From a virus (taxonomy: Duplodnaviria > Caudoviricetes): DNA of 64,000 nucleotides. How positions within the stretch are numbered: position 1 is the first letter of the stretch; every line of letters starts with the position of its first letter. The position numbers and the translations under genes are program-made. The notes under the pieces are model-generated. The model ran no database searches. It had not been told where the DNA came from and saw only the letters and a list, made by a program, of their open reading frames with translations. Location of the stretch: positions 895-64,894 of the IMG/VR virus record IMGVR_UViG_3300037264_002561. One strand, given 5' to 3'. This document shows, in pieces, positions 1 to 64,000 of this stretch.

Positions 1-1
1 C

Positions 2-1345
2 CGCGTCAATTCGTTCCAGATCGTCGAGGCCCCCGAGAAACTCCGCTTCCGCAAGTTCGTGCAAGCGGTGGGTCAGACGGGTCGTTATGTCTGGTTCAAG
101 GAGTTCGGCGATCCTCGGATCATGGACCGGAACACCGGTCAGTTCGTCGGTGAGTATCTCTGGAACCCCGACTCCGAACAGTACGATCGGATCTTCTATA
201 CCGACTTCGCCACGAAGACCACCATCGCCGAGCAAGTCTTCCTGGCATCTCATCCGTCTTTCGTGGAAGCCACCGAGATCCTGTTCTACGCGCGTTACAA
301 CGCGATGGGCAGCCCCTATCCGGTCCCGCGGTGGTTCTCGTGCCTCACCCTGGCCCAGGGCCTCATTGCCATGGAAGAGGTCAATGCAAGTTGGTTCGAC
401 AACAACCTCATCCCACCGATTCTCTTCAAGGTCATCGACGGGAACATGAGCAAGAAGAGCGAGCGAAGCATCCGGGCGCTCTTCGAGACTCAGAAGCGTG
501 GGCGTGAGAAGGCTCATGGCTTCGTCATCATGGAGGTCAACGGCTCGTCCCAGGCCAACAACTTCACCAACACCGGCAAGCCGACGGTGGAGATCGAGAA
601 GCTCCGGGACACGATCCAGACCGATGCCACGCACTCTGGCTACGACGAAAAGGGTCGACTCAAGATGCGGGGATGCTGGAAGCTCCCCCCTTCGCACGTC
701 GGGCAGGAGAGCCAGTACACGCGCCAGAGCATCTTGGCCTCGAAAGTTGCGGCCGAGGAACAGACTTTCCGGCCCGAGGCGGTCGACTTCGACGACTGGG
801 TGAACAAGCACCTCTTCCCATCCATGCGGATCAACCATTGGTACTTCCGCACGAACCGGCCCCCGGTGGCGGACAACCTCCAGATGGCTGAAGTCCTCGA
901 GCGGCTCGGCAAGAGCGGCTTCCTTGGCGTCGGCGAGGCTCGGCCCGAGATCGAACAGATCCTCAACCGGAAGGTAGCTCCCTTCAAGGACAAGCGCCTG
1001 ACGGATACTCCGTTCCCTCTCATCCTCATCGAGACCAAGGCCGATCAGCAGAAGGGACCCCCCGAGCTGTCGAGCGAGAAGCCCGAGGAAATGATGGGAG
1101 GGCGGCCCGACAAGGAAGGGATGGCCTCGGACATCGGGGCCATCAAGATGTCTTTCCAGAAGACGTACGGGGTTAAGATCCAGGGCGTGCACAGGGCCGA
1201 TCTCGATTGGGCCGATGATCTGCTTGGCGTCGTCCTGGCCAAGAGTGGGGCCACCTTCCTCCAGGAGGGGAAGGATCTCTACTTCGTGATGGTCGACCAG
1301 ATCGGCCGGCGTCACTCCTTCATCCAATCGGCAAGGGCTTTCTGA
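2..1345 (+). CDS. Phage portal protein (PBSX/XkdE-like), 5' end outside window
   Basis: Frame is open from base 2; motifs WFKEFGDPR, SPYPVPRW, N-x-x-WFDNNLIPP and KLPPSHVG are typical of this portal family; lies upstream of protease and capsid genes. Confidence 0.85.
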   Translation, partial: RVNSFQIVEAPEKLRFRKFVQAVGQTGRYVWFKEFGDPRIMDRNTGQFVGEYLWNPDSEQYDRIFYTDFATKTTIAEQVFLASHPSFVEATEILFYARYNAMGSPYPVPRWFSCLTLAQGLIAMEEVNASWFDNNLIPPILFKVIDGNMSKKSERSIRALFETQKRGREKAHGFVIMEVNGSSQANNFTNTGKPTVEIEKLRDTIQTDATHSGYDEKGRLKMRGCWKLPPSHVGQESQYTRQSILASKVAAEEQTFRPEAVDFDDWVNKHLFPSMRINHWYFRTNRPPVADNLQMAEVLERLGKSGFLGVGEARPEIEQILNRKVAPFKDKRLTDTPFPLILIETKADQQKGPPELSSEKPEEMMGGRPDKEGMASDIGAIKMSFQKTYGVKIQGVHRADLDWADDLLGVVLAKSGATFLQEGKDLYFVMVDQIGRRHSFIQSARAF

Positions 1346-1725
1346 TGGAGCCTGTGCTGGACTTCAAGAGCCGGGTCCTCGAGTACGCGGCCACGATGTC
1401 GGACGAGGAGTACGCGCAGCTCATCATCCGCTTCGAGAAGCTCATCGTCCTCACCCGCGAGTTCTTCGATCTGATCGATCCCGTACTCACGAAGGTTGGT
1501 GTCAGGCCTTCCGGGACGCCGAGCGAGGAACTCCCTGACCCGCTCTGTGCGACCTGTGCGCGACCTTGTCCCGAGGCTTCGCCGCAAACCCAGGAGTGCA
1601 AGAAGTACTACGAGTTCATTCCTGACAAGTGCCCCACTTGCGTCTACCTGGACACGACTTGCACGCGCGTCGATCCATGTCGAGCGGGAGCTGGATACGA
1701 GCCAGCCGAAGGGGTGGCGGTCTGA
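1345..1725 (+). CDS. Hypothetical Cys-rich (putative metal-binding) protein
   Basis: TGATG overlap with portal stop; CATCARPC, CPTC, C..C clusters. Confidence 0.65.
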   Translation: MEPVLDFKSRVLEYAATMSDEEYAQLIIRFEKLIVLTREFFDLIDPVLTKVGVRPSGTPSEELPDPLCATCARPCPEASPQTQECKKYYEFIPDKCPTCVYLDTTCTRVDPCRAGAGYEPAEGVAV

Positions 1726-1727
1726 TC

Positions 1728-2090
1728 GTGTATCGCTCTCGTCGCTTTCCGGGCCTCTCAGACCCTCTTGCTCTCTATCTTCATCGCGGCGGCATTCCTC
1801 GGGCTCGACCTGAAGAGGTCTCGGAAACTCCGGAGTCGGCCGAGGATCTCGAAGCCAAGAGACTCAAAGAGCACGCCACACTCCACGAATGCCGTCAGCC
1901 GGAAGGTGGGGTATGCCCCTACGACCGACTAGAGGAGGACGACAAGCGATGTGCCCTAGCGACGAAGATGTCCGTGAAGTGTGTCTATCTGGGCAAGGTC
2001 GTCCCCCTCAAAATGGCCGTCCAGGCGAAAGAGACCGAAGAGAAGCGTCGGCTCCCCTATCGAGGCCGGGCTCCGAAAATCGAGGTGTGA
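1728..2090 (+). CDS. Hypothetical protein with C-terminal Cys cluster
   Basis: GTG 2 nt after upstream stop; HEC...CPY...C...C; fills gap in operon. Confidence 0.55.
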   Translation: MYRSRRFPGLSDPLALYLHRGGIPRARPEEVSETPESAEDLEAKRLKEHATLHECRQPEGGVCPYDRLEEDDKRCALATKMSVKCVYLGKVVPLKMAVQAKETEEKRRLPYRGRAPKIEV

Positions 2091-2092
2091 AC

Positions 2093-2326
2093 GTGGCTCA
2101 GTCGCCCGATTCTCGACGCAACACCCTCAACGCCTTGGCCATCATCAATCGCCTGTCCACGAAGGGCTCCTTCGTCAAGTTGGAGCTCTACTTCGATGAC
2201 GGCGTCCTCCGCGATCAGTACAAGGTGGATGCGACTCTCAAGCAGCTCAAGCTCTCGAACGACGAGTTCGCCAAGGTGCTCGACGCCACCTTGGGGATCA
2301 CTGTTCCGGATGCCACGAAACAGTAG
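2093..2326 (+). CDS. Hypothetical protein (77 aa)
   Basis: GAGGTG RBS then GTG at 2093; codon usage like neighbouring genes. Confidence 0.6.
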   Translation: MAQSPDSRRNTLNALAIINRLSTKGSFVKLELYFDDGVLRDQYKVDATLKQLKLSNDEFAKVLDATLGITVPDATKQ

Positions 2327-2329
2327 GGG

Positions 2330-2359
2330 TTGAACGCGCGGGGGAACTCAGACTATCTT
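2330..2359 (+). promoter_or_regulatory. Putative sigma70-type promoter TTGAAC-N18-TATCTT for head operon
   Basis: Intergenic, upstream of protease gene, followed 20 nt later by the dispersed palindrome. Confidence 0.4.
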
Positions 2360-2378
2360 GTGAAGGAAGTAGCCAGTC

Positions 2379-2393
2379 CGTAATCAGATTACG
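2379..2393. repeat. Dispersed palindrome copy 1 (CGTAATCAGATTACG)
   Basis: Perfect inverted repeat, extends to TCCGTAATC-A-GATTACGGA 2377-2395; intergenic. Confidence 0.9.
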
Positions 2394-2476
2394 GATCGGG
2401 GAGCCGGAGACACGGGCCCGTGGTAGGAGTCATCACGACTCCGGCCGCGGGCCTTCTCCTTGTGGAGACTGCGCAG

Positions 2477-5092
2477 ATGCCAGGTTCGATTTCCGAGGTC
2501 GCCAAGAACGGAGCCGGTGAGATGGCCTTGGGCCATTGCGGCTGCGAGTGCGAAGCCTGCGAGAGCTGCTCCAACGAGATGGAGAAGGCGGCGGGCCCGA
2601 AACGCAGCGAGCTCCCCGACTCCGACTTCGCCGTCATCCGGACGGTCGACGACAAGAAGCTCCGTCAGCTACGCATCGACGACGAGTCCCACGCCCGCAA
2701 CGCGCTGGCCCGGATGAACCAAGTTCTCCCGAAGCTCTCCTCTTCCCAGACAAGCGCGGTGCGTCGCAAGATCAAGGGGCGCTACCCCAAGATCGAGGTC
2801 ACGGGGGTGGAGAAGATCGACTGGAAGACCGCCATCCCTCGCCCCCTCTACGTGCGCCGCAACCTCCTCAATGCTGGCGAGTTCATCAAGTGGGCGAAGA
2901 GCCAGGGGTTCAAGTCCACTCTTCCGGCCGAAGAGATGCACGTCACCCTCGTCTACAGCAAGACGGCCGTGGACTGGGAACAGTTCACCGAACGGACCGA
3001 CATCGTCGGTCTCTACGCGGTCACCGAGAAGAGGAAGCTCACTCCTCTCGGGAAGGACGGCGCCATCGTCCTTCAGTTCCAGAGCTCCGAGCTATCAGTC
3101 CGCCACGAAGAGTTCGGTCGTGGGGGAGCCAGTTGGGACTACCCCAGCTTCCACCCGCACGTGACGGTTTCGTACAACGCCGAGGGCTTGGATCTTTCGA
3201 CGATCCCTCCGTACGCCGGCTACCTCGAGTTCGGGCCCGAGATCTTCGACGAGATCGACGATACTTGGAAGATGCGTGCCGTGGAGAAGTTCGAGCTCGC
3301 AAACCTCCAGAGCATCGAGGTCAGCAAGAGCGAGTTCAAGGGCCGGGATGCGGCGGTCGCCTGGGCCAAGTCCCAGAAGCTCGATACCCAGCGGCTCGTT
3401 GATCTTCACGACGTCTGGATCTTCATCCAGAAGGATCATGAGGGTGGTCGGCTGAAGGAACGGGTTCTGGATACGGGTCTCGTCGCCAAGTTCGAGCTTC
3501 GCGAGGCGGTCAACAAGATCATCCCCTTCGCCAAGGTGAACGCGGAGGAGCGAACGGTCGAGGGTGTCGTCTACGAGCCTTACGTCCCTGACTCCCAGGG
3601 CGACTGGATGACCCCCGAGGACATCCAGAAGGCTGCCTGGGGCTTCCTCGAGAAGATGCGTCAGCGCCAGGTGGACACCGACCACGATGAGGTCGCCAAG
3701 GACTGTTCCCTGGTCGAGTCCTTCATCGCTCCCCCGAACCATCCTCTCTACCCGGTCGGGGCATGGGTCGCCAAGACCAAGATCAACGCCGACGCTGTCT
3801 GGGATCGGGTCCTGAAGGGTGATCTGAACGGCTACAGCATGGCCGGGCAGGGAGAGCGTCTCGTGGGGGCCTCACCCCCCAATGGTCTCTTCACGAAAGC
3901 CGACCAGCCGGCGACGGTAGAAGACGTTTTGATCTCCAAGGCGGCCACCATGCAGAGGACCCACGGGCGTCTCCGCAAGGTGGATGTGCTCTTTCTCTCC
4001 CTCGTGAAGCGTGGGGCCAACGGGCACGACTTCATGTTCAAGAAGACCGACGAAGCCGATCAGGTGACGATCTTCAAGTCCCGAGACCTTCAACTCGCTT
4101 CCGGCGAGTGCCAGATCCAGTTCGACGGCCCCCTGACTCGCTTCTGGAAGTCCCTCAAGAGCACGTTCGGGAGCAATTCTCAAGAAACCCCCGGGTCGGT
4201 CGACGCCCCGGATACCCACGGAAAGGTGGATGCAGTGAGCATCGGCAAGCAGTTCGCCGGCCTCGTGGCGATGATCGCCAAGCAGTCGGCCGACGCGCAA
4301 CAGATCATCCTGGAGATGGCCAAGACTCCGGCCGTCGGACAGGTGGTGAAGCAGACCCCGGCCTTCCAGACCTTCCTGAGCAAGGTGAATCCCGCGGAGG
4401 TGGCGAAGCTCAGCAAGTTCGCCCAGGACGTCGGCTCCCTGACCCAGCTCCCCGACAACGGCGTGATCCTGCCGGCGGCCCAGGACTTCTTCGGGTTCGT
4501 CCAGGCCCTCGACGACCCGACCAAGTGGATGGGAGGCTCCCTCCCCGGCGGTGCCGACGGGGCCAGCGGCTCCATGGGCGGCTTCGGGAAGGGTGGTCTG
4601 CCCCCGTGGCTGGAGGGCAAGGACAAGGAAAAGGACAAGGAGAAGGACGTCAAGAAGGACGAGACCCCCGCTCCGGCCAATCCCATGGCCGGCTACGAGG
4701 CGGCTCTCCAGAAGGCCCTCGGCGTCGTGGTCGAGAAGTTCACCGCCGAGCTGGCTGGTGTGAAGGCCGAGCTCGCCACCGTGGCCAAGGCCGCCGGTCA
4801 GCCCACTCCTCCCCCCGCGGGAGGCCTGAGCGCCCAGGGCGTGACCCCGGCTCCGGCCACTCCCCCCGGACCCGGAGCGTTCGCCATCTTCCAGGACTCC
4901 GATGCTGAGGAGATGGTGAAGACCGACATCGCCAAGGGCTACTCCACCCCCATGAACCCCTTCGGTGGGGTGGCCGACGCCAGTGGCATCCTCACCGGTC
5001 CTCGCGATCCCAAGCCCCAGGCCACGGGGTACAACCCGGGCCTTCACTTCGACCAAGTCCTGACCGCCCGCCAGCAGCGCGGCGGTCGCTGA
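2477..5092 (+). CDS. Multidomain prohead protease/scaffold polyprotein: DUF6582-like + Acb1-like 2H phosphodiesterase + small domain + XkdF-like serine protease + scaffold
   Basis: XkdF-like motifs GVVYEP..PDSQGDWMTPEDIQKAA, VDTDHD, LVESFIAP, GDLNGYSMAG, LSLVKRGAN; two HVT motifs at 2939 and 3158; low-complexity/coiled C-terminus; directly upstream of capsid. Start ATG 2477 (GGAG RBS) or GTG 2420. Confidence 0.85.
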   Translation: MPGSISEVAKNGAGEMALGHCGCECEACESCSNEMEKAAGPKRSELPDSDFAVIRTVDDKKLRQLRIDDESHARNALARMNQVLPKLSSSQTSAVRRKIKGRYPKIEVTGVEKIDWKTAIPRPLYVRRNLLNAGEFIKWAKSQGFKSTLPAEEMHVTLVYSKTAVDWEQFTERTDIVGLYAVTEKRKLTPLGKDGAIVLQFQSSELSVRHEEFGRGGASWDYPSFHPHVTVSYNAEGLDLSTIPPYAGYLEFGPEIFDEIDDTWKMRAVEKFELANLQSIEVSKSEFKGRDAAVAWAKSQKLDTQRLVDLHDVWIFIQKDHEGGRLKERVLDTGLVAKFELREAVNKIIPFAKVNAEERTVEGVVYEPYVPDSQGDWMTPEDIQKAAWGFLEKMRQRQVDTDHDEVAKDCSLVESFIAPPNHPLYPVGAWVAKTKINADAVWDRVLKGDLNGYSMAGQGERLVGASPPNGLFTKADQPATVEDVLISKAATMQRTHGRLRKVDVLFLSLVKRGANGHDFMFKKTDEADQVTIFKSRDLQLASGECQIQFDGPLTRFWKSLKSTFGSNSQETPGSVDAPDTHGKVDAVSIGKQFAGLVAMIAKQSADAQQIILEMAKTPAVGQVVKQTPAFQTFLSKVNPAEVAKLSKFAQDVGSLTQLPDNGVILPAAQDFFGFVQALDDPTKWMGGSLPGGADGASGSMGGFGKGGLPPWLEGKDKEKDKEKDVKKDETPAPANPMAGYEAALQKALGVVVEKFTAELAGVKAELATVAKAAGQPTPPPAGGLSAQGVTPAPATPPGPGAFAIFQDSDAEEMVKTDIAKGYSTPMNPFGGVADASGILTGPRDPKPQATGYNPGLHFDQVLTARQQRGGR

Positions 5093-5123
5093 GCAACCGC
5101 CACAGGGAAGGAATCCAGACACC

Positions 5124-6263
5124 ATGGCGAACAACCTGATGCAGCAAGTCCTGTTCGAGAAGACCGCGATCGCGGTACAGGATCTCGCCGACGGTGCCGG
5201 CTACCTGATGCCGGTTCCCGCTCGGCGGTTCCTCCGCATCGGCCTCCCGGCCACCTCCATCCTCAAGATGGCCAGGCTCCACCCGATGTCCTCGCCCGAG
5301 GAGCACCTCGACAAGTTCCGCTGGCACGTGCGGGTCCTGCGGGCCGGCACCTCGGCCACGGCCCTGTCGGAAGTCGAGAAGCCCAAGCCCCAGCTCACCA
5401 AGCGGGTCCTCCAGGCCCGGCTGGTGAAGGCGCAGATCGATCTGCCCATCGAGACCCTCGAGGACAACATCGAGAAGCAGGGGTTCATGCAGACCCTCTT
5501 CGACGGCCTGGCTCCCCGGGTGGGGCTGGACTGGGAAGAGCTCCTGGTCAACGGCGACGTGGACAACGCCGTCGACGCCTACCTGGCGCTCTTCGACGGC
5601 ATCTACAAGCAGGCGAGCTCGATCATCTACAACCACTTGGGCGGCCCCGTGTCGCTCGACCTGTGGACCAAGATGGTCAAGCTCATGCCGCCCGAGTTCC
5701 AGAGCTCCCTGTTGGGTGGGGCGAAGTTCTTCACCCCGTTCAACCTCCAGCACGACTGGCGCGCCAACCTGGCCGGTCGCGTGGGGCCCGTGGGTGACTC
5801 CAACCTCCAGACCCTCAAGGAGGTCGGGGCGTTCGGCATCCCGATCGAGCCGGTCGTCAACGTGCGCGACGACGTGAGCTACAACGGGCTGGCGAACCAC
5901 GCGGACATCCTGCTCACCAACCCCGCAGCCAACATCGTCGTGGGCCTGTACGGCGGCCTCCGCCTGTTCATGGACCTCAACGTCGAGACCGGGGTCTGGA
6001 AGATCGTGCTCCGCTTCCGCACGGACGCGAAGCTGATCGAGCAGACCGCTGCCGTCAAGGGCCGCAACGTGCTGATCGGGGCCACCTCGCAGAGGGTTGG
6101 CGGTTCCTCGACCGCCCGCCTCCTGCCGGACAACCCCGCGGCCCTCTCGGTCCTGGGCTTCACCACTCCGGAGAACGATGCCGAGGGCTTCGACGATGGG
6201 ATCACCTCCTTCGTCCCCCCGGCGAACCTCGGCATCACTGCCCCGGTCAAGTTCACCCCCTGA
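5124..6263 (+). CDS. Major capsid protein (HK97 fold, XkdG-like)
   Basis: Follows protease/scaffold; 379 aa; ETLEDNIEK, DWEELLVNGD, FDGIYKQA; strongest codon bias in window. Confidence 0.9.
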   Translation: MANNLMQQVLFEKTAIAVQDLADGAGYLMPVPARRFLRIGLPATSILKMARLHPMSSPEEHLDKFRWHVRVLRAGTSATALSEVEKPKPQLTKRVLQARLVKAQIDLPIETLEDNIEKQGFMQTLFDGLAPRVGLDWEELLVNGDVDNAVDAYLALFDGIYKQASSIIYNHLGGPVSLDLWTKMVKLMPPEFQSSLLGGAKFFTPFNLQHDWRANLAGRVGPVGDSNLQTLKEVGAFGIPIEPVVNVRDDVSYNGLANHADILLTNPAANIVVGLYGGLRLFMDLNVETGVWKIVLRFRTDAKLIEQTAAVKGRNVLIGATSQRVGGSSTARLLPDNPAALSVLGFTTPENDAEGFDDGITSFVPPANLGITAPVKFTP

Positions 6264-6289
6264 TCGAGGCCTTCGAGAAGAACATCGAA

Positions 6290-6320
6290 CCCCCGGGCGA
6301 GAACAAACCTCGCCCGGGGG
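6290..6320 (+). terminator. 12-bp perfect GC stem-loop after capsid gene (partial terminator or mRNA stabiliser)
   Basis: CCCCCGGGCGAG-N7-CTCGCCCGGGGG; no U-tract. Confidence 0.65.
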
Positions 6321-6340
6321 ATAAGAGAGGGATCTGACAG

Positions 6341-7690
6341 ATGGCAGACGAACTGATCGACCCCTTTGTCACCGGGCAAGTCGGTGACGAGGACGTCGCT
6401 CCTCCCCTTCCCTCGGACGCCGAGCAGCGGGCCGAGTTCATGCGTGGCAACCTCCCGGGGTACCTCCAGTCGCTCACGGCCGTCGACAAGGGCTCCGCTC
6501 CGGCGGCATCCGTCCAAGCTGTGCTCGATTCCGGGTCGGCCGAGACCTACGACTTCTCGGCGCTCGATGGCGAGTCGCTCGAGCTGATCGTGGACGACTA
6601 CGAGGGTCGCAAGGACCGTCCCGGAACTCCCGGGGTCCTCACCGGAGGCGCCGGGCCCGTCATCGCGACCGTGAACACGGTCAACGACCAGGCCACCGTC
6701 GCCATCAATGGTGAGGCCCCCCAAGCGATCGACATCGGAACCAAGGCCACTGGGGCGCTCGTAGCGGCTCAGATCCAGACGGCGGTCCGAGCACTGACCG
6801 CGGCCACTGCCAAGAACCAGGCGGCCTATGACGGCTTCTTGGCCGAGTACGTGGCGCCGAGCTTCTCGACCACGTTGGCCACGGAACTCGCCAACGGCGT
6901 CAAGGTGTATTCGGTCTTGGCCGCCTCGGTGGCCAAGCTCAAGATCGGGGACACGATCGCGATCGCCGACCAGGCCGGTGGTCCGGCAGCGGCCTTCTCG
7001 ACCCCCGTGATCGACATCGACCGGGTGGCCAAGAGGATCTACATCAAGGGATGGACCCCCGGTGAAGCCATCGAAGTCGGCGCCCTGATCCGCATCCGGG
7101 ACGACCACTACGAGTTCACCGTCGGCAAGGCCGGCGCCGAATCGGCAGTGGTCTTCGCTGCGGGTGTGGCGGACATGGCCGTCGGCCTCAAGCTGACGGT
7201 CGCGGCGGGCGCCCTGGCCACCGCAGGAAAGGACGCCGACGGCCCACAGAAGATCACCTTCGTGGATGCTGATTTCGTCGATCCCGCGGCTGCGACGGCT
7301 GCCGAGGTGGCGGTGAAGATCAACGCCAGCCTCACTGGAGCCGTCGCCTCGGACAACGCGGGGACGCTCCGTATCACGTCCACGAAGTACGGCGAGAGCG
7401 CCAACCTCAAGGCGTCTGCGGGCGTCGTCCAGGTCGCTCTCGATCTTCCCACCACCATCGAGGTGGGAACCAACAGCGACTTCGCCCTGAGTCTCGTCGA
7501 TGCCGAGATCGTGAACATCCAGAAGTACACGATCGGCTCCGGGGTCGTGGGGATCAACATGACCAGCCTCGCGGGCGTCCGCGTCGAAGGCAAGAACCTC
7601 GTGAACGTGGATGGTACGGACCACGGCGCGGGTGGCACCCTCGGCTGGATCGTGACCTCTCGTCCCAAGCGAGTCCCCGTCCCGGCCTGA
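6341..7690 (+). CDS. Virion structural protein (probable capsid decoration/appendage)
   Basis: Follows MCP; Ala/Gly/Val/Thr-rich; shares domains with sheath and baseplate J. Confidence 0.75.
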   Translation: MADELIDPFVTGQVGDEDVAPPLPSDAEQRAEFMRGNLPGYLQSLTAVDKGSAPAASVQAVLDSGSAETYDFSALDGESLELIVDDYEGRKDRPGTPGVLTGGAGPVIATVNTVNDQATVAINGEAPQAIDIGTKATGALVAAQIQTAVRALTAATAKNQAAYDGFLAEYVAPSFSTTLATELANGVKVYSVLAASVAKLKIGDTIAIADQAGGPAAAFSTPVIDIDRVAKRIYIKGWTPGEAIEVGALIRIRDDHYEFTVGKAGAESAVVFAAGVADMAVGLKLTVAAGALATAGKDADGPQKITFVDADFVDPAAATAAEVAVKINASLTGAVASDNAGTLRITSTKYGESANLKASAGVVQVALDLPTTIEVGTNSDFALSLVDAEIVNIQKYTIGSGVVGINMTSLAGVRVEGKNLVNVDGTDHGAGGTLGWIVTSRPKRVPVPA

Positions 7691-7739
7691 TCCCCCTGAC
7701 CTGAACCTCATCTGACCTCATCACGATTGGAGAACTACG

Positions 7740-8354
7740 ATGCACCAGATCCACTGGCCTTTCGGCACCGACGACAAGTGCGCTGCCCGGATCCATCCCG
7801 GCAGCCCCAACTTCCCGACCCCCGACACCTTGGCTTACCCGAGCTTCACCCTCCGCAAGCATCCCGGGCAGGACAAGAACCCCAACCTGGGGTGGTACGA
7901 GGTCGACCGGAAGGCGTACGAGATCCTCTCGCAGGAGCGCCACCCACAGTCTGGGCTCCCGATCGTCCAGTTCACCCACAGCCCTCTTCAGCCCACCCGG
8001 CAGAGCCAGGCGCTCGCGGCCAAGAAGAAGACCGTCCGAGGGGCGATCGACCCGGAGTTCTTCGCGGAGGCCGTAGCTTCGGGAGTCCGCCAGGTCTTGC
8101 AGGAGATGGGGATCAAAGGGCCCGTTCCAGTGGCTCCCGAACCCCCGGCTCCGGCTGTCACCCCCCTCGTCGACCCCCCGGGAGAGACTCCCGGAGTGAA
8201 GGTCGTCGGAACCGAGGAAGAGACCTCGGAGGAAGGGGTCGAAGGAGGAGAGCCGGCTTCCAAGGAGGACCCCCCTCCGCCGGAAGATCCCAAGGGAGAA
8301 GCTCCGACCGAGACCCCCAAGGGAACCCGGCGGCTCCGTCTCCGGAAGGGATAG
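7740..8354 (+). CDS. Hypothetical protein with Pro/Glu-rich tail
   Basis: GGAGA RBS; good codon usage. Confidence 0.7.
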   Translation: MHQIHWPFGTDDKCAARIHPGSPNFPTPDTLAYPSFTLRKHPGQDKNPNLGWYEVDRKAYEILSQERHPQSGLPIVQFTHSPLQPTRQSQALAAKKKTVRGAIDPEFFAEAVASGVRQVLQEMGIKGPVPVAPEPPAPAVTPLVDPPGETPGVKVVGTEEETSEEGVEGGEPASKEDPPPPEDPKGEAPTETPKGTRRLRLRKG

Positions 8355-8357
8355 TCC

Positions 8358-8636
8358 ATGGACGTCCCCCCTGGAGAGGTCTACTCGACCGAGTCCTTGG
8401 ACCTGGCCTCCTACTTTCTCGGGGTAGGAGGCCTGGCTTTCCTCGGGTTCGAGGCGCTCAGCCCCGGCCGCCACATCTTCTTCATCCACGACCCCGAAGG
8501 AAGGGCTCCTGGTTACGCCAAGGAGTTCATCAACAGCCCGTACGCACTCGCCCTCGATCAGCGGAAGCGCCTCATCACGATCACTCGTGCTGGCAGCAAC
8601 AAGACAAGGGAGATAGGGACTGCCAGGGGTAGGTGA
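8358..8636 (+). CDS. Small DUF5659-like phage protein
   Basis: YSTESLDLASYFL...HIFFIH pattern resembles the family. Confidence 0.55.
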   Translation: MDVPPGEVYSTESLDLASYFLGVGGLAFLGFEALSPGRHIFFIHDPEGRAPGYAKEFINSPYALALDQRKRLITITRAGSNKTREIGTARGR

Positions 8637-8663
8637 GAAGCCCACCCCTGGCTCCCGAGAGCC

Positions 8664-9851
8664 ATGGCTATCACCCAGACTCCCAAGATCCTGATGCGGT
8701 TGGAAGCCGGCGGACGCTGCCGGCTGATGTTCGAGAACCCGAACGACGGGTACACGGCGAACCCTGTTTCGGGGGCCGAGGTCATCAACCGGCTCCGGAT
8801 CTTCCACACGATCCATTCGTCGGTGGCCGTGACGGACGTCGAGGACGTCGTTCTCCCGTTCGTTCTGGATGACCAACCAACGGAGCTCTACTTCGAGCCT
8901 CCGCTGATTGGGCTCTACGTGTTCGCGTGGGCGCACGTGAACGCCGCGGCGCAACCGACCCCGAAGGACATCGAAGGGCCCCGGGCCGCAGGGGTCTACG
9001 TCTACGGCCGAACGACTATCTTCGATCTCCTCCAGACTGCCGGCCAGATCGACTTCGGGGATGCGTTCACCCAGGCCGTGAAGATCCGGTTCATCGAAGA
9101 CTCGAGCCGGATGTTCGACGCCTACGCTGGCTGGCACTTCTTTCCCCTCTACCAAGCCTTCCCAACCGACGGGAAGGACTCGTTCGACCTCACCCTTCCC
9201 CTCCCGATCATCGAAGTGCTGGAGCTTTCTCGCTTGGATCACTTCCGGGAGGGGCGTCCTTCGATCATCACTCCGAGCGAGTACAGGGTCTTCAATCGTC
9301 ACATGGCGTTCCGTCACGCCTACGATCCAGCCGTCGACTCGACTCGTCCTGACGGCTACCTGGAGGCTCCTGGGGATGGTTCTGGAGGCCAGACGGTAGA
9401 GGATGACCGCTTCTGCCCAATGATCTCGTTGGGCTTCGCGAACGAGTATGGTCGGGGTCACATGCACGCCGGCTCGGGCATGGCCTGGTCCTTGCAGCAT
9501 CGCGGGGTGGCATCCTTCAGCAAGGCCTCCCACCTCGGCGGCTTCTCGCGCGGGCGCCAGCACATCATCGTGAAGGGGTTCTTCGGCTTCACGGAACCCG
9601 ACCTCTCAGTTCCGATCGGGATCCAGGTGGCGACTGAACGCCTGGCAATCCGCAACGCTACCCTCGAGTATGGGACCCCGGATGACGTGGAGAGGATCCT
9701 GCGGGGCCACCGAGTCATCATGGAGAAGACGGACACCCACTCGATCATGTACGAGCCCCGTAACAAGCTCTCTGGCTTCTTCACTGGTGACGAGACGATC
9801 GACCAGTGGATCGCCAACTACAGCCGTACGATGGGGGGAAGCGTCGTTTGA
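8664..9851 (+). CDS. Head-tail adaptor/connector protein
   Basis: IEDSSRMFDAYAGWHF, RGRQHIIVKGFFGF, IQVATERLA, TGDETIDQWIANY; synteny. Confidence 0.7.
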   Translation: MAITQTPKILMRLEAGGRCRLMFENPNDGYTANPVSGAEVINRLRIFHTIHSSVAVTDVEDVVLPFVLDDQPTELYFEPPLIGLYVFAWAHVNAAAQPTPKDIEGPRAAGVYVYGRTTIFDLLQTAGQIDFGDAFTQAVKIRFIEDSSRMFDAYAGWHFFPLYQAFPTDGKDSFDLTLPLPIIEVLELSRLDHFREGRPSIITPSEYRVFNRHMAFRHAYDPAVDSTRPDGYLEAPGDGSGGQTVEDDRFCPMISLGFANEYGRGHMHAGSGMAWSLQHRGVASFSKASHLGGFSRGRQHIIVKGFFGFTEPDLSVPIGIQVATERLAIRNATLEYGTPDDVERILRGHRVIMEKTDTHSIMYEPRNKLSGFFTGDETIDQWIANYSRTMGGSVV

Positions 9852-10258
9852 TCGTTCCCCGTCTCCTACGCCCAATCCGAGTGGAGATCGCCCAGCTCCC
9901 TATCAGCAAGGTCGAGCAGGACACCGTCTGGCGTACCCCTAAGGAGACGATGGATCAGCAGCCTTTTCTGGACAAGGCCCCCAAGGTCATCCTCTGGGCT
10001 CAGCTCACGTTTGGGGAGTACAGCACCCTCACTCCGGTCGCAACTGGATCTGACGAAGACACGTCGGGCTACCTCATCATCAGGGAACGGGACCAGGAGA
10101 GGAACAAGTTCAAGCCGAACGACTTCCTGACGCGTGTGTTTCCGCGTGGGAGGACGCCCGTTGTCCTGAACCTGCGAATCTTTCGGGTGCGCCCAGCCGC
10201 GCAGCGCGAGAACTTTGGGCTTTACCGACTCGAGTTCGGGGATGATGCCCGTGGCTAG
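9848..10258 (+). CDS. Probable head closure (stopper) protein
   Basis: TTGA overlap with adaptor stop; about 136 aa, beta-rich; synteny. Confidence 0.55.
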   Translation: MIVPRLLRPIRVEIAQLPISKVEQDTVWRTPKETMDQQPFLDKAPKVILWAQLTFGEYSTLTPVATGSDEDTSGYLIIRERDQERNKFKPNDFLTRVFPRGRTPVVLNLRIFRVRPAAQRENFGLYRLEFGDDARG

Positions 10259-11753
10259 GATGCGAACGAAGTTTCGTTCTAGGACTCTTGGATCGAAGCG
10301 TCCCGATTTCTTGTCTAACGCGCGAGCCGGAGCTCAAGCGAAGGTCCAGAAAGCCTTCGGTGAATCCATTGCTGGCATCCAGAAGAAGTATGGAATCCGT
10401 CTAGCTCTCGGCGAAGCCAAGCGCTATCAAGCACGTGGGCCAATGATGGCTAACATGCTGAAGAAGTATTCGACTGGCAAGCGAGCTCGATTCACAGCCC
10501 CCTCTTATGAGAAGATCAATCTTTCTCAGACACCCGCTTTCACAACTCCGGCCATGCGATTTGACATCGATGATCTCGATTTCCTTGGGAAGGCCATTGT
10601 GTCTGGCCCCCTCATGCCCAAGCTGATGAGCCGCGTCACGACCGATGGTCGAACGAAGTGGATCTTGAAAGAATTCGCGGCCCTAGCTCGGAACATGCCC
10701 AACTACACGGGCGGTTCGGTCGTCGCTGTCGCAGCTCTGGCTCATCGCATTCTCCAGCACAAGTTTCTGGTGGAGGGTGTTCCGCCTGGTCTCAGTCCAG
10801 CGACAGCTATGATTCTTCAGGCGAGATCGAAGTTCAACCCCGACGCTATCCCGCGCGCAAAGCTCAAAGAAGCGGGAGCAACCGAAGCCGAACTTACGGC
10901 ATTCGTCGGGGAGTTTTCGGTCAACTATGGTCAACGGATGGTTAGAGCTCGAAGGAGTGGAAAAGAACGGACTCGCTCCACCTTCACGAGCTTCTTTGGA
11001 TCGGGACTCCAATACGCCGGAACAGCAAAGGGGTGGGATCCCTCTCGTATGCCTCTCCACCGCCCCTTCGGAGGCGGGCATGAGGCCACCTCGAAGACTC
11101 CTCTCAATCTCCTCGAAGCCTTCCGGATCGGCTTTGATCGAGGCCCCCGGACCTTGTTGGCCGCTGAACGAAAAGAGCACCAAAAGGCTGGCTTGATAGG
11201 GAAAGGGCGTCTCGTCGCCAACATCACGGGAGCCTACATCGGCATTCCTCCCTACCACCGCAGCCGAGATTCGGGGGAACTCTTTTCGGAAATCGCTCGT
11301 CTTCAGGAAACGGGCTACTACATTCCCATCACCGAGGCCGTGTGGGGGTTCTTCCTCCTCCTGAGCAAGTCTTTCCCTCTTCTCCAACCCCTCAAGAAAG
11401 ACCGGATCGGAACGAACTTCGTCGTTCCTGCCCGCCCTTTCCTAGGTCCGACCTCTGAGACGCTGGCTGCTATGATCGGCTCCCATGAGTTCGCCGAAGC
11501 CATGGAAGTGCCCATCGTCACAGCCATCGCGGCCGTCAGTCCTGCGATGGCCAAAGCCATGCGCAGTCGCCCGGGAGTGTCCCCTATCCTCCCCACGAAC
11601 CCCCATCTTCCGGCGAGTGGAGCTTTGGCTGGTGCTCCGATGCCGTCGATCTCGGCGCGGATGGGCGGCGGTCCAGACCTACGTGCTCAGATTGCGGCGG
11701 GCGAGGGCATCTACCGCCTTCTGCGAAGCGCGATCATGGGGATGATGAGGTGA
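10242..11753 (+). CDS. Neck/tail-completion (virion morphogenesis, HK97 gp10-like) protein, enlarged
   Basis: IARLQETG...VPARPFLGP motif; basic; synteny; start uncertain. Confidence 0.6.
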   Translation: MMPVARMRTKFRSRTLGSKRPDFLSNARAGAQAKVQKAFGESIAGIQKKYGIRLALGEAKRYQARGPMMANMLKKYSTGKRARFTAPSYEKINLSQTPAFTTPAMRFDIDDLDFLGKAIVSGPLMPKLMSRVTTDGRTKWILKEFAALARNMPNYTGGSVVAVAALAHRILQHKFLVEGVPPGLSPATAMILQARSKFNPDAIPRAKLKEAGATEAELTAFVGEFSVNYGQRMVRARRSGKERTRSTFTSFFGSGLQYAGTAKGWDPSRMPLHRPFGGGHEATSKTPLNLLEAFRIGFDRGPRTLLAAERKEHQKAGLIGKGRLVANITGAYIGIPPYHRSRDSGELFSEIARLQETGYYIPITEAVWGFFLLLSKSFPLLQPLKKDRIGTNFVVPARPFLGPTSETLAAMIGSHEFAEAMEVPIVTAIAAVSPAMAKAMRSRPGVSPILPTNPHLPASGALAGAPMPSISARMGGGPDLRAQIAAGEGIYRLLRSAIMGMMR

Positions 11754-11757
11754 TCGC

Positions 11758-12582
11758 TTGAGCCACCAGTCCCCCAAGATCGTCCCCGTCGAGGGCCCCG
11801 AGGAGATCCTCGAGTTCGTGCTCTCACGGTTCGCGGTCGATCTCCAGAAGGGAATGCGCCTGGCCATGGATGATGACACCATCGTCGTCGCCATCACGAC
11901 CCATACCGAGTACTACGACCCGACTCTTGGGGGGATGGTAGCGGCCCCTCCCACAACGACTACGGCCGCGGCTGCGTCAGTCCCTTCGATCTCGGTCGGT
12001 CAGGACGTGGCGATCGTCTGGAACCGGATCCTCCACCGCAACCAGTACCAGAAGATCCCCAAGCGGTTCAAGAACACGAACAACGTCTTCGTGGATGGGT
12101 TCGAGCGGATGATGCCCGTGGAGTTCGTTGACCTCGAAGTGGGCATCCGCTTCTTCCACAGCAAGCCGAACCACTTGGTACGCTTCCAGCGGGCCTTCAT
12201 CCAGTACCTCGACATCTTCCCCTACCTGTTCATCCCCGACGACCTCACGAACCGTAATGGGATTACGGACGTCGATGAGCTCCAGGCTCTCCTCGAACAG
12301 TGGTGGGCCTACCCGATGCAGGATCTCGCCACTCCTGGGATCTTCGTCAGCCAGGAGCTCCCCATCGACAAGCGCGTCTTCTCTACCAAACTGCGAGCGA
12401 ATCGAAGTAACCTCTTCGCAGCAGAGTCGCACATCGAAATCATGGGTATCCCACTTCCAAACCAGCTATCGCTCGGGAATCGTGAGCTGTTCAACGCTTA
12501 CCGGATCCCGATCTCGAACAAGGAAGACGCCACCGAGAGCGAACTCTCGGTCGCCACGGAAGGGACGCTCGAAGATCCATGA
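11758..12582 (+). CDS. Probable tail terminator/sheath-capping protein
   Basis: GAGGTG RBS + TTG; position between neck and sheath. Confidence 0.5.
   Translation: MSHQSPKIVPVEGPEEILEFVLSRFAVDLQKGMRLAMDDDTIVVAITTHTEYYDPTLGGMVAAPPTTTTAAAASVPSISVGQDVAIVWNRILHRNQYQKIPKRFKNTNNVFVDGFERMMPVEFVDLEVGIRFFHSKPNHLVRFQRAFIQYLDIFPYLFIPDDLTNRNGITDVDELQALLEQWWAYPMQDLATPGIFVSQELPIDKRVFSTKLRANRSNLFAAESHIEIMGIPLPNQLSLGNRELFNAYRIPISNKEDATESELSVATEGTLEDP
12253..12267. repeat. Dispersed palindrome copy 2 (CGTAATGGGATTACG, 1 mismatch)
   Basis: Intragenic, read as RNGIT. Confidence 0.75.
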
Positions 12583-12908
12583 AGCACTTGAAGATCCTGA
12601 ACACCCTCACCCGGGGGTTCCCGCTCCTTCCGTCCGTGGCATATCCCGACGCCAAGACCCTGTTCGTCCCGGCCAGTTCGGTCTTGACCGTCGGCCCCGA
12701 GTACCACGAAGGCCGGCACTTCCAAGCGCTGCGTCGAAAAGGTACACTGAGGATCATGAAGGAGTTCGACGTCCAGACCCCCAAGGCCGAGGTCGCTATC
12801 ACCCCAGCGCCCCTCGCTGCCCCCCCGGAGGCCAACGTCACCGATCCCACCCCGATCAAGCCGAAGCGCAAGTCGAGGCCCAAGATCGAGGCCAAGTCGA
12901 CCGACTAG
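12579..12908 (+). CDS. Hypothetical protein
   Basis: ATGA overlap; good codon usage. Confidence 0.65.
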   Translation: MKHLKILNTLTRGFPLLPSVAYPDAKTLFVPASSVLTVGPEYHEGRHFQALRRKGTLRIMKEFDVQTPKAEVAITPAPLAAPPEANVTDPTPIKPKRKSRPKIEAKSTD

Positions 12909-13008
12909 GGCGTCGAACTCTTTCTCCTCTTCATCATCTCAGCACGTGGTAACTAAGCTCGAGCAAGCCGGCGAGGGCGATACCTCCTGGCACTGATGGA
13001 GAGTCACC

Positions 13009-15528
13009 ATGTCGGTTTTCCAATCGCCCGAGATCAAGTTCGTCGAGAAGTTCGACGGCTCCCCGGCGTTTCCGGCGATCGACAACGACGCGACCGTCGC
13101 GATCGTCGGCATCTGCGAGAAGGGCCCCATCGGGGTCGCCACTCGCGTCACATCCTACGGCGAGTTCCGAGCCATCTTCGGCGCCTTCCTGAACGATGCC
13201 GAGATGGCCTTCTGGATCGAGCACTTCTTCACCAACAGCGGTGGACAGGGAGAGCTCTACATCGTCCGGACGGCCCACTACGCGGACATCACGGACATCA
13301 CCACCCTCGCGGCCATCAAGGCCTCGACGACCCTCCCGAACGAGGGTCCCAGCTATTCCCTTTCGGGGACGGCTCCCGTCACTGCGACGGCCGTGGGGCG
13401 CACCGACTTCCAGGTGGCGATCAGCGGGGAGGTGGCCCAGACGATCAACCTGGACTACTTGCACGCTGGCACATCCACCTCGGATGCTGCTCCCGCCACC
13501 GTCACGGGCGTCGGATCGACGGATCTCGACATCGCCCTCAGCGGAGAAGCCGCGCAGACGATTTCGATCAACAACGCCCTCGTCACCGGGGCCACGATCG
13601 CGGCGGCCATCCAGGTAGCCGTGCGAGCCCTTACCGCGGCTGTCCCGGCGAACCAGCCCGACTACGAGGCGTTCACGGCGGTCTTCGCGGGTGGCCTCTA
13701 CGTCCTGACCAACGGCACCCAGGGGGCCGGCAAGGACGTGGTCGTCACCAACGCCGGGGCCAACAACATGGCCGACGAGCTGAAGCTGGGAGTCGCCAAC
13801 GGCGGTACCGAGGATGCTGGCGAAGATGCCGTCATCAACGGCCTCGCCGTCGCGGCGGCCATCCAGGTAGCCGTACGAGCCCTTACCGCGGCCGTACCGG
13901 CGAACCAGCCGGACTACGACGCTTTCCTTTGCGTCTTCACCGAGGACGGCCGCTACCTACTCCTCAACGGCACGGTGGGTGCCGGCAAGGACGTGGTCGT
14001 CACCAACGCCATCTCCCTCAACGCCGCGGACGACTTCAAGTTGGGGGTCGCCAACGGAGGAACCGAGGACGCCTACCCGATCGACGCGGTCCTTTTCGAG
14101 GCCTACTCGGAGGGTATCCATGGGAACGCCCTCTCGACCACGACTTCGATGCAGAACAAGGTCAACACGACCTTGACGGTCGATCTCGTGGACGGGGACA
14201 CGCAAATCTCGGTTCGGCGCCCGGCCGGCATCGTTCCGGGCCAGTACCTCCAGATCACTGACCAGACCGCCCCCCTCGCCAGCGCATTCGTCTCCGAGGT
14301 CGATCGGGTCGAGGGAGACATCGTTTTCCTGCGCGACGCGGTGGTCTTGACGGAGACCGTGGAGGGGACGGGAGCGACCCCAGCCGAGGTCAAGTCCCTC
14401 GAGTTCCAGGCCACGTTCTACCTCTCCGGGAAGTTCCTGGAGAAGTTCGACTACCTCTCCATGAACCCCCGGAACACGGACGCCTACTTCGTGACCCGGA
14501 TCACCAACGAGAGCCCCAACATCGTGGCAACGGACCTGAGCGCCCCCAGCCTCCCGGACACCAGCCGCCCCGATCCCGTCACCGCCCAGATGTTCACGGG
14601 TGGAGTGGACGGGCTCGCGAGCCTCGGCGACACCGACTTCATCGGCGACGAGGTGGCTCGCAACGGGATGCAGGCCATCCGGGACCTGGAGACGATCAAC
14701 TTCCTGGTCGTCCCTGACCGGCCGACCGTGGCCGTCCACCAGGCGATGCTCGATCTCGCTGCCGAGCTGGACCGGTTCGAGGTCATCCTCGACCCCCCGC
14801 TCAGCTACGACGAGAACGACATCTCCGAGCACGTGATCGACAACCAGCTCGCCAGCGACTACGCGTCGATCTACTGGCCGAACCTCTACATGAGCGATCC
14901 GCGACGTCGCACGGATCGCCGGCTGATCGCCCCGAGCGCCTACGTCCTGGGGATGCGTTCCAAGAACGCCAACACCCCCGGGATCGGCGTCGGTCGACCG
15001 CCAGCCGGTCGTCGCTTCGTCGCCCAGGGAGTCGTGGGCCTCGAGTCGGACGCCGGCTTTCGCAAGGAGGTCCGGGACACCCTCAAGCTGGCCCGGGTCA
15101 ACCCCATCGCCGGGTTCATCGGCTCGATCGGCTTCTTCCCGTTCGGAGTCGATACTCTGCTCCCTGGGGGTACCGGGAACGGTGTGGGTGAGGTCCAGGC
15201 CCGTGCCGTGGTCCTGCGGGTCAAGCGCAATGTCCTCCGGATCGTCCGCGAGCATCTCCTCTCGGACATCGTGGACGAGGAGATCCTGTCCCGGCTGACG
15301 GGGGAGATCACCGCCTACCTGCGGGTCGAACGGGCCGAGGGAAACCTCATCGGCCGCAACGATGCCGACTCCTTCGCGGTCGACTTCAGCCTCGGCCAGA
15401 ACCCCCCGGAAGCCATGGCTCGCGGCGAGGTCAAGGGAAAGATCGCTCTGCGACTCGGCCGGGCCCTGAAGTACGTCGTCATCGAGATCTCCGAACACGT
15501 CCCGGCCAAGAACCAGTCCCCGGCCTGA
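13009..15528 (+). CDS. Contractile tail sheath protein with inserted domains
   Basis: SPEIKFVE, GICEKGPIG, FFTNSGG, FTGGVDG, ILDPP, IYWP, IAPSAYVLG, VNPI; C-terminal sheath pattern. Confidence 0.92.
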   Translation: MSVFQSPEIKFVEKFDGSPAFPAIDNDATVAIVGICEKGPIGVATRVTSYGEFRAIFGAFLNDAEMAFWIEHFFTNSGGQGELYIVRTAHYADITDITTLAAIKASTTLPNEGPSYSLSGTAPVTATAVGRTDFQVAISGEVAQTINLDYLHAGTSTSDAAPATVTGVGSTDLDIALSGEAAQTISINNALVTGATIAAAIQVAVRALTAAVPANQPDYEAFTAVFAGGLYVLTNGTQGAGKDVVVTNAGANNMADELKLGVANGGTEDAGEDAVINGLAVAAAIQVAVRALTAAVPANQPDYDAFLCVFTEDGRYLLLNGTVGAGKDVVVTNAISLNAADDFKLGVANGGTEDAYPIDAVLFEAYSEGIHGNALSTTTSMQNKVNTTLTVDLVDGDTQISVRRPAGIVPGQYLQITDQTAPLASAFVSEVDRVEGDIVFLRDAVVLTETVEGTGATPAEVKSLEFQATFYLSGKFLEKFDYLSMNPRNTDAYFVTRITNESPNIVATDLSAPSLPDTSRPDPVTAQMFTGGVDGLASLGDTDFIGDEVARNGMQAIRDLETINFLVVPDRPTVAVHQAMLDLAAELDRFEVILDPPLSYDENDISEHVIDNQLASDYASIYWPNLYMSDPRRRTDRRLIAPSAYVLGMRSKNANTPGIGVGRPPAGRRFVAQGVVGLESDAGFRKEVRDTLKLARVNPIAGFIGSIGFFPFGVDTLLPGGTGNGVGEVQARAVVLRVKRNVLRIVREHLLSDIVDEEILSRLTGEITAYLRVERAEGNLIGRNDADSFAVDFSLGQNPPEAMARGEVKGKIALRLGRALKYVVIEISEHVPAKNQSPA
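13598..14073 (+). repeat. Tandem intragenic duplication (about 252-nt period) in sheath
   Basis: tcgcggcggccatccaggtagccgt(g/a)cgagcccttaccgcggc at 13598 and 13850; peptide AAAIQVAVRALTAAVPANQPDY...GKDVVVTNA...KLGVANGGTEDA twice. Confidence 0.9.
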
Positions 15529-15549
15529 CCCGCGTAGAAGGAGGAATTC

Positions 15550-16200
15550 ATGGCCGCAGTATCCCAGCAGCGTGGAAGCCGTCGCCTGGTCGACAAGTAC
15601 GGCTTCCGGATCGTCTCCACGTACCTTCGCTCGGACACGGCCTTCGTGACCGGCTCCGAGCTCAAGATCACGTCGGAGGTGATCCGCTATCGAGCCGGAG
15701 GCTCCTTGATCTCGTTCAAGAGCCCCGGCCTGGCGGACGTCGAACCGTTCACCTGTACCCGAGGAGCCACCACAGGCATCCACGACCTGTACGTGTGGAA
15801 GTCCCTGGTGGTCAACGGCGCCGCCGGAGGTTCCTTCGTCGAAGGCTCGCCCATGGGCGCGGGTGCCCCCGATCCGTCGCTCTTCAAGCAGGTCATCGAC
15901 GTCGTCCAGACGAACCGGCAGCACCAGGCCATCAAGCGCTGGAAGCTCTGGAACGCCTGGCCTTCGGAGCTGTCCGTGGCGGATGGGTTCGACAACAACG
16001 CGAGCGAGCACAACTTCGAGTCGATGACCTGGGAGTACGACTACTTCTCGTTCGTCGACGCACGCACCGGCAGCGACATCTCCGTCTCCCTCTACGGCAA
16101 CTTCCTCGGCATCCCCTTCGGGATCGGCATGGGGTCGAACACGGGCCTCAACTTCTCGACGGCCCCAGCGGTCCAGTCCCTCCTCGGCCTCTTCTCCTGA
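15550..16200 (+). CDS. Tail tube protein (T4 gp19-like)
   Basis: IRYRAGG, PGLADVEPFTCTRG, RWKLWNAWPS; follows sheath; AAGGAGG RBS. Confidence 0.9.
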   Translation: MAAVSQQRGSRRLVDKYGFRIVSTYLRSDTAFVTGSELKITSEVIRYRAGGSLISFKSPGLADVEPFTCTRGATTGIHDLYVWKSLVVNGAAGGSFVEGSPMGAGAPDPSLFKQVIDVVQTNRQHQAIKRWKLWNAWPSELSVADGFDNNASEHNFESMTWEYDYFSFVDARTGSDISVSLYGNFLGIPFGIGMGSNTGLNFSTAPAVQSLLGLFS

Positions 16201-16210
16201 TGTACCATGA

Positions 16211-16243
16211 CCCCGGCTCCGTAACCTGATTACGGAGCCGGGG
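16211..16243. repeat. Dispersed palindrome copy 3 within a 14-bp stem-loop after tube gene
   Basis: CCCCGGCTCCGTAA-CCTGA-TTACGGAGCCGGGG; core 16220-16234. Confidence 0.85.
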
Positions 16244-16276
16244 CCCTCAACTGACTTCATCACGAAAGGACAGATC

Positions 16277-17182
16277 ATGCGGGAACGCGTTTCCTACGTG
16301 CTTCCAGGAACTCGCCAGGAGCTCGTGATCGGCGCCATCACGCTGACCGAGCTCGACTTCCTCAAGAGCGAGGTCGATGCTGGGAAGTCACCCGGGCAGG
16401 CCACCATCAACGTGATCGCCCGCTGCCTGGGGATCGAGCCCAAGGAGTACAAGAAGTTCCTCTTCGGGGATCACCTGGCTTCGATCCTCGCCCTCCGTCG
16501 AGCCAGCTACGGAGATGAGTACGTCTACGAACTCCCTTGCTCCGATCCCGAATGCAAGGTCACTTCCGAGTTCACGACGGTTCTCAGCTCCTTGCCCCTC
16601 GAGTACCTGGACCCGAAACAGCCCGTCGAAGGGCTGGAGTTCGTCCTCGATGATGGGAAGTGCATCGTCTGGAAGATCCCTTCCGTGGGCGACTTCCTCA
16701 TCAAGGAACAGGATCTTGTCCTGAACAAGAAAGAGGGCAAGAAGGAAGCCAAGAAGGCCGCAAGAGCCGAAGGGTTGACTGCCGGGGCCCTGAAGCCGGT
16801 CCAGAACCTTCGCCCGATCACGTACCAGATGTCCATCCTGGTGACGGACATCAAGGACAAGGCTGGACCCGAGGGCAAGTCGATTCTCAAGACTCCCGCT
16901 GATGGCTACGAGCGGCGCGAAGAGATCCGGCAGTTCGTGAGTGCCCAGTCGGCCGGCTTCTGCCTGGAGTTCTTCCAGGACATCGACCAGTTCATGCCAG
17001 GGCCGCGGATCGACGTGGTCCACGAGTGCCCCGAGTGTGGTGAGACTCTGAAGGCCGTGCTGCCGATCGAGGAAGGTTTTTTCTTGCAGAGCCGTCGCTC
17101 TTCGAGGAAGGAGACGACCCCCCAAGCGACGGCCAAGTCGAGGGTGCCGACCCCCTGGAAGACGACCACGGTATCGGGCTAA
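16277..17182 (+). CDS. Tail assembly chaperone (short, gpG-like form)
   Basis: Between tube and tape measure; GDHLASILALRRASYG, CxxxxC and CPECG motifs. Confidence 0.75.
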   Translation: MRERVSYVLPGTRQELVIGAITLTELDFLKSEVDAGKSPGQATINVIARCLGIEPKEYKKFLFGDHLASILALRRASYGDEYVYELPCSDPECKVTSEFTTVLSSLPLEYLDPKQPVEGLEFVLDDGKCIVWKIPSVGDFLIKEQDLVLNKKEGKKEAKKAARAEGLTAGALKPVQNLRPITYQMSILVTDIKDKAGPEGKSILKTPADGYERREEIRQFVSAQSAGFCLEFFQDIDQFMPGPRIDVVHECPECGETLKAVLPIEEGFFLQSRRSSRKETTPQATAKSRVPTPWKTTTVSG

Positions 17183-17436
17183 GTGCCCAGATAGCCACCG
17201 ATCAACCGATCCTGAAGGCTCCACTGATCCGGCCCGGAGCTCTGTTCAAGGTAGCGATCGGTCTGCTCATCCAAGCCCCGCTCTTCCCGGCCCTGAGCCT
17301 CACCCTCAGCGAGATCTACGGCTTGTCCCTGAGACGGTTCTTCTGGCTCGTAGGAGAGCACGGGAAGATGATCGATGCGGCCAGGAAGGCTTGGCCCAAG
17401 AGCGCAGGAGCGAGGCCGTCAGCGCGAAGGAGGTGA
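17083..17436 (+). CDS. -1 frameshift extension of tail chaperone (gpGT-like)
   Basis: Slippery T-TTT-TTC at 17077-17083; -1 frame open to TGA 17434-17436, 3 nt before TMP start. Confidence 0.8.
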   Translation, partial: LAEPSLFEEGDDPPSDGQVEGADPLEDDHGIGLSAQIATDQPILKAPLIRPGALFKVAIGLLIQAPLFPALSLTLSEIYGLSLRRFFWLVGEHGKMIDAARKAWPKSAGARPSARRR

Positions 17437-17439
17437 GAC

Positions 17440-19773
17440 GTGGCGAAAGCAGGAGTGATCGACTTCGGGCTCCGCTTCCTCTACTTCACCAACGCCGCTT
17501 CCGTGACCCGGGCCCTTCAGAACGCCAACGATCAGGTAGCTGGTATAGCCGGGGGGGTTGGAAAGTCCCCCCAAGAGAAGAGACTCAACAGCCTCTCGGC
17601 CCGTATCACTGAGTCCCTCATCGGCCTCGGTATTCCTTTGGCTCTGGCCTCTGGCTTCCTTCAGGCCGCGGGAGGAGCTGCGGCGTTCGCTGAACAAGTC
17701 CAACGAGTCCAGATCGTCACGGGCCAGCTTGGAAGTGACCTGGGAACGATCTCGAGCCGCTTCATGCGGCTGGCCAACAGCACAGGGCAGTCCGCCGAAT
17801 CGATCGCTACGGTAGCCGAGATCATCGGAACGAAGGGTTTGGCAAGCCGGCTCTCTGGAGGTCAATTCGAGGATCTTCTGGGAACGACCGCCAAGTTCGC
17901 CCAACTCACCAAGCTGTCGATGACCACGGCCGGCGAACAACTCAGCGACGTGGCCGTCCAACTCCGGTTCTTCGAGAACGAGGGCCCGGACATCTTCCAT
18001 CGCTTCACGAGCGCCATCCAGGCCGTCGGTAAGGCGTCGGTGTCGGACTCGAAGCAAGTCCTCGAGTTCGTCAAGGCCTTGGCCCCTCTGCGTGTGGAAG
18101 GCAACTTCGCGCTTCACGAGATCATTGGCTTGGCCGGCGCCGTGAAGTCCTTCGGTGGTGAGATTACCAAGAGTCTCGTGCGGACCCAGTTCGGAGCCAT
18201 GTTCGGGAAGATGGCCACGAACACTGAGGAGTTCTCCAAGTTCCTAGGGATTGGTTCCTCTCAGAAGCTCACGCAGATGCTCAACGAGACGCCATTCAAG
18301 GCGATGCTCTTGTTGGCCAAGAAGCTTCAACCTCTGCGCGGGAACCTCGGCGACATGCGTAAGAAGCTCGACGAACTCGGGCTATCGGGTCAACGACTGG
18401 CTCCGTTCATGGCTGGTCTCGCTGGCCAGATCGATCTTGTCCAGAGCACCACCGAGCTGGCACGGAAGAACCTCAGTGGCCTGTCGGACGTTCTCGAAGA
18501 AGACTTCCTGACCCTCTTGGACACGGCTACGAAGCAAGCCGAGCTACTTCGGGCAAAGCTCCACAGCATCGGGCTCGTTGTTGGAGAGACCATCCTCCCG
18601 GCCCTGACAGTGGTCCTGAAGATCTTCAACCTTGTGGCTGGTGCTGTTTACGCGTTGGCCGACACGGCCGGTGGTAAGTTCCTCATCTTGGTAGGGTTCA
18701 TTGCTTCCGTCGGGACGGCGGCCATTTCGTCCTTCAATGCCATCAGTTCGATGATGGTCATGTTCGGTGGTCCTGCTCTTGGAGCAGCTCTGTGGACTGT
18801 ATTCGCCCTCTTTGGAGAGATCTTCGGCATTGCGATGCTTGTTGTAGGAGCGTTTAAGCTCATTGCGCCGATCTTCAAGAACCTCTTTGGAGCCGGGTTG
18901 TCGCTGTTGACCGAGAACATCTCACTCATCTATGAAGGCGTGACGGGGTTCCTGGAGGGGCCGATCAGTGTCTCCCTCTTCCAGAAGATCGTTGATGCCG
19001 GCCTCTTCCCGATCGTTCAGGTGATTCTGATGATGATCGACCACTGGGGCGACTTCAAGAAGGGGTTCATGGAGGGGCTTATCCTCATCACGGATGCAAG
19101 CGGACCCTTCGTGGACATGGTCAAAGACTTCTTCGAGTACCTGAATGAAATGGCCGTTTTCAAGCTCTCGATGGACGATGGAGGGAAAGCTGCCAAGGAA
19201 CTTGGCCGAACTCTCGGCCATCTCTTCTTCTTGACGGTTAGTGGGATCCTTCAGATCGGCCAAGGTCTACTGGAACTTACACGGATTCTTCTCAAGCTGG
19301 CTTATGTGGCAACCAACCCGCTCGTTCTAGCTGCCCTCGGTGCTCTCGGCGGTTTCATGATCGGTGGAGCTCCGGGGGCCGGTCTCGGAGCTATTGCCGG
19401 ACTCGTTGGGGCAGCATCAATGGGGATGCGGTGGGCTCCTATGGCTCAACCCGTTAATCGACCGGCCTTTGCCTTCAAGAATAATCAATTCGTAGGAGCG
19501 ACGACGGGGGCCGCGGCCGGTGGCGATTTGACTTCGGCTTTGCCTATGATCGGTAAAGCGTTGAGGCAAGGCTATCTAACGCCCGAAACTGGGAAACCTC
19601 TTTTGACTGCACAAGTCAGAGGCGACGTTCGACTCGACGCGGTACGCGTTGGGGAAGTCCTTTCCCATACTCAACGAAGACTCAATTTGCGACAAGGTGG
19701 AGTTGTCGATGATCTCGACACCATGGCGGCTGATCTGATGCCCGCCGATAGATCGTCGGGACGGGGATTCTAG
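17440..19773 (+). CDS. Tail tape measure protein
   Basis: 777 aa helical, TP901-like core then hydrophobic segments; AAGGAGGTG RBS. Confidence 0.88.
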   Translation: MAKAGVIDFGLRFLYFTNAASVTRALQNANDQVAGIAGGVGKSPQEKRLNSLSARITESLIGLGIPLALASGFLQAAGGAAAFAEQVQRVQIVTGQLGSDLGTISSRFMRLANSTGQSAESIATVAEIIGTKGLASRLSGGQFEDLLGTTAKFAQLTKLSMTTAGEQLSDVAVQLRFFENEGPDIFHRFTSAIQAVGKASVSDSKQVLEFVKALAPLRVEGNFALHEIIGLAGAVKSFGGEITKSLVRTQFGAMFGKMATNTEEFSKFLGIGSSQKLTQMLNETPFKAMLLLAKKLQPLRGNLGDMRKKLDELGLSGQRLAPFMAGLAGQIDLVQSTTELARKNLSGLSDVLEEDFLTLLDTATKQAELLRAKLHSIGLVVGETILPALTVVLKIFNLVAGAVYALADTAGGKFLILVGFIASVGTAAISSFNAISSMMVMFGGPALGAALWTVFALFGEIFGIAMLVVGAFKLIAPIFKNLFGAGLSLLTENISLIYEGVTGFLEGPISVSLFQKIVDAGLFPIVQVILMMIDHWGDFKKGFMEGLILITDASGPFVDMVKDFFEYLNEMAVFKLSMDDGGKAAKELGRTLGHLFFLTVSGILQIGQGLLELTRILLKLAYVATNPLVLAALGALGGFMIGGAPGAGLGAIAGLVGAASMGMRWAPMAQPVNRPAFAFKNNQFVGATTGAAAGGDLTSALPMIGKALRQGYLTPETGKPLLTAQVRGDVRLDAVRVGEVLSHTQRRLNLRQGGVVDDLDTMAADLMPADRSSGRGF

Positions 19774-20411
19774 TGTTCTTCTACGACCCCCAATCTGCCC
19801 GGCGTGGATACCTAGCAATGCTCGACGGCCCGTCGGCCGGTCTGACGTTCACGTTCCCAATGAACCCGGAGTCGTTGAAAGAGAGCCACTCAGTAAACTA
19901 CGGCGACCACCAGATCATCGGTCGCTCTCATCCTCGGTCTGGATACGTTTCGGGTGGCCCGCGCGAGATCATCCTCGAGTTCGACCTCGATGCCAAGAAC
20001 GAAAGCATGGGGTTCGAGATGGTTGGGGTGGCAGTTTTCAGACGAGGAGTCAATATCTCACTCGACGCCTCGAATACGCTTCCTCTTGTTCGCGACCCTC
20101 TCGAAAAGCTCGACGCCTGTTTGCGTTTCATCCAGGCCCTTACTTATCCGCGTGAGTTCACGCGCGAGCGTTCGATCGCTGGCGAAGTCATTTCGGGCCC
20201 CCCGAAGGTTCTCTTCGTGTGGGGCGATCGGCGGATCCGCTGTATCGTTCGCGATTACAGCGTCGAAGAGAGGGAATGGGATCCCGATCTCAAGATCCTT
20301 CGGGCCCACGTGAGTATGAATCTCCACGAACAGCCAAGTCGCCCGGTAACTTTCCAGAGCAAGCACGAGTGGGGAGACACCCAAGAGTTGCTCGAAGTCA
20401 TGGGGTCGTGA
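19773..20411 (+). CDS. Baseplate tube-initiator (CIS tube-like) protein
   Basis: FPMNPESL, GGPREIILEF, GPPKVLFVWG, RAHVSMNLHE. Confidence 0.75.
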   Translation: MFFYDPQSARRGYLAMLDGPSAGLTFTFPMNPESLKESHSVNYGDHQIIGRSHPRSGYVSGGPREIILEFDLDAKNESMGFEMVGVAVFRRGVNISLDASNTLPLVRDPLEKLDACLRFIQALTYPREFTRERSIAGEVISGPPKVLFVWGDRRIRCIVRDYSVEEREWDPDLKILRAHVSMNLHEQPSRPVTFQSKHEWGDTQELLEVMGS

Positions 20412-20418
20412 GGTAGCC

Positions 20419-20748
20419 ATGGCTTTCCAGTCCCGTATGTCCCGGTACAACGGAGCCGAAGTCATCGCGGACGAGAAGTTGCTCCGTAATCGGATTACGA
20501 TCTTCATCAGCGGCTCTCTCTCATTCCCCTACGAGGACGTCCCAGAGAATCTCCGCTACATCGTTCGGCAGGGCGATCGTATCGACCACTTGGCGACCGC
20601 CTTTTACGGTAACCCTCGTCTTTGGTGGGTTCTCGTCGAGTTCCAGAAAAATCCCCTCCAGAACCCCTGGGTCCTCAAACCGGGCCTCGAGCTCTTTATT
20701 CCCTCCTACACCTACATTGCTGCCAAGATCCTCCGGGGGGCCTCGTGA
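20419..20748 (+). CDS. LysM/gpX-like baseplate protein
   Basis: YIVRQGDRIDHLATAFYGNPRLWW...PGLELFIP. Confidence 0.85.
   Translation: MAFQSRMSRYNGAEVIADEKLLRNRITIFISGSLSFPYEDVPENLRYIVRQGDRIDHLATAFYGNPRLWWVLVEFQKNPLQNPWVLKPGLELFIPSYTYIAAKILRGAS
20485..20499. repeat. Dispersed palindrome copy 4 (CGTAATCGGATTACG)
   Basis: Perfect; intragenic, read as RNRIT. Confidence 0.85.
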
Positions 20749-22469
20749 ACGGGGATCTTCAGTCTGTGCTCAGGATCCAGGTCTTGAGCCCACGGCTTCA
20801 GGAAACGGGAGGTGATCCGCGCCTCCCACTCGCTAACGAAGAACTCCGCAAGCGATTGACCGATGTAACGATCCGGGAGTCAAACTCCTCGGCCGCTGAG
20901 CTGACGATCACCCTCGAGAACGAAGACCTCTACTGGATCGACAATTCAGTAGAAAATGGAGGGGCGGACGTCTTCGTCGAGGGTGCTCAAATCGAAGTTC
21001 AGATGGGCTACCTGAACACCGACGATGCAGAGAATGACCAGCTAGGCCCTGTCCGGACTTTCGTCATTGCCGGCAAGCCGAACATCTCTCGGGACAAGAT
21101 CACCGTCAAGGCCATCACACACGCGCAAGTCGCCCTCGGGGGGAGGATGGTTCCTCTCTGGTATCCCCCCCAGAAGATCAGCGTTCTCGTGGATGATGTT
21201 CTCGAAAAAGCTGGGTTCGACATCAATCACCGAGTTATCCAGGATACCGAGTTCGAGGTTCACGACGTCGTTTCGCATGCAGGAGAGACGCAGCACGCTT
21301 TCTTACACCGACTCGCTCTTTCGATGAACTACCGCTTCTACGTTCTTCCTCATCCGACGGATGGAAAGTACGTGACCCACTTTCACAAACCCGGCTGGAT
21401 TCCCAGTACGGGTGGGTTGACCGCTTCTCCTCCTTCGGCGGGAGATGTCAAGACGGTCGGGAACTTGAAGGGCGTCGGAAACGATGGGGTCATGACTATC
21501 GTCAAGCCGTCGATCGCTTTGGGTCCAGCCCAAGAATTGCAAGAGGATGCGGAGCGGACACTCGCTCTTCTAGCAGAACGGCTTCCGTCCAAAGTTCAGG
21601 TTCGACCCAACCCTGACCAGGGTTTCTCCAAGACCGGAAACGGGAACATCCCGGTCATCTCGACGTTCTTCCACTATCGCCCATCCCCGGAGAACGAGAA
21701 TGACTTCTTGGACTTCAGCATCCGCTATGAAACGGATGGAACACCGGCTTCCATGAACGCGGTCGGAGTCGACGAAGAAGAAGGGAAAGTGGTCGACGAG
21801 TTCGTCAGCGAGAAGGACAAGGACGAATATGCCCTCTCTCCGCGCAACGACTACGCCGCCCCCGACGATCAGGACAAGGCAACTGCCAAGAACCCCTTGG
21901 GACAGACCATAGCGGCAAGTCTCTTCGCGACTACCCCCGACCTCTTGTTCAATCCGGCGGTAACTGAACCATCGGCTACTCCTCCTCCCCGACTGACGGT
22001 CCAGGATCTCGCGGTGGGACGAGTTCGGAGTCCATCAGGACGCGTGTATTACACCCTGATGGCGGCTCATAAGCCTGAACAAGCCCGAGCCCACGCCAAA
22101 GCCAAACTCGAAGGAAGTCAACTTCCCGTAGCCCTCTCGATCACCACGATGGGTCGCCCTCGGGTCTATGCGGGAGATCTCGCCAAGGTCGAGGGCCTCA
22201 AGATGTTCGATGCGATCTACATCATCGAAGATCATGTCCAGAAGTACGGCTCGGGGGGATATACGAGCGAGTTCTCTCTCAAGACTGATGGAGTCAACGA
22301 CCTCACCAAGCCTGCAACCCCCCGTAAGTCAGTAACTCTCGATGACGCCCTCCTGATCTCGCGGAGTCGCAGCGCTCAAGGAAAAGTCTCGATCGATGTC
22401 ATCGCCAAGAGTGATGGTTCTGTGAGGGTCTCTTTCATTGGGCCCACGCCCTTGAAGGAGGACCAATGA
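20745..22469 (+). CDS. Baseplate hub (gpD/gp27-like)
   Basis: IEVQMGY, ETQHAFLHRLA, GRPRVYAG...YIIE..Q.Y..GGYTSEF; GTGA overlap. Confidence 0.75.
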   Translation: MNGDLQSVLRIQVLSPRLQETGGDPRLPLANEELRKRLTDVTIRESNSSAAELTITLENEDLYWIDNSVENGGADVFVEGAQIEVQMGYLNTDDAENDQLGPVRTFVIAGKPNISRDKITVKAITHAQVALGGRMVPLWYPPQKISVLVDDVLEKAGFDINHRVIQDTEFEVHDVVSHAGETQHAFLHRLALSMNYRFYVLPHPTDGKYVTHFHKPGWIPSTGGLTASPPSAGDVKTVGNLKGVGNDGVMTIVKPSIALGPAQELQEDAERTLALLAERLPSKVQVRPNPDQGFSKTGNGNIPVISTFFHYRPSPENENDFLDFSIRYETDGTPASMNAVGVDEEEGKVVDEFVSEKDKDEYALSPRNDYAAPDDQDKATAKNPLGQTIAASLFATTPDLLFNPAVTEPSATPPPRLTVQDLAVGRVRSPSGRVYYTLMAAHKPEQARAHAKAKLEGSQLPVALSITTMGRPRVYAGDLAKVEGLKMFDAIYIIEDHVQKYGSGGYTSEFSLKTDGVNDLTKPATPRKSVTLDDALLISRSRSAQGKVSIDVIAKSDGSVRVSFIGPTPLKEDQ

Positions 22470-23008
22470 TCTGCGCCGGCATCGTCAAGAACTCCGTCGA
22501 CCCAGCCAAGCGCGGCCGGGTCAAGATGGTCATCCCCGAAATCTCGGGCCCCGACTGCGAGAGTGACTGGATCCCTGTGGTATGGCCACCGGGGGACAAG
22601 GGAACGGTGAAGAATGGGGACACGCTTGTCGTCGTAGCCCGGGTCTCGAACGGGAAGACCTTCGCCTATGCCGTCGGACAGAGCTACTCCTCTCCCCAGG
22701 GAGTTGGATCTCTCGCCCCCTTGGCGTCGATCATGAATCCGGCGGAGTTCTCCAAGACCAAGGTCATCGGTATCAATCCGGCCAACCAAGAGAAGCTGCG
22801 CATCCAGATCCTTGGCACGAGCGCCTACATCGAAATCGACTCCGTCGCGAGCGTCATCACGATCAATCCCGGCAACAACGACATCATCTTGACCCCCGGG
22901 GGTGCCCGAGTTGCTGTCGAGGGGGATCCTGTCCAGGTCAATACGAAGACCGGGCGCGGTAGGATCACCCAGGGTTCGGCTCCGATGCAGGCGAGGTTGC
23001 GTTCGTGA
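22466..23008 (+). CDS. Baseplate spike (gpV/gp5 OB-fold)
   Basis: GIVKNSVDPAKRGRVKMVIP...SDW; C-terminal VAVEGD.V...GRITQGS. Confidence 0.8.
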   Translation: MICAGIVKNSVDPAKRGRVKMVIPEISGPDCESDWIPVVWPPGDKGTVKNGDTLVVVARVSNGKTFAYAVGQSYSSPQGVGSLAPLASIMNPAEFSKTKVIGINPANQEKLRIQILGTSAYIEIDSVASVITINPGNNDIILTPGGARVAVEGDPVQVNTKTGRGRITQGSAPMQARLRS

Positions 23009-23694
23009 CGACTCTCACTGTCGGGGACTTCGATGCCGACGAGCAGGAGGCCATCACCCTTCGCCTCCAGTTTTACGCAAGCGACATCGCCTTCTACACC
23101 CAGACCATCGCCGAACAGGCCGACAAGTTCAACAAGGTGGCCTATCTCGACTCGGCGGCCCAGAAGGTCCAGGACGCCAATGTTGCTGCGGTCCTGACGA
23201 TCCTCCATGCCATTGTCACTCAACGAGACATCGACCAGCCGACTGAAGCTCCTCACACCATCAAGTTTGAGCCCCCCGATGAGGACGATCCTTCGTTCCC
23301 GGTGATCCTCCCCGATCTGACGGCAGCCGATGACCTTCCAACCTACCTGGCGGCTGTTCCCGGGTACGCTACTCCCTTCTCTACTGCTACCCTCACGAAC
23401 GGAGATCTTTCCATCCCGAACGGGGGGTGGGAGCTCTGGCACTTCAATCCTGGTGGCGGTCCGCCGGCTATGGAGCGCGATCCCGTTCAGCCGACCGTTG
23501 GGGAGCTGACCGTCGGCTATCCTCCGAACCTCGTTGAGTTCGATGATCGGGACGAGGAGCGTCTCAACGACGAAATCGGTTCTTACGTCCTCAAGAGTCT
23601 CATCGTGAGTCAGGTCGGAGTGAACACGAACCTCCTCGCGCTCTACACGCAACGCAAAGAGTTCTGGGAAAGCGTAGGGTTCACAGGTGGCTGA
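23005..23694 (+). CDS. Hypothetical baseplate-region protein
   Basis: GTGA overlap; good codon usage. Confidence 0.65.
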   Translation: MTTLTVGDFDADEQEAITLRLQFYASDIAFYTQTIAEQADKFNKVAYLDSAAQKVQDANVAAVLTILHAIVTQRDIDQPTEAPHTIKFEPPDEDDPSFPVILPDLTAADDLPTYLAAVPGYATPFSTATLTNGDLSIPNGGWELWHFNPGGGPPAMERDPVQPTVGELTVGYPPNLVEFDDRDEERLNDEIGSYVLKSLIVSQVGVNTNLLALYTQRKEFWESVGFTGG

Positions 23695-24127
23695 GTACGC
23701 TGGAGTCGTCTGGCCTTTGCACCTCAACTCCAAGGGCGACTATGCCAAGGGGTCTCAACGAGACGTCCTCAAGTCCGACATCCGGACCGTTCTCCAGACT
23801 CGACGCTTCCAATCCCTCGAGTCGGGGGGCGAACGTCTCATGCGGCCTGGAGCCTTCGGGCTCGTCCCAGTGGTCATCTTCGACATCTTCAATCCGGACA
23901 TTCTCACCCCCCTCATCAAGGCCTGGGTAGAGGATGCTCTCTACCATCTCGTGCGAGCTGGTAAGATGGAAGTCCTGGACCTGCGGGTGACGCCTTACTA
24001 CAAGCCCACGGAAGGCTACCGGATCTTCATCAAGTACCTCGTCAAGGAAGAGAACATGCGGGATGAGTACGAGACGGAGATCGAAACGATCCGGCCGGCG
24101 TCCGCCGAGAACTCTGGTAGGTTCTGA
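23687..24127 (+). CDS. Baseplate wedge gp25/gpW-like protein
   Basis: IRTVLQT...GERLMRP..FG motif. Confidence 0.8.
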   Translation: MAEYAGVVWPLHLNSKGDYAKGSQRDVLKSDIRTVLQTRRFQSLESGGERLMRPGAFGLVPVVIFDIFNPDILTPLIKAWVEDALYHLVRAGKMEVLDLRVTPYYKPTEGYRIFIKYLVKEENMRDEYETEIETIRPASAENSGRF

Positions 24128-26010
24128 TGCCTCTCGCAATCACGACGACTCCTGACGTCAAGTACACCGACAAAGAGCAGGAAGCCATCTTCCGGATGCT
24201 CGTCCAGCTCTTCAAGACCCGCCACCCGGGGGTCGTGACAGACTTCGCTAGCTCGAACGTCGTCACAGCCATCCTTGATGCCCTGGCTACGATCGGAGAC
24301 CAAACGGCGTACTACCAGGACGCCCAGGCGCGCGAGGTCTTTCCGACGACAGCCAAACTCCGTTCGAGCCTCACCAAGTACGCAGCTTCGATTGGGTACC
24401 AGCCGCGTAGCCGGGTGGCAGCAACGGCTCAGGTGCGGATCACCCTCGTGGAAGATTCGGCGTTCGACACCCTCATCCCATCGGGGTCGATCTTCTTCAC
24501 GGCAGACACCCGGCCCCTTCGCTTCCGCTCGCTCGGTGACGCCACACTCCCGGCTGGTGCTGCTGGGGACTCGATCCTCATCTACGTCGAGCATTCCGAG
24601 TCCATCCTCGAGACATTCGTGGCTGACGGCACCCCGTTCAAGCCCTACACGACTTCTCGGTTCCCCGTACTCCAATCCGGCATCGACGATCTCGGAGATC
24701 TCGCGGACGACGTGATCGCCATCACGCTCGACACCATCCCGGTCACAATCGTCCCCAACTTCGACGACAGCGAGCCTACAAGTCTCCATGCCCGTACCGA
24801 GTTCGACAACGATGGGCGCCTTATCGTCATCCCTGGAGACGGACGGACGGGGGTGGCGTTCAACGGGATCCTGGAAGTGCGCGCCCGCACAGGGGGAGGA
24901 GAGATCGGAAACGGGGCCCGCATCACCCAGGGTCCATCCCTCAGCAACAACAACGGTGATCCCGTTGCTCTCTCGTTCTCCAACAGCGTCCTCTCCTCGG
25001 GCGGTGCTGACGAAGAGTCCCTCGAAGAGATCCGCATCCAGGCCCCGCTCAGCCTCCAGTCGAACAACCGGACAGTGAGCTATCAGGACTTCATCACCAA
25101 CACCGAGAGCGTTCCCGGGATCGACCGGGCCTTGCCGTTCACTTCCAACGAGGATCCAACCGTGGAAGAGAACGCCACGGAAGTCGTCGTCCTGACGGAC
25201 AGTCCAACGAATGCTCAGCTCATTGGTGGCAATACCGCGGTCACTTCAATGACGACGGCCGTCGATGATCGCGTTCGGATCCAGGTTAATGGGGAGAGCA
25301 CGAAGACGTTCGATCTGGGCAGCCAGGTGTCTGGAGAAGACATCGCTGCTGCTCTACAGGCAGCCATTCGAGCGGAAACTCCGGACTTTCCTCTGGATAC
25401 CGCAGAGGCCTACTCGGGGTTCCTGGTCGAGTTCGATACGGTGAACCAGCGCTACATCCTCACGAATGGCTTGGCCGGTCTCCCATCAAGCATCGAAGTG
25501 GTCACTGGATCCAACGACGCGACGGCCAACATGAAGTTGACTCTCGGAACCCGGGCTTCCAATACCCTGGGGGCTTCTCCCTCGGCCGGGACGATCGCGG
25601 CCGTGCTTCAAGTCCTCACGGTCGACAAGCCGGTGATGGTGACTCATGATGTTGAAGTCTTCGGGCCGTCTATCCAACCAATCTTCGTGAAGAGCACCGT
25701 GCGTCTGGCGGCGGACGTCACAACGGCGGCAGCGAAGGTCGTCGTCCGAAACACAATCCGTACCAACGTGGCGCTCCTCTTCTCTCCTCGCCTCTCGACC
25801 GGCATCGCCAATCCCGAGATGGACTTCGGGGCCACGATCCGGTTCTCGGACGTCATCTCGATCATCAACAACACTGAGGGTGTCGAGTCGGTGGACGAGG
25901 ATCTCTTCTACCTCAATGACACCTCGGACGATGTGGTCGTAGACGTGCGCGAATTCCCCGTCTTGGTAGGAGTCGAGATCAAGGATGCCTCTACGGGCCA
26001 GGTGATCTGA
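24127..26010 (+). CDS. Baseplate J / gp6-like wedge protein
   Basis: YYQDAQARE, GGGEIGN, GGADEESLEEIR, RTVSYQDF, EGVESV. Confidence 0.88.
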   Translation: MPLAITTTPDVKYTDKEQEAIFRMLVQLFKTRHPGVVTDFASSNVVTAILDALATIGDQTAYYQDAQAREVFPTTAKLRSSLTKYAASIGYQPRSRVAATAQVRITLVEDSAFDTLIPSGSIFFTADTRPLRFRSLGDATLPAGAAGDSILIYVEHSESILETFVADGTPFKPYTTSRFPVLQSGIDDLGDLADDVIAITLDTIPVTIVPNFDDSEPTSLHARTEFDNDGRLIVIPGDGRTGVAFNGILEVRARTGGGEIGNGARITQGPSLSNNNGDPVALSFSNSVLSSGGADEESLEEIRIQAPLSLQSNNRTVSYQDFITNTESVPGIDRALPFTSNEDPTVEENATEVVVLTDSPTNAQLIGGNTAVTSMTTAVDDRVRIQVNGESTKTFDLGSQVSGEDIAAALQAAIRAETPDFPLDTAEAYSGFLVEFDTVNQRYILTNGLAGLPSSIEVVTGSNDATANMKLTLGTRASNTLGASPSAGTIAAVLQVLTVDKPVMVTHDVEVFGPSIQPIFVKSTVRLAADVTTAAAKVVVRNTIRTNVALLFSPRLSTGIANPEMDFGATIRFSDVISIINNTEGVESVDEDLFYLNDTSDDVVVDVREFPVLVGVEIKDASTGQVI

Positions 26011-28283
26011 TGAAGAAGAGGTTCTTGACGGCCAGCGGAGGAGTTGAGTTCACGGCCCTGCGCGCCGGAGAGTCCTCCGCGAACCCGATCAACTTCCTCG
26101 AAATCTTCAAGCCCGAGTTCCTCGAAGACGACCTTGAAATCCGTTTCCTGCCTGGCATCTACGAATGGCCAGAACTCTGGGATCTGACTTCCAACGAGAA
26201 CATCAACGTCTACTGCGAAGGAAAGGTCTTCCTGAAGGATGTCGAGGGTGTCCTCGAACCGGCCATCCGAGTGGGTGGCTCCAAGAAGACGATCACCGGC
26301 ATCCGCTTCCGGAACTGCAAGCAGCCCATTGAGGTCGCCGATGGGGCCGAGAAGATCCTCATCGCCAACTGCATCGACTACCACCATATCGATCTCGTCG
26401 TGACGGGAGGCCAGAGCTTCACGGCCAAGGCCGTTACGAGCTGCGTCTTTCGGAACCTCACCTGTCGCCGCGACGGGAAGGGCATCAGTGTTCTCAAGAA
26501 CACTGAGGTCTACAACTGCCTTCAGGTCGGGATTGACGAGATCGCTCGCCCAGGGTTCTTCGGAGAGATGCTCGACGCCTACGACTCGAAGCTCGGGTGG
26601 TTCAGCGGTATCCAAACGATGCCCTTCGTGGTCAACCAGTTGGCGTCTGACTACTTGGAGGGATCGAACCTCCTGGTCTTCAAGCTCTCCAACTCGACAG
26701 GAGTGACCGCCCGGCCACGGATCCGCAAGATCGTCTCGTACGACCTCAGCCGTGGAGACCTCGTCAAACTAGCGTTCCGGCTCATCAGCACGAACCTCTT
26801 GGTAGCGGGGGCTGACTCCTACCGCTTCTACTTCGGTTCTGGCCCGGGTGACTATCATCGGTTCGACTTGGCCGACACCGACGTAGCAGCCGGCCTTAAT
26901 GTGCTCTCGTTCGATCTGACGGCCCCAACGGCTACCGTCGGAGTCCCCGTCCTCGGGAGCGCCGAGTACTTCTTGCTCGAGGTCAACCTTCAGGATGGCG
27001 GATCGATCGAGTTCGGGCTCGACCATCTCTATCTGGCTGACAGCTCCCTCGTGATGAATTTCAACGCGGCCGAAACGGTCGATGGAGTGGACGTCTACGC
27101 GTTCTTCAAGGGGGCCAACGGATACGACTCCAGCGCTCTCGAACCTCCTTTCGAGTCACCTCTTTTCGAGCGCCTCAACTACGCTCCTACCAAGGCCAAT
27201 TTCGAGACCTACATGAGCGGAGGCCTGGAAGGCTTCCCGATCGGAGGAATGTTCCAGGGCGGTCACATCGTCCTGAGCGATGAGCCGGGCCACCTTCGGT
27301 TCACGAATCATCCCACCCTCGGAACCTGGACGAACGACGAGGAGTTCTACGATACCGATTCGGACCAGCCGGGAGTCGATGGAGAGGGCTTGGCGGCCCC
27401 CATCGATGAGACGGGAGCTATCTTCGCTGCCCTCAATGGCGAAGTGGTTAACCTTGCGGTGGCCAACGGAGCTGGAGAGATCCGGGATACGGATGACAGC
27501 CAGTCGACGAAGTTCGACAAGAACGCGGGGGCTGCTACCGTCAACGGGATTCGTACGACTCTCGCCGCGGCTTTCAACCTATCAGCCATCGGAGCAATCG
27601 GGGTCGGCGTCGAGTACTACATTGCCCCAGGGGATATGACCAAGGTCACGGCCAATGGACTCGACATCATCATCAATTCGGCCGGCGGAAGTCTGACTGG
27701 GCGGGTCCTCAAGACCGAACTTCAAGAAGGATGGAACCGATCCGAGGTTCTCTTGGCCGATCCCTTCGCGAGTGCTGGAGTTTTCGATGCTACGGCGATG
27801 ACTTTCGTGGATGCTTCCCTCAACGTCAATGCCGCGGACGCAATGGTCGGACACATGGTCGACCACATCTACGCAATCCTCGTATCCGGGTCCTCGACGG
27901 CTCCAATCACGTTCGACTCTCTCGGCCGCGCCTTCATCGATCTGGGCCTCTACCCCGAAGCTCGCGTAGCTCGTGTTGTGTCTGAACCCTTCTTTGTACG
28001 CGCCGGAGCTTTGGTCACGGCCATTCGATCGGCCTTGGGAGCAATCGAAGACGTAGCGAATGGGGCTTACGTCAATCGTACCGCCGTCCAGCGGATCCTA
28101 TCCTCTCGGACCTGGGAGGTTCGGTGGGCGGATGGGAAGTACTCCCGCTACGGAATCCTCGTGGGAGCTCTGGCTAAGCCCTACACTCCGATCAGCCGCC
28201 TGTCTTCTCTCAAGATCGAGTCGGGAGAAGTCTGGGCCCAGGTTCGTTGCTACATCCGCAACCGCAGCGAAGGCATTCCCTAG
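26010..28283 (+). CDS. Large baseplate-associated protein with two putative carbohydrate-binding-like modules
   Basis: TGATG overlap with baseplate J; two related beta-rich modules ending FGLDHLY and HMVDHIY. Confidence 0.65.
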   Translation: MKKRFLTASGGVEFTALRAGESSANPINFLEIFKPEFLEDDLEIRFLPGIYEWPELWDLTSNENINVYCEGKVFLKDVEGVLEPAIRVGGSKKTITGIRFRNCKQPIEVADGAEKILIANCIDYHHIDLVVTGGQSFTAKAVTSCVFRNLTCRRDGKGISVLKNTEVYNCLQVGIDEIARPGFFGEMLDAYDSKLGWFSGIQTMPFVVNQLASDYLEGSNLLVFKLSNSTGVTARPRIRKIVSYDLSRGDLVKLAFRLISTNLLVAGADSYRFYFGSGPGDYHRFDLADTDVAAGLNVLSFDLTAPTATVGVPVLGSAEYFLLEVNLQDGGSIEFGLDHLYLADSSLVMNFNAAETVDGVDVYAFFKGANGYDSSALEPPFESPLFERLNYAPTKANFETYMSGGLEGFPIGGMFQGGHIVLSDEPGHLRFTNHPTLGTWTNDEEFYDTDSDQPGVDGEGLAAPIDETGAIFAALNGEVVNLAVANGAGEIRDTDDSQSTKFDKNAGAATVNGIRTTLAAAFNLSAIGAIGVGVEYYIAPGDMTKVTANGLDIIINSAGGSLTGRVLKTELQEGWNRSEVLLADPFASAGVFDATAMTFVDASLNVNAADAMVGHMVDHIYAILVSGSSTAPITFDSLGRAFIDLGLYPEARVARVVSEPFFVRAGALVTAIRSALGAIEDVANGAYVNRTAVQRILSSRTWEVRWADGKYSRYGILVGALAKPYTPISRLSSLKIESGEVWAQVRCYIRNRSEGIP

Positions 28284-28294
28284 GGAGGTGAGCT

Positions 28295-29566
28295 ATGCCG
28301 GGAGGGTGGGGAGATCATCTCTGGGGCCCTGATCCCTGGGGAGGAACGGGTCTCGAATCGCCGATCTTGACGGGCTTCATGCTGCTCGTCGACGACGAGG
28401 CGACGGATGAACGGCTTGGGCCCCCTCAGTGTCATAGCGCCGATCGCCCGATTGGTGAGAACACCCCTCCCGGGCACGTGCTCTGCCAGTACTTCCCCGG
28501 GTTCATGTGCGTCGAGGATCTCGACCCGGAGCGCGGGGGAACGGGAGACTGGCACAGGCTCCTGGCAGTGATCTGGGACTTCCTCTACGGCAGCGATCTC
28601 ATGACGGGGATGCACGATGACGTGGCCTCGTTCATCTGCCTCAACGACATCCTGAACGTCCCCGCTTCCTTCTTGGACGCCTGGCTCCTCAAGCTCGGGT
28701 TCAACCTGAAGATCCCCCTCACCGACAAAGAGAAGCGCAAGGTACTCAGCTTCCTCGTCGCCTACTACAAGAGCAAGGGCACGAAGGAGAGCATCAAGAG
28801 CGCGCTTCGGATCCTCTTGGGGATCCCAGTCGAGATCTATGACCTCCGGAGCCCCACCTTCAACTGGTTCGAGCTCGGTTGGCCGGCTAGTTCTACTCTG
28901 TCGGCCGTCGATGACACGAGTACGTTCGTCGAGGTTGCCAACCCCGAACAGTTCTCCCAAGGCAAGATGCTCACCATCATCGACAAGTCGGGTGGCAATC
29001 TGTTTTTCGAGGACACCGAAATCTTGGGGGTCGTCTCCAACCGGGTTCTCTTTGCTGCCCAGGTAATCGGAGGAACGATCCCAGCGGGGGCCGACGTCTT
29101 CAGCACGCTCTTGCGAAACCACCTGGATGACGGAAGTGAGACGATCGGGGAGTCCATCCTTGGACCCAACTTCTTCGATCCGACCGACCCGAGCATCTAT
29201 ACCTTCGCGGTGGACGTGCAACGAACAGTCGCCACTGTGACCGACATCGAAGATGGGGATGACTCAGTCGAACTCTCCAGCGTCGACTTTGTGGTCGTTG
29301 GTTCCCGGGTTCGCATCGTGGACACGGTCGTCCCCCTCAATGCCGCGGTCATCGTGGACATCGTGACCGTCGATCCGGTCACGAAAGTGGTCACGTTCGA
29401 GCCCCTGGCTCTCGACGAAACGATCGAGCTTGGGGCTACCGCCATCAATTTGTTCAACGCGGAACAGATTGCCTTGATCGGAGAGATCGTGATATTCGGG
29501 AAGCCGAGTCACACTCATCACGTCATCACGCGTGACATCGCCACGGAACTAGCGGAGGTTGGATAA
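28295..29566 (+). CDS. Baseplate/tail protein I (P2 gpI-like)
   Basis: FLDAWLLKLG, YYKSKGTKESIK..L..LLG, KPSHT. Confidence 0.8.
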   Translation: MPGGWGDHLWGPDPWGGTGLESPILTGFMLLVDDEATDERLGPPQCHSADRPIGENTPPGHVLCQYFPGFMCVEDLDPERGGTGDWHRLLAVIWDFLYGSDLMTGMHDDVASFICLNDILNVPASFLDAWLLKLGFNLKIPLTDKEKRKVLSFLVAYYKSKGTKESIKSALRILLGIPVEIYDLRSPTFNWFELGWPASSTLSAVDDTSTFVEVANPEQFSQGKMLTIIDKSGGNLFFEDTEILGVVSNRVLFAAQVIGGTIPAGADVFSTLLRNHLDDGSETIGESILGPNFFDPTDPSIYTFAVDVQRTVATVTDIEDGDDSVELSSVDFVVVGSRVRIVDTVVPLNAAVIVDIVTVDPVTKVVTFEPLALDETIELGATAINLFNAEQIALIGEIVIFGKPSHTHHVITRDIATELAEVG

Positions 29567-30705
29567 TGGGTCTCCCCAAGAAATACGACTACTACCTCAA
29601 GTTCCCCGTGACCCCAGGTCATCTCGAAGATCTCGAGGACAGCATCGAGACGGCGATCGATCGGCTGCTTGCCTTCCGGGGGATGAAGGGCCTCTTGGGT
29701 CCCATCCACGGGATCACCCCCGGAACTGGATTTACGATCGACCTCACGAGCAACGATGGAACCAACAAGGTACGCGGGTTCGACGCGAATGGGAACTACG
29801 TCGCAGTCGACGCCGAGCCCTATACGAGCGACGACCTCGCGGCTTTGTTCACGTTGCCCGGCGTCGGTGAAGAGAAGTGGATCACCTTCGTACTTCGCTT
29901 CACGCGTGTTGCGTCCGATCCACGCACCGAGTTCATGACCTTCGTTACGGTCAATCTCCTCCAGAGCGAGAGCTTCGAGATCGGTGTCGTATCGGGGGCC
30001 GCAGCCGGCGTTGGCGCCGCCACAAAGCCGTCCCTGGCGGCCGAGGATGGCCTCTACCTTGGCGACTGCCTTCTGACCGACGCCAGTGCCGACTTCTCGA
30101 TCAATCCCCCGGTGATCGCTGCCAACCGGCACCGCAAGGACGGTCTTCACGAGGTCAGCCTGCGTGGCCTCGACGGCGTCAACGAGATCCTGGCTCTCGT
30201 CACCCCCGACTTCCAGGACGCCATCGACAACACGGTCGGAGCCGACGCTGGAAACCCTCTAGCGACCGTTGACGACGCGGTGACGATCGCCAACACCATC
30301 GGGGGAGAGGTTCTCGGATCTATCGCTGGATCGGTGGTGGGATCGAGTGCTGGGGCCTACAACCTTTTCACTTGGGTTTACCCCGTCGACACAGCATTCA
30401 TCGAGTTGACGTTCGGGTTCTATCTTGGACTCTTCGGTGGGATCACCATGGAAGCCGGGAAAGGCATCATTGATACCGCGGCGGGCACATTCACCGGAAG
30501 CGGGATTGCCGGTTCGATCGGTGGCAGCCAGGCGAATTACACCTTCAACGGAGTTCCAATCGTCACTCCTTTCGCGATGGTTGGTCGATCCAAGATCAGC
30601 TTCTTCAACAACCCTACGCGGACCCTTCAAGTGCAGGCCGTCGGTTCGGTCAACGACATCGGTTACAACTGGTCGTCCTACGTGACCGCGATCGCGAGGA
30701 AGTAA
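29566..30705 (+). CDS. Probable tail fibre / fibre-attachment protein
   Basis: Follows gpI-like gene as fibre genes usually do; beta-rich C-terminus. Confidence 0.6.
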   Translation: MGLPKKYDYYLKFPVTPGHLEDLEDSIETAIDRLLAFRGMKGLLGPIHGITPGTGFTIDLTSNDGTNKVRGFDANGNYVAVDAEPYTSDDLAALFTLPGVGEEKWITFVLRFTRVASDPRTEFMTFVTVNLLQSESFEIGVVSGAAAGVGAATKPSLAAEDGLYLGDCLLTDASADFSINPPVIAANRHRKDGLHEVSLRGLDGVNEILALVTPDFQDAIDNTVGADAGNPLATVDDAVTIANTIGGEVLGSIAGSVVGSSAGAYNLFTWVYPVDTAFIELTFGFYLGLFGGITMEAGKGIIDTAAGTFTGSGIAGSIGGSQANYTFNGVPIVTPFAMVGRSKISFFNNPTRTLQVQAVGSVNDIGYNWSSYVTAIARK

Positions 30706-30708
30706 GTC

Positions 30709-31245
30709 ATGGGGTTCATTCGCAAACAGCGCCAGCGAACCTTTGCCGTGGTCACGGTCAAAGACGGTATCCAGGCAATCGTGTCCCTGGGGCAGAACTA
30801 CGAGTACCCAGAAGGTTCTCTCGATCCTGGGTATCCGGAGCCGGTCCCTCTCACCCCGGGAGAGTTCTACGTGGACATCGAAGACAAGTTAGTCGGTGGT
30901 GTCACCCAGGCAACTTTCCGGGAGAAGAACGTCCCCGAGTTCGTCGGCGGCGTTCCGACGGGGTGGAAGACTCGCGAGAAGGTATCCTGTGAAGAACTGG
31001 AGAAGCCTTCAGGAGACGGAGTTCTCGTCGGAAAGGCGCGGTTCCGTGGGCCTTCCAATGCTCCTGTCGTGGTCTCTCGTTCCGGATCCGTCGTCTTGGC
31101 CCAGTCCAACCCGCAGTCCTTCGATGGTGCTGGCGTCTTGGAACTTCGATACAAAGTCTATGGGGCCGGCTACTCCCTCACCGTCTCCAGCCCCGGAGGG
31201 TCCGCGGGTACCCTGGAGCAGGCAGCGGCTCCTGGAGCATTCTGA
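30709..31245 (+). CDS. Hypothetical (possible fibre assembly) protein
   Basis: GAGG RBS; follows fibre gene. Confidence 0.6.
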   Translation: MGFIRKQRQRTFAVVTVKDGIQAIVSLGQNYEYPEGSLDPGYPEPVPLTPGEFYVDIEDKLVGGVTQATFREKNVPEFVGGVPTGWKTREKVSCEELEKPSGDGVLVGKARFRGPSNAPVVVSRSGSVVLAQSNPQSFDGAGVLELRYKVYGAGYSLTVSSPGGSAGTLEQAAAPGAF

Positions 31246-31273
31246 ACTTGTAACCGGTTACGCAGGAGGCCCT

Positions 31274-31801
31274 GTGGCCGTCGACATCCTCGAGCAGATG
31301 TACCAGAGGGTCCCAGTTCCCCAGACCTTCAAGGAACTACAGCAGACTTTCACCGTTCCTGCGTTTGCTGATGACCCGCGTGCCCCAGGTCGGGTCATCC
31401 TCGATCAGGGATGGGTGACGAAGAACATCGTCTACGAGTGGTTCCCGGGAATCGGCCAGCAGCATGTCCACAAGCACATGGTCTTGCCGCTCTACGATGC
31501 TCTGGCTGAGATTGACCAGGGGCCCGACGCTGGGTACTTCATCCCCCGCCAGTGTGGGGTGTGGGTAGCGCGGAGGAATTTCTGGAAGCCCGATGGACGC
31601 CTCAGCTTCCATGCTCTCGGACTGGCCATCGACGTGAACTGGGATGAGAACCCTGCTGGGGATCGCAAGGGCACGATCTACCAGCACCCGGCGATCATCA
31701 CCACCTTCAAGAAGTACGGCTTCGACTTCGGCGGGGACTGGAAAAAGCCTGACCAGATGCACTTTGGCTACGCGAGTTCGAGGATCTTGCTTCCGAGGTG
31801 A
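31274..31801 (+). CDS. Endolysin, peptidase M15 family
   Basis: R...SFHALGLAIDVN, GFDFGGDW, DQMHF zinc-peptidase motifs; AGGAGG RBS + GTG 31274. Confidence 0.88.
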   Translation: MAVDILEQMYQRVPVPQTFKELQQTFTVPAFADDPRAPGRVILDQGWVTKNIVYEWFPGIGQQHVHKHMVLPLYDALAEIDQGPDAGYFIPRQCGVWVARRNFWKPDGRLSFHALGLAIDVNWDENPAGDRKGTIYQHPAIITTFKKYGFDFGGDWKKPDQMHFGYASSRILLPR

Positions 31802-31805
31802 ACCA

Positions 31806-32036
31806 GTGTATGATCTCGAGAAACTGGACGAAGCGTTCAGCACTCATGGTCTCAATGCCGGGGAGCTGGCACTCTGTCTTGAACTCGAGGCTCGGTTCCG
31901 CCTGATGGCTCGATGGATCCTCGAACACCTACCCCCGGGCCCTCACCGGACTTCGACTATTGACAAACTCATAGCAGCCAAGGACGAAGCGTGCTTGGCA
32001 CTCCTCACGACCCCTCGGCAAAGGAAGGACGTCTGA
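31806..32036 (+). CDS. Acb2/Tad1-like helical-hairpin protein (putative immune-signal sponge)
   Basis: GAGGTG RBS + GTG; F.TH.L...F..MA..I...LP.GP.RT..I.KL..AKD.A..A pattern. Confidence 0.55.
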   Translation: MYDLEKLDEAFSTHGLNAGELALCLELEARFRLMARWILEHLPPGPHRTSTIDKLIAAKDEACLALLTTPRQRKDV

Positions 32037-32037
32037 A

Positions 32038-32646
32038 ATGATGACAGAAGCGAGCTGGCTCCTGCCCTACGTGTGGACTCCGGAAAGTGGACCGAACTGG
32101 GACGTGATCTTCACGTACTGCGTGGTCCTCCTCTTCATCAAGGCCCCCCTGGACAAGATGATCGAGCACCTGATCTCGTTCGTGAAGGCCAAGACAAACG
32201 AGGTCCACTTCACCATTCCCTTGCTCGGCTGGAAGGTCGACTTCAGCCAGTACACCTGGGACGACAAGTTCTGGGACGACGCGAGCGCCATGCTCAAGAC
32301 CAAGGTGCTGGCCAAGCAGAGCGAGGCCGTCAACCTCAAGTTGACCTACAAGGACGCCATGGTGGCAGCCAGCGGCGATCCTGCCAAGATGGAGACCGTG
32401 GCCAAGGAGTACCGGGCCAAGATGGAGCAGCTCACCGCGGATCTCGTCCAGGACGTGAAGATCCATGGGGATCCGGCCCTCTGGCGCGCCCTCGCCTACC
32501 GCCTGGGGGACGAGAACAAGGCAGCCAAGTGGGTGGCCGATAAAGCCAAGGCTATCGTGGAGGCCCACAAGAACGGCCACAAGAGCTGGCTCGAGGCCGT
32601 TGGCGAGGCCCTGAAAGAGGGTGGAGCCGACACGGGAAAAGGCTGA
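32038..32646 (+). CDS. Holin-like membrane protein (LL-H family-like)
   Basis: In lysis cassette; one N-terminal hydrophobic segment then charged helices ending KAKAIVEAHK; AAGGA RBS. Confidence 0.6.
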   Translation: MMTEASWLLPYVWTPESGPNWDVIFTYCVVLLFIKAPLDKMIEHLISFVKAKTNEVHFTIPLLGWKVDFSQYTWDDKFWDDASAMLKTKVLAKQSEAVNLKLTYKDAMVAASGDPAKMETVAKEYRAKMEQLTADLVQDVKIHGDPALWRALAYRLGDENKAAKWVADKAKAIVEAHKNGHKSWLEAVGEALKEGGADTGKG

Positions 32647-33023
32647 TCGGCCGCGAGGGTGGGGTCAAAAACCTCACCCTCGCGCTTTCCAAGACCCTGG
32701 TCCGGGTTCTACACTTGGACCTGCGGGACTACGAGGATGCTACGTTCCTCAAGTTCGCAGCACTCGTCATCAATCGCCTCCTGCTCAAGCTGAAATCTCG
32801 CTACGAGATCCAGGACCGAGAACGGCACGGATCGACCCCACAAGGTCGCCGTGCCGTTCGTGTTCTGGAGGGAGAGATCGTAGAAGATGCCCGTCGGCTG
32901 TACGGAGGCTATCGGGCCTGGAGGGTCAAGACACGTGAGTTCACGGAAGCTGAAGCTGCTGATGCTATGCGGGCTCTCGTGGATGAGTGTGTTCGGATGT
33001 TCTCCGAGGGAGGCTCCCCGTAA
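32640..33023 (+). CDS. Predicted -1 frameshift extension of holin-like gene
   Basis: G-GGA-AAA at 32634-32640; -1 frame open to TAA 33021-33023; the frame's own TTG (32715) has no RBS. Confidence 0.55.
   Translation, partial: RLIGREGGVKNLTLALSKTLVRVLHLDLRDYEDATFLKFAALVINRLLLKLKSRYEIQDRERHGSTPQGRRAVRVLEGEIVEDARRLYGGYRAWRVKTREFTEAEAADAMRALVDECVRMFSEGGSP
32652..32684 (+). other. 14-bp stem-loop (frameshift stimulator and/or terminator)
   Basis: CGCGAGGGTGGGGT-CAAAA-ACCTCACCCTCGCG, one G-U pair. Confidence 0.7.
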
Positions 33024-33390
33024 TCCGATTACGGCGAAGCTAGTCGAGCCGACGATCGAGAGCACCATCGGTCACTTCGAGGGCGAGAAGCTCCACAACT
33101 CGACCGAGAAGACCTACCGGCTTCCCAACATCGGGGCCTTCGCCAGCTACTTTCCTCGTACCAGATCGATTGCCAGTGGCCTCCTCGTCGAGCTCTACGA
33201 CAAGAAGCAGAAGCGAGGCCTCTTCAACTGGTTCAAGTACGACCTCCACGTGTCCGAGCAACGGCTTGGGCTGGCGGTTGGGCGCAAGATCTTCGATCCG
33301 ATCGACGGAACGGCGAGCATCGTCTACTCCCGAGACTTCGATCGGCGACAACATACCTGGGGCCTGGCGTTCAGCCTGGTCAAGTTCTAG
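32935..33390 (+). CDS. Putative lipoprotein with C-terminal amphipathic beta strands
   Basis: GGAGG RBS + GTG; MSSRKLKLLMLCGLSWMSVFG-C lipobox-like; ends TWGLAFSLVKF. Confidence 0.6.
   Translation: MSSRKLKLLMLCGLSWMSVFGCSPREAPRNPITAKLVEPTIESTIGHFEGEKLHNSTEKTYRLPNIGAFASYFPRTRSIASGLLVELYDKKQKRGLFNWFKYDLHVSEQRLGLAVGRKIFDPIDGTASIVYSRDFDRRQHTWGLAFSLVKF
33019..33033. repeat. Dispersed palindrome copy 5 (CGTAATCCGATTACG)
   Basis: Perfect; supplies TAA stop of frameshift ORF and is read as RNPIT in lipoprotein. Confidence 0.88.
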
Positions 33391-33399
33391 GAGGACTAC

Positions 33400-34104
33400 G
33401 TGGACTTCAACAACCTCCCGCCGTGGCCCGCGGTTCCCATCTGGCACCGTGCTGGCTTCTTCCTGGCGGCGCACGGGATCACCAACGTCAACGACATCGA
33501 AGACGGTGACACCGAGATCGAACTGAGCGCCTTCCCGGCGAATATGTTCGCCCCCGTCATCGACATCCCCGGGCACGTAGCCGACGAGCCGGCAGTGGGC
33601 AAGGGGATGCGGATCGTGATCGGAGTTGGGACGGACGACGAGCAAGAGGTCCAGATCAAGGACTTCCAGGCCGACCCAGCCCTCGTCATCATCCTGGACT
33701 CTCCCGTCGTCCTGGCCATCCCCGCCGTTCCGATCCCAGGGGGAACAGAAGTCAGGATGGCCGACAGCCCGGTCATCTACACGGGGGACCAGGACGCGGC
33801 GATCTACATCAAGGCCGTGGCTCACGCTCTCGATGATCGTGGGGGTGCCGTCAACGCGGCAGCGATGAACCTGGCGTTCGAGACCCATATGGCCGACAAC
33901 CAGGAGGCTGACGACTTCCACGTCCCCGATAGCCTAGCTCTCCCGGGGGGACTCGATCTGACTGCCGCGGTCGCGGCTCCCCCGGATCGGGTGACGTCGG
34001 ACACTCTTATCCTCCCCCCCTTCCAGTACTTCAAGCTCGTGCCGACCGCTGGCACGTTCAATTCGGTTTTCTCGCTCTACATGATCCGGAGGTCCCCGCG
34101 ATGA
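33400..34104 (+). CDS. Probable virion structural protein (no signal peptide)
   Basis: AGGAGG RBS; carries small beta domain shared with sheath and gpI. Confidence 0.7.
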   Translation: MDFNNLPPWPAVPIWHRAGFFLAAHGITNVNDIEDGDTEIELSAFPANMFAPVIDIPGHVADEPAVGKGMRIVIGVGTDDEQEVQIKDFQADPALVIILDSPVVLAIPAVPIPGGTEVRMADSPVIYTGDQDAAIYIKAVAHALDDRGGAVNAAAMNLAFETHMADNQEADDFHVPDSLALPGGLDLTAAVAAPPDRVTSDTLILPPFQYFKLVPTAGTFNSVFSLYMIRRSPR

Positions 34105-34523
34105 GCAAGTTCTTCTTCGCGATCTTCATCTCGATCCTTCTGCTCACCTCTGGAGTCATGGCCGAGGAGCAGGGTCTCAAGATGACCCCACGCCATGTCA
34201 GCGCGGCTTCGATGATCCCGACGTCGGTAACGACCTTCATCTTCGACAACCTGAGTGGTTCGACCTTCCACAGTCTCGCGACTTTCGTGTCGTCGACCGA
34301 AGTGGTCGATCTCGAGATCGACGTCTCGGTCGGCTTCAAGTCCGGCGGGGTGTACTACTTCGCCCCTGCTCCCAACGCTACGGATCTGACCGCCACGGGG
34401 GCTAGCCCCGTGTCTACCGTCTGGCCCCTCACCATTCCTGTCGCTCCGGCCGTGAAGATCGAAATCCTCAACAACGGCGTTGGGGACCTGATCGTCGACC
34501 ACCTCTTCCTCACCACGAGCTGA
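34101..34523 (+). CDS. Exported beta-rich protein
   Basis: Signal peptide MSKFFFAIFISILLLTSGVMA-EE; ATGA overlap. Confidence 0.75.
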   Translation: MSKFFFAIFISILLLTSGVMAEEQGLKMTPRHVSAASMIPTSVTTFIFDNLSGSTFHSLATFVSSTEVVDLEIDVSVGFKSGGVYYFAPAPNATDLTATGASPVSTVWPLTIPVAPAVKIEILNNGVGDLIVDHLFLTTS

Positions 34524-34538
34524 TAGAGAGGAACTCCA

Positions 34539-36254
34539 ATGAACCGCCTCCTTCCAGTCCTCCTCCTGCTGATCGCGAGCCTCACCTTCGGGTGGGATGG
34601 TGGGTACCCAGGTCAGGGGACTGGGAGCGGGCCTGCCGGGTCGACAACTCTCCAGGACGCCTACAACAACAGCCCGGCTCCGAAAACCTTGAACATCCCG
34701 GCTGCCGCCGATCTGACGTTCGAGTTGGAGTTGAACGCTAATTTCCGTCTCCGGGAACCTGGGGCTGGAGAAACCTTCCTCCAATGCACCTACACCGGCA
34801 TCGACGAGATCACGACTCTCGAGTCCATGACCCTCAGCTACAGCAGCTCGACTTTCCCTGATGAGGTTTGGCTGCTCCGGAATACTTACTGGGACAAGTA
34901 TTCACTCAATGTCACCGACACCAACTTCGACGTCGGGTTCAACCTCGGGGGCGAGGGTGGCTCGTTCCGAGTCCTCGACAGGTTTAGCTCCGCCACTGTC
35001 CTTGAGGCCACTTCGACGACATTCGACCTGAGCGGCACGCTCGAGGTCGATACGATCACCAACAAGGCGGGGACGGGTGCGCCGAACGCAACCTACGGCA
35101 TCGCCGGTATCATCATCGAAGACACCATCGGGTCCGGGGCGACCGGCTACCCACTGGTGGCGGATGCTGCGGGCGATCCGACGTACGTCGCCACCTCCGT
35201 GATCGAGCTGGTGGACCTCAACTCCAAGACCAATGGCACCAACGCGTCGGCGACTCAAGTGCCGATCGCGAACGGGTCTGGTGGAATAACGTGGGGAGCG
35301 GCTGGAACGAGCTTCATCCCGGGGCTGCTCACGCCGAAGCTCGGCGGTAGCGGTGCCGACGGTGTCGGTCCAGCGACCACCGGGAACCTCGACACGGGCA
35401 ATCTCAAACAGTACTCCTCGTGGACGATCAATGCCGGCGAGACAATCACGCTGACCAACGCTGGCGGCGTCTCGCGCGTAACGGTCTCAGGGAACTGCAC
35501 CATCAACGGCACCCTGACGGCGACAGGCAAGAGCCCGATTACGGTCAGTCTGGGAAGCGCTTCTGGCAGCGCCTCGGAGCACCAGACGCGCGTGCCCCCG
35601 ATCAGCACCTCGGCGACCGCTACGCTATGGGACCTAGACGGTAACTGCACCGATCTCCGGCTCGGCGGTGGTGGCGGTGGTGGAGCTCGCCTCACGAGCG
35701 GCACGAGCGGCAATGGTGCCAACACGCGGATCATCTCGTTCGGCGGAAACGGGCGCGCGAACACCTTTGGTGCGGGCCGCGCGAACGACGGGGTGGGCGC
35801 TGCCGCAGCAGCGCCCACGAACCTGTCGAACCTGCGGCTGTACGCGGCCAATGCTAGCTGGTACATGCTCGGGCTCTGCCCAGGAGGACCGGGCGGTGGC
35901 GGCGGTTGCGGGATCCTGTCCGGGGCGGCAGATGGCACCGGCTCGAACGGCGGTCTCGGTGGGGGTGTCATCGTCCTGGAGGTCGGTGGGACTCTCACGA
36001 TAGGAGCAGCCGGTGTCGTTGCCGCCAACGGCAATGCAGGGAGCAACGGCGGTGCCGGTGCGAGTGTCGGGGGCGGTGGTGGCGGTGGTGGAGCCGGTGG
36101 GCGGATCCTGCTCCGGGCCCCCACGATCGCGAACTCCGGCTCGGTCACGGTCGCCGGTGGTGCTGCCGGCGCCGCCGGCACCGGGGTAACCTATGCCGGC
36201 GGTGCCGGGGCAGCGGGCGAGACCGGCCTATCCTTGGTCGAGGTCGTGCAGTGA
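34539..36254 (+). CDS. Fibre/adhesin-like protein with signal peptide and glycine-rich C-terminal domain
   Basis: MNRLLPVLLLLIASLTFG-WD; GGGGGGG runs typical of polyglycine-II adhesin tips; GAGGA RBS. Confidence 0.8.
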   Translation: MNRLLPVLLLLIASLTFGWDGGYPGQGTGSGPAGSTTLQDAYNNSPAPKTLNIPAAADLTFELELNANFRLREPGAGETFLQCTYTGIDEITTLESMTLSYSSSTFPDEVWLLRNTYWDKYSLNVTDTNFDVGFNLGGEGGSFRVLDRFSSATVLEATSTTFDLSGTLEVDTITNKAGTGAPNATYGIAGIIIEDTIGSGATGYPLVADAAGDPTYVATSVIELVDLNSKTNGTNASATQVPIANGSGGITWGAAGTSFIPGLLTPKLGGSGADGVGPATTGNLDTGNLKQYSSWTINAGETITLTNAGGVSRVTVSGNCTINGTLTATGKSPITVSLGSASGSASEHQTRVPPISTSATATLWDLDGNCTDLRLGGGGGGGARLTSGTSGNGANTRIISFGGNGRANTFGAGRANDGVGAAAAAPTNLSNLRLYAANASWYMLGLCPGGPGGGGGCGILSGAADGTGSNGGLGGGVIVLEVGGTLTIGAAGVVAANGNAGSNGGAGASVGGGGGGGGAGGRILLRAPTIANSGSVTVAGGAAGAAGTGVTYAGGAGAAGETGLSLVEVVQ

Positions 36255-36376
36255 TGCTGGCCGCGTGCATTGCTGCTGTGCTGGTTGTGGCGTGGTGGAT
36301 GGACGAGCGCGCCATGCGATCAGCGGAACGGAAGCGGGAAGTCACGCTGGCCATGTTACTCGGGCGGTGGCCATGA
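36254..36376 (+). CDS. Small membrane peptide (40 aa)
   Basis: Overlaps stop/start codons on both sides; MLAACIAAVLVVAWW. Confidence 0.5.
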   Translation: MLAACIAAVLVVAWWMDERAMRSAERKREVTLAMLLGRWP

Positions 36377-36726
36377 CCCTGCTCATCGGAACGGGCCTGA
36401 TCGTCCTGGGCGCTGCCCTGTGGGCGGACTATCGTGACGACGAGCGCAAGCGCATCGCGGGCTCGACCTATGAACTGCCCGAGCGGCCCGACATCCAGGG
36501 GCACGCCATCACCATCATCAACGCTCACGACGGGGTACTAACGGTCACAACTCCTAGCGTGGCAATCGAGTGCCAACTTCTATGGGTGGACACAAACGGC
36601 AAGCCGGTCCGTGGCTGGAACGCGGACGCGTCGGTGCGGCTCACTTACCAGGGTGCTGGAGTCACGCTCTACCGAGAGAACGGCTCGTGGCTCGGGTTTC
36701 CGCACGGACTCGGAGTGGAGGACTGA
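36373..36726 (+). CDS. Small membrane-anchored protein
   Basis: ATGA overlap; MTLLIGTGLIVLGAALW. Confidence 0.6.
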   Translation: MTLLIGTGLIVLGAALWADYRDDERKRIAGSTYELPERPDIQGHAITIINAHDGVLTVTTPSVAIECQLLWVDTNGKPVRGWNADASVRLTYQGAGVTLYRENGSWLGFPHGLGVED

Positions 36727-36727
36727 A

Positions 36728-37159
36728 ATGAAGCGCCTGCTGCTGATCCTGTGCCTAGCCCTGGCGACCACCGCCCAGGCCGCGCGACCGCCAACCCCGC
36801 TGGCTGCCCACGACGCCCGGCGTGCTGCCGACCGCTCAATCCTGTCGGCCCCGGGGCACCTCCGGGACCAGTGGTGCGTGCCTGCCTCGGAAGCCGCCCT
36901 GCGGTCCTGGGTCAAGTCTGGGGGGACCGGCTGGCTCCTGGAGATCGAGGGCACCAGGTACCACCAGGGGCACGCCATGACCTGGCTGGAGGGGCCCCCG
37001 GAGTACGCCCCGGGCGGCTGGTACATCGACCCCCGGCAGGGCTCGGCCAGGGGCGGGGGGACCATCCTGGAGTGGGCGCCTTCCCCCGAGGTGGCCATCC
37101 GCCGGTACCGCAACCGGCCGGGGATCCCGCGGGCGTGGAGCAAGCCCTACCCATGGTGA
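36728..37159 (+). CDS. Exported transglutaminase/papain-like (Cys-His-Asp) protein
   Basis: Signal MKRLLLILCLALATTAQA-AR; DQWCV, QGHAMTW, WYIDP; GGAGG RBS. Confidence 0.55.
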   Translation: MKRLLLILCLALATTAQAARPPTPLAAHDARRAADRSILSAPGHLRDQWCVPASEAALRSWVKSGGTGWLLEIEGTRYHQGHAMTWLEGPPEYAPGGWYIDPRQGSARGGGTILEWAPSPEVAIRRYRNRPGIPRAWSKPYPW

Positions 37160-37284
37160 CCGCGGTTGGCCTGATCGTCCTCGGTGTAGTGGCGGTACTG
37201 TTTCTGGCTTCCTACATCGACCAAGATGACGAAATGGAACGGACGGAAGTTCCGCCGCTGAGTCGGAGGAAGAAGGACCGATGA
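37153..37284 (+). CDS. Small membrane peptide (43 aa)
   Basis: MVTAVGLIVLGVVAVLFLA; overlaps both neighbours. Confidence 0.5.
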   Translation: MVTAVGLIVLGVVAVLFLASYIDQDDEMERTEVPPLSRRKKDR

Positions 37285-39743
37285 AGAAGATCCTCTGGTT
37301 CGTCGCAATCATCCTCTGCTCTTCAAGTGTCCTGGCTGGCTCGTACACGACCAACCTGAACCTCTACAAGCCCAGTGTGGGGGAGGTCGGATACGGGGCG
37401 CTCGTCTCCAACAACTTCCAGAAGGTCGACGACGGGGCTTGCATCTTCTCTTCTACCGTTCCTGCCCTGTCGGTCGTCGGTGACATGGTCTATATCGACG
37501 GCGTTGATACTGCTGCACTCTCGAAAGCAGATGCCGCTCTGACCGCAGTAGTCCAAGGGGTGATCGTCGAGAAGATGACGGGGACGACCGCGCGAGTGCG
37601 GACTTGTGGACGCATCGAGGGTCTGGCTGGTCTGACACCAGGAGCCGATTATTACCTGAGCGCGGCCACAGCCGGGAAGATCACGGCAACAGCTCCAGTG
37701 GCCCCCAACAAGGTGGTGAAAATCGGCCGGGCCAAGAACGCTACAACTCTCGCCCTCGCCAACTCAATCATCGAAGATCCAGCTTCCCTGGCGAGCGGCG
37801 ATCTCCAAACCGTCTACGACAACAGCCTCTCGGGAGCCAACATCGACCTCGATCTCGGGGGTGACATCACCATCCGCTCGAACGCGTCGGCCCCATTCGC
37901 TTCGTTCGATGAAACGGAAGAGGCTCAGTATCTCACGAGACTTCTTGGGTTCGATGGAGCCACCCTCGATCTCGAGGCGGCAGCCGGAGAAGACATCCTC
38001 ATGACCAGCGATGGGGGTACGGCACGGCTCGAGAACACGGGCGAATTCGTCCTGAGCTTTTCTGTGGTCTCCCCTCTCTTCAGTTCCTACGCCGGCACCG
38101 ATACGATCGTCCAGGCCCCGGTCGGTCAGGCCGTCGTCCTCAGAGACGCCAGCTCGAACCCCAGGGTGACGGTACTCGCCGTGGGATCGACTTCCGTGAC
38201 GGGGGACTTGAACGTCTCCAACGAAGTCACATCCCTCAATGTCGACTCGGTGGACGCTACGATCTCGAACACCGCCACGATCATGCACGCCAACGTCGAT
38301 CGCTTGGCTCAATCCATGGGCTCTTACACGATCGCTGGGGGGGAGATCACTCTCGGAAATCACGGCTTCCTCATGATCGATACCGAGGGCGCTGCCGCGA
38401 CTGACGACCTCGATACGATCAATCCTCCTGGTGGTCTCGCCAATGGAACCAGGATCATGCTCCATGCGGTCGATCCTGCCCGGTTGGTAGTCCTCAAGGA
38501 TGGGACGGGAAATCTCAATCTCGGCGGAGCCAATCGGGTGCTCGAGTCGGGGATTACCAAAGAGCTGGTCTGGCACGATGACCACTGGACGATCATCTTG
38601 CCGTTCGGAGTCGGGACGGCCGTCGTTTCTCCAGGTGTATCGACCGAACATGCTATCGCGCGCTGGGCCAATGGGAACGGCGTCGAGATCGAAGATTCGG
38701 AAACGATCCTCTTCGATGATGGCGTGGCCCTCTTTCCCACCAACGTGATCGTGGAGGGGGCGCTCTTCGCGGGTCGTTCGGCCGACGGGTCTGAAACCAC
38801 AAGCGGAACGATCTACCTCAGCGGTCGAGCCGGCAACCAGACTTTAATGATCGACGCCCGAACTTCCTCGGGTACCGATGTGGCCGGACGGGACTCTTTC
38901 TCGTTCTTTGGTCCTACGAGCCCAGGTTCCCCAGCCTCGATCGAGTCTCTTCGGATTACCACGACAACTCTGGTAGTCCCTAACGCTACCTTCCAGACTC
39001 CCGCGGCCGGGGTATTTCGGATCCTGGCCAATGCTTCGCGAGCCATTTCTATTCGTGCTGGGGCTGGAGCGAGTGCAGATATTCAGGCCGATGGCGGGAG
39101 TGGAGCTATTCTCAGTCTCAACCCAAGTGCCGGAGCAGCTAGTTTCTCGGCGTGTTCTGTACTGGGTACCGTCTCTCAGTTCAGTCTGGATACTGATGGG
39201 GGACTCACTTCGGCCCAAGGAATCATCGACATCGGTGTTGTTGGTGGAGGCCCATCCTTCCGTCTCCGGACTGACAATAACGGAGCTGGCAACTACGACA
39301 AGTTCTCGATCCGGGGACCGGCTAGTCCCGCCGTAGGTGGGTCCGTAGAGATGATGGAGCTGACCACCGCCACGGTCATCGCCCCCCTGGACCTGGAGGT
39401 CAATGGTTGGTCTGGGATGGGTACGACCGAACAAGCCTTCGTTCTCGGAGCTGGCGTCACAGCGACTCCATCACTCACCAAGCGGTATGTGGTCATCTCC
39501 GCTGATGCGGGCGGTAACACCCTTCTCACGGCCCCCTGTACGAACTGCCAAGAGAGTGATGAGCTCGTCCTCGAGAAGGGCGACGCGGACTTCCTCGCTC
39601 TCGATGGAGTGGCTAGCCCAGGGGCCGATGCCTTTGGCTTCTGGCAGGGTGGAGATTGTATCCTGTCGGGTATCAACTCGATGGCGATCCTTCATCGCAC
39701 AAGCGGCGGCTACTGGAAGGTGAAGTCGTGCAATCAGTCCTGA
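37281..39743 (+). CDS. Large tail-fibre-like protein with signal peptide
   Basis: MKKILWFVAIILCSSSVLA-GSYTTNLNLYKP...NNFQKVD fibre-type N-terminus; GLTPGADYYLS; IDTEGAAATDDLDTI. Confidence 0.8.
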   Translation: MKKILWFVAIILCSSSVLAGSYTTNLNLYKPSVGEVGYGALVSNNFQKVDDGACIFSSTVPALSVVGDMVYIDGVDTAALSKADAALTAVVQGVIVEKMTGTTARVRTCGRIEGLAGLTPGADYYLSAATAGKITATAPVAPNKVVKIGRAKNATTLALANSIIEDPASLASGDLQTVYDNSLSGANIDLDLGGDITIRSNASAPFASFDETEEAQYLTRLLGFDGATLDLEAAAGEDILMTSDGGTARLENTGEFVLSFSVVSPLFSSYAGTDTIVQAPVGQAVVLRDASSNPRVTVLAVGSTSVTGDLNVSNEVTSLNVDSVDATISNTATIMHANVDRLAQSMGSYTIAGGEITLGNHGFLMIDTEGAAATDDLDTINPPGGLANGTRIMLHAVDPARLVVLKDGTGNLNLGGANRVLESGITKELVWHDDHWTIILPFGVGTAVVSPGVSTEHAIARWANGNGVEIEDSETILFDDGVALFPTNVIVEGALFAGRSADGSETTSGTIYLSGRAGNQTLMIDARTSSGTDVAGRDSFSFFGPTSPGSPASIESLRITTTTLVVPNATFQTPAAGVFRILANASRAISIRAGAGASADIQADGGSGAILSLNPSAGAASFSACSVLGTVSQFSLDTDGGLTSAQGIIDIGVVGGGPSFRLRTDNNGAGNYDKFSIRGPASPAVGGSVEMMELTTATVIAPLDLEVNGWSGMGTTEQAFVLGAGVTATPSLTKRYVVISADAGGNTLLTAPCTNCQESDELVLEKGDADFLALDGVASPGADAFGFWQGGDCILSGINSMAILHRTSGGYWKVKSCNQS

Positions 39744-40243
39744 AGATCCTCCTGGCACTGTGTCTGGCTTGCGCCTCTTGGGCCGATGGTCAATACGCGG
39801 TTTATGGCGAGGTCTGCCACACAGGTGACATCGCCGATACCGCTTTCGTCGGGATCGCCACCTACCCGAGCCTGACGAGCGTGGCGAGTGCCGCTCAACT
39901 CAACTGTGGGCTCTCCATCGGTGCTCCCTTCGTCACCACCTCAACCGGATCCATCACCATTGGAGCTCTCGGTGGAGGTTTGTACAAAGTCGTCGCTGTC
40001 TGTTCTTTCTCTGGAACGACCAACGCCACCTACCACATGGTCGTGACCAAAGGGGGGTCGAACGCGATGATCGAAGGTGAACGGAAATTCGCCACGGGAA
40101 CAGACACCAATGGTCTTACGGCCCAGGGTCTTCTTCGTCTCGTGAGCACCGACGTTCTCACCTTGGCGTTCGGGGCTGATGCTCCGGCCAAGGACGTCAC
40201 GATCAACCACATGCGATTGGTAGTCCAGAGGATTGCCCCATGA
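39728..40243 (+). CDS. Exported beta-sandwich (C1q/BclA-like) protein
   Basis: GGAAGGTG RBS + GTG; MQSVLKILLALCLACASWA-DG; GLYKV...GLLRL...D.L pattern. Confidence 0.65.
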   Translation: MQSVLKILLALCLACASWADGQYAVYGEVCHTGDIADTAFVGIATYPSLTSVASAAQLNCGLSIGAPFVTTSTGSITIGALGGGLYKVVAVCSFSGTTNATYHMVVTKGGSNAMIEGERKFATGTDTNGLTAQGLLRLVSTDVLTLAFGADAPAKDVTINHMRLVVQRIAP

Positions 40244-40293
40244 TCGGCAACCCCACTTCTTTCAACAGATCCCATGTCCACAAGGAGGACATT

Positions 40294-41607
40294 ATGCGTC
40301 ACCTGATCCTGACCCTCGCCCTCTTCGTGGGCGCCATCGGGGGTCTCTCCGCCGCCCCCAACGACATCGAAACCTTCCTCGATACCACCGTTCGTCGCAA
40401 TCTCACTACGAAGAACCTCACCGTGACGGGGACGTTCTCGATCTCGGGTTCGCTTGCCAATACCGAGATCCGCAGCGGTCGGTACATGAAGTCGCTCGAC
40501 GAAACGGCCAACGCCATCCCCTTCCGCATCAACACCTCGAACACCGCCGGCTTCGGACAGGGAACGGCCGGCAACCCTGCCCTGATGCGCGGGAGTGCCC
40601 CCCAGGTCGAGGCCGCCAATGGCGAGACCTACGTGGGAACCGAACTTCTCGTGGACAAGGGAGGTACCGGGACTGAGTCCTGGATCGGGTTCTCGGGAGC
40701 AGTTGTCGGAAACAACGCTTCCACGAAGCTCGACATGACGGGCAACTCCCTCGTGGTCAAGGTGGCCGGCAGCCCAGCGTTGCCGAGTTCGGTCGAAGCT
40801 CTCGTAGCGACCAGCGCGACTCTCGAGATCCCCGGGAGCATCCACCTCGACAAGGGTGGCACGGGTACCGGAGCCGTCATCTTCTTCAGCGGCCCGGCCG
40901 ACACCAGCGAATCGTCCTGGCTCGACGGGGCTGGGAACCGGCTCACCGTTGAACTGGCGGGGGATCCCGGATCCCCCGGTTCGGTGACGGCTCTTACCGT
41001 GACGAGCACAAGCATGTCGACCGTAGCCGATGTCTCGGTCGGCGATGACCTCACCGTAACGGGCGACGCCGACTTCAGTTCCTCGGTCGCCGTCAAGTTC
41101 GGTTCCAACGTCCCCACGATGGTGACGAGCAAGACGATCTGGATCCCCGCCTCCGACTTCGCCCTACCTTCGGCTAACCCGGCCGCTGTGTCGGAGCAAG
41201 GATCGGGGTACACCCTTGCCTTTGCCGATGCCGCCACCGACGACTTCGCCTGGTACACCTGGGGGATCCCCGACGACTTCGACAAGACCGGCTCCTTCAT
41301 CTTCGTCAAGCCGGTTTACAACATCCCCAGTGGCACCGTGGAAGAGGGCAAGTGGGACTTGGCCTACGCCAGTTATGCTGATGGTGGCGCCGACTCGGCC
41401 CCCGCTGGAGAGGTGACGACCCTCGATACCCCCTCCGGGAACGACAAGTGGGACGTCTCGGCGGAGCTCCAGCTCCCTAAGGCAGCCGTCGGTGCGAGCA
41501 CCAAGCTCATTGACCTCTATTTGAGCCATGACGTCGCCAACGCCTTCGGTGGCACGGTGCACCTCAAGGGCGTCCTCCTCACCTACACCACGTCGAAGAA
41601 CTACTGA
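40294..41607 (+). CDS. Fibre-like protein with signal peptide and internal 65-aa repeat
   Basis: AAGGAGG RBS; MRHLILTLALFVGAIGGLSA-AP; DKGGTGT twice (40654, 40849). Confidence 0.8.
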   Translation: MRHLILTLALFVGAIGGLSAAPNDIETFLDTTVRRNLTTKNLTVTGTFSISGSLANTEIRSGRYMKSLDETANAIPFRINTSNTAGFGQGTAGNPALMRGSAPQVEAANGETYVGTELLVDKGGTGTESWIGFSGAVVGNNASTKLDMTGNSLVVKVAGSPALPSSVEALVATSATLEIPGSIHLDKGGTGTGAVIFFSGPADTSESSWLDGAGNRLTVELAGDPGSPGSVTALTVTSTSMSTVADVSVGDDLTVTGDADFSSSVAVKFGSNVPTMVTSKTIWIPASDFALPSANPAAVSEQGSGYTLAFADAATDDFAWYTWGIPDDFDKTGSFIFVKPVYNIPSGTVEEGKWDLAYASYADGGADSAPAGEVTTLDTPSGNDKWDVSAELQLPKAAVGASTKLIDLYLSHDVANAFGGTVHLKGVLLTYTTSKNY

Positions 41608-41614
41608 TCCTCCG

Positions 41615-41656
41615 GCGACCCCAGAGGGGATTTCACCCCGTCTCTTCTGGGGTCGT
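41615..41656 (+). terminator. GC-rich stem-loop closing the exported-protein cluster
   Basis: GCGACCCCAGAGGGGA-N10-TCTCTTCTGGGGTCGT; no U-tract. Confidence 0.6.
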
Positions 41657-41671
41657 CCCAAGGAAAAGACC

Positions 41672-41917
41672 ATGGGCAATCTCGTTCTTGCCACTCAAGC
41701 CCCCGGAGCAGCTCTCGAGAGCCGCAACCTCTCGCTTGAGATTGACGTTCTTCAGCAGAAGAACGAAGCCTTGCTGCAAACAACATTGGCTCTCATCTCG
41801 ATCTTGAACGAAAAAGGTCTGCTTTCGTTGGAGGATCTCGCAAAGCGAGGTGTCCGTCCAATCATCGTCCCATCCACTCCACCTCTTCCAGAACCTCTGG
41901 CTGTGAAAGGAACCTGA
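41672..41917 (+). CDS. Small hypothetical coiled-coil protein
   Basis: AAGGA RBS + ATG. Confidence 0.55.
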   Translation: MGNLVLATQAPGAALESRNLSLEIDVLQQKNEALLQTTLALISILNEKGLLSLEDLAKRGVRPIIVPSTPPLPEPLAVKGT

Positions 41918-41918
41918 C

Positions 41919-42317
41919 GTGGCCGCTCTCATCACCAACGTAGGTGAGGAATACCTCCTGGCCGTTGGCCTGAACAAGCAGGCCGCCGAAGACCTCGAGC
42001 TCCGACTCTTCACGAACGACAAGGCTCCGGCCGAAGGAGATGTCCTGGGCGACTACACTGAGGCCGTCGGCTTCGGGTATGTCGCCAAGACCCTTCTGGG
42101 AGGGAGTTGGAGCATGGTCCTGGGAGCCCCCACGGTGGCCTCCTACGTTTCCCAGGTGTTCACCTTCACGGGAGCCCTCGGAAACGTCTACGGCTACTAC
42201 GTGGTTGCCCCTGGGGCTGGGGTGGTGGTTTGGGCCAACCGGTTTTCGAACGGTCCCTATGCCATCGTCAACAACGGGGATGCCGTCACGGTGATCCCGC
42301 GTCTTGGAGCTGACTGA
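41919..42317 (+). CDS. Virion appendage/minor tail protein
   Basis: LRLFTND, YTEA...GY, VYGYYV pattern common in phage fibre-base proteins. Confidence 0.7.
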   Translation: MAALITNVGEEYLLAVGLNKQAAEDLELRLFTNDKAPAEGDVLGDYTEAVGFGYVAKTLLGGSWSMVLGAPTVASYVSQVFTFTGALGNVYGYYVVAPGAGVVVWANRFSNGPYAIVNNGDAVTVIPRLGAD

Positions 42318-42334
42318 TAGGGGGGTTTCCTAAC

Positions 42335-43207
42335 GTGGCTATCACCCGACTGCCACAGATCGAGGCGGGCCGAAGGCCCGCCTTTGAGTCTTTCAAGTCG
42401 CTTCCATCTCACACGGCTGGCGCTTTGGGAACTTGGCTTTATTCACCGGGCTTTCCTATGGGCGGGGAGAGTCATATACCGGCGGTTGGTCCTGCTGGAG
42501 AAGCTCTAGTTAGTCACCCAGGTCAAGTCCCTTTCCAAAACCCTCCGAGTGGGATGAATGCCTACCTAACTGGGTTCGCGCTTTCGGCGAACAACGCGGG
42601 TGGGGCAACATTTCTGTGTGATCGCTTGTGGCACAACGGGGGAGTTGTTCGCGAGACTGTGACGGAGCAGGCTATTGATTCGGTGATCTTCCCGCCGAGA
42701 GATCGAAACGGGGCGGTTGATGGGGAGGGGGTTCTTATCGGCCTTGAAGTACCGTTCTTCGTTTGTCTTGCGTCGCTAACACTAGCTGCTCCGTTCCCAA
42801 CTATCAGGTATACAAACTCCCAGGGCGTTCCAAATCGTGTCGGGACGTTGTTCTCAATGGCTATCAATGCTCCTACTCCCGGTACGATGGTAGGAGCATT
42901 TGGGGTCTTTGCCCTGGATCTTGGGGATACTGGAGTTCAATCCATTCAAGGATTGACGCTCGCGAATAGTGGGTTTGTCACGGTTACAGGTTCCCCCGTT
43001 GCTTCCACTTCCATCCACCTCGTTGCTTACCGTGTTCTGGCGATGCTCCCAGGAAGAGGAGCTACAGCACAACGGGCAAAAGAATCCATGGATCCTATGG
43101 CTCTTTGTATGCCTCGGCTCTACGACAACACCGTGCCATTCTTCATCCGGCTCGCCGCTGTCTCGGTTGGTCAGGCTTACGGAACTATCCAGACGGCTCA
43201 AGGATAA
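42335..43207 (+). CDS. Virion appendage protein, paralog 1 of 3
   Basis: DRLWHN, P.RD..G, PRLYDNTVPF shared with next two genes. Confidence 0.75.
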   Translation: MAITRLPQIEAGRRPAFESFKSLPSHTAGALGTWLYSPGFPMGGESHIPAVGPAGEALVSHPGQVPFQNPPSGMNAYLTGFALSANNAGGATFLCDRLWHNGGVVRETVTEQAIDSVIFPPRDRNGAVDGEGVLIGLEVPFFVCLASLTLAAPFPTIRYTNSQGVPNRVGTLFSMAINAPTPGTMVGAFGVFALDLGDTGVQSIQGLTLANSGFVTVTGSPVASTSIHLVAYRVLAMLPGRGATAQRAKESMDPMALCMPRLYDNTVPFFIRLAAVSVGQAYGTIQTAQG

Positions 43208-43210
43208 GTC

Positions 43211-44053
43211 GTGGCAATAGCAACCCTCCAACAGCTCATAGACGGGCTACAGCCCATCGAGGAAGCAACGAAGACGGGTGTTACAGCCGAAGCCGCAGCC
43301 GTTCTCCAGAGCCTTTGGTACGCTGCTGGGCGACCAGCCGCGGCGGCAGCTCCAGCTCCGGGCTTGGCAGGAGCCGCCCTCACTTCGGATGCAGGGCAGA
43401 TCCCCTTCCGAAATCCTGCGGGCGGGAGTAACGCTTACCTTGCGAAGTTGGCGTGCAATCAAGTTATCCTAGGGCCCATTTTTCTCGCTGATAGGCTCTG
43501 GCACAACTCTGGTCTCGATGTTACGCTCGCCACTGTTCAAGCCGTCAACTCTGTTGCCTGGCCCGCTCGCGATCAGGATGGCTCCACGGGTGGCAACGGA
43601 GTCATGGTCGGTATTGAGGTTCGTACTGCCACGACCAACGCGGCGGCTGTTCTAAACGCCACCCTCGACTACACAAACTCTGCGGGCACTCCCGGTCGCA
43701 CAGGGACCATCCTGCCAACTACGGGCATTCCTGCTACGGCTGTAGCCGGCACCTTCATCCCCTTCATGCTCGCTGCTGGAGATGCTGGTATTCGCTCCAT
43801 CCAGAACATCACCCTGGGCACCAGCTTGGGAGCGGGAGCAATCCACCTCGTTGCCTACCGTGTGATAGCTATGGCGGGGGGAGAGTTTATACTTTCACCC
43901 TTCGGCCTGACCCCGTTAGCAGAGTTTGATCGAGACCCGGTTTCTCTTGGTCTGCCCCGTCTTTACAACAATACGGTCCCTTTCTTTCTGAGACTGGCGG
44001 CGGCCGTTACCGCCTCAGCGGCGTATTACCGCTTTCAACTCGCGCACGGATAG
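43211..44053 (+). CDS. Virion appendage protein, paralog 2 of 3
   Basis: Same motifs as paralog 1. Confidence 0.78.
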   Translation: MAIATLQQLIDGLQPIEEATKTGVTAEAAAVLQSLWYAAGRPAAAAAPAPGLAGAALTSDAGQIPFRNPAGGSNAYLAKLACNQVILGPIFLADRLWHNSGLDVTLATVQAVNSVAWPARDQDGSTGGNGVMVGIEVRTATTNAAAVLNATLDYTNSAGTPGRTGTILPTTGIPATAVAGTFIPFMLAAGDAGIRSIQNITLGTSLGAGAIHLVAYRVIAMAGGEFILSPFGLTPLAEFDRDPVSLGLPRLYNNTVPFFLRLAAAVTASAAYYRFQLAHG

Positions 44054-44062
44054 GAGTCTCTT

Positions 44063-44881
44063 ATGGCCATCGTAGACCTTCACGGCCTCATCGCTGGTTT
44101 CCTTTCTCCCGAGGAGATCGTCAAGGGCGGCGTAACCATGGAGGCGGCTGCCGTCCTCCATAGCCACTTCTACGCGCCTGGTCGGCCTGGTGCGGCTATC
44201 GCTCCCACTCCTGGAGTGGCAGGGGCAGCCTTGACGGCTTACGCAGGACAAGTCCCGTTCACAAACCCCACAGGTGGGGAGTTTTCCTACCTGGCAGGTT
44301 TTCGAGTAGCTGCTACGATTGCCGGGAGCTTTATGCTCCTCGACCGTCTCTGGCACAACTCAGCTCTTGTTGTGACGACAACTACCCCCCAAGCCGTCAA
44401 TTCCGTCGCCTGGCCCGCTCGCGATCAGGATGGGGCCGTTGACGGCAAGGGGGTTATGGTCGGCATCGAGGTCAGCACTGCGACAACCAATGCTGCTGCC
44501 ATCACGACGATGACTTTGGGCTACACCAACTCCGCTGGCGTGCCTGGACGTGTTGGGACAGTCCTGCCCACCACAGGCTTCCCAGCTACCGCAATCGCGG
44601 GCACCTTTGTCCCCTTCCTGCTAGACGCTGGAGACGTTGGTGTGCGGTCCATTCAGAACGTCACGTTGGCAACGAGCCTTCTGACTGGTGTGGTTCACCT
44701 TGTTGCGTATCGCACTCTAGCCCGCGTGGATGTTCCGCTTGCGAACACGGGAAACTTCATCGACGCCAACACTGGGGGCCTCCCTCGGCTCTACGACAAC
44801 ACCGTGCCATTCCTTGTTCAACTTCCTTCGGCTGTCTCGGCCACCAACATCTATGCTGCGATGGTAGTAGCCCAGGGGTAA
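44063..44881 (+). CDS. Virion appendage protein, paralog 3 of 3
   Basis: Same motifs as paralog 1; AGGAG RBS. Confidence 0.78.
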   Translation: MAIVDLHGLIAGFLSPEEIVKGGVTMEAAAVLHSHFYAPGRPGAAIAPTPGVAGAALTAYAGQVPFTNPTGGEFSYLAGFRVAATIAGSFMLLDRLWHNSALVVTTTTPQAVNSVAWPARDQDGAVDGKGVMVGIEVSTATTNAAAITTMTLGYTNSAGVPGRVGTVLPTTGFPATAIAGTFVPFLLDAGDVGVRSIQNVTLATSLLTGVVHLVAYRTLARVDVPLANTGNFIDANTGGLPRLYDNTVPFLVQLPSAVSATNIYAAMVVAQG

Positions 44882-44884
44882 CTC

Positions 44885-45418
44885 GTGTCGGACATTGCTG
44901 GTCTTGGAGCGTTCCCGTTTAATTCGAGTTGGGTACTTCGCACGTCTCTGATGGCAGGCACGTCGATGGTTGGCTCGACCACGGACCTTCAGCGCGTCAG
45001 TCAGGATTTCTTCCTGGCACCATACACGGCCGCGGTTTCGATTACGGCCCCCGATGACCCCCCAACGGCCGTTTTCACGGATGAAGGATCCATAGCGAGG
45101 ACGTTCGCGGATGTCGATGCGAGCCCAGTTGCATCTTTCAGCGATGTCTCATTGTTCTCACGTACCCGGGCCAATGATACGTTCGTGATGGCGTTCTTCG
45201 AGGACGAGTCCTCCTTCTTCCAAGAAGCCCGTTTCTCGCATACCATGGATGGAGTTGTCGTCTTCTCGGACCTCTCGTCTCATCTGCGGTCGATCGTCAA
45301 TCCGACGGCCATAACGAGCGCCGGCCAAGAGGGTGCAGTTCAAGTACTATTCAAGGCCGAAGAACCGATCGAGGTCGTGATCGGCGAAGTCCTTCCATTC
45401 AATGAGGAGAGACGATGA
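44885..45418 (+). CDS. Hypothetical appendage-module protein
   Basis: Tightly packed; short internal repeats (A.F.D..S). Confidence 0.6.
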   Translation: MSDIAGLGAFPFNSSWVLRTSLMAGTSMVGSTTDLQRVSQDFFLAPYTAAVSITAPDDPPTAVFTDEGSIARTFADVDASPVASFSDVSLFSRTRANDTFVMAFFEDESSFFQEARFSHTMDGVVVFSDLSSHLRSIVNPTAITSAGQEGAVQVLFKAEEPIEVVIGEVLPFNEERR

Positions 45419-46590
45419 AGAGTGATCTTCGCCGTGGCGATCGAGAACCAGATCTCCCCCTGCGGGTGATGCTCCAAGATGGTGAACGTCATCCCGTCAC
45501 TCGAGCTCGAGATCTGACCGAGATCACCGTTCGAGGCTTCTTCTACAAGGCCTTCGTCGAGATGACGAGCGTCGTCAACGGAGTCACGCGCGCACTCCCC
45601 GAGAACGCAGAGTTTCTCCGGATCCTAGAAAAGAAGAAAACTGACCTCTTGATCGCCCAGGTCAATGTGGCGGGCCCAAATCTCTACAGCGCTCTGACTC
45701 AGCCGTTGAGCGCTCAGCGCATCTCGTTCCTCGTGAGCGCTATCTCAGTCCCCGGGTCGATCACGATCACCGGCAAAGATCTCGCCGGAGAAGCACTCGT
45801 AGAAACGGTGCTCATCACGACGGCAGAGACTCTGTTTTCCGTCGACGCCTTTTCGGAAATCGATGAGGATGGGATCTCGATGACGGGGTCCTTCACCGTT
45901 GGTCTCTACGTCCATGACGGACGAGTCGATCTCATCTGGGCCGATGGCGACACGGATGTTCCGGGGGACTACTTCGTTCTTCTGGAACTCGTTCATCCGA
46001 CAGGAGAGAAGGAAACGGCCCACACACCCGTGGAAGTCCAGATCCTCGAGAAGATCCAGCACCCAATCCCCGCGGTTACGTCCGTTGTCACGAGTCCGTT
46101 CGACCCGGGAGACCTGGCTACTTTCGCGGGCACCGGCTTCCTCGACGCCACCGGGGCCGACTTCCTCAACCTCGACACGGCCTCTGTGATCGCGCTCACG
46201 AGCGTCACCATCGGATCCGACGTCCTCCTGGAAGCTAATCTGCCGGCTGGCATGGATGGAGGCCGATACGGGGCCCGCGTGACCACTCCAGGAGGCCCCA
46301 GCGAGACCTACAGCGAGGTCGTCGTGCTTCCCATCGTGAACGACTTCTCTCCCACGACGATAGCTCCTGGGGCCACCCTGACCGTCGACGGGGATGGTTT
46401 CACGGGAGCCACGGCGATCGAGATCGTAGACGAGGAGGGAGTCGTCTTCGTACTCGACAATCTAGTCGAGGTGAGCGACGACCAGCTCACCGGAGACATC
46501 CCGGTAGCTGCGACTGTGGGGGTCTACAGCGTTCGGGTCCTCGTTCCAGGAAACCAGAGCACCCTTGTCGGAGAGCTGAACATCCAGTAA
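45415..46590 (+). CDS. BppU-like adaptor with two C-terminal Ig-like (IPT/TIG) domains
   Basis: LRRGD..P.L...DLT...V and GRV...W..GDTD.PG.Y..E; two P.V...P...G...T..G.GF..AT units. Confidence 0.7.
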   Translation: MKSDLRRGDREPDLPLRVMLQDGERHPVTRARDLTEITVRGFFYKAFVEMTSVVNGVTRALPENAEFLRILEKKKTDLLIAQVNVAGPNLYSALTQPLSAQRISFLVSAISVPGSITITGKDLAGEALVETVLITTAETLFSVDAFSEIDEDGISMTGSFTVGLYVHDGRVDLIWADGDTDVPGDYFVLLELVHPTGEKETAHTPVEVQILEKIQHPIPAVTSVVTSPFDPGDLATFAGTGFLDATGADFLNLDTASVIALTSVTIGSDVLLEANLPAGMDGGRYGARVTTPGGPSETYSEVVVLPIVNDFSPTTIAPGATLTVDGDGFTGATAIEIVDEEGVVFVLDNLVEVSDDQLTGDIPVAATVGVYSVRVLVPGNQSTLVGELNIQ

Positions 46591-46597
46591 GGACGCC

Positions 46598-46888
46598 ATG
46601 ACTTCGGAGCAGATCGACGCCATCCTCGCCCTGGTGAAAGCGGGCGGCATCTACGCCGCCGTCGTCATCCTCTTGATCGTCGTCGTTGTCCTCGGGAAGC
46701 TCTTCCTCGATCAGGTGAAGAGAGCCGACGGCCTTCAGGATCTCCGGGTCAAGGACTCCCAAGACACGAGCGCCCTGATTCTCAAGGAAATCAAAGACCT
46801 CACCGGGGCCCTTACCAAGCTCACCGCCAAGCTCGACACCTTCCGCCCACCCCGCGCCAGTGGAAAGGATGCTGAGAGTGGATCTTAG
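46598..46888 (+). CDS. Membrane protein, BhlA/UviB-like holin candidate
   Basis: One strong TM helix followed by coiled coil; AAGGA RBS. Confidence 0.6.
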   Translation: MTSEQIDAILALVKAGGIYAAVVILLIVVVVLGKLFLDQVKRADGLQDLRVKDSQDTSALILKEIKDLTGALTKLTAKLDTFRPPRASGKDAESGS

Positions 46889-47123
46889 CAAACTCCTTCT
46901 GACCGACGTTCGAGATCTGTTCCGGAAAGAGACTCGGGAAGAGCGACAAGTCGAACTCCAAGACCCAGAGGCCATGAAACAGGAGCTCTTGCGCAAGACC
47001 TCGGAGATGATCCAGGCGTCGACTCGTGAAGTCGAGGAGCTGAACTCCTACCTGGACGAGAACGAGATCGAGTTCATCGCCAGCGAAGAACTCCTCGGCG
47101 AGGACGAGTCCGACCCCCCGTAA
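46878..47123 (+). CDS. Small acidic helical protein (last plus-strand gene)
   Basis: Overlaps previous gene; start uncertain (46860/46869/46878). Confidence 0.55.
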   Translation: MDLSKLLLTDVRDLFRKETREERQVELQDPEAMKQELLRKTSEMIQASTREVEELNSYLDENEIEFIASEELLGEDESDPP

Positions 47124-47133
47124 TCGGATTACG
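47119..47133. repeat. Dispersed palindrome copy 6 at the convergence of late and replication regions
   Basis: Perfect; contains TAA stops of both convergent genes (47121-47123 plus, 47129-47131 minus). Confidence 0.9.
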
Positions 47134-47338
47134 GCTTCTGATCGACCACGATGGAGTGTAGTGGAGCTGCATCCACCATCACTTGACCGATCGCCGCGAG
47201 GACGAGAAGAGTCACGCGGATCTTCTTCCCGCACTCATCTTCGGGACAGGTCTCGACGAAGGTATCCCCATCCTTGGGGGATTCCTCGTCGTACTCGATC
47301 TTGGTCTGGCAGTGGGGGCAGTAGAAGGTGATCGTCAT
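47129..47338 (-). CDS. Small zinc-ribbon protein
   Basis: CPHC...CPEDEC; GAGG RBS. Confidence 0.7.
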   Translation of the reverse strand: MTITFYCPHCQTKIEYDEESPKDGDTFVETCPEDECGKKIRVTLLVLAAIGQVMVDAAPLHSIVVDQKP

Positions 47339-47347
47339 CTCAGCCCC

Positions 47348-47653
47348 TCAGTACATTCCCTCGCGGCTCGTGACGGCGATGACGACGAACTTCGGACCGA
47401 TCCAGTACATCTTGCCCAGGTCGAGCCCACGGGGGTAGGAGACGGGGAGATTGAAGAGGGTGTAGCGGGGCTTCCCTTGCTTCTGCACCTCTTCCCCGAG
47501 ATCCCTGATGTGCTTCTGCGCGATGAGTGCCCTGGCGTCGATCGGGCTCATGGACAGTCCGCTCAGAGTGGCCCCTCGGAGTGTGGCGTCGCCCCACTGC
47601 TTTTGGCACTCCTCGATCGTGAGTGGTGTCGGTAGTTCTTTCTTGTCGCTCAT
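47348..47653 (-). CDS. Hypothetical protein
   Basis: Overlap with primase stop; GAGGTG RBS. Confidence 0.65.
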   Translation of the reverse strand: MSDKKELPTPLTIEECQKQWGDATLRGATLSGLSMSPIDARALIAQKHIRDLGEEVQKQGKPRYTLFNLPVSYPRGLDLGKMYWIGPKFVVIAVTSREGMY

Positions 47654-48795
47654 ACTTCACCTCGCATGAAGGCCTGGGCCTGGTCTCGGTCGCGCTTCTT
47701 GCGCTGAGGCCAGAACACGTTTTCGTAAACGGGATCGAAGTCTTCCTTCTCGTCCATGTCGGCCGGATCGACGTTCTCAGGCAACGTGGCGATCCCAACG
47801 TCGAAGAAGTCCCGGAGCATCTTGTAGCTCATCCAGGCTGCCTTGCGACCCGGGTTGAGACTCTCCCCTGTGTCCGGATCTTCCATGGAGTCGTTGTCGG
47901 AACAGATGATAACCCGGTCGATTGCGTCCGCTCTATGGAGAAGCAACCGTACTTGATCTCGAGAGACCCCGGCTTTGAGCATCCCCGTCGCTTGGGGGTA
48001 GTTGAACCCGCGGAGCTTGAGGGTCGAGATGACGGCTTCGACTAGGATCACTTCGCGCCGCCCACAAGCCACGGCTTCGTCGATTCCGAAGAGGAGCCGG
48101 CTGGTAAGGCTGGCGCCCGTGTAGTGGTGGGTTGGGTACATCTGGTCTACTCGATCAGCCTTGTCCTGGTAGCGCCTCTGCCAGGCCTGTCGAGAGGCCG
48201 TAGCCCGGCTGTAGAGGGAGTACAACTTCCCCTTCACCTGGATAGGCACACAGGCCCGGTAGCGATAGAAGGAGTCCTCTGGCACGTGACCGGCTTTGGC
48301 CTCCAAGAGAACCTTCGGTTCGAGCCCCCGGGCCTTCACGAGGTAGGGATGGGCAAGCACTTCATACTTGTCGGGCCAGGCGATCGGCTCAGGCTTCAAC
48401 GGCTTGAGTTCGGGTCGCCGGCCGATGGCGTCAAAGCAGCTCACCGCGATTGCCAGCTCGGAGAAGTCAGTTGATTGGATCCCGGCCATCTCGCAGAGGA
48501 ACGCGTAGGCCGTCTCATCGGAGCAATGCTCGTGGAGGGAGATGAAACGGATCAGGTCTCCCCGCTTCCCACAGAACGACGAACGGCAGATGAACCCCGA
48601 CGACTCGGAGTTCATCGAGAAGTTGACGCTGGAGCAAGTATGGAAAGGGCAGGAGAAGGAGTACTCAAGGCCCCCCTTCCTCGACTCCTTGGGCATTCCA
48701 AACTCGATCCCGTAATGGGTGAGGATCTGTTCGATCGAGAGCTTCCGCAAAACGATGCGGATCCTCTCCAATCGCTCAGGGCCGGAGATGCTCAT
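47650..48795 (-). CDS. dnaG: DNA primase (zinc finger + TOPRIM)
   Basis: CPFH...C....CGKRGDLI; VILVE, CSDND, DPAD. Confidence 0.85.
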   Translation of the reverse strand: MSISGPERLERIRIVLRKLSIEQILTHYGIEFGMPKESRKGGLEYSFSCPFHTCSSVNFSMNSESSGFICRSSFCGKRGDLIRFISLHEHCSDETAYAFLCEMAGIQSTDFSELAIAVSCFDAIGRRPELKPLKPEPIAWPDKYEVLAHPYLVKARGLEPKVLLEAKAGHVPEDSFYRYRACVPIQVKGKLYSLYSRATASRQAWQRRYQDKADRVDQMYPTHHYTGASLTSRLLFGIDEAVACGRREVILVEAVISTLKLRGFNYPQATGMLKAGVSRDQVRLLLHRADAIDRVIICSDNDSMEDPDTGESLNPGRKAAWMSYKMLRDFFDVGIATLPENVDPADMDEKEDFDPVYENVFWPQRKKRDRDQAQAFMRGEV

Positions 48796-48798
48796 GCT

Positions 48799-48823
48799 GG
48801 CTCCGTAATCCGATTACGGAGCC
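48799..48823. repeat. Dispersed palindrome copy 7, extended to 25 bp
   Basis: GGCTCCGTAATC-C-GATTACGGAGCC; contains mazG stop and the GGAG RBS of primase. Confidence 0.9.
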
Positions 48824-49413
48824 TTCGCGGCCTCAACGGCTCGACGTTCGGCTTCGACGTCCCGATCGATAGCGGCCTTCTGGGTGAAGTTCCCCTCGTA
48901 GCGGGTGTCGAGCTTGGTGTGGTTCAGCTTCCAGATCTCTTCCCAAGTGAACCCCAGTTCGCCCACAATCCGATTGGCCACCGCGAGGGATCGGACGACG
49001 GAGTCGAACATCTCCTTGAGGTTTTTGCTGCTCCCTATGTCCTCGTAGCGGTCCAGCTTCATCAAGCAGAATCCCGAACGGTGGTAGAGCTCGTGAACCA
49101 TGCCGATCGGATTACCCAAGGCTGGATTGATCCCGATCCAGTAGTGAGGGGAGATGTGGTCCTCCAGGAAGCTCTTCTCGTCCGTTCCTTTCATGGTGGC
49201 GTACCAGGCGAAGAACAGGGAGACGAACCAGGCGAAATCGCCAAGCTCCATGAGTAGGTCCGTCCGGTTGATCGCCACGTCGTAGTGGCGCTTCTTGAAG
49301 ATCCCTAGGATCTCGGCCGCTTCTTCGGCCAGGCCCTCGATAAAGTGAGCCGGTAAGAATGCCTTGGGGTTGCAGAAGTGACGGACGGATGCCAAGTACT
49401 CGACCCATTTCAT
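48814..49413 (-). CDS. mazG: MazG-like nucleotide pyrophosphohydrolase
   Basis: GLAEEAAEI...KK, ELGDFAWF, N..KL..RY. Confidence 0.85.
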   Translation of the reverse strand: MKWVEYLASVRHFCNPKAFLPAHFIEGLAEEAAEILGIFKKRHYDVAINRTDLLMELGDFAWFVSLFFAWYATMKGTDEKSFLEDHISPHYWIGINPALGNPIGMVHELYHRSGFCLMKLDRYEDIGSSKNLKEMFDSVVRSLAVANRIVGELGFTWEEIWKLNHTKLDTRYEGNFTQKAAIDRDVEAERRAVEAAKAP

Positions 49414-50093
49414 GCGTGCTCCTCTTTGAAGCCGTAGCCCGACAAGTCCCGAACTCCATCCGAGACTTGAACTTGCGTTTCTCCGCGCTGGTTTTGGGTG
49501 AGGGTATAGAGCCGATCGACTACGGCTTTCAGCTCAGGATCGTGGGTGATGAAAAAGATCTGCATCCCAAGGTCGTGGCTGATCTTGGTGATCCAGGTAG
49601 CATAGCGAGCTCGCCGGGACGGCTGCATGAACTTCCCAGGCTCATCCAAGAAGAGAATGGGACGCCTCTTGGGGACATGGTTGTTCAGGAAGATCACCCG
49701 GAGCGCCGTCGTGATGACGTCCGTGTAACTCCCACCCTTGGCTCGCATGGGAGAGTCCTGAGTAAGGATCCCATCCCGCTCCCAGCGGAGTTGGAAGTCG
49801 GCGTCAAGCGCCCCACGTTTCTCCGAGATCTCGATCAAGAAATCGATCGAGCGGTCCTCGAAGATGGCCCGGAGCGCGTTCGTGGTGTTCTTCTGAACGG
49901 TCTTGACGGTCTTCTCGCGACTGAACTTGGCACCCTCCAAGAAGAGAGTCTTGGCCTCGTGGTGCCTCTGGATGAGTTTCTCGAGATCGACCAGCCGTTT
50001 CGTATAGCCGGTCAACTTCGTTTCAGCCGCGAGCCGGCGAACCTTCTGGTTCTCGGCGCGGTTACGCAGCTCGGCTAGCAGCTCATCCACCAT
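49410..50093 (-). CDS. sbcC: SbcC/Rad50-like ATPase, C-terminal half
   Basis: Short coiled coil, KGGS signature, LFLDEP Walker B, QIFFITHD; no Walker A. Confidence 0.8.
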   Translation of the reverse strand: MVDELLAELRNRAENQKVRRLAAETKLTGYTKRLVDLEKLIQRHHEAKTLFLEGAKFSREKTVKTVQKNTTNALRAIFEDRSIDFLIEISEKRGALDADFQLRWERDGILTQDSPMRAKGGSYTDVITTALRVIFLNNHVPKRRPILFLDEPGKFMQPSRRARYATWITKISHDLGMQIFFITHDPELKAVVDRLYTLTQNQRGETQVQVSDGVRDLSGYGFKEEHA

Positions 50094-50601
50094 CGAGGTT
50101 CTCTCCAAAGAAGGTTCGCGCCTCTTCAGCGATGGCAGTGTCCGTCTCCTCCCCCTCGTCGGCCTCTTCCTTCTCGACTGCCACCTTCTGCTGGATGTAG
50201 AGATCCAAGGCTGCCAGATTTCCCCGGAAGGGGACACCGAGGGTCAGCTTGTCGAGAACCGGATCGAGCTCGGGGATACTTGCCGTCAGAGCCTCGATGA
50301 ACGGGAGAGACCAGTTCGACCACCCGCGGACAGGGATCCCGTTGGCTCGGAAGCGCTTGACGAGGTGGGCGATTTCGTAGATCCAGGCCACGCCCTTGAA
50401 GATCATGATGGTCGAGTCGAAGTCCGTGTTGAACTCGTACCAGATGTCCATCCCGTAAGGGGTCGGCCCGGGGGACAACTCGATCAATCCCTGAACGAGA
50501 TCGACCAAGGTCTCTCCATGGTGGCCCTTGGCTTCGAGGAAGATCAGAAGCTCGTCGGGCTCAGAACCAGATCGGCTTCGCGGACGAGGGGTGAGGCTCA
50601 T
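50083..50601 (-). CDS. Hypothetical protein
   Basis: Overlaps neighbours; good codon usage. Confidence 0.6.
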   Translation of the reverse strand: MSLTPRPRSRSGSEPDELLIFLEAKGHHGETLVDLVQGLIELSPGPTPYGMDIWYEFNTDFDSTIMIFKGVAWIYEIAHLVKRFRANGIPVRGWSNWSLPFIEALTASIPELDPVLDKLTLGVPFRGNLAALDLYIQQKVAVEKEEADEGEETDTAIAEEARTFFGENLDGG

Positions 50602-50846
50602 GGCTTGTTCAGAGCTTCCTGGATGGCCGCCACCTTGATCGACAGAGCCGCCTTCTTCTCCTCGAGTTCACGCTCGTCGCGGGCGTTTGCTTCTTGGAGC
50701 TCCCGCACGTTCTTGAACCCCTTGGCCTGGATTTCCTTCTGGAACTTCTCCAGTTCGGCTTGCGCGCTTCGCTCTTCGCCCTGAAGGCTGCTCAACCGCA
50801 GCTCGGCCTGGCGCAGAACCCTTTCCATCTCTTCCAGACTTGGCAT
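50598..50846 (-). CDS. Small coiled-coil protein (possible third SbcC piece)
   Basis: GGAGG RBS + ATG; continuous heptads. Confidence 0.7.
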   Translation of the reverse strand: MPSLEEMERVLRQAELRLSSLQGEERSAQAELEKFQKEIQAKGFKNVRELQEANARDERELEEKKAALSIKVAAIQEALNKP

Positions 50847-51105
50847 CCCGTGACCTCCCGAGAGCACTATAGGCCCGTGCGATCAGTTCCTCGTCAACGT
50901 CCTCTGGGAGCACCCCTCGGATCTTCCAGAGAGTCTCCAGGCCGTTCAGAAGCTCAGAAGACAGACCTCTCCAGAAGCTCACCCGTTCTTCTTGAGCTAT
51001 CGCGGCCGAACGAAGGTGGCGAATCGTTTCGGTCTGGCTCTTCAGTTGAACGTCGTTTTCCGCGATCCGACTGTGAAGCAACAAAACGATCTGCGGCTCG
51101 TCCAC
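50668..51105 (-). CDS. Hypothetical protein
   Basis: Fills gap but overlaps downstream gene by about 180 nt. Confidence 0.4.
   Translation of the reverse strand: MDEPQIVLLLHSRIAENDVQLKSQTETIRHLRSAAIAQEERVSFWRGLSSELLNGLETLWKIRGVLPEDVDEELIARAYSALGRSRDAKSGRDGKGSAPGRAAVEQPSGRRAKRASRTGEVPEGNPGQGVQERAGAPRSKRPRRA
50864..50873 (-). promoter_or_regulatory. CCTATAGTGC motif (putative -10 element), copy 1
   Basis: Identical 10-mer also at 59685 and 63431; 17 nt upstream of ATG 50846. Confidence 0.5.
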
Positions 51106-51114
51106 AAGATCTGT

Positions 51115-51744
51115 TCAGCTCGCCGCAGGGAACCGCATCGAGGTCTGCTCGCCGAGGATGATGGAGGAGCACTTCTCTACCTCGAAAACGAATTCCTCGT
51201 AGGTTCCCTTGTTGGGGACGACGATGCTCGCGTACTGACGGACGATCTCGGGGATTTCTCTCTCGGAGGCATGGGTGTAGTCTACCCCTGGGGCCCGATA
51301 GTCTCCTCGGTCGGTGGCCACGATCATGCCGCCAAGATCGTGGATGTACTTGGCTTCGTTCAGGAACCGAACGTCGGCCACTACGACACCCGGCCAGCCG
51401 GCCACGAGAGCTTTCATGGCTCGTCCTGCCCAACGCCAGATCCAGAAGTCCGAGAAGAGGGCCCGGCGTCCTTCCGTTCCCCAGAGCTGCCAGAGCCGAC
51501 GGCGGATGGCGAGCTTCTCGGGATCCTTGGTGTCGTTGGGGTAGTAGATCTCACCATTGTCCCGGAAGGCGACGTTGAGCCAATCGAACGGATACTCGAC
51601 CGTTGGAAAGATCTGCGCGATCTCCTTCTTCAGTTCATCGGCCAAGGAAACCCGGTAGTAGCCCCCCACCTTGAGGATCAGGTTCGTCACGGTGTCTTTG
51701 CCCGACCTGGCGAGTCCCGTGATGCCGACGATGCGAGGCTTCAT
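51115..51744 (-). CDS. Deoxynucleoside monophosphate kinase
   Basis: GITGLARSGKDT, RRLWQLWGTEGRR, DVRFLNEA, HASE. Confidence 0.9.
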   Translation of the reverse strand: MKPRIVGITGLARSGKDTVTNLILKVGGYYRVSLADELKKEIAQIFPTVEYPFDWLNVAFRDNGEIYYPNDTKDPEKLAIRRRLWQLWGTEGRRALFSDFWIWRWAGRAMKALVAGWPGVVVADVRFLNEAKYIHDLGGMIVATDRGDYRAPGVDYTHASEREIPEIVRQYASIVVPNKGTYEEFVFEVEKCSSIILGEQTSMRFPAAS

Positions 51745-51747
51745 CTG

Positions 51748-52629
51748 TCACTCCTTGAGGGTCTTGAGGGTTTCCAGCGCCAGGTCGATAGTATCCGATC
51801 CGAGTGCAAGAGAGGCTCCCAATGTGCGCAGGATCTCCTCTGGAGAGATCGTCTTCTCCGGGTTATCGCGCGCAGTCCGAAGAGCGGCCACCGACTCTTC
51901 GTATTGGGTCAGGTCCCTTTCGACGTCGACGACTTTGAGGACGGTGGACGTATTGAGTACCTTCTCGCCCGGCTCGCAAGGAATGTCGATCAGCTTGACC
52001 TTGACCTTCCCCCTCGAGTCGACGTCGATCAAGGCGACGGCCGGAATGCGGCTTGTGTTGTCTTCCCCGAGAGATCCCCGGGAGATAGCCCCCGGGCTCA
52101 CGAAGAGGTGGCCGTTGACGACTTCCACCCCCTGCTGAGGGTGGTAGTGGCTGACGAGGACGACGTCCGCGTCCGTCTCGTAGTCTTCCCAGAGAGTGTG
52201 GTTCCAGAGAACTGGCTTGCGTACGAGATCCGTGTGGTGGAGTCGAAACTTCCGGCCACCGAACTCGATGTCGGCCTTGAACGGATCCAGGATCGTGAAG
52301 TAGCCCTTGGGGAAGAGACGCTCGAGGAGGTAGAGGCCGCTGTAGCCCATCCACGTGACCGCGTCCCCTCGGATGGGATGGTTGCCCGCTACTCCCTTGG
52401 TCGGCGCACAGCGCCCCTCGAACGTCTTGGCGACCTGCATGATCTCCCAAGGGTTCTGGATGGCGCTATCGAAAAGATCTCCTCCGTCGACAAAGAGGTC
52501 GACCTTCTGCTCGTTCCCGAAGTCAGTGACCCACTGGTACTTCTTGAGGATCGCGCTGGGATAGTCGTCGAGCCGACTTTGCGGAGAGGTCTTCTTGAAG
52601 TGCCCGTCTGTTGAGTACAGCAGTCTCAC
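51748..52629 (-). CDS. sbcD: SbcD/Mre11-like metallophosphoesterase nuclease
   Basis: TDGH, GGDLFD, GNH, SHYH, SPGAISR. Confidence 0.85.
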   Translation of the reverse strand: MRLLYSTDGHFKKTSPQSRLDDYPSAILKKYQWVTDFGNEQKVDLFVDGGDLFDSAIQNPWEIMQVAKTFEGRCAPTKGVAGNHPIRGDAVTWMGYSGLYLLERLFPKGYFTILDPFKADIEFGGRKFRLHHTDLVRKPVLWNHTLWEDYETDADVVLVSHYHPQQGVEVVNGHLFVSPGAISRGSLGEDNTSRIPAVALIDVDSRGKVKVKLIDIPCEPGEKVLNTSTVLKVVDVERDLTQYEESVAALRTARDNPEKTISPEEILRTLGASLALGSDTIDLALETLKTLKE

Positions 52630-53135
52630 TTGAGGTTCTTCTTCGAGAGAACCGCACCAACCTCAAACTGAGCGACTGAAGCCATCCCCAGAAGCTCGAA
52701 CAGTTCAGGACCATTCTTGCGGATGAAGGACAGACAGGCTTCTACGTCGACTTCCCCCGTGACGCTACTGATGCCTCCAACGTAAGACCACTTCCGGCCG
52801 GTCACTCCCCACTTGTAGAGAGCCACGGCATCCCCCACCTTGATGAGCGCATACTGGCCGAGATAGAGCCTCGGGCGCTCGCGAAACGGGTCCTTCGCGG
52901 TCGCGCTCGGCATGACGTACTTCGTAGTCTCCGAGAGAGGGATGTCTTCGAGTGGCATCGCTTTCCGTGGAGGCGGTTCTCCGGCCGGTGGTGGTGGGGG
53001 TGTCTCGACGGCCGGATCGAGCTCACCGTCCAAGTCGTCGAGCTTGTCTGCGAAAGCCTCGAGATCTGGACTCGTCTTCTTCGGAGCCTTCGGAGGAGTA
53101 GTTTCTTCGTCGTCCTCGAATACGAGTGGCATCAA
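52626..53135 (-). CDS. Hypothetical protein with acidic/Pro-rich N-terminus
   Basis: Overlaps both neighbours by 4 nt. Confidence 0.65.
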   Translation of the reverse strand: MMPLVFEDDEETTPPKAPKKTSPDLEAFADKLDDLDGELDPAVETPPPPPAGEPPPRKAMPLEDIPLSETTKYVMPSATAKDPFRERPRLYLGQYALIKVGDAVALYKWGVTGRKWSYVGGISSVTGEVDVEACLSFIRKNGPELFELLGMASVAQFEVGAVLSKKNLK

Positions 53136-53716
53136 CGCACTTCCTCTAGTCGGTTCACGAGATCGATGAGAGACCTGTCATTACTATTGAGGTTTCCATA
53201 GAGGCGAAACGGATTTGACGTCGGTTCGACCCGAAAGTACTCTCGCACTTCACCGGCCGTTAGCGACCGTCTTTCGGTGATGAAGCTCGACGATACCCCG
53301 AGGACCACTCCGATAGCCCTCCCTTCGTGTGGCAAGAAGAAGGCGATTAGGCCCCCAATGTAGAGCCGAACGATGTCAGCGGAGGGACGACTGATCCTCT
53401 GGATGCGTTCAGCCATGAAGAGGGCTTGATCCTCGCTGAACCCGGGCTTCGTCTTGGGGCCTATCACGACCGTATCGTCACGAGTTGGAAGCGAAGCAAC
53501 GAACTTGTTTTCCAAGAACAGGGGAATACCTTCAAGGTGCCCCATGATGTCGCATTGGCCCCGCTTAAAGGCCGTCCCGACGATCTTGATCGCATCCCCA
53601 CTAGGCCCTTCACTCAGAGCCTCGCACACCTTCTTGTTGAACGAGCCCTCTGAGGTTCCGAAGGTGAGACGATCACCTTGCTGGAAGTCGAGCCAGACAT
53701 TCCGTTCGCTTCCCAT
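53132..53716 (-). CDS. PD-(D/E)XK nuclease, probable Holliday junction resolvase
   Basis: SE..F, GQCDI...LFLENK, S..Q..F. Confidence 0.6.
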   Translation of the reverse strand: MGSERNVWLDFQQGDRLTFGTSEGSFNKKVCEALSEGPSGDAIKIVGTAFKRGQCDIMGHLEGIPLFLENKFVASLPTRDDTVVIGPKTKPGFSEDQALFMAERIQRISRPSADIVRLYIGGLIAFFLPHEGRAIGVVLGVSSSFITERRSLTAGEVREYFRVEPTSNPFRLYGNLNSNDRSLIDLVNRLEEVR

Positions 53717-53717
53717 G

Positions 53718-54704
53718 TCATACCACCGGGCTCTTGAACTTCTTGAGGACCATGACTACCTCGCTTGCGTTGGCGATGACGGCTGCAACGTGCAGCCGGA
53801 TGAAGGGGCCTGCGTAGATCCCACTGAGCTTGTAGACGTTCTGGGCCGCCACGGGACCATACTCTTTCTCGAAAGCCGGGAGATCGAGGGCTGCGACTGG
53901 GTCGCTATAGACGTCGAGACCCTTGGTGGCTGTATCGAACTCACTCTGGCTCGCGAACTTCATCCAAGACAGTTCGCGACTATCCCACTGGCTGATGAAG
54001 GTGGCCGCGCTCAGACCATTCGGACTCTCATAGCGGAGTTGGGAGAGCGCCCCCTGAAGCTCGAGTAGCTTCTCGATCTGCTTCGTGGTTGGGTAGTCCC
54101 CCGACTCCACCGGAGGAGCCTTCGCCTTGGGAGCTTCGGCGGATCCAGGAGAGAAGGACTCGATCGGGAGCACTCCTCGCGGGAGTTCCTTGATGGAGAC
54201 GGACGTGTGGATGGCGAACTTCATCCGGCCGAACTTCTTCTGGTCATCCCACCAGATGTAGACGAGCCGCACGAGCCGGCTATCGAACGTCTCGTCCGAA
54301 TTGGGTGCCTTCTTGTAGGCCGTCATCCAGACTTGGCCGGTCTCGAGCCACTCCTTGACGGCCACGTTGGCGTGACATGCCTTCTTGGTGAAGGGGTCCT
54401 TGGAGGGGACGTGCCCGAGACGCAGCTTCGTCCAGGAGCCATCCTTCTGTTGGCGCCAACAGAAGATGACCACGGCGTTCTCGTCATGCTCGTTGTTGGG
54501 ATCGTGCTCGATCCCGAACCGGAAGAGGTTCCACGGCTCTTTCTTGCCTTCGTTCTGCCAGACGACCCGATGGATGGCCAAGAACGCGGCCTTCCGCTCT
54601 GGCTCCATCGTGAAACCGACGCAATCGACGAACCAGGCGCGTTCTTCCTTCTTGACCATGGTCTTCTCGTAGAGGGCGCGCTTCTCTTCGTAGGCCTGGC
54701 TCAT
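53718..54704 (-). CDS. HIRAN-domain protein
   Basis: VGF...EHDPNNEHDENAV.I...LGHVP. Confidence 0.7.
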   Translation of the reverse strand: MSQAYEEKRALYEKTMVKKEERAWFVDCVGFTMEPERKAAFLAIHRVVWQNEGKKEPWNLFRFGIEHDPNNEHDENAVVIFCWRQQKDGSWTKLRLGHVPSKDPFTKKACHANVAVKEWLETGQVWMTAYKKAPNSDETFDSRLVRLVYIWWDDQKKFGRMKFAIHTSVSIKELPRGVLPIESFSPGSAEAPKAKAPPVESGDYPTTKQIEKLLELQGALSQLRYESPNGLSAATFISQWDSRELSWMKFASQSEFDTATKGLDVYSDPVAALDLPAFEKEYGPVAAQNVYKLSGIYAGPFIRLHVAAVIANASEVVMVLKKFKSPVV

Positions 54705-54705
54705 G

Positions 54706-56205
54706 TCAATCCTTCCCACCCCCGAGCCATTCGTTGCTCGGGACGTCGAAGTCATCCACCGTCGAGGCCATATCCTGAGCCTCGGGGAGGAGGAGTTTGT
54801 TCCGTAGGTTCATCAGCTCGATCTCGAAGTTGGCGAAGTTGCGGGCCCAGACTGCCTTCAGCTTCAGGACCCCCTTCTCTCGGACAAGGTGCCAGGCCGC
54901 GTCGAACGCATCTTCGAGCTGGTCCGAACCCCGGGTGTGCCCCTTGCGCTCTCCACTGGTCTTGAGCTGCGCGGCCGCCACGATGGCGCAGTTGTAGGTC
55001 TGGGCGTAGCTCTTCAGGGTCTCGACGATGTGGTTCAGCCGAAGATCGTCGCGGGTGATTTCCTTCGTCCAGGGCTTGCGCATGATGTGGATATGGTCGA
55101 TGAGGACGAGCCCCACGTCCTCGCCCTGGCTCTTGCGCAGATCGAGTTCGGCCTTGATGTCGTCGAGGCTGATCTGACCAATGGGGCGATGGAACTGGTA
55201 GATCTCTCCGATCGTTTTCTCGGTCCAGCCCTTCTCGTACTGGTCGGCGATGGCGTGGATCCGTTCCAAGTCGGTGTCGGAGATCGTCCCCTTGAGGAAC
55301 TCCTCCCATTCACAGCCGGCTTGCTGGCAGAAGAACTTGTCGAGCCACTTCTCCTTGTCGTCCTCCATGGCGAACACCTGGATGCCAACTTTGGAGCGCG
55401 CTCCTTCTCCACCGGTCATGAGGAGGCTGATCGTCTTCCCAGTCTTGCGCTCAGCGAAGATCCCGTACAACTCTCCGCGTTTCCAACCGTCTGTGATCCG
55501 CGTCACCGTTGGCCAAGGAGTCGGGATTCCGAAGGTAAAACCCTCACCCCCAGCGTCCCGGACCTTCTTTCGTTCTTTGAGCCGATCGAGCGACTTGCGG
55601 ATGCCGGCGGAAGTGGTCCCTCGGTCGAGCTGGTTGCCTCCAGTGGCCCGCAGGACGTTCTCTCGCATGATGTCCTGCAAGAACCAGACCTTCTCCGAGA
55701 ACCCACGCTCGTTGTCCTGGAGGTACTTGCAGTTGCTCCAGACAGGACACCCCTTGCAGAGCTCGTGCTTTCCATGGTCGAGCTTGCACGTGAAGAAGCG
55801 AACCGCCACTTCCTTGGCATTCACGAGGGTTCGCCAGCGGCGATGTCGTTCGATTAGGTCGTCGAGGAGGTAGGGGAGATCCTGGGGCCGGACTTCCTCG
55901 GCCAGCACTTCTGCGATCACTTGCTTGGTCTTGAGGAGGACGAGATCGCCCTCTTTGTTCCCCTTCTCCTGTTCTTCGGCGGCCGTCTTCTCGATCAGGA
56001 TCTTCACGGGGATCGTCTGGCCGTAGTTCCCAAAGTATTCGACGGCGTGATCGGCGATGCGCTGGAGATAGGGGCCGGCTTCGGACTCGAAGATCTCTTT
56101 CGCTACCTTCTTCTCCCGGTAGCGCCGGGCGAACTCCCCGACCTGGATGAGGCCGCGCACGACCTTCCGTTCGATCGAAGGATCGGGCTCGTAGAAGTTG
56201 CTCAA
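54706..56205 (-). CDS. dnaB: Replicative DnaB-like helicase
   Basis: GIPTPW, GWKRGEL, AERKTGKT, LVLIDHIHIM, AAAQL, SDQLEDAFD. Confidence 0.88.
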   Translation of the reverse strand: MSNFYEPDPSIERKVVRGLIQVGEFARRYREKKVAKEIFESEAGPYLQRIADHAVEYFGNYGQTIPVKILIEKTAAEEQEKGNKEGDLVLLKTKQVIAEVLAEEVRPQDLPYLLDDLIERHRRWRTLVNAKEVAVRFFTCKLDHGKHELCKGCPVWSNCKYLQDNERGFSEKVWFLQDIMRENVLRATGGNQLDRGTTSAGIRKSLDRLKERKKVRDAGGEGFTFGIPTPWPTVTRITDGWKRGELYGIFAERKTGKTISLLMTGGEGARSKVGIQVFAMEDDKEKWLDKFFCQQAGCEWEEFLKGTISDTDLERIHAIADQYEKGWTEKTIGEIYQFHRPIGQISLDDIKAELDLRKSQGEDVGLVLIDHIHIMRKPWTKEITRDDLRLNHIVETLKSYAQTYNCAIVAAAQLKTSGERKGHTRGSDQLEDAFDAAWHLVREKGVLKLKAVWARNFANFEIELMNLRNKLLLPEAQDMASTVDDFDVPSNEWLGGGKD

Positions 56206-56804
56206 ATGGCCACCACCCTCACGACCGGATCAGGCTTCAGGATCTTGGTGATGAGTTCTCCCAAGAGGCCTCCCTGGCGCTCGTGAGCCGAACTCACGAG
56301 GATCGTGGCTCCGGCGTGCTTCTTGATCCTCGTCATGATGCGCGCCTGCACCTCTGCAAACAGTTTTCCGTCCTGGATGTCCGGGTAGAGATTGAGGATC
56401 ACGATACCCCGGAGTCCTCCCTCAAACTCGGGCTCTTGCTCAGGATCGAGGAGAGTGCTCGCGTCGAGGTAGGAGGGGATCCAGCTCTGTTGGATGGTGA
56501 TCTGCTTGGCGAAGGCGAGAGCAGCTACCAAGCTCTGTGACCCAACGATCTTGACCGCTCGGCGCCCCAAGAGAGCTCCCAAGATGCTCTTCTCGACCAT
56601 CGCTTTGGAACTCGCTTCGTCAAAACGGAGGCAGGACATCATCTTCTTGGGGGTCTGATGAACGCACACCCCACTGGGATGCAAACGACTTACGGGAGAA
56701 GAGAGCCAGATGAAGTAGCCCTCGACGAGTCGATCGAGCTCTGGAGCTCCTGGAGCGACAACCCCTATCATCAGCTTCTTCCGGATTTCAGCTCTGGTCA
56801 GCAT
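56202..56804 (-). CDS. Hypothetical, possibly degenerate helicase loader
   Basis: Directly upstream of helicase; alpha/beta pattern without intact Walker A. Confidence 0.5.
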   Translation of the reverse strand: MLTRAEIRKKLMIGVVAPGAPELDRLVEGYFIWLSSPVSRLHPSGVCVHQTPKKMMSCLRFDEASSKAMVEKSILGALLGRRAVKIVGSQSLVAALAFAKQITIQQSWIPSYLDASTLLDPEQEPEFEGGLRGIVILNLYPDIQDGKLFAEVQARIMTRIKKHAGATILVSSAHERQGGLLGELITKILKPDPVVRVVAI

Positions 56805-56805
56805 G

Positions 56806-58140
56806 TTAGACCTTGAACTTTGCCTTGCAGGTGTCTTGGAACTCGACCGCGAAGGGGGCGTAGGGACACGTCTTGGTCGTCTTGAGCTTGTCGGCCAAGT
56901 TAATCTTGGCGATCGCTATCGCTTGCTTTCCGGTTGCTACCCGGGCTGCGGCCGTCTCGGCATTCCGTTGGGCCTGTTCCAGTCCACAAAGAAGCCCTTG
57001 CTGATCGCTCGTCCGCATAACAAGGTCTTGTAGTTCCCCGAGAGCCGACAAGGCCCCCGAACAACTCCCGGCTCGGATGCGTGATTGAATGGAGGCCAGG
57101 GAGCGTTCAGCTCGAAGGAAGCGATCTGGCAGATCGAGCTGAATCCTCGAACGGAGAACCTCGAGCTGGGAGTGTTCCTCACGTAGTCGACGAACGTCGG
57201 CGAGGCGGCCCAGCTTTTCACGAAGTCCCTCCAGAGCTCGGAGCCGTTCGGCAACTCCGCGAAGTAGGGAGCGATTGTGGTCGAGACGGACTTGCTTGGC
57301 TCGGGCATCATCGTAGGCGGCTCGCAACTCTGGCAAGCCATCGAACGCCATCGTTCGAGCATGGAGGTCTCGGACTCGTTCATAGGTTCTTGCGACTCCA
57401 TCGAGAAGTCGTCGTGTCTCAAGAACCTGTCCTTCGCCACGTTCTACCTCCTTGGCGATCCCCTCGACCTCTTCCAAGAGGGACGAATAGTTCGTCTCCC
57501 CGCGGATCAAGTCGAGTTCGCTCTCAGTCTCCCTCTTGAGAGCTTCGAGTGTTTTGGCCTCTCCCTCGAGCCGTTCCTTCGTGATCTTGTGGACTCGGCC
57601 CCCTTCATCGAAGAGGTGCTGGTCCGTAACCGAGCCAAGGATTTTGACACGAGTGGCCCCTGTGTATCCAGCCCCGATCAAGAAAGGGCCGCGGTCGGGG
57701 ATCTGTTCGCTCAGGTTGAGTGAGAACTCCGTCTTGTCCTCGAAGACAATGGGCTGCATCGCGAAGATCGCTTCGACCTGGGGAGGGAGGTTCTGCTTGA
57801 GGGAGGGAAAGGGCGTCGTCTTGCCCCCCCGGGTGACTTCGTAGAACTGGCTCCTCGGTACCAGAACACCCTTTTCATCCTCGGTCCGTTGTCGGGCGAT
57901 CGTTACGACCTCCCCATCGTCCAGCTCGAAGTCCCCCTCAACGCGGCACGGCTCCTTGCTCAAGCGAGCCCAGGTACTCACCGTCATGGGGGTGAAGTAG
58001 ATCAAACTCTCCAAACCCCGCAGAAGAGCTGTCTTACCGACGTCGTTGTCGCCCTGGACGCCTGTGACGCCGTCGTGAAGAAAGATCTCGGTGTCCTTGT
58101 GGGACTGGAAGTTCTTGAACCTAAGCCGGCGGATTCGCAC
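56806..58140 (-). CDS. sbcC: SbcC/Rad50-like ATPase, N-terminal half
   Basis: FKNFQSH, GDNDVGKTALLRGL Walker A, Q-loop region, long coiled coil ending KTCPY; GGAGG RBS + GTG. Confidence 0.85.
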   Translation of the reverse strand: MRIRRLRFKNFQSHKDTEIFLHDGVTGVQGDNDVGKTALLRGLESLIYFTPMTVSTWARLSKEPCRVEGDFELDDGEVVTIARQRTEDEKGVLVPRSQFYEVTRGGKTTPFPSLKQNLPPQVEAIFAMQPIVFEDKTEFSLNLSEQIPDRGPFLIGAGYTGATRVKILGSVTDQHLFDEGGRVHKITKERLEGEAKTLEALKRETESELDLIRGETNYSSLLEEVEGIAKEVERGEGQVLETRRLLDGVARTYERVRDLHARTMAFDGLPELRAAYDDARAKQVRLDHNRSLLRGVAERLRALEGLREKLGRLADVRRLREEHSQLEVLRSRIQLDLPDRFLRAERSLASIQSRIRAGSCSGALSALGELQDLVMRTSDQQGLLCGLEQAQRNAETAAARVATGKQAIAIAKINLADKLKTTKTCPYAPFAVEFQDTCKAKFKV

Positions 58141-58495
58141 TGAACCCCTCCGAGAGTTTGGATAGCCGGGCGCCCTCGACCATGATGAGGCGCAAGAGAG
58201 CCCAGGCCCCCTCGCTGAAACGGTCGAAGCTGGCTTCCAACTCTTTGGCTGGAAGGTCGCCACCATTCTTGGCTTTTCGCGAGAGGAAGACGACCATCCT
58301 GAACCCAGTCGACAACATATCGAGGAGCTGAAGAGCCTCCTCGGAGTCCATCCTCTCGAGAACCTTCCCATCGAACCCGAGAGACTTCGCAAGCTCTCCG
58401 ATCCGAATGGATCCGAGGATGATGTTGTGGAAGTCCTGGATACAGCTCACGTCGACCGTCTTCACGATTGGAGAGGGGGGTCCTTCACTCGACAT
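58121..58495 (-). CDS. Hypothetical helical protein
   Basis: Fills recA-sbcC gap with short overlaps. Confidence 0.55.
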   Translation of the reverse strand: MSSEGPPSPIVKTVDVSCIQDFHNIILGSIRIGELAKSLGFDGKVLERMDSEEALQLLDMLSTGFRMVVFLSRKAKNGGDLPAKELEASFDRFSEGAWALLRLIMVEGARLSKLSEGFSANPPA

Positions 58496-59669
58496 CGACG
58501 TCCCCATTCACCGCGAACTCCGTCGGGTCGACTTCGGCCGTGAGGTTCTCAGTCTCCAGGGTGGCGTCCTTGGACTGGATGGCGTCCTGGATCTTGTCCA
58601 GGAGCTCCTTGTTCTCGCGCAGGAGCGTTCGGCACGCTTCCTTGCCCTGCCCCAAACGCTCTCCAGCGAAGCCGTAGAAGGAGCCAGACTGTTCGATGAC
58701 CCCCATCCGGAGGGCTTCCTCGAACACGGCCACCGCGATGCTGATCCCCTCACCGAAGATGATCGGCAAGTCCGCAGCCCCGAACTGGGGGCCGATCTTG
58801 CTCTTGATGACCTTGATCTTGGTCATCATGCCGATCATCTCGTCGCCCTGAAGGATCTTACGACCCTTGTAGGCCTTCAGCCGTAGGCCATACGCATGAC
58901 GGAGCCGCTTGCCTCCCGGGGTGTCCGTGGGGTCTTCCCAGGCTTGGGCATTCATCTTGGCCCGCACCTGATTGATCGCCACGAGGGCGCAGCCGCGCTT
59001 CCAGATGGGGCTGGCGGTCTTCATCAGCAAGCGGTTGATGAGATTGACTGAGTCGGCCCGGATCTGAGTCTCGTCCATCGGCTTGTCGATGTTCTGCTTG
59101 GAGTTCATCACCCCGAACGAATCGATCACGATGATGTCCGCGACGGAGGCCCAAGTGCGAGCCATCTCGGCCGCCTCATCTCCGTCATGAGCGATGAAGT
59201 AGTCCCACGTCCCGAGGTTCACGCCGATCTTGCGGGCGTACTCTGAGTCGAGACTCTTCTCCACGTCGATGAAGACGGCATGGGCATCGAAGGTTCGTTG
59301 CGCGTTGGCGATGAACCCCAGGCAGAAGGTCGTCTTTCCTGACGACTCCTCTCCCGAGATCTCTGAAACCATGCCACGTGGGATGCCTCCCCGGGCCGGA
59401 TTCATCTTGGCGATCTGCGCGTCGAGGGCGTGGAACCCTGTCGGGATGACTCGGATCTCGGGCATCGGATGAGCGAACCCACCGATGGCATCCGCTCCGA
59501 ACTTCTTGGCGATGTAGTTGCGAGCCGCCTCCGCCGCCGGGGAGTTCAGCTTCTCCCCGAGCGACATCTCAGCGAAGCTCTTGGGAGCCGTCATCTTGCG
59601 AGCCTTCGCCTTGCGCGGCTCCTTGCGAGCTGTCGTGACCGTTGGTGTTTCACCGTCGATGAGCGGCAT
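58485..59669 (-). CDS. recA: RecA/UvsX recombinase
   Basis: GGIPRG, GEESSGKTT, FIDVE, IVIDS, INQVR, TPGG. Confidence 0.95.
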   Translation of the reverse strand: MPLIDGETPTVTTARKEPRKAKARKMTAPKSFAEMSLGEKLNSPAAEAARNYIAKKFGADAIGGFAHPMPEIRVIPTGFHALDAQIAKMNPARGGIPRGMVSEISGEESSGKTTFCLGFIANAQRTFDAHAVFIDVEKSLDSEYARKIGVNLGTWDYFIAHDGDEAAEMARTWASVADIIVIDSFGVMNSKQNIDKPMDETQIRADSVNLINRLLMKTASPIWKRGCALVAINQVRAKMNAQAWEDPTDTPGGKRLRHAYGLRLKAYKGRKILQGDEMIGMMTKIKVIKSKIGPQFGAADLPIIFGEGISIAVAVFEEALRMGVIEQSGSFYGFAGERLGQGKEACRTLLRENKELLDKIQDAIQSKDATLETENLTAEVDPTEFAVNGDVDVE

Positions 59670-59684
59670 CGTTCCTCCTCGTCA

Positions 59685-59694
59685 GCACTATAGG
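59685..59694 (-). promoter_or_regulatory. CCTATAGTGC motif (putative recA -10), copy 2
   Basis: Intergenic, just upstream of GAGGAGG RBS. Confidence 0.55.
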
Positions 59695-59698
59695 ACCA

Positions 59699-59713
59699 CG
59701 TAATCAGATTACG
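59699..59713. repeat. Dispersed palindrome copy 8, in recA promoter region
   Basis: Perfect CGTAATCAGATTACG between terminator hairpin and -10-like motif. Confidence 0.9.
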
Positions 59714-59717
59714 GAGA

Positions 59718-59751
59718 CAAGGAGGCCCCCAGTTTCCCAGGGGCCTCCTTG
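59718..59751 (-). terminator. Stem-loop after SSB gene
   Basis: CAAGGAGGCCCC-N10-GGGGCCTCCTTG. Confidence 0.7.
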
Positions 59752-59757
59752 CGAACC

Positions 59758-61008
59758 TCAGCCCAGAGAGGGGATGTCGTCCAACCCCTCGAGCTCTCCT
59801 CCCTTGGTGGAGACAGCGAAGGCGTCGAGATCACTCTCTTCGGCCCCCTCTTCTACCACCACTTCCTCACCCTCGGTCGGGGTATCGAGAGGGCTGCTCC
59901 CCTCGACGGCCGCCGCCTCTTCCTTGACTCCCAGCACCTCGTCAAGGGCCCGATGGAGGTGCTCCTGCTTGAAGCGCTCGTAGGAGAGGTCATCCTTCTT
60001 CTCGTTGCCCGGCTGCTTGCGCCAGTCAAGGAGCGAAGGAAGGCTGTCGGTCCCACGCGGCGAGACCTCGAGCATGAGGTTCGGGTAGGCCGCGATGATG
60101 ACCAGGGTCTCTTCCTTGGTGAGAGGAGACGCGGTCTCGTTCGCCCACTTCCAGGACTGGATCTTCCCCTTTCCCGAGACGTGGCATTCGAGCGAGAAGC
60201 CGGTCTTGGGATGGAAGGGGGAACCCAACCGCAGGGGGCACTGGCGGATGTACTCCGGCCGCGTGCTCTTCCGACCGATCTTCTGGTCGAAGGCCATCTG
60301 AGTCATAGCCTTCGCGTTGACGAGGTTGAGGTAGCTCTCGGCCCAGTAGTCCTTGAACTCCACGATCCCGATCGGGTCGACCCAGACCTTCGCCTGATCC
60401 GGAGGAACTCGGCAGTAGCCGCGGGGGTTGACTCCCTCGATCGCCTTCTCCGGGTTCATTCCGATCGCCATCTTCCCCTTCTCCTTCTCGTCCCCCGAGG
60501 CGACGGGGCCGATGTGCTTCACGGCCACGAAGAAGTGGAAGAGGGTCCTCTTGATCGAGCTGTAGTACATCCGGAGCGACTTGGCCCGGATGACGTCCTT
60601 CTGGCTTCCGGTGCTTTTGGCGACGGCTTCGGCCTCCCGGAGCTCCTCCGAGACCTCCTTGGCCCGCACGCAGACCGGGCAGTTGTCGTCGTCCTTCTTG
60701 GCGTTCAGGCAGACGACCGACTCCGTCCCCGGCTTGATGCGAGGGAAGAGCCTCCGCTTCGTGCCAGGCTTGAGCTTGTCGAGGCCCTTGTGACAGGGGA
60801 CGATGTAGGTCGCCCGGGTCTGCCCATAGGCGTTGTTGGGAAGGAAGACGGGCCGAAGGTGGGTCTTGCGTTCGTTCTCGTTCTTCCCTGGGCTCAGGTA
60901 GAAGGTGCGGCTGAAACGCCCGACACCCTCTTCTTCCAGGCGTTCGACTTCGCGGTCGGCGAGTTCCTGGATGTCGTAGATCGAGTCATCGTTCACGTGC
61001 TTCGTCAT
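59758..61008 (-). CDS. Probable ssDNA-binding protein (gp32-like)
   Basis: H...C...CPVC metal site, long acidic tail, adjacent to recA, strong codon bias. Confidence 0.65.
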   Translation of the reverse strand: MTKHVNDDSIYDIQELADREVERLEEEGVGRFSRTFYLSPGKNENERKTHLRPVFLPNNAYGQTRATYIVPCHKGLDKLKPGTKRRLFPRIKPGTESVVCLNAKKDDDNCPVCVRAKEVSEELREAEAVAKSTGSQKDVIRAKSLRMYYSSIKRTLFHFFVAVKHIGPVASGDEKEKGKMAIGMNPEKAIEGVNPRGYCRVPPDQAKVWVDPIGIVEFKDYWAESYLNLVNAKAMTQMAFDQKIGRKSTRPEYIRQCPLRLGSPFHPKTGFSLECHVSGKGKIQSWKWANETASPLTKEETLVIIAAYPNLMLEVSPRGTDSLPSLLDWRKQPGNEKKDDLSYERFKQEHLHRALDEVLGVKEEAAAVEGSSPLDTPTEGEEVVVEEGAEESDLDAFAVSTKGGELEGLDDIPSLG

Positions 61009-61036
61009 CGAAAAGTCCTCTCAGAGTCCCGTTCGC

Positions 61037-63322
61037 TCAACCAAGAGCGTTCGGGTCAATTCCATCGAAGAAGTCGTCAGTGGTGCTTTCGGAGTCGGTA
61101 GAGGCTTCTTGGGTACTGCCAGTTGGCTCGTCGGCGCCGTTGGCTTCGTAGTTCGGTTCTCCATCAACAGGGGTCTTGCTCTTCACCTCCTCGAAGGGAT
61201 CCCCGACATCGAAGGTGGCGAAACCATCCTCGATGTCATCGTTCTTCTTGCAGTTGTGTTCCTTGCGGGAGACCTCGTAGATCTTCCCGTCGAGAGTGTA
61301 GGCCTCGCCCTTGCAGAGGGGACAGGGCCCCCGGAGAGGCTTCTCGTTCAAGAGCCACGGGAAGAGCTTGGCCGTCTCCGGGTCGTAGCCGAGCTTCTTG
61401 GCGAGCTCGTCGTCCATCGGGGTCGGTTCCTCCACGATCTTCGGAGGAGACTTCGGTGGAGCCTTGGGAGGAAGCTCCGCCACCTTAGCCGGTGGTTTGG
61501 CGGCGGCCGGCTTGCTCGGAGGAGTCTTCGCCCCCTCCCCCAGACCTTCGACGTACGAGTGCTCCATCCCATCCTTCGCCCCGGGGGTGAGTTGGTCGAG
61601 CTCGTCCTGGGTCGTGGCCGTGATGTTCCCCATCGGATCGTTCTTGTGGAGGTTCATCATCAAGAAGGCCTTGCGGCTGTGGCCGTCGACCGCGACCTTC
61701 TCGATCATCATGGCCCAGTAGCGCAGCCGATTGATGGCCCGGCTGTAGGACAACCAGAGGGGGTTGGCCTTGATCTGGTCCTTGATCGACGAGCGATCCG
61801 GAGCGAGGGGCTTCTCGTTCGCCTTGCTCTTGTAGCCCTGGAGATCCTTCTCGTACTGCTCGCGCGCCAGGCGATAGTTCTCGTGGACCTGGGACGCGAG
61901 CCATGCCTCGAACGAGGTCTCAGCCTCCGAGAGGGCGTACTGAAGCGCGGCATGGGCCGTCTGCACGTGGTAGTGGTCGGTCTGGATCCTCTCGGCCTGG
62001 TACTTGGGATCGTGCCCCACCGGGAGACCGATGATGCTCTTGAGATCCTTGAGGACGGTCAGGGCCGCCTGAAGATCGAAGTTCACCGGCAGCCCGATCA
62101 GTTCGGCCAGGCCGAGGTTGTCCACCAAGCCCAGGAACGCCTCCTTGAGCCCAGGAGTTTCCTTTGGTTTCACGGTCTCGAGGGCCGTGCTCTTCTCCAC
62201 CTTGGGCTTGGCAGCCTCATTTGGTGGGGTTGCGGAGGCGGCGGAAGTCTCCTTGACCGGAACTTTGGTCTCTGGAGCCTTGACCTCGGGGGTCTTGGGA
62301 GGATCTGGAGGCGTCAGAGGAACAGCGGGCTTGCTGGGAGGAGGAGTGGCTTCCGTCTTGTTGGACTTGAGCAACTTCTCGGCCCTTTCGAGAGTCTCGA
62401 AGACTCCAAGTGCTTTCCAGTCCACGCCCTTGAACGTGGGGTCCTTGCTATCCTTGGCGAGTTGGTAGGACTGGGCCAAGAACACATCCACCATCGCCAG
62501 GTCGATCTCGCTCTTCTTGATGCGGATGTCGACGCCCCAGTTGAAGTCCGGCTCGATCTTGGAAGCCGCGACGATCAGCGACTTCCAATCGAACTTGACT
62601 TCGGTCTCGTTGAGGCCTCCTACCGCTTCGGTCCCCAGTTGGAAGAGTCGCCCAGCCGGAGGGAGATCTCGATCGGGCCAAAGGACGGTGACGACGACGT
62701 GGTCGCCGGCCCCCTTCCAACTCTCGATCCGAGGGGGGCTGAGGATGACTCCGCGCGTGTGGCGCTGGGGATCCGACATGCTCTTCACGAAGGTCCCGAC
62801 AGGCCACTTGGCAGCATAGGATTCGGCCTGAGCCTTGAGATCGACCGGCTTTTCCTTCTTGGCCTTTCCGACGGCGGCCATGGTGCGGCGGTGAACCGAG
62901 ACTTCCTTGGTGGCGTCGTTGATCCCCGCGTAGCGGCACTCGGAGACCGGGACCCGAGATGGGAGGATCGGTGGTTCGGTCCTGGGGATGTCCCACTCGA
63001 CTTCGATGACACCTTCGTAGGACGTCGCGTCGGATCCGGAGATCCGGACCGAGTCGACTTGGTGGCCCTTCACGGCTCCAGTCTCACCGGCCTGGGGTCC
63101 CTTTTCGACCACGATGCGCTGGGTGATGGGCCACTTCTGGACGTGCTCGGCCATGAACTTGAGCAACGGACTGTTCGCATCCGTCTCGGCCGGCTTCGAG
63201 GTGGCTTCCTTGTGGATCTCCTGGGGGCTCGGGGGAGTGCCCTTGGGCTTGGCCGGACCCTTCTTGGGGGCAGCGGCAGGCTTCGGGGCCGGAGGATCGT
63301 CATCATCAAATGCTAGCGGCAT
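61037..63322 (-). CDS. Large multidomain protein containing a UvsY-like helical bundle
   Basis: AAGGAG RBS + ATG; AE..FEAW.A...Y...R...IKDQIKANP.W...RKAFLM segment; Pro/Lys linkers; CPLC...C near C-terminus. Confidence 0.6.
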   Translation of the reverse strand: MPLAFDDDDPPAPKPAAAPKKGPAKPKGTPPSPQEIHKEATSKPAETDANSPLLKFMAEHVQKWPITQRIVVEKGPQAGETGAVKGHQVDSVRISGSDATSYEGVIEVEWDIPRTEPPILPSRVPVSECRYAGINDATKEVSVHRRTMAAVGKAKKEKPVDLKAQAESYAAKWPVGTFVKSMSDPQRHTRGVILSPPRIESWKGAGDHVVVTVLWPDRDLPPAGRLFQLGTEAVGGLNETEVKFDWKSLIVAASKIEPDFNWGVDIRIKKSEIDLAMVDVFLAQSYQLAKDSKDPTFKGVDWKALGVFETLERAEKLLKSNKTEATPPPSKPAVPLTPPDPPKTPEVKAPETKVPVKETSAASATPPNEAAKPKVEKSTALETVKPKETPGLKEAFLGLVDNLGLAELIGLPVNFDLQAALTVLKDLKSIIGLPVGHDPKYQAERIQTDHYHVQTAHAALQYALSEAETSFEAWLASQVHENYRLAREQYEKDLQGYKSKANEKPLAPDRSSIKDQIKANPLWLSYSRAINRLRYWAMMIEKVAVDGHSRKAFLMMNLHKNDPMGNITATTQDELDQLTPGAKDGMEHSYVEGLGEGAKTPPSKPAAAKPPAKVAELPPKAPPKSPPKIVEEPTPMDDELAKKLGYDPETAKLFPWLLNEKPLRGPCPLCKGEAYTLDGKIYEVSRKEHNCKKNDDIEDGFATFDVGDPFEEVKSKTPVDGEPNYEANGADEPTGSTQEASTDSESTTDDFFDGIDPNALG

Positions 63323-63998
63323 CGTCGCTCTCCTTCGTCTCGTCGATCCGCGCTTCGGTCTCCTGACCGCAGTGATGGCAGATCGTTGAATCGTAACTAT
63401 GGATCCTGGCAACTCGGAGTCCAGCCGAGTGCACTATAGGACGTTCCGGGGAACAGACATCACAAGGGAGCTGGACCTCCTTGTGGTTGGTGAACTTCTC
63501 CAGCCTCTTGATGATGAGCGCCTTGAGTTCTTCGCGCCGCAACGAGACGAGATACTCCGGGATCTCAGCCAGAAACTCCTTCTTCTGGCTAGCCGAGAGA
63601 TTGGACTTGGGGATGCGCGCGATCACCTTGAAGAAGCTCTTGGCGTCGCCTAGCCTATCCTTTTGGGTAGCGATGAACTTCTCTCGTTGGGCCACGATCG
63701 TCGTGTCGTGAGCGTACCAATCCCAGTCGGGATAGACCGCTTCTAGGACCCTGACCAGCTTCGCCAGGATTTCGACATTCCAGTAGTGGACCCGATCCAG
63801 TTCGCGGCCAGAGCCGATGAACATCTCGTAGTCCAGGCCATCCGAGTTGCCTTGGCGCTTTCCGTCCGGCACGACCGCGATGTAACGGACCACGTGCGGA
63901 AGCCAGACTTCTCGACCGGCCTTCTTCAAGTCCTCGAAGATCTGAGCATGGATAGGGAGAGCCTTCCCTGGAGCGTACTCAGCGATCTCCTTGTCGAC
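63306..63998 (-). CDS. Probable C-terminus of family B DNA polymerase (5' part outside window)
   Basis: Frame open to window edge; EY...PIHA, VVRYIAV, DRVHYW..EI...L.RVL thumb-like pattern. Confidence 0.5.
   Translation of the reverse strand, partial: VDKEIAEYAPGKALPIHAQIFEDLKKAGREVWLPHVVRYIAVVPDGKRQGNSDGLDYEMFIGSGRELDRVHYWNVEILAKLVRVLEAVYPDWDWYAHDTTIVAQREKFIATQKDRLGDAKSFFKVIARIPKSNLSASQKKEFLAEIPEYLVSLRREELKALIIKRLEKFTNHKEVQLPCDVCSPERPIVHSAGLRVARIHSYDSTICHHCGQETEARIDETKESDDAASI
63431..63440 (-). promoter_or_regulatory. CCTATAGTGC motif, copy 3
   Basis: About 110 nt upstream of the uvsY-like/ssb/recA block. Confidence 0.45.
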
Positions 63999-64000
63999 CT

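Follow-up and report, generated by a model that had tools for sequence, protein, structure and literature searches.

A perfect 15-base palindrome is dispersed over the genome of a contractile-tailed phage; its copies are non-random in occurrence and lie predominantly at gene boundaries, and across the clade each related phage has a private word of its own. With an even chance of being right, we consider the word a double-stranded DNA recognition site of a symmetric, putatively dimeric, sequence-specific protein that would mark transcription units. The window referred to throughout is the analysed stretch of 64 kb from a phage record that is incomplete (estimated about 61%).

A palindromic word in eight dispersed copies

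Perfect copies of the 15-base CGTAATCNGATTACG are present at positions 2379, 20485, 33019, 47119, 48804 and 59699 of the window, and at ≤2 mismatches eight matches are obtained, the additional two carrying one mismatch each (12253, CGTAATGGGATTACG; 16220, CGTAACCTGATTACG). In 100 dinucleotide shuffles the perfect word never occurs and matches at ≤2 mismatches amount to a mean of 0.09 with a maximum of 1, which bears out the eight dispersed copies described by an earlier sequence-only reading of this DNA. The whole record of 64,894 bases has the same eight copies and none of the reversed-pattern control, a copy number to be read as eight in 64.9 kb of an approximately 61%-complete record with approximately 39% of the genome missing. 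Equally, when the window is searched de novo for repeated palindromes (arms of 6 bases, gap 0-4, three copies or more), this family alone is identified.

The word is built from two 7-base arms around a one-base centre, CCGTAATC-N-GATTACGG. The arms are invariant in six of the eight copies, with a single change in each of the other two, and the central base reads, from copy 1 to copy 8, A, G, T, G, C, G, C, A; invariant arms combined with a free centre are typical of a dyad-symmetric site, as which the word may be considered. Core and flanks together give CCGTAATCNGATTACGG, with C at -1 and G at +1 in 0.88 of half-sites. This one-base flank is the part of a formerly proposed extended consensus that stands, while the longer GCTC...GAGC is weak (0.44-0.62 per position).

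Six of the eight copies are intergenic or overlap stop codons and two are situated deep in genes, compared with a non-coding share of approximately 6.5% of the DNA by our own gene calls. Copy 1 (2379..2393; perfect, centre A) belongs to the leader of the head operon, with a stop at 2326 before it and, after it, the GTG at 2420 of an ORF for Acb1 and the prohead protease (2420-5092), which is followed by the capsid gene (5124-6263). It is located 19 nt 3' of a -10-like TATCTT (2354-2359), preceded at a spacer of 18 by TTGAAC (2330-2335), hexamers that were read by eye and fall under the scan threshold. Copy 8 (59699..59713; perfect, centre A) is found 29 nt upstream of the recA ATG at 59669 (recA 58485-59669, minus strand) and 6 nt upstream of a -10-like TATAGT (59692-59687, minus strand), equally read by eye. 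The positions of these two copies, previously assigned to promoter regions, hold; the promoters themselves consist of -10-like hexamers seen by eye, and consensus scans list neither a promoter nor a terminator at any of the eight sites. With the word downstream of the hexamer at 2379 and upstream of it at 59699, its placement is variable as for dispersed operators, to which it might be compared by analogy.

Three further copies, at 33019, 47119 and 48804, overlap TAA stop codons, as had been noted before. Copy 5 (33019..33033; perfect, centre C) gives the stop (33021-33023) of ORF 32715-33023 and simultaneously covers the region of codons 13-17 of the overlapping next ORF (about 32983-33390). 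Copy 6 (47119..47133; perfect, centre G) marks the border between the structural module on the plus strand and the replication module on the minus strand; the plus-strand ORF 46860-47123 and the minus-strand ORF 47129-47338 converge on it, and both have their TAA stops within it. A perfect core at 48804-48818 constitutes copy 7, which widens to a 25-base palindrome GGCTC...GAGCC (48799..48823). It carries the stop of a MazG-like ORF of the minus strand (48814-49413), and its GGAG arm precedes the primase ATG (48795, likewise minus strand) by 5 nt. In total, four ORFs end on a TAA inside the word, which counts against its reading as a DNA site. The copy after the tube gene is likewise where it had been placed, copy 3 (core 16220-16234; one mismatch) being situated between the stop of the tail tube gene (16200) and the start of the baseplate hub gene (16277) with its core within a near-perfect palindrome of 33 bases (16211..16243). 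The intragenic copies are copy 2 (12253..12267; one mismatch), which covers codons 166-170 of ORF 11758-12582 and is read R-N-G-I-T, and copy 4 (20485..20499; perfect, centre G), at codons 23-27 of a gp25-like baseplate wedge ORF (20419-20748). That the coding copies at 12253, 20485 and 33019 are all read as R-N-x-I-T was correctly seen, and is unremarkable because just two frames of the word are open, this one among them.

Private palindromes in related phages

The exact word occurs in 35 other viral contigs, in a single copy each and never in multiple copies. Lack of conservation in relatives together with lack of a binding protein had been named beforehand as speaking against a functional element; it is found for the exact word, but the class of element is conserved. 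Capsid relatives possess each their own dispersed palindrome of 14-22 bp; four related myovirus records have theirs in 7 to 21 copies, namely 7 in 42 kb of G001, 9 perfect and 5 one-mismatch copies in 102 kb of G002, 21 in 114 kb of G003 and 21 in 89 kb of G005, with reversed-pattern or shuffle controls near 0. Among 109 loci of capsid relatives, each at least 8 kb in length, 16 have a palindrome in at least four copies versus 2 in Markov-simulated copies.

In the record studied here (G000) and in its nearest relative G001, with 46% capsid identity, the leader of the head operon and the tube/hub junction each contain a site, with differing words. In the G001 leader a -10-like TATCTT is followed by the phage's own palindrome and then by a conserved block, while the tube/hub site combines its own word with a different 7-base stem extension that is still complementary, which argues for a selected stem-loop at that junction. 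Word evolution thus appears concerted, with the sequence swapped and the two positions kept; because both positions have been kept across approximately 50% protein divergence while the word was replaced, selection on the sites and on a matching trans factor would be needed.

The same word in Chloroflexota heptamer repeats

All five Chloroflexota genomes tested contain the exact word in 8-22 copies per genome, where it forms the centre of inverted arrays of the heptamer CCGTRAY. Such (CCGTRAY)n arrays give hundreds of matches per genome in the Chloroflexota genomes G006 and G008. In G008 the arms of the inverted heptamer arrays centred on the word measure about 8-50 bases, and the copies of the word, 22/22 intergenic and 0/22 between divergent genes, are part of repeat hairpins at gene 3' ends and do not stand before particular genes; these gene-end hairpin arrays look like RNA or terminator elements. 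A LexA/SOS box, to which the recA position might point, would be expected to match the LexA motif of the host lineage and to stand before host SOS genes. The objection that the phage motif might be an ordinary host operator holds as far as abundance in Chloroflexota is concerned, and fails on the setting, which is the centre of a heptamer hairpin rather than an ordinary operator. The window, on the other hand, is without inverted heptamer-array hairpins and has the central inverted pair alone in common with them; tandem heptamers are not above chance (5 matches at ≤2 mismatches versus 5.0 expected) and isolated heptamers show no excess (3 outside the sites versus 2.3 expected in total). The identity of the word with the heptamer centre suggests a link to the host or, alternatively, mimicry of a host gene-end hairpin. 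A repeat family of this kind in Chloroflexota does not appear as a topic in the titles and abstract beginnings of the literature searched.

Double-stranded DNA versus RNA as target

The reading as a dimer site is favoured because the arms are invariant and the centre free, variants are symmetric, flanks are unpaired, two of the eight copies alone form exceptional hairpins and the word changes in concert. Variants are distributed symmetrically in G000-G003 and G005, the counts per 5' half/3' half in the myovirus group being 2/2, 2/3, 9/7, 9/8 and 16/9. Complementarity beyond the conserved core is found in none of G002, G003, G004, G005 and the Agrobacterium phage JP1, the paired fraction dropping to 0.1-0.4.

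A less probable alternative is punctuation at the RNA level, whereby stem-loops at cistron ends or in leaders would act as terminators, attenuators, 3'-end stabilisers, processing sites or sites for RNA-binding proteins, with the shared sequence serving recognition at a hairpin apex that copies the gene-end hairpins of the host. Copies 33019, 47119 and 48804 abut or contain stops and 16220 follows the tube gene, the usual position of an attenuator. The copies at 16220 and 48804 fold as RNA at -29.1 kcal/mol (z -6.75) and -21.3 kcal/mol (z -3.73), respectively, strong hairpins that count against the DNA-site reading. Consistent with RNA punctuation are also the different, yet complementary tube/hub extension of G001, a G002 copy after the capsid gene (position 11662 of locus L043) that is extended and then followed by TTTT, and the word as centre of the intergenic G008 gene-end arrays. 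However, four of the eight window copies are not more stably folded than shuffled sequence (z -0.03 to -0.68), with two more borderline (z about -2); the folds at copy 4 (z -0.41) and copy 8 (z -0.68) bypass the palindrome altogether and the hairpin of copy 6 is weak (z -0.03). No T-run follows any of the eight copies on the 3' side, terminator scans list no copy, the stable GC-rich stem-loop with T-run of an intrinsic terminator is found at none of them, and Rfam 15 at gathering score gives 0 matches in the window. Furthermore, two copies lie deep in coding sequence, and the recA region already has a separate GC-rich hairpin (59750-59719) after the stop of the upstream ORF. Loops need no palindromy, and the conserved centres in the relatives are palindromic nonetheless; in the larger relatives the flanks pair no more than background. 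Equally, G-U tolerance on the sense strand is not seen in G002, where 2/5 one-mismatch variants give G-U without bias and the 20-mer at ≤3 mismatches gives 5 G-U versus 3 C-A.

A phage-specific promoter or leader element, representing a start signal or the first transcribed bases and read by a phage-modified polymerase or an activator, is improbable for the window, although JP1 and the Rhodobacter phage RcTiptonus, both remote relatives by capsid, have a polar word of this kind. Their variants are all in the downstream half, with 22-31 C-A versus 0-1 G-U mismatches; an ACAT centre occurs 11 times and its complement 0 times, and start codons mostly follow the end of the word at 16-18 nt, a -10-like hexamer often standing directly before the word. 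In the window copy 1 stands after and copy 8 before such a hexamer, but distances to start codons are inconstant (8, 26, 29 and 42 nt), one copy lies between convergent stops with no gene start, two are intragenic, variants are symmetric in the window's own myovirus group and a perfect palindrome would fire both ways. Least probable of all are selfish or recombination-linked micro-elements, that is hot spots of insertion or recombination, or leftovers of host heptamer repeats, devoid of a regulatory role, which would account for a G001 site at a junction that in the window is a plain gene overlap, for the word being equal to a unit of an expanding host repeat family and for the deletions and insertions bounded by the Cluster O repeats of mycobacteriophages (excerpts of PMC4351075), but not for two positions kept over approximately 50% protein divergence with the word replaced, a window without heptamer arrays or an excess of isolated heptamers and the absence of visible target duplications or common flanks around the copies.

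A candidate mechanism and the search for its protein

According to the preferred reading as a DNA site, a putative dimeric protein would bind CCGTAATC-N-GATTACGG in double-stranded form, and sites would be kept chiefly at gene and operon boundaries, namely the head-operon leader, the tube/hub junction, the convergence of the modules and the upstream regions of primase and recA. There, as an operator or a roadblock to elongation, the bound protein might set transcription units or insulate them, similar to dispersed phage operators. Protein binding, DNA rather than RNA as target and the effect of binding are what we infer here.

A recognisable DNA-binding domain is present in none of the 71 window ORFs scanned, and a lenient re-scan with E up to 0.5 at 28 ORF coordinates, nearly all among the 71, shows no DNA-binding family. 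A basic 101-aa ORF adjoins two of the sites; it has three remote relatives of its own length and one weak match in a 472-aa protein, no relatives in the related phages and no match to a DNA-binding fold. The ParB_N domain (PF02195), for which a search had been recommended, is absent from the window ORFs and from all five related records G001-G005, two of which are at least 93% complete, so that a reading as partition site is unsupported; annotated ParB-like genes are present in JP1 and RcTiptonus. Neither an integrase nor a repressor was found among the 71 ORFs, with approximately 39% of the genome missing, and the phage appears lytic in the part of the genome seen; therefore, whole-genome silencing of the stoperator type would have no obvious use. 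From the initial proposal, in which a dimeric protein would use the site as operator, roadblock or genome organiser, the dimeric site is favoured by symmetry, folds and concerted word change, while the window ORFs scanned yield no recognisable candidate for its protein and the partition function has no support. The missing part of the genome might encode the binding factor; alternatively, the factor might be a host protein, from a Chloroflexota-like host that uses the same heptamer.

In a wider and rather speculative extension, phages of approximately 100 kb of this capsid lineage might form a clade in which private palindromes at transcription-unit boundaries co-evolve with a factor of no recognised DNA-binding family; the word in the window would then derive from the apex of a host heptamer hairpin or have arrived at it by convergence, thereby plugging the phage genes into a Chloroflexota system reading CCGTAAT repeats, a host system undescribed as far as the searches went.

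Significance

If a protein indeed reads these words, it would regulate or organise whole genomes in a large phage group that is mostly uncultured, and its specificity would have been re-set many times, providing a natural series for the joint change of a site set and its reader. The cultured distant capsid relatives RcTiptonus and JP1, with their own polar dispersed words, turn this into a bench-testable question; 'palindrom' and 'motif' do not occur in the RcTiptonus genome paper, and neither the name nor the word of JP1 was found in the literature searched. Equally, the identity with the Chloroflexota heptamer offers a host lead for an orphan sediment phage and highlights an abundant repeat family in Chloroflexota.

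Comparison with known systems

Palindromes of 13-17 bp, in about 10-70 copies, make up the operators of the ParB, KorB and Noc type as well as the conserved inverted repeats of the Streptomyces phage phiC31; they are located at variable distance from promoters and also within genes, and one dimeric protein acts through them on transcription or genome organisation. With ParB_N found neither in the window ORFs nor in G001-G005, a grouping of the word with ParB/KorB/Noc-type sites has no support, and no phiC31-type repressor is seen in the window. Stoperators are many identical short sites, mostly in short intergenic spaces, that are bound by one phage protein which blocks elongation, and their sequence co-evolves with this protein between related phages. 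They are asymmetric, bound by a monomer, oriented with transcription and found in temperate phages with an identified repressor. Numerous identical short sites across the genome are what the window shares with the stoperators of Cluster A mycobacteriophages of the L5/Bxb1 type (excerpts of PMC9283540 and PMC6550527). In contrast, the word of the window is a perfect palindrome without polarity, with symmetric variants in G000-G003 and G005, and is not assigned to the asymmetric, oriented stoperators; neither repressor nor integrase was seen, and the phage looks lytic in the part of the genome at issue.

The abundant intergenic TAACTGA direct repeats of marine Beggiatoaceae (excerpts of PMC4679880) resemble the Chloroflexota (CCGTRAY)n repeats as an intergenic 7-base repeat family. 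The unit is different, and the word-bearing Chloroflexota arrays are inverted pairs that form long hairpins at gene 3' ends, of which the phage has the minimal inverted pair only and never an array.

By analogy, the closest precedent is the 17-bp dyad repeat of Cluster O mycobacteriophages (PMC4351075), Corndog and its kin, which has a 3-base spacer and is present in 34 copies in Corndog; a separate abstract gives 31 copies in the 72.7 kb of Ryadel. Dimeric regulatory proteins were proposed by the Cluster O authors with no binding protein known, and the repeat was reported to be absent from host genomes. Both sets of sites possess two invariant 7-base inverted arms with a short variable centre, and in both copies are found in short intergenic gaps, near the 5' ends of genes and inside genes, most of them not at promoters. 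They differ in sequence and in spacer length (1 here versus 3 there), and the density in Cluster O is approximately 4-fold higher. The Cluster O phages are siphoviruses of Mycobacterium, which has no match among the 215 capsid matches, and represent an unrelated capsid lineage. Finally, whereas the Cluster O word is reported absent from hosts, the word of the window is abundant in some Chloroflexota genomes.

Gene content of the phage record and its repeated word

The window spans bases 895-64894 of a 64,894-base IMG/VR record that is classed as linear and estimated to be 61% complete, with a G+C content of 59-66%. Scans of 71 window ORFs against Pfam and PHROGs assign to the plus strand, the genes of which extend to 47123, a portal gene, an 890-residue ORF combining Acb1 (anti-CBASS) and an XkdF-type prohead protease (2420-5092), a capsid protein (phrog_1623), a T4 gp19-like tube protein, a baseplate hub, a tape measure, a gp25-like wedge and a Baseplate_J protein; a sheath-sized ORF is located on the same strand. 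The minus-strand genes, from 47129 to the window end, encode a DnaG-type primase, a MazG-like protein, a dNMP kinase, an SbcD-like phosphoesterase, a DnaB-type helicase, an SbcC-like ATPase and RecA. The structural gene content identifies the record as a contractile-tailed phage. Neither an integrase nor a repressor is seen among the 71 ORFs (Pfam, PHROGs) and, as terminase and polymerase are missing as well, the record is clearly partial. The window contains no tRNA genes and no Rfam matches. In the ORF at 2420-5092, which lies directly upstream of the capsid gene, the Acb1 phosphodiesterase domain occupies residues 142-284 (E 3e-37) and the XkdF-type prohead serine protease domain residues 370-480 (E 2e-24), a fusion suggesting that a counter-defence enzyme is processed by the head protease or delivered together with it. 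Two minus-strand ORFs upstream of recA, 59758-61008 (416 residues) and 61037-63412 (791 residues), have no Pfam, PHROG or PDB-sequence match.

The dispersed palindrome described in the sequence-only reading is real, and the finding reaches beyond what was seen there. A pattern search recovers six perfect copies of CGTAATCNGATTACG in the window (2379, 20485, 33019, 47119, 48804 and 59699), none being present in any of 100 dinucleotide-preserving shuffles. With up to two mismatches allowed, two one-mismatch copies at 12253 and 16220 bring the number to the claimed eight (shuffle mean 0.09, maximum 1), and the same eight are found in the whole 64,894-base record, with a reversed-pattern control of 0. 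In a scan for palindromes with 6-base arms, gaps of 0-4 and at least three copies, this word is the sole repeated family. One flanking base on each side (C/G) is conserved in 0.88 of the half-sites, so that the word is really a 17-mer, CCGTAATC-N-GATTACGG; the longer GCTC/GAGC extension once proposed for the consensus is weak by flank conservation.

Positions of the copies

Non-coding DNA makes up about 6.5% of the record by crude gene calls, yet six of the eight copies touch such DNA or stop codons. Copy 2379 is located in the 93-base gap upstream of the protease-capsid operon, copy 59699 lies 29 nt before the recA ATG, and copy 16220 forms the core of a 33-base near-perfect palindrome in the gap between the tube and hub genes. 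Copy 47119 sits at the exact convergence point of the two gene modules and provides the TAA of both last ORFs, copy 33019 provides the TAA of one ORF together with codons 13-17 of the next, and copy 48804 provides the TAA of the MazG-like ORF with its GGAG arm 5 nt before the primase ATG. The three stop-codon overlaps and the copy after the tube gene thus stand as first read. Copies 12253 (codons 166-170) and 20485 (codons 23-27) lie within ORFs. That the coding copies are always read as R-N-x-I-T likewise holds for all three translated copies; the word contains TAA in one frame and, if its centre is T, TGA in another, so that the choice of frame is limited anyway. Just upstream of copy 59699 and separate from the palindrome, the stop of ORF 59758-61008 is followed by a GC-rich hairpin (59719-59750, minus strand; a 9-base loop between arms of 11-12 bases) that resembles an ordinary terminator stem lacking a T-run.

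Related phages and their private words

A single copy of the exact word is present in each of 35 other viral contigs, so no other record of that viral collection has it as a repeat, and megablast against isolated phages gives no match. A capsid search identifies relatives of 46-67% identity, with proteins of 61-67% identity on long contigs, among them P0002 on one of 118,846 bases and P0005 on one of 76,009 bases, and a capsid profile retrieved 80 viral and 80 metagenome loci plus one 2.1-kb contig binned with a Gemmatimonadota metagenome-assembled genome (MAG). Among 111 loci of at least 8 kb, 17 possess a palindrome family of at least three copies, each a different word, where three pairs among the 17 represent the same contig from two collections; at least four copies are found in 16 of 109 N-free loci versus 2 of 109 first-order Markov simulations.

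Four related myovirus records share the structural genes and recA of the window (BLASTP) and constitute its group. The nearest, G001 (46% capsid identity, 34% complete, 42 kb), carries seven copies of a TCGTAACCGGTTACGA type word; G002 (93% complete, 102 kb) carries GTGTCTCCTCGAGGAGACAC, with nine perfect and five one-mismatch copies of its 14-base core; G003 (100% complete, 114 kb) has 21 perfect cores of GTGTTCACCCGGGTGAACAC; and G005 (83% complete, 89 kb) has 21 copies of a 12-base core with flanks extending to about 18 bases. Reversed-pattern controls for the whole related records are 0, and the copies in all four are likewise enriched at gene boundaries. What relatives conserve is therefore not the exact word, which no other record of the viral collection repeats, but the possession of a palindrome of their own, and the window word is one case of a lineage-wide habit of using a private palindromic word at gene boundaries.

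Two of the seven G001 sites, one before the protease ORF and one in the tube/hub gap, are at junctions also occupied in the window, the others being at positions not in common. Alignment of the head leaders, the stretches upstream of the protease-capsid operon, shows for both phages a conserved -10-like TATCTT, about 20 nt, the phage's own palindrome, a strongly conserved block and the start codon. A position kept while its word is replaced in step with all other sites is expected if a trans-acting reader changed specificity: the binding protein would acquire a new preference and the sites would follow genome-wide, with positions kept. As far as the literature search reached, this clade-wide concerted turnover of the word is new. 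Window bases 2394-2425 and bases ~8000-8035 of the G001 locus L041 (GGGGAGCCGGAGACACGGGCCCG...) are almost identical, though the proteins are only 32-46% identical, and the conserved leader stretch between palindrome and protease start has a 12-base palindrome of its own. Among the genes of G003 (L203-L208) are those for DpdA (7-deazaguanine DNA modification), a Mom-like protein, an ArdC-like anti-restriction protein and three DNA methyltransferases, one C5 and two N6/N4. Its 21 palindromes include a cluster of three that spans about 1 kb at the terminase large-subunit gene and upstream of it, and a pair spaced 49 bases apart in front of a DEAD/ResIII helicase gene.

A protein site on DNA or an RNA hairpin

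The best-supported mechanism, held with middling confidence, is that of a putative symmetric protein site on DNA acting at transcription-unit boundaries. Its main rival, that the word acts as an RNA stem-loop, is doubtful as the overall reading, but draws on folding of the 45-nt sense RNAs around each copy, in which 16220 (-29.1 kcal/mol, z -6.75 against shuffles) and 48804 (-21.3 kcal/mol, z -3.73) are exceptional. Furthermore, the tube/hub hairpin of G001 has an extension that differs from that of the window yet is complementary, and the G002 copy after the capsid gene is extended and then followed by TTTT. These two strong hairpins and the extensions in G001 and G002 indicate that some copies, at least those at tube/hub and primase, probably also work as stem-loops. 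Several tests nevertheless lean towards a site on DNA. Four of the eight copies fold no differently from their shuffles (z -0.03 to -0.68) and another two lie at the borderline (z about -2); the best folds of 20485 and 59699 leave the palindrome unused. Equally, the complementary fraction of the flanks beyond the core is at background (~0.1-0.4) in G002, G003, G004 (a further related record), G005 and the cultured phage JP1, so that a longer stem is not under general selection. In the even-length words of relatives a conserved centre is itself palindromic (CCGG, TCGA, ACGT, CGCG), and centres that are not conserved, that of the window word included, vary freely. With sites oriented by local transcription, deviations from the consensus are spread equally over both halves across the myovirus group (2/2, 2/3, 9/7, 9/8 and 16/9; G000, the phage of the window, with G001-G003 and G005). 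The recurrent one-base variant of G002 would give G-U on the sense strand in two of five cases and C-A in three, and its 20-mer at up to three mismatches gives five G-U and three C-A.

That the word is a start signal is improbable. Read by eye, a -10-like TATCTT precedes copy 2379 by 19 nt and has TTGAAC 18 nt upstream of it, and a -10-like TATAGT lies 6 nt downstream of copy 59699, but consensus scans report neither a promoter nor a terminator at any of the eight copies; of the two promoter-region copies proposed from the sequence, the placement upstream of the head operon and of recA stands, and the promoters themselves are backed by the eye-read hexamers and not by the scans. A non-functional word or one of selfish origin is likewise improbable.

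Search for the binding protein

Under the preferred reading of a protein site on DNA, a reader would be encoded by phage or host. No DNA-binding family is found among the 71 window ORFs (Pfam, PHROGs), nor in a lenient Pfam scan (E up to 0.5) of 28 ORF coordinates nearly all among the 71, and PDB sequence searches of four window ORFs without assignment return no match. A ParB-type partition site, one of the functions entertained in the sequence-only reading, is rejected: PF02195 (ParB_N) is absent from the window ORFs and from all five related records (G001-G005), and the search for repressor genes advised there ends equally empty in the 71 window ORFs. In the complete G003, scans of 118 ORFs with Pfam and 59 with PHROGs provide one weak HTH_31 match, in a 515-residue protein.

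One candidate was a basic 101-residue ORF (47348-47653, minus strand) between copies 47119 and 48804. A word-indexed search gives no relative; an exhaustive search gives three remote relatives of similar length and a further weak match in a 472-aa protein (E 6e-4, four short stretches). It has no counterpart in G001-G005 or JP1, and its best model (pLDDT 82.6; the other four 41-58) has no PDB match at E <= 0.001. With few remote relatives, none in related phages and no fold match, it was dropped. A conserved protein of ~200 residues beside PolB in G002, G003 and G005 was equally set aside as a regulator, an atlas search pointing weakly to a UvsY-like protein. The gene for the binding protein may lie in the missing ~39% of the genome.

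Heptamer arrays in Chloroflexota and the host

A scan for the 17-mer with one genome per prokaryote species gave at least 121 loci, with 80 matches listed, of which about 40 belong to Chloroflexota assemblies (Anaerolineae, Ardenticatenaceae and unclassified), often as several contigs of one assembly. The exact 15-mer is present in five Chloroflexota genomes with 21, 13, 22, 8 and 8 copies (reversed control 0). In one of these genomes, G008, each of the 22 copies stands, as read by eye, at the centre of a pair of inverted CCGTRAY heptamer runs with arms of ~8-50 bases, and by crude ORF calls all 22 are intergenic, eight between convergent, 14 between tandem and none between divergent ORFs. Triple-heptamer matches number 790 in G008 and 450 in a second genome, G006 (controls 0). 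Where arrays bear the phage word, they are arranged as inverted pairs at the 3' ends of genes (e.g. L348-L366). Three CCGTRAY units contain TAA in every frame, so that an inverted pair would block translation in each of the six frames, and it would fold into a long hairpin. By titles and abstract openings, no report of this heptamer-repeat family in Chloroflexota was found in the literature; heptamer repeats are described for Beggiatoaceae (PMC4679880).

In the phage, heptamer runs do not exceed chance (five loose matches versus 5.0 expected), and three isolated heptamers accompany the 13 inside the eight sites (total expectation 2.3). As the phage is devoid of heptamer arrays, its word matches exactly the minimal inverted pair that forms the apex of the repeat-built gene-end hairpin, a hairpin that is abundant in one bacterial phylum. 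This identity is new as far as the literature search reached. The host may be such a Chloroflexota with a heptamer-reading factor that the phage would use; the word may be a mimic of host gene-end signals; or the identity may be a coincidence. The capsid profile has no match in the five Chloroflexota genomes, the phage RecA shares 29-33% identity with its counterparts in Chloroflexota, Gemmatimonadota and Actinomycetota alike, and the G001 word is absent from the five genomes. The closest capsid relative among the retrieved loci (66% identity), a 2,109-base contig in a Gemmatimonadota MAG bin (L121), is a weak, possibly spurious host hint at odds with the Chloroflexota lead. Among the matches listed, the JP1 and G003 words occur in bacterial genomes as scattered single copies, and a few short contigs in Myxococcota bins with two to three copies of the G003 word look like phage fragments. 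Since these two words are not multi-copy in the listed bacterial chromosomes, host repeats cannot generally explain the clade-wide habit.

Eight of the 80 listed matches come from one Prevotella MAG (contigs L230, L232, L233, L239, L258, L261, L275 and L280), in which the 17-mer lies within tandem palindromes of the CCGTAAY-N3-RTTACGG type spaced by ~5-7 bases, a different repeat architecture on the same half-site. In several Actinomycetota (Nocardia, Streptomyces; L285, L290, L294 and L317), a single 17-mer followed by TAATAATC and a further conserved stretch looks like the conserved operator of an ordinary regulator.

Repeated words of other phages

Repeated words are also found in two cultured, distant capsid relatives. 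Agrobacterium phage JP1, a siphovirus by annotation with 35% capsid identity, has 33 perfect copies of TTGCAA-N4-TTGCAA and 50 with up to two mismatches, in the form TTGCAAAC(G/A)TT(T/C)(G/A)CAA (L202 and L209), and Rhodobacter phage RcTiptonus (L612) has a related word of TGCAATCGATTGCA type, with nine perfect 12-base cores in its first 50 kb, seven of the full 14-base form. These words are polar: the upstream half hardly varies and every common variant falls in the downstream half, one of the variants combines two neighbouring changes that abolish pairing, and the centre is ACAT 11 times and its complement never. By the annotation, intergenic copies of JP1 mostly begin 1-6 nt past a stop codon and leave 16-18 nt to the next start; in both phages the word usually follows just after a TAA stop, at this distance of 16-18 nt from the start that comes next. 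They look like leader or start-proximal elements and may differ in kind from the window word, so they are not counted as support for its reading as a symmetric site. A term search of the RcTiptonus paper (PMC8601537) finds 'palindrom', 'inverted repeat' and 'motif' absent, and neither 'Agrobacterium phage JP1' nor its word was found in the literature.

The closest precedent is provided by the Cluster O mycobacteriophages, in which a 17-bp word, made of two 7-base inverted arms around a 3-base centre, is described in over 30 copies at intergenic and coding positions, its function not established; the authors suggest dimeric regulators but consider a role as promoter doubtful (PMC4351075). The copy count is given again in a later genome note (PMC6439249), and no functional follow-up was found in the literature. 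The window word thus belongs, as does by its description that of Cluster O, to a kind of element that is already known but unexplained, the dispersed dyad word.

Follow-up and report, generated by a model that had tools for sequence, protein, structure and literature searches.

A phage head-maturation polyprotein with an Acb1 cassette between putative protease cleavage sites

RESULTS

Layout of the locus

The window is the whole 64,000-nt stretch of viral DNA analyzed here, and the gene under study is ORF 2477-5092, which encodes the polyprotein P0001 and has a portal gene on one side and an XkdG-type major capsid gene on the other (Table 1). In order, P0001 comprises a leader, a DUF6582-like module, Acb1, an orphan alpha/beta module (here referred to as the third module), an XkdF (Peptidase_S78_2) protease, and a scaffold. 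The start codon, ATG, is preceded by GGAGA 9 nt upstream and, in alignment, coincides with the point at which the homologues begin; an alternative GTG start is present at 2420. The span 2477-5162 given in an earlier note on this DNA is correct, with the ATG at 2477, the stop at 5092, and position 5162 being the final base of capsid codon 13. Using the capsid protein as a tblastn query, we recovered annotated XkdG proteins and major capsid proteins. According to the definition in the accessible text of Iyer et al. (2017; PMC5512222), P0001 is a polyvalent protein, combining Acb1, an XkdF peptidase, and two further modules in one chain among head genes. Altogether, the best explanation is that a tailed phage of the PBSX/XkdG type encodes its head-maturation functions here in a single polyprotein gene. 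The full-length AF2 model of P0001 is poor (pLDDT 45.8) and usable for linker positions only; Acb1 is unfolded in this model because the alignment is empty over Acb1.

TABLE 1 Features of the locus, with positions in the window (a slash follows the Lys of a putative cleavage site)
Feature	Position	Strand	Evidence and remarks
Portal protein	2..1345	+	Truncated by window start; phrog_12 E 3e-14; Phage_portal sub-threshold
Head-maturation protease-scaffold polyprotein gene (P0001)	2477..5092	+	871 aa; ORF list, translation, Pfam, PHROG
Leader, residues 1-37, Cys cluster (HCGCECEACESC), ends EMEK/A	2477..2587	+	Low pLDDT residues 1-46
DUF6582-like module, residues 38-113, ends GVEK/I	2588..2815	+	phrog_16160 E 9e-4
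Acb1 2H phosphodiesterase cassette, residues 114-271, ends AVEK/F	2816..3289	+	PF23474 E 3e-37
Orphan alpha/beta (third) module, residues 272-347, beta-alpha-beta4, ends AVNK/I	3290..3517	+	AF2 pLDDT 82.9
XkdF-type serine protease (Peptidase_S78_2), residues 348-474, ends LFTK/A	3518..3898	+	PF14550 E 2e-24
Scaffold region, residues 475-871	3899..5089	+	Secondary structure, pLDDT, motif counts
Major capsid protein, XkdG/phrog_1623 family	5124..6263	+	phrog_1623 E 1e-56
Putative capsid leader MANNLMQQVLFEK, predicted cut after K13	5124..5162	+	K13 conservation

Modules of P0001

The Acb1-like domain proposed previously is confirmed by Pfam (PF23474, 127.8 bits vs a cut-off of 27, residues 123-265). 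Both HxT motifs are intact, i.e., MHVTLVYS and PHVTVSY align with HTTIVYS and PHITLSY of the solved Acb1 7t26 and also align with the Pam3 portal 8hds. Compared with P0003, P0005, and P0112, all of which lack it, Acb1 is inserted in P0001; in P0004, it is in a different place. Putative cleavage motif sites lie at both of its edges, and two further motif Lys (K138 and K193) lie within it. The polyprotein copies end ...WKMRAVEK (P0001) and ...WKDKLVEK (P0004), while in a portal-borne copy of equal similarity the final residues, which are also the protein C-terminus, are ...WELGVTER. An intragenic move, with the two polyprotein copies as closest kin, was rejected based on 52% mutual identity vs 53% to the portal copy. 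Among the non-XkdF matches to Acb1, 75/92 carry a DUF1073 portal domain; further fusion partners are a Mu-type portal, MuF, and a DUF2213 protease, and the database protein P0053 joins DUF2213, NUDIX, and Acb1. In four relatives (L018, L038, L070, and L074), a D12 methylase (Dam) occupies the same N-terminal slot. Thus, homologues swap modules, as the earlier note had suggested checking, with Acb1 absent, relocated, or the methylase in the slot, and, judged from these alignments, Acb1 behaves as a swappable cassette.

The protease matches PF14550 with 86.6 bits (cut-off 24, residues 351-461) and phrog_3017 at E 1e-35, and its candidate catalytic residues H403, D404, and S454 are invariant in six homologues. 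Using hhalign, the PaMx31 protease was matched with 98.5% probability; a scan of viral contigs returned just five distant protease relatives. The scaffold combines long helices with disordered stretches rich in Gly, Pro, and Lys; an FLSLVKRGANG strand within it and its C-terminus are conserved. A search for an internal start of a nested scaffold gene near residue 491 gave no clear ribosome-binding site.

The DUF6582-like module is predicted to form a beta-hairpin and two helices (pLDDT 54-78). The earlier designation of this module is weakly suggested by sub-threshold PF20223 matches in the homologues P0003 and L006 (18.2 and 17.2 bits, cut-off 27.3), and not by P0001 itself, in which Pfam gave no DUF6582 match at E≤0.1. 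A purpose-built HMM matches five loci (L006, L018, L070, L033, and L073), and in the protein atlas the module resembles stand-alone viral proteins of 75-78 aa (score 0.90-0.91) and a cluster with DUF6582 in 24% of its members (score 0.90). It recurs between cargo and protease.

For the third module, Foldseek found no PDB match at E≤0.001, and in a wide VIA-align search the best Z was 3.9, with DUF54, ACT-like, and protease pro-domain folds at Z 3.1-3.9, which is not significant. BFVD yielded matches with a TMq of 0.65-0.72, among them a 460-aa protein of phage SM1; the protein atlas lead scores 0.81 only. An HMM of the module matches L006, L010, L005, and L074. A library-wide search returned five proteins at E≤0.001, of which three, including P0001, are of the same polyprotein family; the other two (cadherin-like and TPR repeat proteins) were judged spurious. 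The module lies directly N-terminal of the protease in 6/6 close relatives, recurs in other XkdF protease genes and, based on fold and a weak HMM match, is present in the scaffold of SM1/PaMx31-type phages, which is encoded by a gene of its own; hhalign did not detect it in the PaMx31 scaffold, matching the FLSLVKxGAN segment only, and weakly. Because it is constant beside the protease and recurs in protease/scaffold genes, the third module looks like assembly machinery.

The hydrophobic-x-Lys motif

P0001 contains 39 [VILMF]-x-K sites among its 68 Lys. The earlier note had listed 13 of these (K37, K113, K271, K347, K474, K488, K602, K616, K746, K754, K771, K815, and K820) together with LFEK/T in the capsid protein, and all 14 exist. 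The position −2 of Lys is hydrophobic in 0.57 of cases vs a background of 0.25 (binomial p=1.6e-8). By comparison, in the 56 other window genes, which were roughly called, 237/840 Lys (0.28) are in the motif, the same as their own hydrophobic background (0.28), so that the motif is commoner in P0001 than in the other genes of the window (Fisher OR 3.4, p=1.75e-6). At position −2 of the other residues analyzed in P0001, the hydrophobic fraction is 0.24 (R), 0.19 (E), 0.25 (D), and 0.29 (Q), and position +2 of Lys is hydrophobic in only 0.10; this limitation to Lys and to position −2 argues against a simple amphipathic-helix effect. Around the motif, P3 is enriched in I (3.1x), L (2.2x), and V (2.0x) and P1' in S (2.3x), while Pro and Glu are depleted at P1'. 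The motif Lys are unevenly distributed, with 6/7 Lys in the protease and 22/33 in the scaffold vs 11/28 in the N-terminal modules; the cargo is spared.

The motif share is also high in the homologues P0003 (0.58), P0004 (0.56), and P0005 (0.53), and in 45 pooled protease/scaffold ORFs of the wider family it is 0.38 vs a background of 0.22 (n=1418 Lys). The bias is not family-wide, with 7/25 (0.28) in the PaMx31 scaffold and 0.24-0.29 in L025, L084, and L040. Across five homologues, motif Lys are more conserved than other Lys (mean 2.13 vs 0.72), and in the scaffold the conserved sites are K488, K523, K534, K602, K616, K647, and K771. Four strongly conserved motif Lys (K284, K353, K385, and K433) are inside folded domains, and their conservation may be structural.

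The motif was also claimed to mark module boundaries, and we found it at edges that were set independently: the Acb1 insertion is bounded by GVEK/ and AVEK/ at indel junctions of the homologue alignment, and the third module has AF2-predicted disordered ends at residues 266-271 and 346-350. The low-pLDDT linkers 111-137, 343-347, and 469-494 contain K113, K347, K474, and K488. K37 at the end of the leader is matched in one of the two homologues aligned at that point, and the junction of the third module and the protease is not motif-conserved (K338 and K347 each matched in 1/5 homologues). In distant polyproteins with unrelated linkers, the motif is likewise present at junctions. VEK precedes the methylase WGSPAGK motif in 11/12 occurrences, which are not independent because VEK is within a conserved block.

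In the capsid protein, K13 is invariant in 13/13 homologues and is K in 92/93 relatives, with the consensus [IL][LI][EQ]K/AD; of the 68 distinct site sequences, 66 have a hydrophobic P3 residue and 65 have Ala at P1'. We suggest that the capsid leader is probably cut after K13; the entire capsid N-terminal segment is conserved, and K13 could therefore be structural. The capsid profile matched no PDB sequence at E≤0.01 and, hence, there is no solved relative showing the mature N-terminus. The mature part of the capsid protein has 10/17 Lys in the motif. In HK97, residues 100-107 of the capsid protein are TFNK/SLGS, within which we take K103/S104 to be the maturation cleavage site; here, motif Lys account for 6/13 in the delta domain and 5/10 in the mature domain. 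Because the HK97 site F-N-K/S has the same shape, hydrophobic-x-Lys is probably the cleavage code of the XkdF-type protease in P0001. In the literature searched, we found no paper on the cleavage specificity of XkdF/PF14550 proteases and no experiments on cleavage, virions, or injection for any protease of the XkdF family.

DISCUSSION

We infer that the protease cuts at the motif, that the modules it frees stay in the head, and that Acb1 is injected. According to this model, which we consider somewhat better than evenly balanced, the scaffold part would bring the whole chain into the procapsid, where the XkdF protease would cut after Lys wherever P3 is V/I/L/F and P1' is small (S/A/T). This cutting would remove the 13-residue capsid leader and shred the scaffold and the protease itself to peptides that exit the shell, while the compact N-terminal modules would be freed, with Acb1 (~18 kDa) trapped in the head and entering the next host with the DNA. 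In the new host, Acb1 would hydrolyze CBASS cyclic-nucleotide signals ahead of any phage gene expression.

Several known systems have parts of this arrangement. In T4, the internal proteins and Alt, which act in counter-defense or host takeover, are brought into the procapsid, remain in the head, and are then injected; each is encoded by a separate gene and has a short targeting peptide, and the prohead protease gp21 trims this cargo at a hydrophobic-x-charged site, L/I-x-E. The likeness to P0001 is the proposed head-protease trimming at hydrophobic-x-charged sites, which here is predicted from the sequence; the differences are that the P0001 cargo, Acb1, is covalently in the protease-scaffold chain, that P1 is Lys, and that the protease is XkdF. 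HK97 gp4/gp5 is similar in the site F-N-K/S, in the motif Lys of the delta domain, and in a scaffold that is destroyed by the protease, as predicted for P0001, and the Pfam name places XkdF beside family S78; however, HK97 has its scaffold fused to the capsid protein, and its protease is separate, small, and without cargo. Lambda C/Nu3, P2 gpO, and Mu gpI/Z are protease-scaffold fusion genes. Like these and T1/Bas13, P0001 has protease and scaffold in one frame in the portal-capsid gap; the proteases in lambda, P2, Mu, and T1 are of families other than XkdF (DUF2213 in T1), and the accessible parts of the literature searched describe no N-terminal enzyme cassettes in these fusions. Proteins annotated as "DNA methyltransferase/prohead protease" (Rhizobium phage RHph_TM16, phrog_1530) resemble P0001 in having an enzyme on the N-terminal side of an XkdF protease, with a Dam methylase instead of Acb1 as the cargo; a literature search for methylase-protease fusions, DUF6582, and XkdG gave no paper on these fusions. 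Finally, portal-Acb1 and MuF-2H fusions have the same Acb1/2H domain on a head protein, and a prediction exists that the 2H domain reaches the host along with the DNA and degrades defense nucleotides (Iyer et al. 2017, PMC5512222, the accessible text of which has 0 occurrences of XkdF). These copies are C-terminal and without a built-in head protease, whereas in P0001 Acb1 lies within the chain, with a putative cleavage site on either side. P0001 would be a new variation on the known theme of protease-released capsid cargo.

Alternatively, the motif could be the protease site while the N-terminal modules work solely in the producing cell and Acb1, after maturation, is lost or degraded and not delivered; its fusion to a late structural gene would then ensure that Acb1 is made with the late proteins that trigger CBASS. 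In line with this, structural proteins, including a T1-like protease-scaffold fusion, determine type I CBASS activation according to the accessible part of a preprint (bioRxiv 10.1101/2023.05.21.541620), late head proteins of many kinds, mostly DUF1073 portals, carry a fused Acb1, and Acb1 has internal motif Lys. However, T1 has a DUF2213 protease, so that the link to the CBASS trigger is an analogy only, and we rejected the idea that T1/Bas13-type CBASS-triggering proteases are of the XkdF family. Moreover, the fusion partners all end inside or at the head and are not late proteins generally, the motif is at the C-terminal edge of Acb1 in both polyprotein versions and not in the portal version, and the internal motif density is far lower in the N-terminal modules than in the scaffold. 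We consider it rather unlikely that Acb1 functions in the producing cell only. Still less probable, in our view, is that the motif is no cleavage signal but a structural or compositional trait of the scaffold lineage, with the true sites, if any, elsewhere; one example would be packing in register against the acidic interior of the capsid. The absence of the bias from the PaMx31 scaffold and other family members, the conserved motif Lys buried in folded domains, and the motif frequencies in the mature capsid parts of this phage and HK97 all fit such a trait. Against it, the bias is one-sided and restricted to Lys, the P1' residue is small with Pro and Glu depleted, and the motif marks indel-defined module edges and matches the HK97 capsid site.

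The signature of the Lys motif, its presence at module edges, and the swapping of modules all agree with the interpretation in the earlier note; its proposal of three independent cargo proteins, two of them uncharacterized anti-defense candidates, is not supported. It is true that all three N-terminal modules are in the variable slot that is filled by Acb1 or Dam methylase in relatives, that the DUF6582-like module resembles stand-alone phage proteins, and that one L074 ORF contains both a 2H phosphoesterase and a segment like the third module. However, the third module is constant beside the protease, is found in cargo-less protease/scaffold genes (L010, L005, and the PaMx31 scaffold), and gave no defense-related fold or family in PDB, VIA-align, or BFVD, and the DUF6582-like module is a recurrent fixture between cargo and protease. 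We therefore consider it very improbable that all three are counter-defense cargo; the DUF6582-like module and the third module more probably serve in assembly, e.g., as a targeting element or a protease pro-domain.

More tentatively, and with rather less confidence than we have in Acb1 delivery, we speculate that the N-terminus of XkdF protease-scaffold genes may be a general evolvable cargo slot, in which any folded module bounded by hydrophobic-x-Lys sites would be taken into the procapsid by the scaffold, cut free by the protease, and delivered pre-made along with the genome. The modules in such a slot would be Acb1, other 2H enzymes, Dam methylase, and His-rich and DUF6582-like domains.

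If Acb1 is delivered as proposed, anti-CBASS activity would arrive with the DNA without waiting for gene expression, and the phage could blunt cyclic-nucleotide immunity at a different, earlier time. The putative cleavage rule, V/I/L/F-x-K followed by S/A/T, is testable for a widespread and uncharacterized prohead protease family and predicts mature capsid N-termini in hundreds of phages, and this reading would account for annotated proteins that repeatedly join a protease with a methylase or with Acb1. Trypsin, too, cleaves after Lys, so that routine mass spectrometry of virions would overlook such processing; in practice, workers in the field should be aware that processing with Lys at P1 is hidden from tryptic virion proteomics. 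If the N-terminal slot is indeed general, a whole phage lineage would ship counter-defense enzymes in its heads, and proteins of choice could be loaded into phage heads by following a simple rule.

Results

The polyprotein lies in a PBSX-type head module

The window appears to span the greater part of a phage genome; the polyprotein's own cluster is on a contig of 64,894 bp. Known families cover this phage very poorly, and five of its large ORFs (455-839 aa) had no Pfam family at E<=0.001 (Table). ATG 2477 of the polyprotein ORF has GGAGA 9 nt upstream, lines up with the N-termini of homologues in the alignment and gives a product, P0001, of 871 aa. Pfam assigns P0001 an Acb1 domain, an anti-CBASS 2H phosphodiesterase (PF23474, residues 123-265, E 3e-37), and an XkdF prohead protease (PF14550, residues 351-461, E 2e-24); the PHROGs match to head maturation protease (E 1e-35) agrees with Pfam. 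The capsid protein matches annotated XkdG and major capsid proteins from phages of Streptomyces, Vibrio, Pseudomonas (PaMx31/SM1) and Clostridium, among others. These matches identify the region as a PBSX-type head module. As a separate observation, where the leader of P0001 has its Cys cluster, the homologue P0003 carries an acidic stretch rich in Cys and Glu.

Table. Positions of features in the window and in two related loci; the slash marks a putative cut
Feature	Position	Strand	Remarks
Portal gene	ends at 1345	+	truncated by window start; small ORFs follow
126-aa ORF	1345-1725	+	between portal and protease genes; Cys-rich C-terminal half CATCARPC...CPTCVYLDTTC; no family match
Polyprotein ORF	2420/2477-5092	+	downstream of portal gene and small ORFs
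Cys cluster in polyprotein leader	2534-2569		residues 20-31; HCGCECEACESC
xK/FEL pentapeptide pattern	3284-3298, 3485-3499		AVEK/FEL and LVAK/FEL, at both ends of the third module
Capsid gene	5124-6263	+	follows polyprotein ORF; phrog_1623, E 1e-56
Five large ORFs	13009-15528, 17440-19773, 26010-28283, 40240-41607 (+), 61037-63412 (-)		
Gene for 820-aa protein	37281-39743	+	no Pfam match
597-aa ORF	L074 1809-3599	+	immediately upstream of a double-methylase-protease-scaffold polyprotein
PaMx31 XkdF protease	L087 2439-3041		separate gene; product ends in a His-rich stretch

Hydrophobic residues are enriched two positions before Lys in the polyprotein

The polyprotein has 68 Lys, of which 39 carry a hydrophobic residue at -2 and thus form the candidate cleavage motif [VILMF]-x-K; the sites listed in the earlier note were all present and make up 13 of these 39. 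In the 56 other window genes, roughly called, the frequency (237/840 Lys, 0.28) equals their own hydrophobic content. The comparison with non-head proteins that the note had proposed as a refutation did not refute the motif, which is more frequent in the polyprotein (Fisher OR 3.4, p=1.75e-6). The bias is specific to Lys, given that hydrophobic residues at -2 of R, E, D and Q have frequencies of 0.24, 0.19, 0.25 and 0.29, and it is one-sided (0.10 at +2 of K). The scaffold (22/33 Lys) and the protease (6/7) show it most strongly, the N-terminal modules (11/28) less so. Elsewhere in the window, an 820-aa protein has the motif at 10/16 Lys (p=0.004 before correction for about 41 genes); this protein could be a further substrate of the head protease, or the excess could be chance.

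The motif recurs at module edges that are definable without it

Module edges can be defined without reference to the motif. The alignment shows Acb1 as inserted in comparison with P0003, with ...EVTGVEK/IDW...[Acb1]...MRAVEK/FELANLQS in P0001 versus ...EVTGLEK/SDRGSLEVVQS in P0003. In P0004, another homologue, Acb1 is located after the protease and has the tail ...WKDKLVEK/SLT. These two Acb1 copies are no more similar to one another (52% identity) than to a portal-borne copy (53%); because the latter forms the C-terminus of its protein and ends in ...WELGVTER, the VEK tail is found only on internal Acb1. The third module, predicted alone, has a confident fold (pLDDT 82.9, pTM 0.69) with disordered ends at residues 266-271 and 346-350 that contain K271 and K347, while K338 lies within its last strand. 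The full-length model was poor; its linkers of low confidence (111-137, 343-347 and 469-494) contain K113, K347, K474 and K488. The xK/FEL repeat around the third module is not conserved among homologues, and its LVAK/FEL copy lies within the last predicted strand.

Distant polyproteins with unrelated linkers likewise have the motif at junctions: LDK/AQWS and IEK/DQWS precede the DUF6582-like module, (P)F-x-K/ marks the N-terminus of the protease, and directly downstream of the protease there are one to three sites. Of 12 methylase modules, 11 have a VEK ahead of the methylase motif; these occurrences are not independent because VEK is part of a conserved block.

The motif is conserved in close relatives and in the capsid leader

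Among billions of proteins, only four near-full-length relatives were found (P0003, P0004, P0005 and P0112), and metagenomic locus L006 supplies a fifth. The frequency of hydrophobic residues at -2 of Lys is 0.58, 0.56 and 0.53 in P0003, P0004 and P0005. Across the six close sequences, the residues over-represented at P3 are I (3.1x), L (2.2x), V (2.0x) and F (1.85x); those at P1' are S (2.3x), A and T, with Pro and Glu depleted there. Motif Lys of P0001 are retained in a mean of 2.13 of five homologues versus 0.72 for non-motif Lys.

In the capsid protein, K13 is invariant in 13/13 homologues, and in a set of 93 sequences that includes 80 metagenomic relatives it is K in 92 and R in the other. 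The 68 distinct site sequences have V/I/L/M/F at P3 in 66 cases and Ala at P1' in 65 (consensus N-R-[ST]-[IL]-[LI]-[EQ]-K/A-D-L); because the entire segment is conserved, conservation alone fits a structural N-arm as well as a cleavage site.

The slot N-terminal to the protease varies in content

Homologues swap modules, a point that the earlier note had proposed to check, and what occupies the slot ahead of the XkdF protease differs between relatives. It holds Acb1 in P0001; a D12 Dam methylase in loci L018, L038, L070 and L074 (doubled in L074); a His-rich domain in P0003, P0005 and P0112; the DUF6582-like module in P0001, P0003, P0004, L006, L018 and L070; and the third module. A custom HMM also found the DUF6582-like module in ORFs of L033 and L073, in which no protease domain was found. 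Among cultured phages, Rhizobium phage RHph_TM16 has an XkdF fusion with the annotation 'DNA methyltransferase/prohead protease'. The His-rich domain, at the N-termini of its three proteins, has repeated HxH motifs (GxHxH...HDHG...HVHR) and is possibly metal-binding; the stretch that ends the PaMx31 protease is similar. The 597-aa ORF of L074 combines a LigT/2H phosphoesterase domain (E 1e-17; also matched weakly by Acb1) with a third-module-like segment and is a second route for a 2H enzyme into an XkdF head module.

The third module is immediately N-terminal of the protease in 6/6 close relatives. It had no PDB match in Foldseek at E<=0.001, nor was its top VIA hit (Z 3.9) significant; in a viral structure library it matched unnamed phage proteins (TMq 0.65-0.72), among them one of 460 aa from Pseudomonas phage SM1. 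The SM1 relative PaMx31 encodes a 200-aa XkdF protease, then a protein of the same 460-aa length, by position a scaffold, and then the capsid protein. A third-module HMM matched further protease genes (L010, L005) and, weakly, the PaMx31 460-aa protein (E 0.27). Because it is constant beside the protease and recurs in other protease/scaffold genes, the third module appears to belong to the assembly machinery; our guess is a pro-domain or an element that binds the capsid or portal. The DUF6582-like module is recurrent between cargo and protease and resembles stand-alone phage proteins of 75-78 aa, but falls below the Pfam DUF6582 threshold, so that its label holds only as a resemblance. Both modules had been proposed as anti-defence candidates; we found nothing that links either to defence.

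Discussion

The -2/+2 asymmetry is not expected of an amphipathic-helix pattern, and we regard a non-proteolytic origin of the bias as improbable. Pooled over 45 protease/scaffold ORFs upstream of related capsid genes (n=1418 Lys), the frequency is 0.38 and the background 0.22, with no such bias at -2 of R and E; the bias is not family-wide, with 7/25 in the PaMx31 scaffold and 0.24-0.30 in several loci. HK97 is the best outside anchor for reading the motif as a cleavage signal: its capsid protein (...GAKTFNK/SLGSDAD) is cut after K103 during maturation, at a hydrophobic-x-Lys followed by Ser, and 6 of 13 Lys in its delta domain are in the motif. The L/I-x-E rule of T4 gp21 has the same shape but a different P1.

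The main rival to release of Acb1 as head cargo keeps the same cleavage code but has Acb1 act solely at a late stage in the cell that makes the phage, in time with the structural proteins that trigger CBASS; we consider this rather unlikely. The CBASS-relevant protease of T1 belongs to a family other than XkdF, and the link to it is therefore an analogy only. Head proteins that are released by proteolysis and injected are already known, namely, the T4 IPs and Alt and P1 Dar. Acb1 is mainly portal-borne: 75 of 92 non-XkdF matches carry a DUF1073 portal domain, and others carry Mu-type portal, MuF or ADP-ribosyltransferase domains, the last on portal or MuF proteins in P0018 and P0054. A single case among the 92, P0053, joins Acb1 to a T1-type DUF2213 protease and NUDIX. 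In the solved Pam3 portal (8hds), an Acb1-type domain occupies residues 466-615. Portal and MuF proteins fused to 2H domains were already described in 2017, with delivery and degradation of defence nucleotides predicted (PMC5512222); that paper does not mention XkdF. Within the part of the literature searched, no paper was found on an Acb1 cassette within an XkdF protease-scaffold polyprotein, on a Lys-specific motif for the XkdF protease family or on the wider cargo-slot pattern. Altogether, we favor, with moderate confidence, self-processing of the polyprotein, in which the XkdF protease would cut its own chain at hydrophobic-x-Lys sites and Acb1, as a fragment of about 18 kDa comprising residues 114-271, would be freed as head cargo.

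What the first reader, a model, noticed from the sequence alone, without database searches (positions are those of the whole stretch)
34101..41607. Cluster of tail-fibre-like proteins that carry Sec signal peptides
Seen: six genes in a tightly coupled late-region block start with classic n-h-c signal peptides (34101 ...GVMA-E, 34539 ...LTFG-W, 36728 ...TAQA-A, 37281 ...SVLA-G, 39728 ...ASWA-D, 40294 ...GLSA-A), whereas none of the core structural genes do. The predicted mature proteins look like phage fibres: 37281 begins right after cleavage with the fibre-type motif SYTTNLNLYKP...NNFQKVD, 34539 ends in a polyglycine adhesin-like domain, and several contain multiple Cys. Known: tailed-phage virions assemble in the cytoplasm and fibres normally lack signal peptides. 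Inference: a possibly undescribed extracytoplasmic arm of morphogenesis (appendages folded or disulfide-bonded in the periplasm and added at lysis), or exported receptor-blocking decoys or cell-surface adhesins.
Basis: partly seen in the sequence, partly recalled or inferred. Interest (0 to 1): 0.87.

Follow-up and report, generated by a model that had tools for sequence, protein, structure and literature searches.

The report
Phage fibre proteins carrying export signals
A tailed phage encodes a block of fibre-like proteins that each start with a secretion signal, so parts built like virion fibres seem to be sent out of the cytoplasm, where tailed-phage particles are normally assembled.

Summary
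In a 64.9 kb virus contig, six of eight consecutive late genes (34101-41607) start with short n-h-c leaders that have Shine-Dalgarno sites and -3/-1 cleavage motifs. No gene from portal to baseplate has one.

The leaders look functional:
- Eleven diverged relatives of the 820-aa protein D all carry a leader, with a valid cleavage site in the same alignment column.
- A near-identical copy of protein A (119/122 identical) has a completely different leader, swapped at the predicted cleavage site.

The mature proteins are built from virion modules:
- D has an N-terminal motif that leaderless phage proteins carry at residue 2, once in a tail-fibre slot.
- D also has a beta-tulip domain like capsid decoration proteins and the phi29 head-fibre base.
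- E models as a C1q/TNF-like homotrimeric knob.

Function is unresolved. I favour periplasmic maturation with attachment to particles at lysis (0.4) over non-virion envelope or surface fibres like Bdellovibrio MAT adhesins (0.35). Caveats: no SignalP run, host unknown, A, B, C and F are near-orphans, and most relatives' contigs could not be fetched.

The parts
34101..34523 (+). Protein A, 140 aa. Leader is residues 1-21 (VMA|EE); the mature protein is about 119 aa, beta-rich, with no Cys.
   Evidence: The start overlaps the upstream stop by 4 nt. The same start is used in the protein collection. P0186 from another assembly is 119/122 identical from the cleavage region onward but has an unrelated leader. 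No Pfam, PHROG or NCBIfam family.
34539..36254 (+). Protein B, 571 aa. Leader is residues 1-18 (TFG|WD); the C-terminal third is Gly-rich (20% Gly overall); 5 Cys.
   Evidence: The ATG lies 15 nt after A's stop and has an AGAGAGG site upstream. The source gene call instead starts at TTG 34689, giving 521 aa without a leader. The only relative, P0184 (E 3.6e-4, matching the Gly-rich end), also has an N-terminal leader.
36373..36726 (+). TM1, 117 aa. N-terminal hydrophobic segment without a positively charged n-region, followed by LWA|DY.
36728..37159 (+). Protein C, 143 aa. Leader is residues 1-18 (AQA|AR); the mature protein is basic, with 1 Cys.
   Evidence: Starts 1 nt after TM1's stop, with GGAGTGGAGG upstream. 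No family hit.
37153..37284 (+). TM2, 43 aa. N-terminal TM segment with a charged tail; shares the GLIVLG core with TM1.
37281..39743 (+). Protein D, 820 aa.
- Leader: residues 1-19 (37281-37337).
- Fibre N-motif GSYTTNLNLYKP...NNFQKVD: residues 20-51 (37338-37433).
- Beta-tulip-like domain: residues about 54-161 (37440-37763).
- Phage_depo_C-like module: residues 349-441 (38325-38603).
- Cys-containing C-terminal end.
39728..40243 (+). Protein E, 171 aa, GTG start. Leader is residues 1-19 (SWA|DG); the mature part is a C1q/TNF-like jelly-roll predicted to form a homotrimer.
   Evidence: start and SD; ipSAE 0.92, best control 0.00, pLDDT at least 86, at least 91% of contacts shared between runs. 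AF2 pLDDT 52, pTM 0.52. Fold matches. Atlas lead to C1q.
40294..41607 (+). Protein F, 437 aa. Leader is residues 1-20 (LSA|AP); contains a tandem repeat of about 57 aa; no Cys.
   Evidence: only itself in 5.8 billion proteins; repeat score 118 against shuffles 32.5 +/- 5.7. AAGGAGG lies upstream.
32935..33390 (+). Neighbouring lipobox protein (VFG|C), 151 aa. It lies outside the finding but is the only other leader-bearing gene. It may be lysis- or outer-membrane-related.

Best explanation
What the sequence shows. A 7.5 kb stretch, 11.6% of the contig, sits in the late operon of a contractile-tailed phage, just downstream of the M15 endolysin. It encodes six proteins with Sec-type cleavable leaders and two small N-terminally anchored membrane proteins. 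At least D and E are made of virion-fibre modules. D carries a fibre N-terminal motif, a beta-tulip base and a depolymerase-type C-module. E is a C1q/TNF-like trimeric knob.

Inferred with good support (about 0.8). The leaders send these proteins through SecYEG. Signal peptidase I then cuts at the -3/-1 sites. For D this leaves GSYTTNLNLYKP, which is in register with the N-terminus that leaderless fibres of the same motif have after Met removal (for example GSTTTNYNLYKP).

Inferred, favoured but unproven. The proteins fold and trimerise in the periplasm of a diderm host. They meet the cytoplasmically built particles only when holin, endolysin and spanin break the envelope. D then docks by its conserved N-terminal motif and beta-tulip base, like a head-fibre or decoration protein that binds finished capsids from outside. 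The other exported proteins would serve as further appendages or tips. This would be an extracytoplasmic branch of tailed-phage morphogenesis.
For: 1. Leaders are clustered and well placed. Six of 8 block genes have one against 1 of 62 others, and all have SD sites and tight coupling to neighbours.
2. An exhaustive HMMER search with D residues 1-170 gave 2120 hits. Eleven representatives, D included, align from the N-terminus. All 11 have an n-h-c leader of 16-21 residues (P0039 counted from its internal Met). All 11 obey the -3/-1 rule in the same alignment column.
3. Leader swap: A and P0186 are 119/122 identical from residue 19 on, while residues 1-18 are unalignable.
4. The motif sits at residue 2-3 of four leaderless IMG/VR phage proteins. 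In L001 that gene follows baseplate hub, wedge (J), an I-like protein and a tail-collar-fibre-like gene. It is 45% identical to D over residues 18-74.
5. D residues 49-165, the only confident part of the model (pLDDT 70-88), give 16 of the top 16 VIA matches to capsid decoration or cement proteins or to phi29 fibres. Examples: HFTV1 8qsy_JI Z 9.9, rmsd 3.1, 104 aa; BB1 8.9; Pam3 8.7; phi29 gp12 C-fragment 7.7; phi29 gp8.5 base 6.7. MoeA appears lower in the list.
6. [quoted passage not shown] It also states that Dec binds mature P22 capsids in vitro and that such proteins aid host attachment.
7. E: homotrimer score 0.92 against a best control of 0.00 (21 of 30 solved pairs of one chain reached the mark, 0 of 23 single chains), pLDDT at least 86, at least 91% of contacts shared between runs. 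Its fold matches PRD1 P5 (Z 9.8, rmsd 2.5, 116 aa), cyanophage tail-fibre domains and TNF/C1q proteins.
8. The family has a conserved N-terminal part of about 170 residues and mosaic C-terminal halves, as receptor-binding fibres do.
9. The cluster recurs. L005, part of a 58 kb contig, has a D homologue with three further leader-bearing ORFs within 4 kb upstream.
10. No promoter or terminator signal above chance separates the block from the late genes.
Against: - No tailed phage is known to me to export a virion protein (recalled). Five literature searches found none. The prior for this reading is therefore low.
- Nothing here shows that any of these proteins is in a virion.
- The beta-tulip-like domain also occurs repeated or at the C-terminus in many fibre-like proteins. 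It may be only a trimerisation module and not a capsid binder.
- D gets no Pfam or PHROG hit itself.
- Export is judged by my own heuristic, not by SignalP or experiment.
- B's leader depends on a start that the source's gene caller did not choose.
- The structure models are weak: D has mean pLDDT 42.5, and E by AF2 has 52.
- A, B, C and F have no informative relatives.
- The host, and hence whether it has a periplasm, is unknown. L005 is only presumed to be a phage.
- Assembly after lysis would be diluted and inefficient (inference).
Confidence: 0.4

Rival explanations
1. The proteins are exported but never join virions. They stay in or on the envelope of the infected cell as trimeric fibres. 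They could act as adhesins that tie the infected cell to neighbours, as receptor or debris masks, or as superinfection exclusion factors. The design matches Bdellovibrio MAT fibres.
For: - Phage-encoded exported non-virion proteins are common (T5 Llp, T4 Sp and Imm, lambda Bor; recalled).
- P. gingivalis phages carry unknown genes with signal peptides, read as outer-membrane modifiers (PMC10367356, passages).
[quoted passage not shown] They have variable tips and are surface-localised (PMC10769870, passages). D's family has the same layout.
- E's model also matches the Bd2734 tip, weakly (rank 36, E 1.4e-3).
- Seven of the 139 other listed proteins that share D's beta-domain also have leaders. 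Exported fibres with this domain therefore exist beyond D's family.
Against: - The block is co-oriented and coupled with late structural and lysis genes in a phage with no integrase seen. Exclusion genes are usually early or lysogenic (recalled).
- A Sec leader alone does not cross an outer membrane, and no secretion-system tag was seen.
- No domain is shared with the phage's own leaderless baseplate proteins. This argues against a mask that copies the phage's receptor-binding domain.
- The virion-type N-motif is as conserved between D and a leaderless tail-module protein (45%) as it is within the family.
- Homology to the MAT N-domain was not tested.
Confidence: 0.35
2. The hydrophobic N-termini are uncleaved signal anchors. 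They tether the fibres to the outer face of the cytoplasmic membrane. There the fibres could serve as an assembly or lysis-linked platform, possibly together with TM1 and TM2.
For: Two true N-terminal TM proteins are interleaved with the six. The h-regions of D and F reach 15 uncharged residues.
Against: - The hydrophobic runs are 12-15 residues, shorter than typical TM helices.
- All have small residues at -3/-1, and 11 of 11 D relatives keep that site in one column.
- The A/P0186 swap breaks at the predicted cleavage site.
Confidence: 0.12
3. Artefact. The starts are mis-called and the true proteins begin downstream, or hydrophobic N-termini arose by chance in a GC-rich genome.
For: The source gene call for B starts 50 codons downstream. 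E uses a GTG start, and its exact sequence was not found in the collection.
Against: - D has no alternative in-frame start.
- SD sites precede all six leader starts.
- Independent calls agree for A, C, D and F.
- Leaders are conserved in 11 of 11 relatives.
- Clustering has p = 1.5e-6.
Confidence: 0.04

Closest known systems
phi29 head fibre gp8.5 and beta-tulip capsid decoration or cement proteins (lambda gpD, P74-26 gp87, Pam3, BB1, HFTV1)
   Same: D residues 49-165 model as the same fold (Z 6.7-9.9). As in gp8.5, the domain is N-terminal and is followed by a long distal part. Such proteins bind finished capsids from outside and can aid host attachment (PMC7602432, passages).
   Different: None of these has a signal peptide. 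D has an extra N-motif, gets no Pfam hit itself, is 820 aa and is encoded after the lysis genes. Capsid binding is untested.
Leaderless phage fibre proteins with the N-terminal motif (L001 5354-6112; L002-L004)
   Same: They carry the same motif at the mature N-terminus: 45-61% identity over D residues 18-50 or 18-74. The L001 gene sits in a baseplate and tail-fibre module.
   Different: They start directly with Met plus the motif, while D's family has a 16-21-residue Sec leader in front. They are shorter (252-411 aa). Only four were found.
Bdellovibrio bacteriovorus MAT fibre adhesins
   Same: Layout of signal peptide, then a conserved beta-rich N-domain, then a trimeric fibre with variable tips. 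They use phage-derived modules and are surface-exposed (PMC10769870, passages).
   Different: They are chromosomal genes of a predator, not of a phage. Their N-domain is reported to have no PDB homologue, whereas D's has many. Homology was not tested here.
Exported phage proteins: spanins, T4 Sp and Imm, T5 Llp, lambda Bor; P. gingivalis phage genes with signal peptides
   Same: Phage genes with Sec or lipoprotein leaders that act in the envelope (recalled; PMC10367356 passages).
   Different: Those are small and not fibre-like. Here there are six in a row, up to 820 aa, built from virion modules.
Filamentous phage coat and adsorption proteins (pVIII, pIII)
   Same: Virion proteins that are Sec-exported and cleaved by signal peptidase before assembly (recalled).
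   Different: Those phages assemble at the membrane by extrusion. This one is a contractile-tailed phage with a lysis cassette. There is no homology.

Membership tests
Sec/SPase I (type I) signal peptides | Short positively charged n-region, uncharged hydrophobic h-region of about 7-15 residues, small residues at -3 and -1, total length about 16-30 residues, no Cys at +1 | tested here: met
   My own heuristic finds this in all six. In D's family the rule holds for 11 of 11 members in one alignment column. SignalP was not available.
Sec/SPase I (type I) signal peptides | Actual translocation and cleavage | not testable with these tools
   Indirect support only: the leader swap at the predicted site in A versus P0186.
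Fibre N-terminal motif family (unnamed; L001-L004 type) | Motif T-x-L-x-L-Y-x-P-x-x-G-E-x-G-[YW]-G ... N-F ... D near the N-terminus | tested here: met
   tblastn gives 45-61% identity over D residues 18-50 or 18-74. N-termini were read.
Fibre N-terminal motif family (unnamed; L001-L004 type) | Motif directly follows the initiator Met, and the gene lies in the tail or baseplate module | tested here: not met
   D has a 19-residue leader in front of the motif. It lies about 6.6 kb downstream of the last baseplate-module gene, beyond the endolysin.
Beta-tulip decoration/cement proteins (Pfam Phage_cement_2 PF09956; gp8.5 base) | Beta-tulip fold | tested here: met
   VIA Z 6.3-9.9 for the top 16 rows, all phage capsid or fibre proteins, over model residues 49-165. 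That part of the model has pLDDT 70-88.
Beta-tulip decoration/cement proteins (Pfam Phage_cement_2 PF09956; gp8.5 base) | Sequence membership in PF09956 | tested here: not met
   D has no Pfam family at E <= 0.1. Only 4 of 50 domain relatives hit PF09956, best E 3.6e-6.
Beta-tulip decoration/cement proteins (Pfam Phage_cement_2 PF09956; gp8.5 base) | Binds the capsid at three-fold or quasi-three-fold sites | not testable with these tools
   Not tested. No second copy of the domain is in the window (HMM built from 264 instances).
C1q/TNF-like trimeric knobs (Pfam C1q PF00386) | Jelly-roll fold forming a homotrimer | tested here: met
   E residues 20-171 as three copies scored 0.92 against a best control of 0.00. 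VIA Z 8-9.8 to PRD1 P5, EDA-A1, APRIL, C1q and BclA. Foldseek matches in PDB and BFVD. The AF2 model is low-confidence (pLDDT 52).
C1q/TNF-like trimeric knobs (Pfam C1q PF00386) | Sequence match to PF00386 | tested here: not met
   E has no Pfam family. There is only an Atlas lead, with C1q on 26% of the members of one cluster.
Phage_depo_C (PF25692) | Sequence match above the gathering score | tested here: inconclusive
   D itself gets no hit. Its 45%-identical relative P0002 hits at 26.7 bits against a cut-off of 25, in the aligned region. About 25 tailspike-like proteins match D only in this module.
Bdellovibrio MAT fibres | Homologous ~130-aa N-domain after the signal peptide; S74 chaperone-protease in one subfamily | not tested
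   No full-length MAT sequence was in hand. Only the architecture was compared.
Known superinfection-exclusion, lipoprotein or spanin families | Sequence match to a PHROG, Pfam or NCBIfam model of such a family | tested here: not met
   None of the six matches any family at the thresholds used.

The most novel reading that the evidence does not exclude
Tailed phages of this lineage run part of virion morphogenesis outside the cytoplasm. Fibre and knob proteins are exported by Sec, cut by signal peptidase I, and folded and trimerised in the periplasm, possibly with disulfide bonds. They snap onto finished capsids or tails only at lysis, through a conserved N-terminal motif and beta-tulip base.
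Probability: 0.3. Interest if true: 0.92.

Novelty: new variant of a known kind. Interest (0 to 1): 0.72.

Why it matters
All textbook assembly pathways of tailed phages are cytoplasmic, and fibres are taken to be leaderless. A conserved family that puts a cleavable Sec leader exactly in front of a standard fibre N-terminus means one of two things. Either some virion appendages mature in the periplasm and join particles at lysis, which would be a new assembly route with consequences for host-range engineering, for oxidative folding of receptor-binding proteins and for virion proteomics. Or lytic phages dress their dying host with phage-type fibres, which would be a new kind of host manipulation. 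Both options can be tested directly with export fusions and particle proteomics. The family also warns annotators that 'tail fibre-like' does not imply 'in the virion'.

Tried and rejected
**Searches for relatives and their genomic context**
- No relatives of D, F or the 33400 protein in IMG/VR by single-protein patterns.
- No match for D, E, F or B(1-387) in INPHARED.
- F has no relative in 5.8 billion proteins, and B has only one weak relative.
- Alignment A1 was too diverse for pattern scans.
- A2 found nothing in genome contigs or metagenome contigs.
- P0039 found nothing in genome contigs or viral contigs, and P0036 found nothing in viral contigs.
- The TIG-protein alignment found nothing in viral contigs.
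- The genome search could not draw relatives for a virus record or reach L005's record.
- The contigs of P0033, P0035, P0038 and P0045 (55-119 kb) could not be fetched, so their context is unseen.
- tblastx of L005 against the window gave only sum-statistic noise and was replaced by ORF blastp.

**Ideas tested without support**
- E as a split-off version of the C-terminal knob fused in D's relatives: BLASTP of E against P0002 gave E 0.32, and an HMM of five C-ends did not hit E.
- The 132-aa protein at 41919 as the counterpart of L001's collar-fibre-like gene: no similarity.
- A decoy sharing a domain with the phage's own baseplate proteins: no paralogy.

**Family, structure and signal scans**
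- NCBIfam, Pfam and PHROGs gave nothing for the six.
- PDB sequence search: none for D or B, and only chance-level antibody light-chain matches for F.
- No sigma-70 promoter or terminator signal above shuffles in 29-48 kb.
- No tRNA.

- Five literature searches found no tailed-phage fibre with a Sec leader. The phiCbK paper's only 'signal peptide' match is a title in its reference list, and its periplasm passages concern lysis proteins.
- Supplementary files of the papers were not seen.


Full report
**Context**

The window is bases 895-64894 of a single 64,894-base contig held as a virus record. Its plus strand carries a late operon:
- portal (cut at the contig end), a protease-containing 890-aa protein, and the major capsid protein (phrog_1623, 1e-56);
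- tail tube, tape measure, baseplate J (PF04865, 3.2e-10), and a weak Tail_P2_I-like protein;
- two further proteins (379 and 178 aa), and an M15 peptidase endolysin at about 31220-31801.

The minus strand from 47.3 kb carries primase, a DnaB-like helicase and a UvsX-like recombinase. The capsid protein is at most 34.6% identical to any of 215 matching INPHARED records, so the lineage is poorly sampled. No tRNA was found, and no host could be assigned.

**The observation**

I wrote a simple leader scan. It looks for an uncharged hydrophobic run with mean Kyte-Doolittle of at least 1.7, non-negative net charge before it, and a -3/-1 site after it. I applied it to 70 gene models and to every in-frame start in their first 70 codons.
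- Of 24 printed candidates, runs of 12 or more residues occur only at the six genes, at 32935 (lipobox VFG|C), at 36367/36373 and at 46634. The last two are N-terminal TM proteins.
- None occurs in the 28 models from portal to 30709 or in the 19 minus-strand models.
- Six of 8 block genes against 1 of 62 others gives Fisher p = 1.5e-6.

The block is tightly packed. Gaps between successive genes are -4, 15, 118, 1, -7, -4, -16 and 50 nt, and GGAGG-like sites precede the six leader starts. D's ATG overlaps the preceding stop, and no other in-frame ATG, GTG or TTG lies before the motif.

Gene calls stored in the protein collection use the leader start for A, C, D, F, TM1 and TM2. B was called from a TTG 150 nt downstream that lacks an SD. 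I regard the ATG as more likely, but this is a caveat. E's exact sequence was not found.

**Are the leaders functional?**

Two comparative results say yes.

First, I ran an exhaustive HMMER search of 1.84 billion representatives with D residues 1-170. It gave 2120 hits at E <= 0.001.
- Eleven representatives, D included, align from the N-terminus.
- Every one has a leader of 16-21 residues (P0039 counted from an internal Met), directly followed by the motif.
- At the alignment column before the motif, 11 of 11 have A, S or C at -1 and a small or aliphatic residue at -3.
- Pooled identity is 32% in the leaders and 38% in the next 190 columns. The leaders are therefore conserved in kind and are not markedly more diverged than the rest.

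Second, P0186 from another assembly is 119/122 identical to A from residue 19 on, yet its first 18 residues cannot be aligned with A's. Both versions are n-h-c leaders ending V-x-A before EEQ. A leader exchanged at the predicted cleavage site, on an otherwise almost unchanged protein, is what a separable export signal predicts.

**What are the mature proteins?**

D (820 aa):
Four IMG/VR phage proteins carry it right after the initiator Met.
- In L001 that gene follows baseplate hub, wedge (phrog_6, 6.5e-67), an I-like baseplate protein and a tail-collar-fibre-like gene.
- By the usual rule that Met is removed before Gly or Ser (established knowledge), those proteins begin G-S-T-T-T-N-Y-N-L-Y-K-P or S-G-T-V-T-P-N-L-N-L-Y-K-P. 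D cut at VLA|G begins G-S-Y-T-T-N-L-N-L-Y-K-P, in the same register.
- AlphaFold2 with the 11-row alignment was poor overall (mean pLDDT 42.5) but confident for residues about 54-161 (70-88). It drew the leader as a helix.
- A search of 48,161 PDB representatives put phage capsid decoration or cement proteins and phi29 fibre proteins in all of the top 16 rows (Z 9.9 to 6.3). P23-45 gp88, herpesvirus triplex proteins and MoeA came lower. A review describes the same set as the beta-tulip family, including the N-terminal capsid-binding base of the phi29 head fibre gp8.5 (PMC7602432, passages).
- The domain is widespread, often repeated or C-terminal in collagen-containing fibres. Pfam recognises it only weakly: Phage_cement_2 in 4 of 50, Collagen in 4 of 50.
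- An HMM built from 264 instances finds it only in D within this window.
- Residues 349-441 are a module shared with the C-ends of about 25 pectate-lyase or sialidase-type tailspike-like proteins, which lack leaders. D's relative P0002 reaches Pfam Phage_depo_C there.

E (mature 152 aa):
- It is predicted to form a homotrimer. The score is 0.92 against a best control of 0.00. The mark was reached by 21 of 30 solved pairs of one chain and by 0 of 23 single chains. pLDDT is at least 86, and at least 91% of contacts are shared between runs.
- Its single-sequence AF2 model is weak (pLDDT 52, pTM 0.52). Even so, it matches PRD1 spike P5 (Z 9.8, rmsd 2.5, 116 aa), cyanophage tail-fibre domains, TNF ligands, C1q heads and BclA. 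It also matches C1q and tail-fibre proteins in BFVD (214 hits at E <= 0.001) and in the PDB by Foldseek.

The other four:
- F has a tandem repeat of about 57 residues (score 118 against shuffles 32.5 +/- 5.7). Its language-model features are nearest to viral hypothetical proteins (0.90).
- B's Gly-rich end has one relative, which also carries a leader.
- A and C remain undescribed.

**Recurrence**

P0039 lies on a 58 kb metagenome contig, of which 16 kb (L005) could be read.
- L005 shares with the window only the D homologue and a TIG-domain protein (window 45415-46590; 35% identity over 356 residues), in the same order.
- It has three more SD-preceded leader ORFs within 4 kb upstream of the D homologue.
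- Some of its other genes match PHROG families, so it is probably a related phage. This is not proven.
- Other family members sit on contigs of 55-119 kb that I could not fetch.

**Mechanism**

I consider export by Sec with cleavage by signal peptidase I well supported (about 0.8).

The short leaders and the neighbouring lipobox protein hint at a diderm host (inference).

What the exported fibres do is open.

I favour, at 0.4, that they mature in the periplasm and join particles at lysis.
- The N-terminal motif and beta-tulip base are the conserved part of a family with mosaic C-ends.
- They are as similar to a leaderless tail-module protein as to each other.
- Decoration proteins of this fold bind finished capsids from outside, as Dec does in vitro.
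- The block is embedded in the late operon.

Against this:
- No tailed phage is known to do it.
- Nothing places these proteins in a virion.
- The domain may only be a trimerisation unit.

The main rival, at 0.35, is that they are non-virion envelope or surface fibres.
- Bdellovibrio MAT adhesins have exactly this layout of signal peptide, conserved beta-rich N-domain and variable tips, and are surface-exposed (PMC10769870, passages).
- Phages of P. gingivalis carry unexplained signal-peptide genes (PMC10367356, passages).
- A decoy that copies the phage's own receptor-binding domain is not supported.
- A Sec leader alone would not cross an outer membrane.

Uncleaved anchors (0.12) and artefact (0.04) are less likely, for the reasons given under the rival explanations.

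**Novelty**

Five full-text searches found no tailed-phage fibre or decoration protein with a Sec leader. Supplements and subscription journals were not covered. I file it as a new variant of known kinds, namely phage fibres and phage exported proteins. It would become categorically new if the virion route is shown.

Noticed in passing
window 42335-44881 (+): Three tandem paralogues of 272-290 aa, 41-59% identical to each other, lie just downstream of the block. They have no leader. The first had no PHROG hit and the third no Pfam hit.
   Followed up: partly
window 6341-7690, 13009-15528, 24127-26010 (+): A segment of about 65-70 residues is shared by a 449-aa head-region protein, the 839-aa protein upstream of the tube gene, and baseplate J (36-45% identity, E 6e-8 to 8e-9). 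It is probably a mobile surface domain.
   Followed up: no
window 31220-33390 (+): The M15 endolysin is followed by a 202-aa protein with one weak N-terminal hydrophobic segment, then by a 151-aa lipobox protein that ends in Phe. No clear holin lies next to the endolysin in a 19-residue hydropathy scan. The small TM proteins at 37153 and 46634 are alternative holin candidates.
   Followed up: partly
window 36373-36726 and 37153-37284 (+): Two N-terminal TM proteins with a shared GLIVLG core and an acidic stretch after it are interleaved with the leader genes. Each sits directly upstream of a leader gene (C and D).
   Followed up: no
window 45415-46590 (+); L005 7402-8607: A TIG/IPT-domain protein is the only protein besides D shared with L005 (35% identity). 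The phi29 head fibre binds an Ig-like domain of the coat protein, so this could be D's docking partner. This is an untested lead.
   Followed up: partly
L005 3522-3968: A CheY-like receiver domain gene (PF00072, 4.6e-13) sits directly upstream of the D homologue in the related contig.
   Followed up: no
window 2420-5092 (+): An 890-aa protein combines a head-maturation-protease-like region (residues 366-481, 1.5e-35) with a region matching an RNA-ligase PHROG (residues 153-259, 2.5e-19). This is an unusual fusion next to the portal.
   Followed up: no
window 34539-34689: The source's gene call for B begins at TTG 34689. That leaves 165 nt of high-GC3, SD-preceded open frame, which includes the leader, unannotated.
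   Followed up: yes
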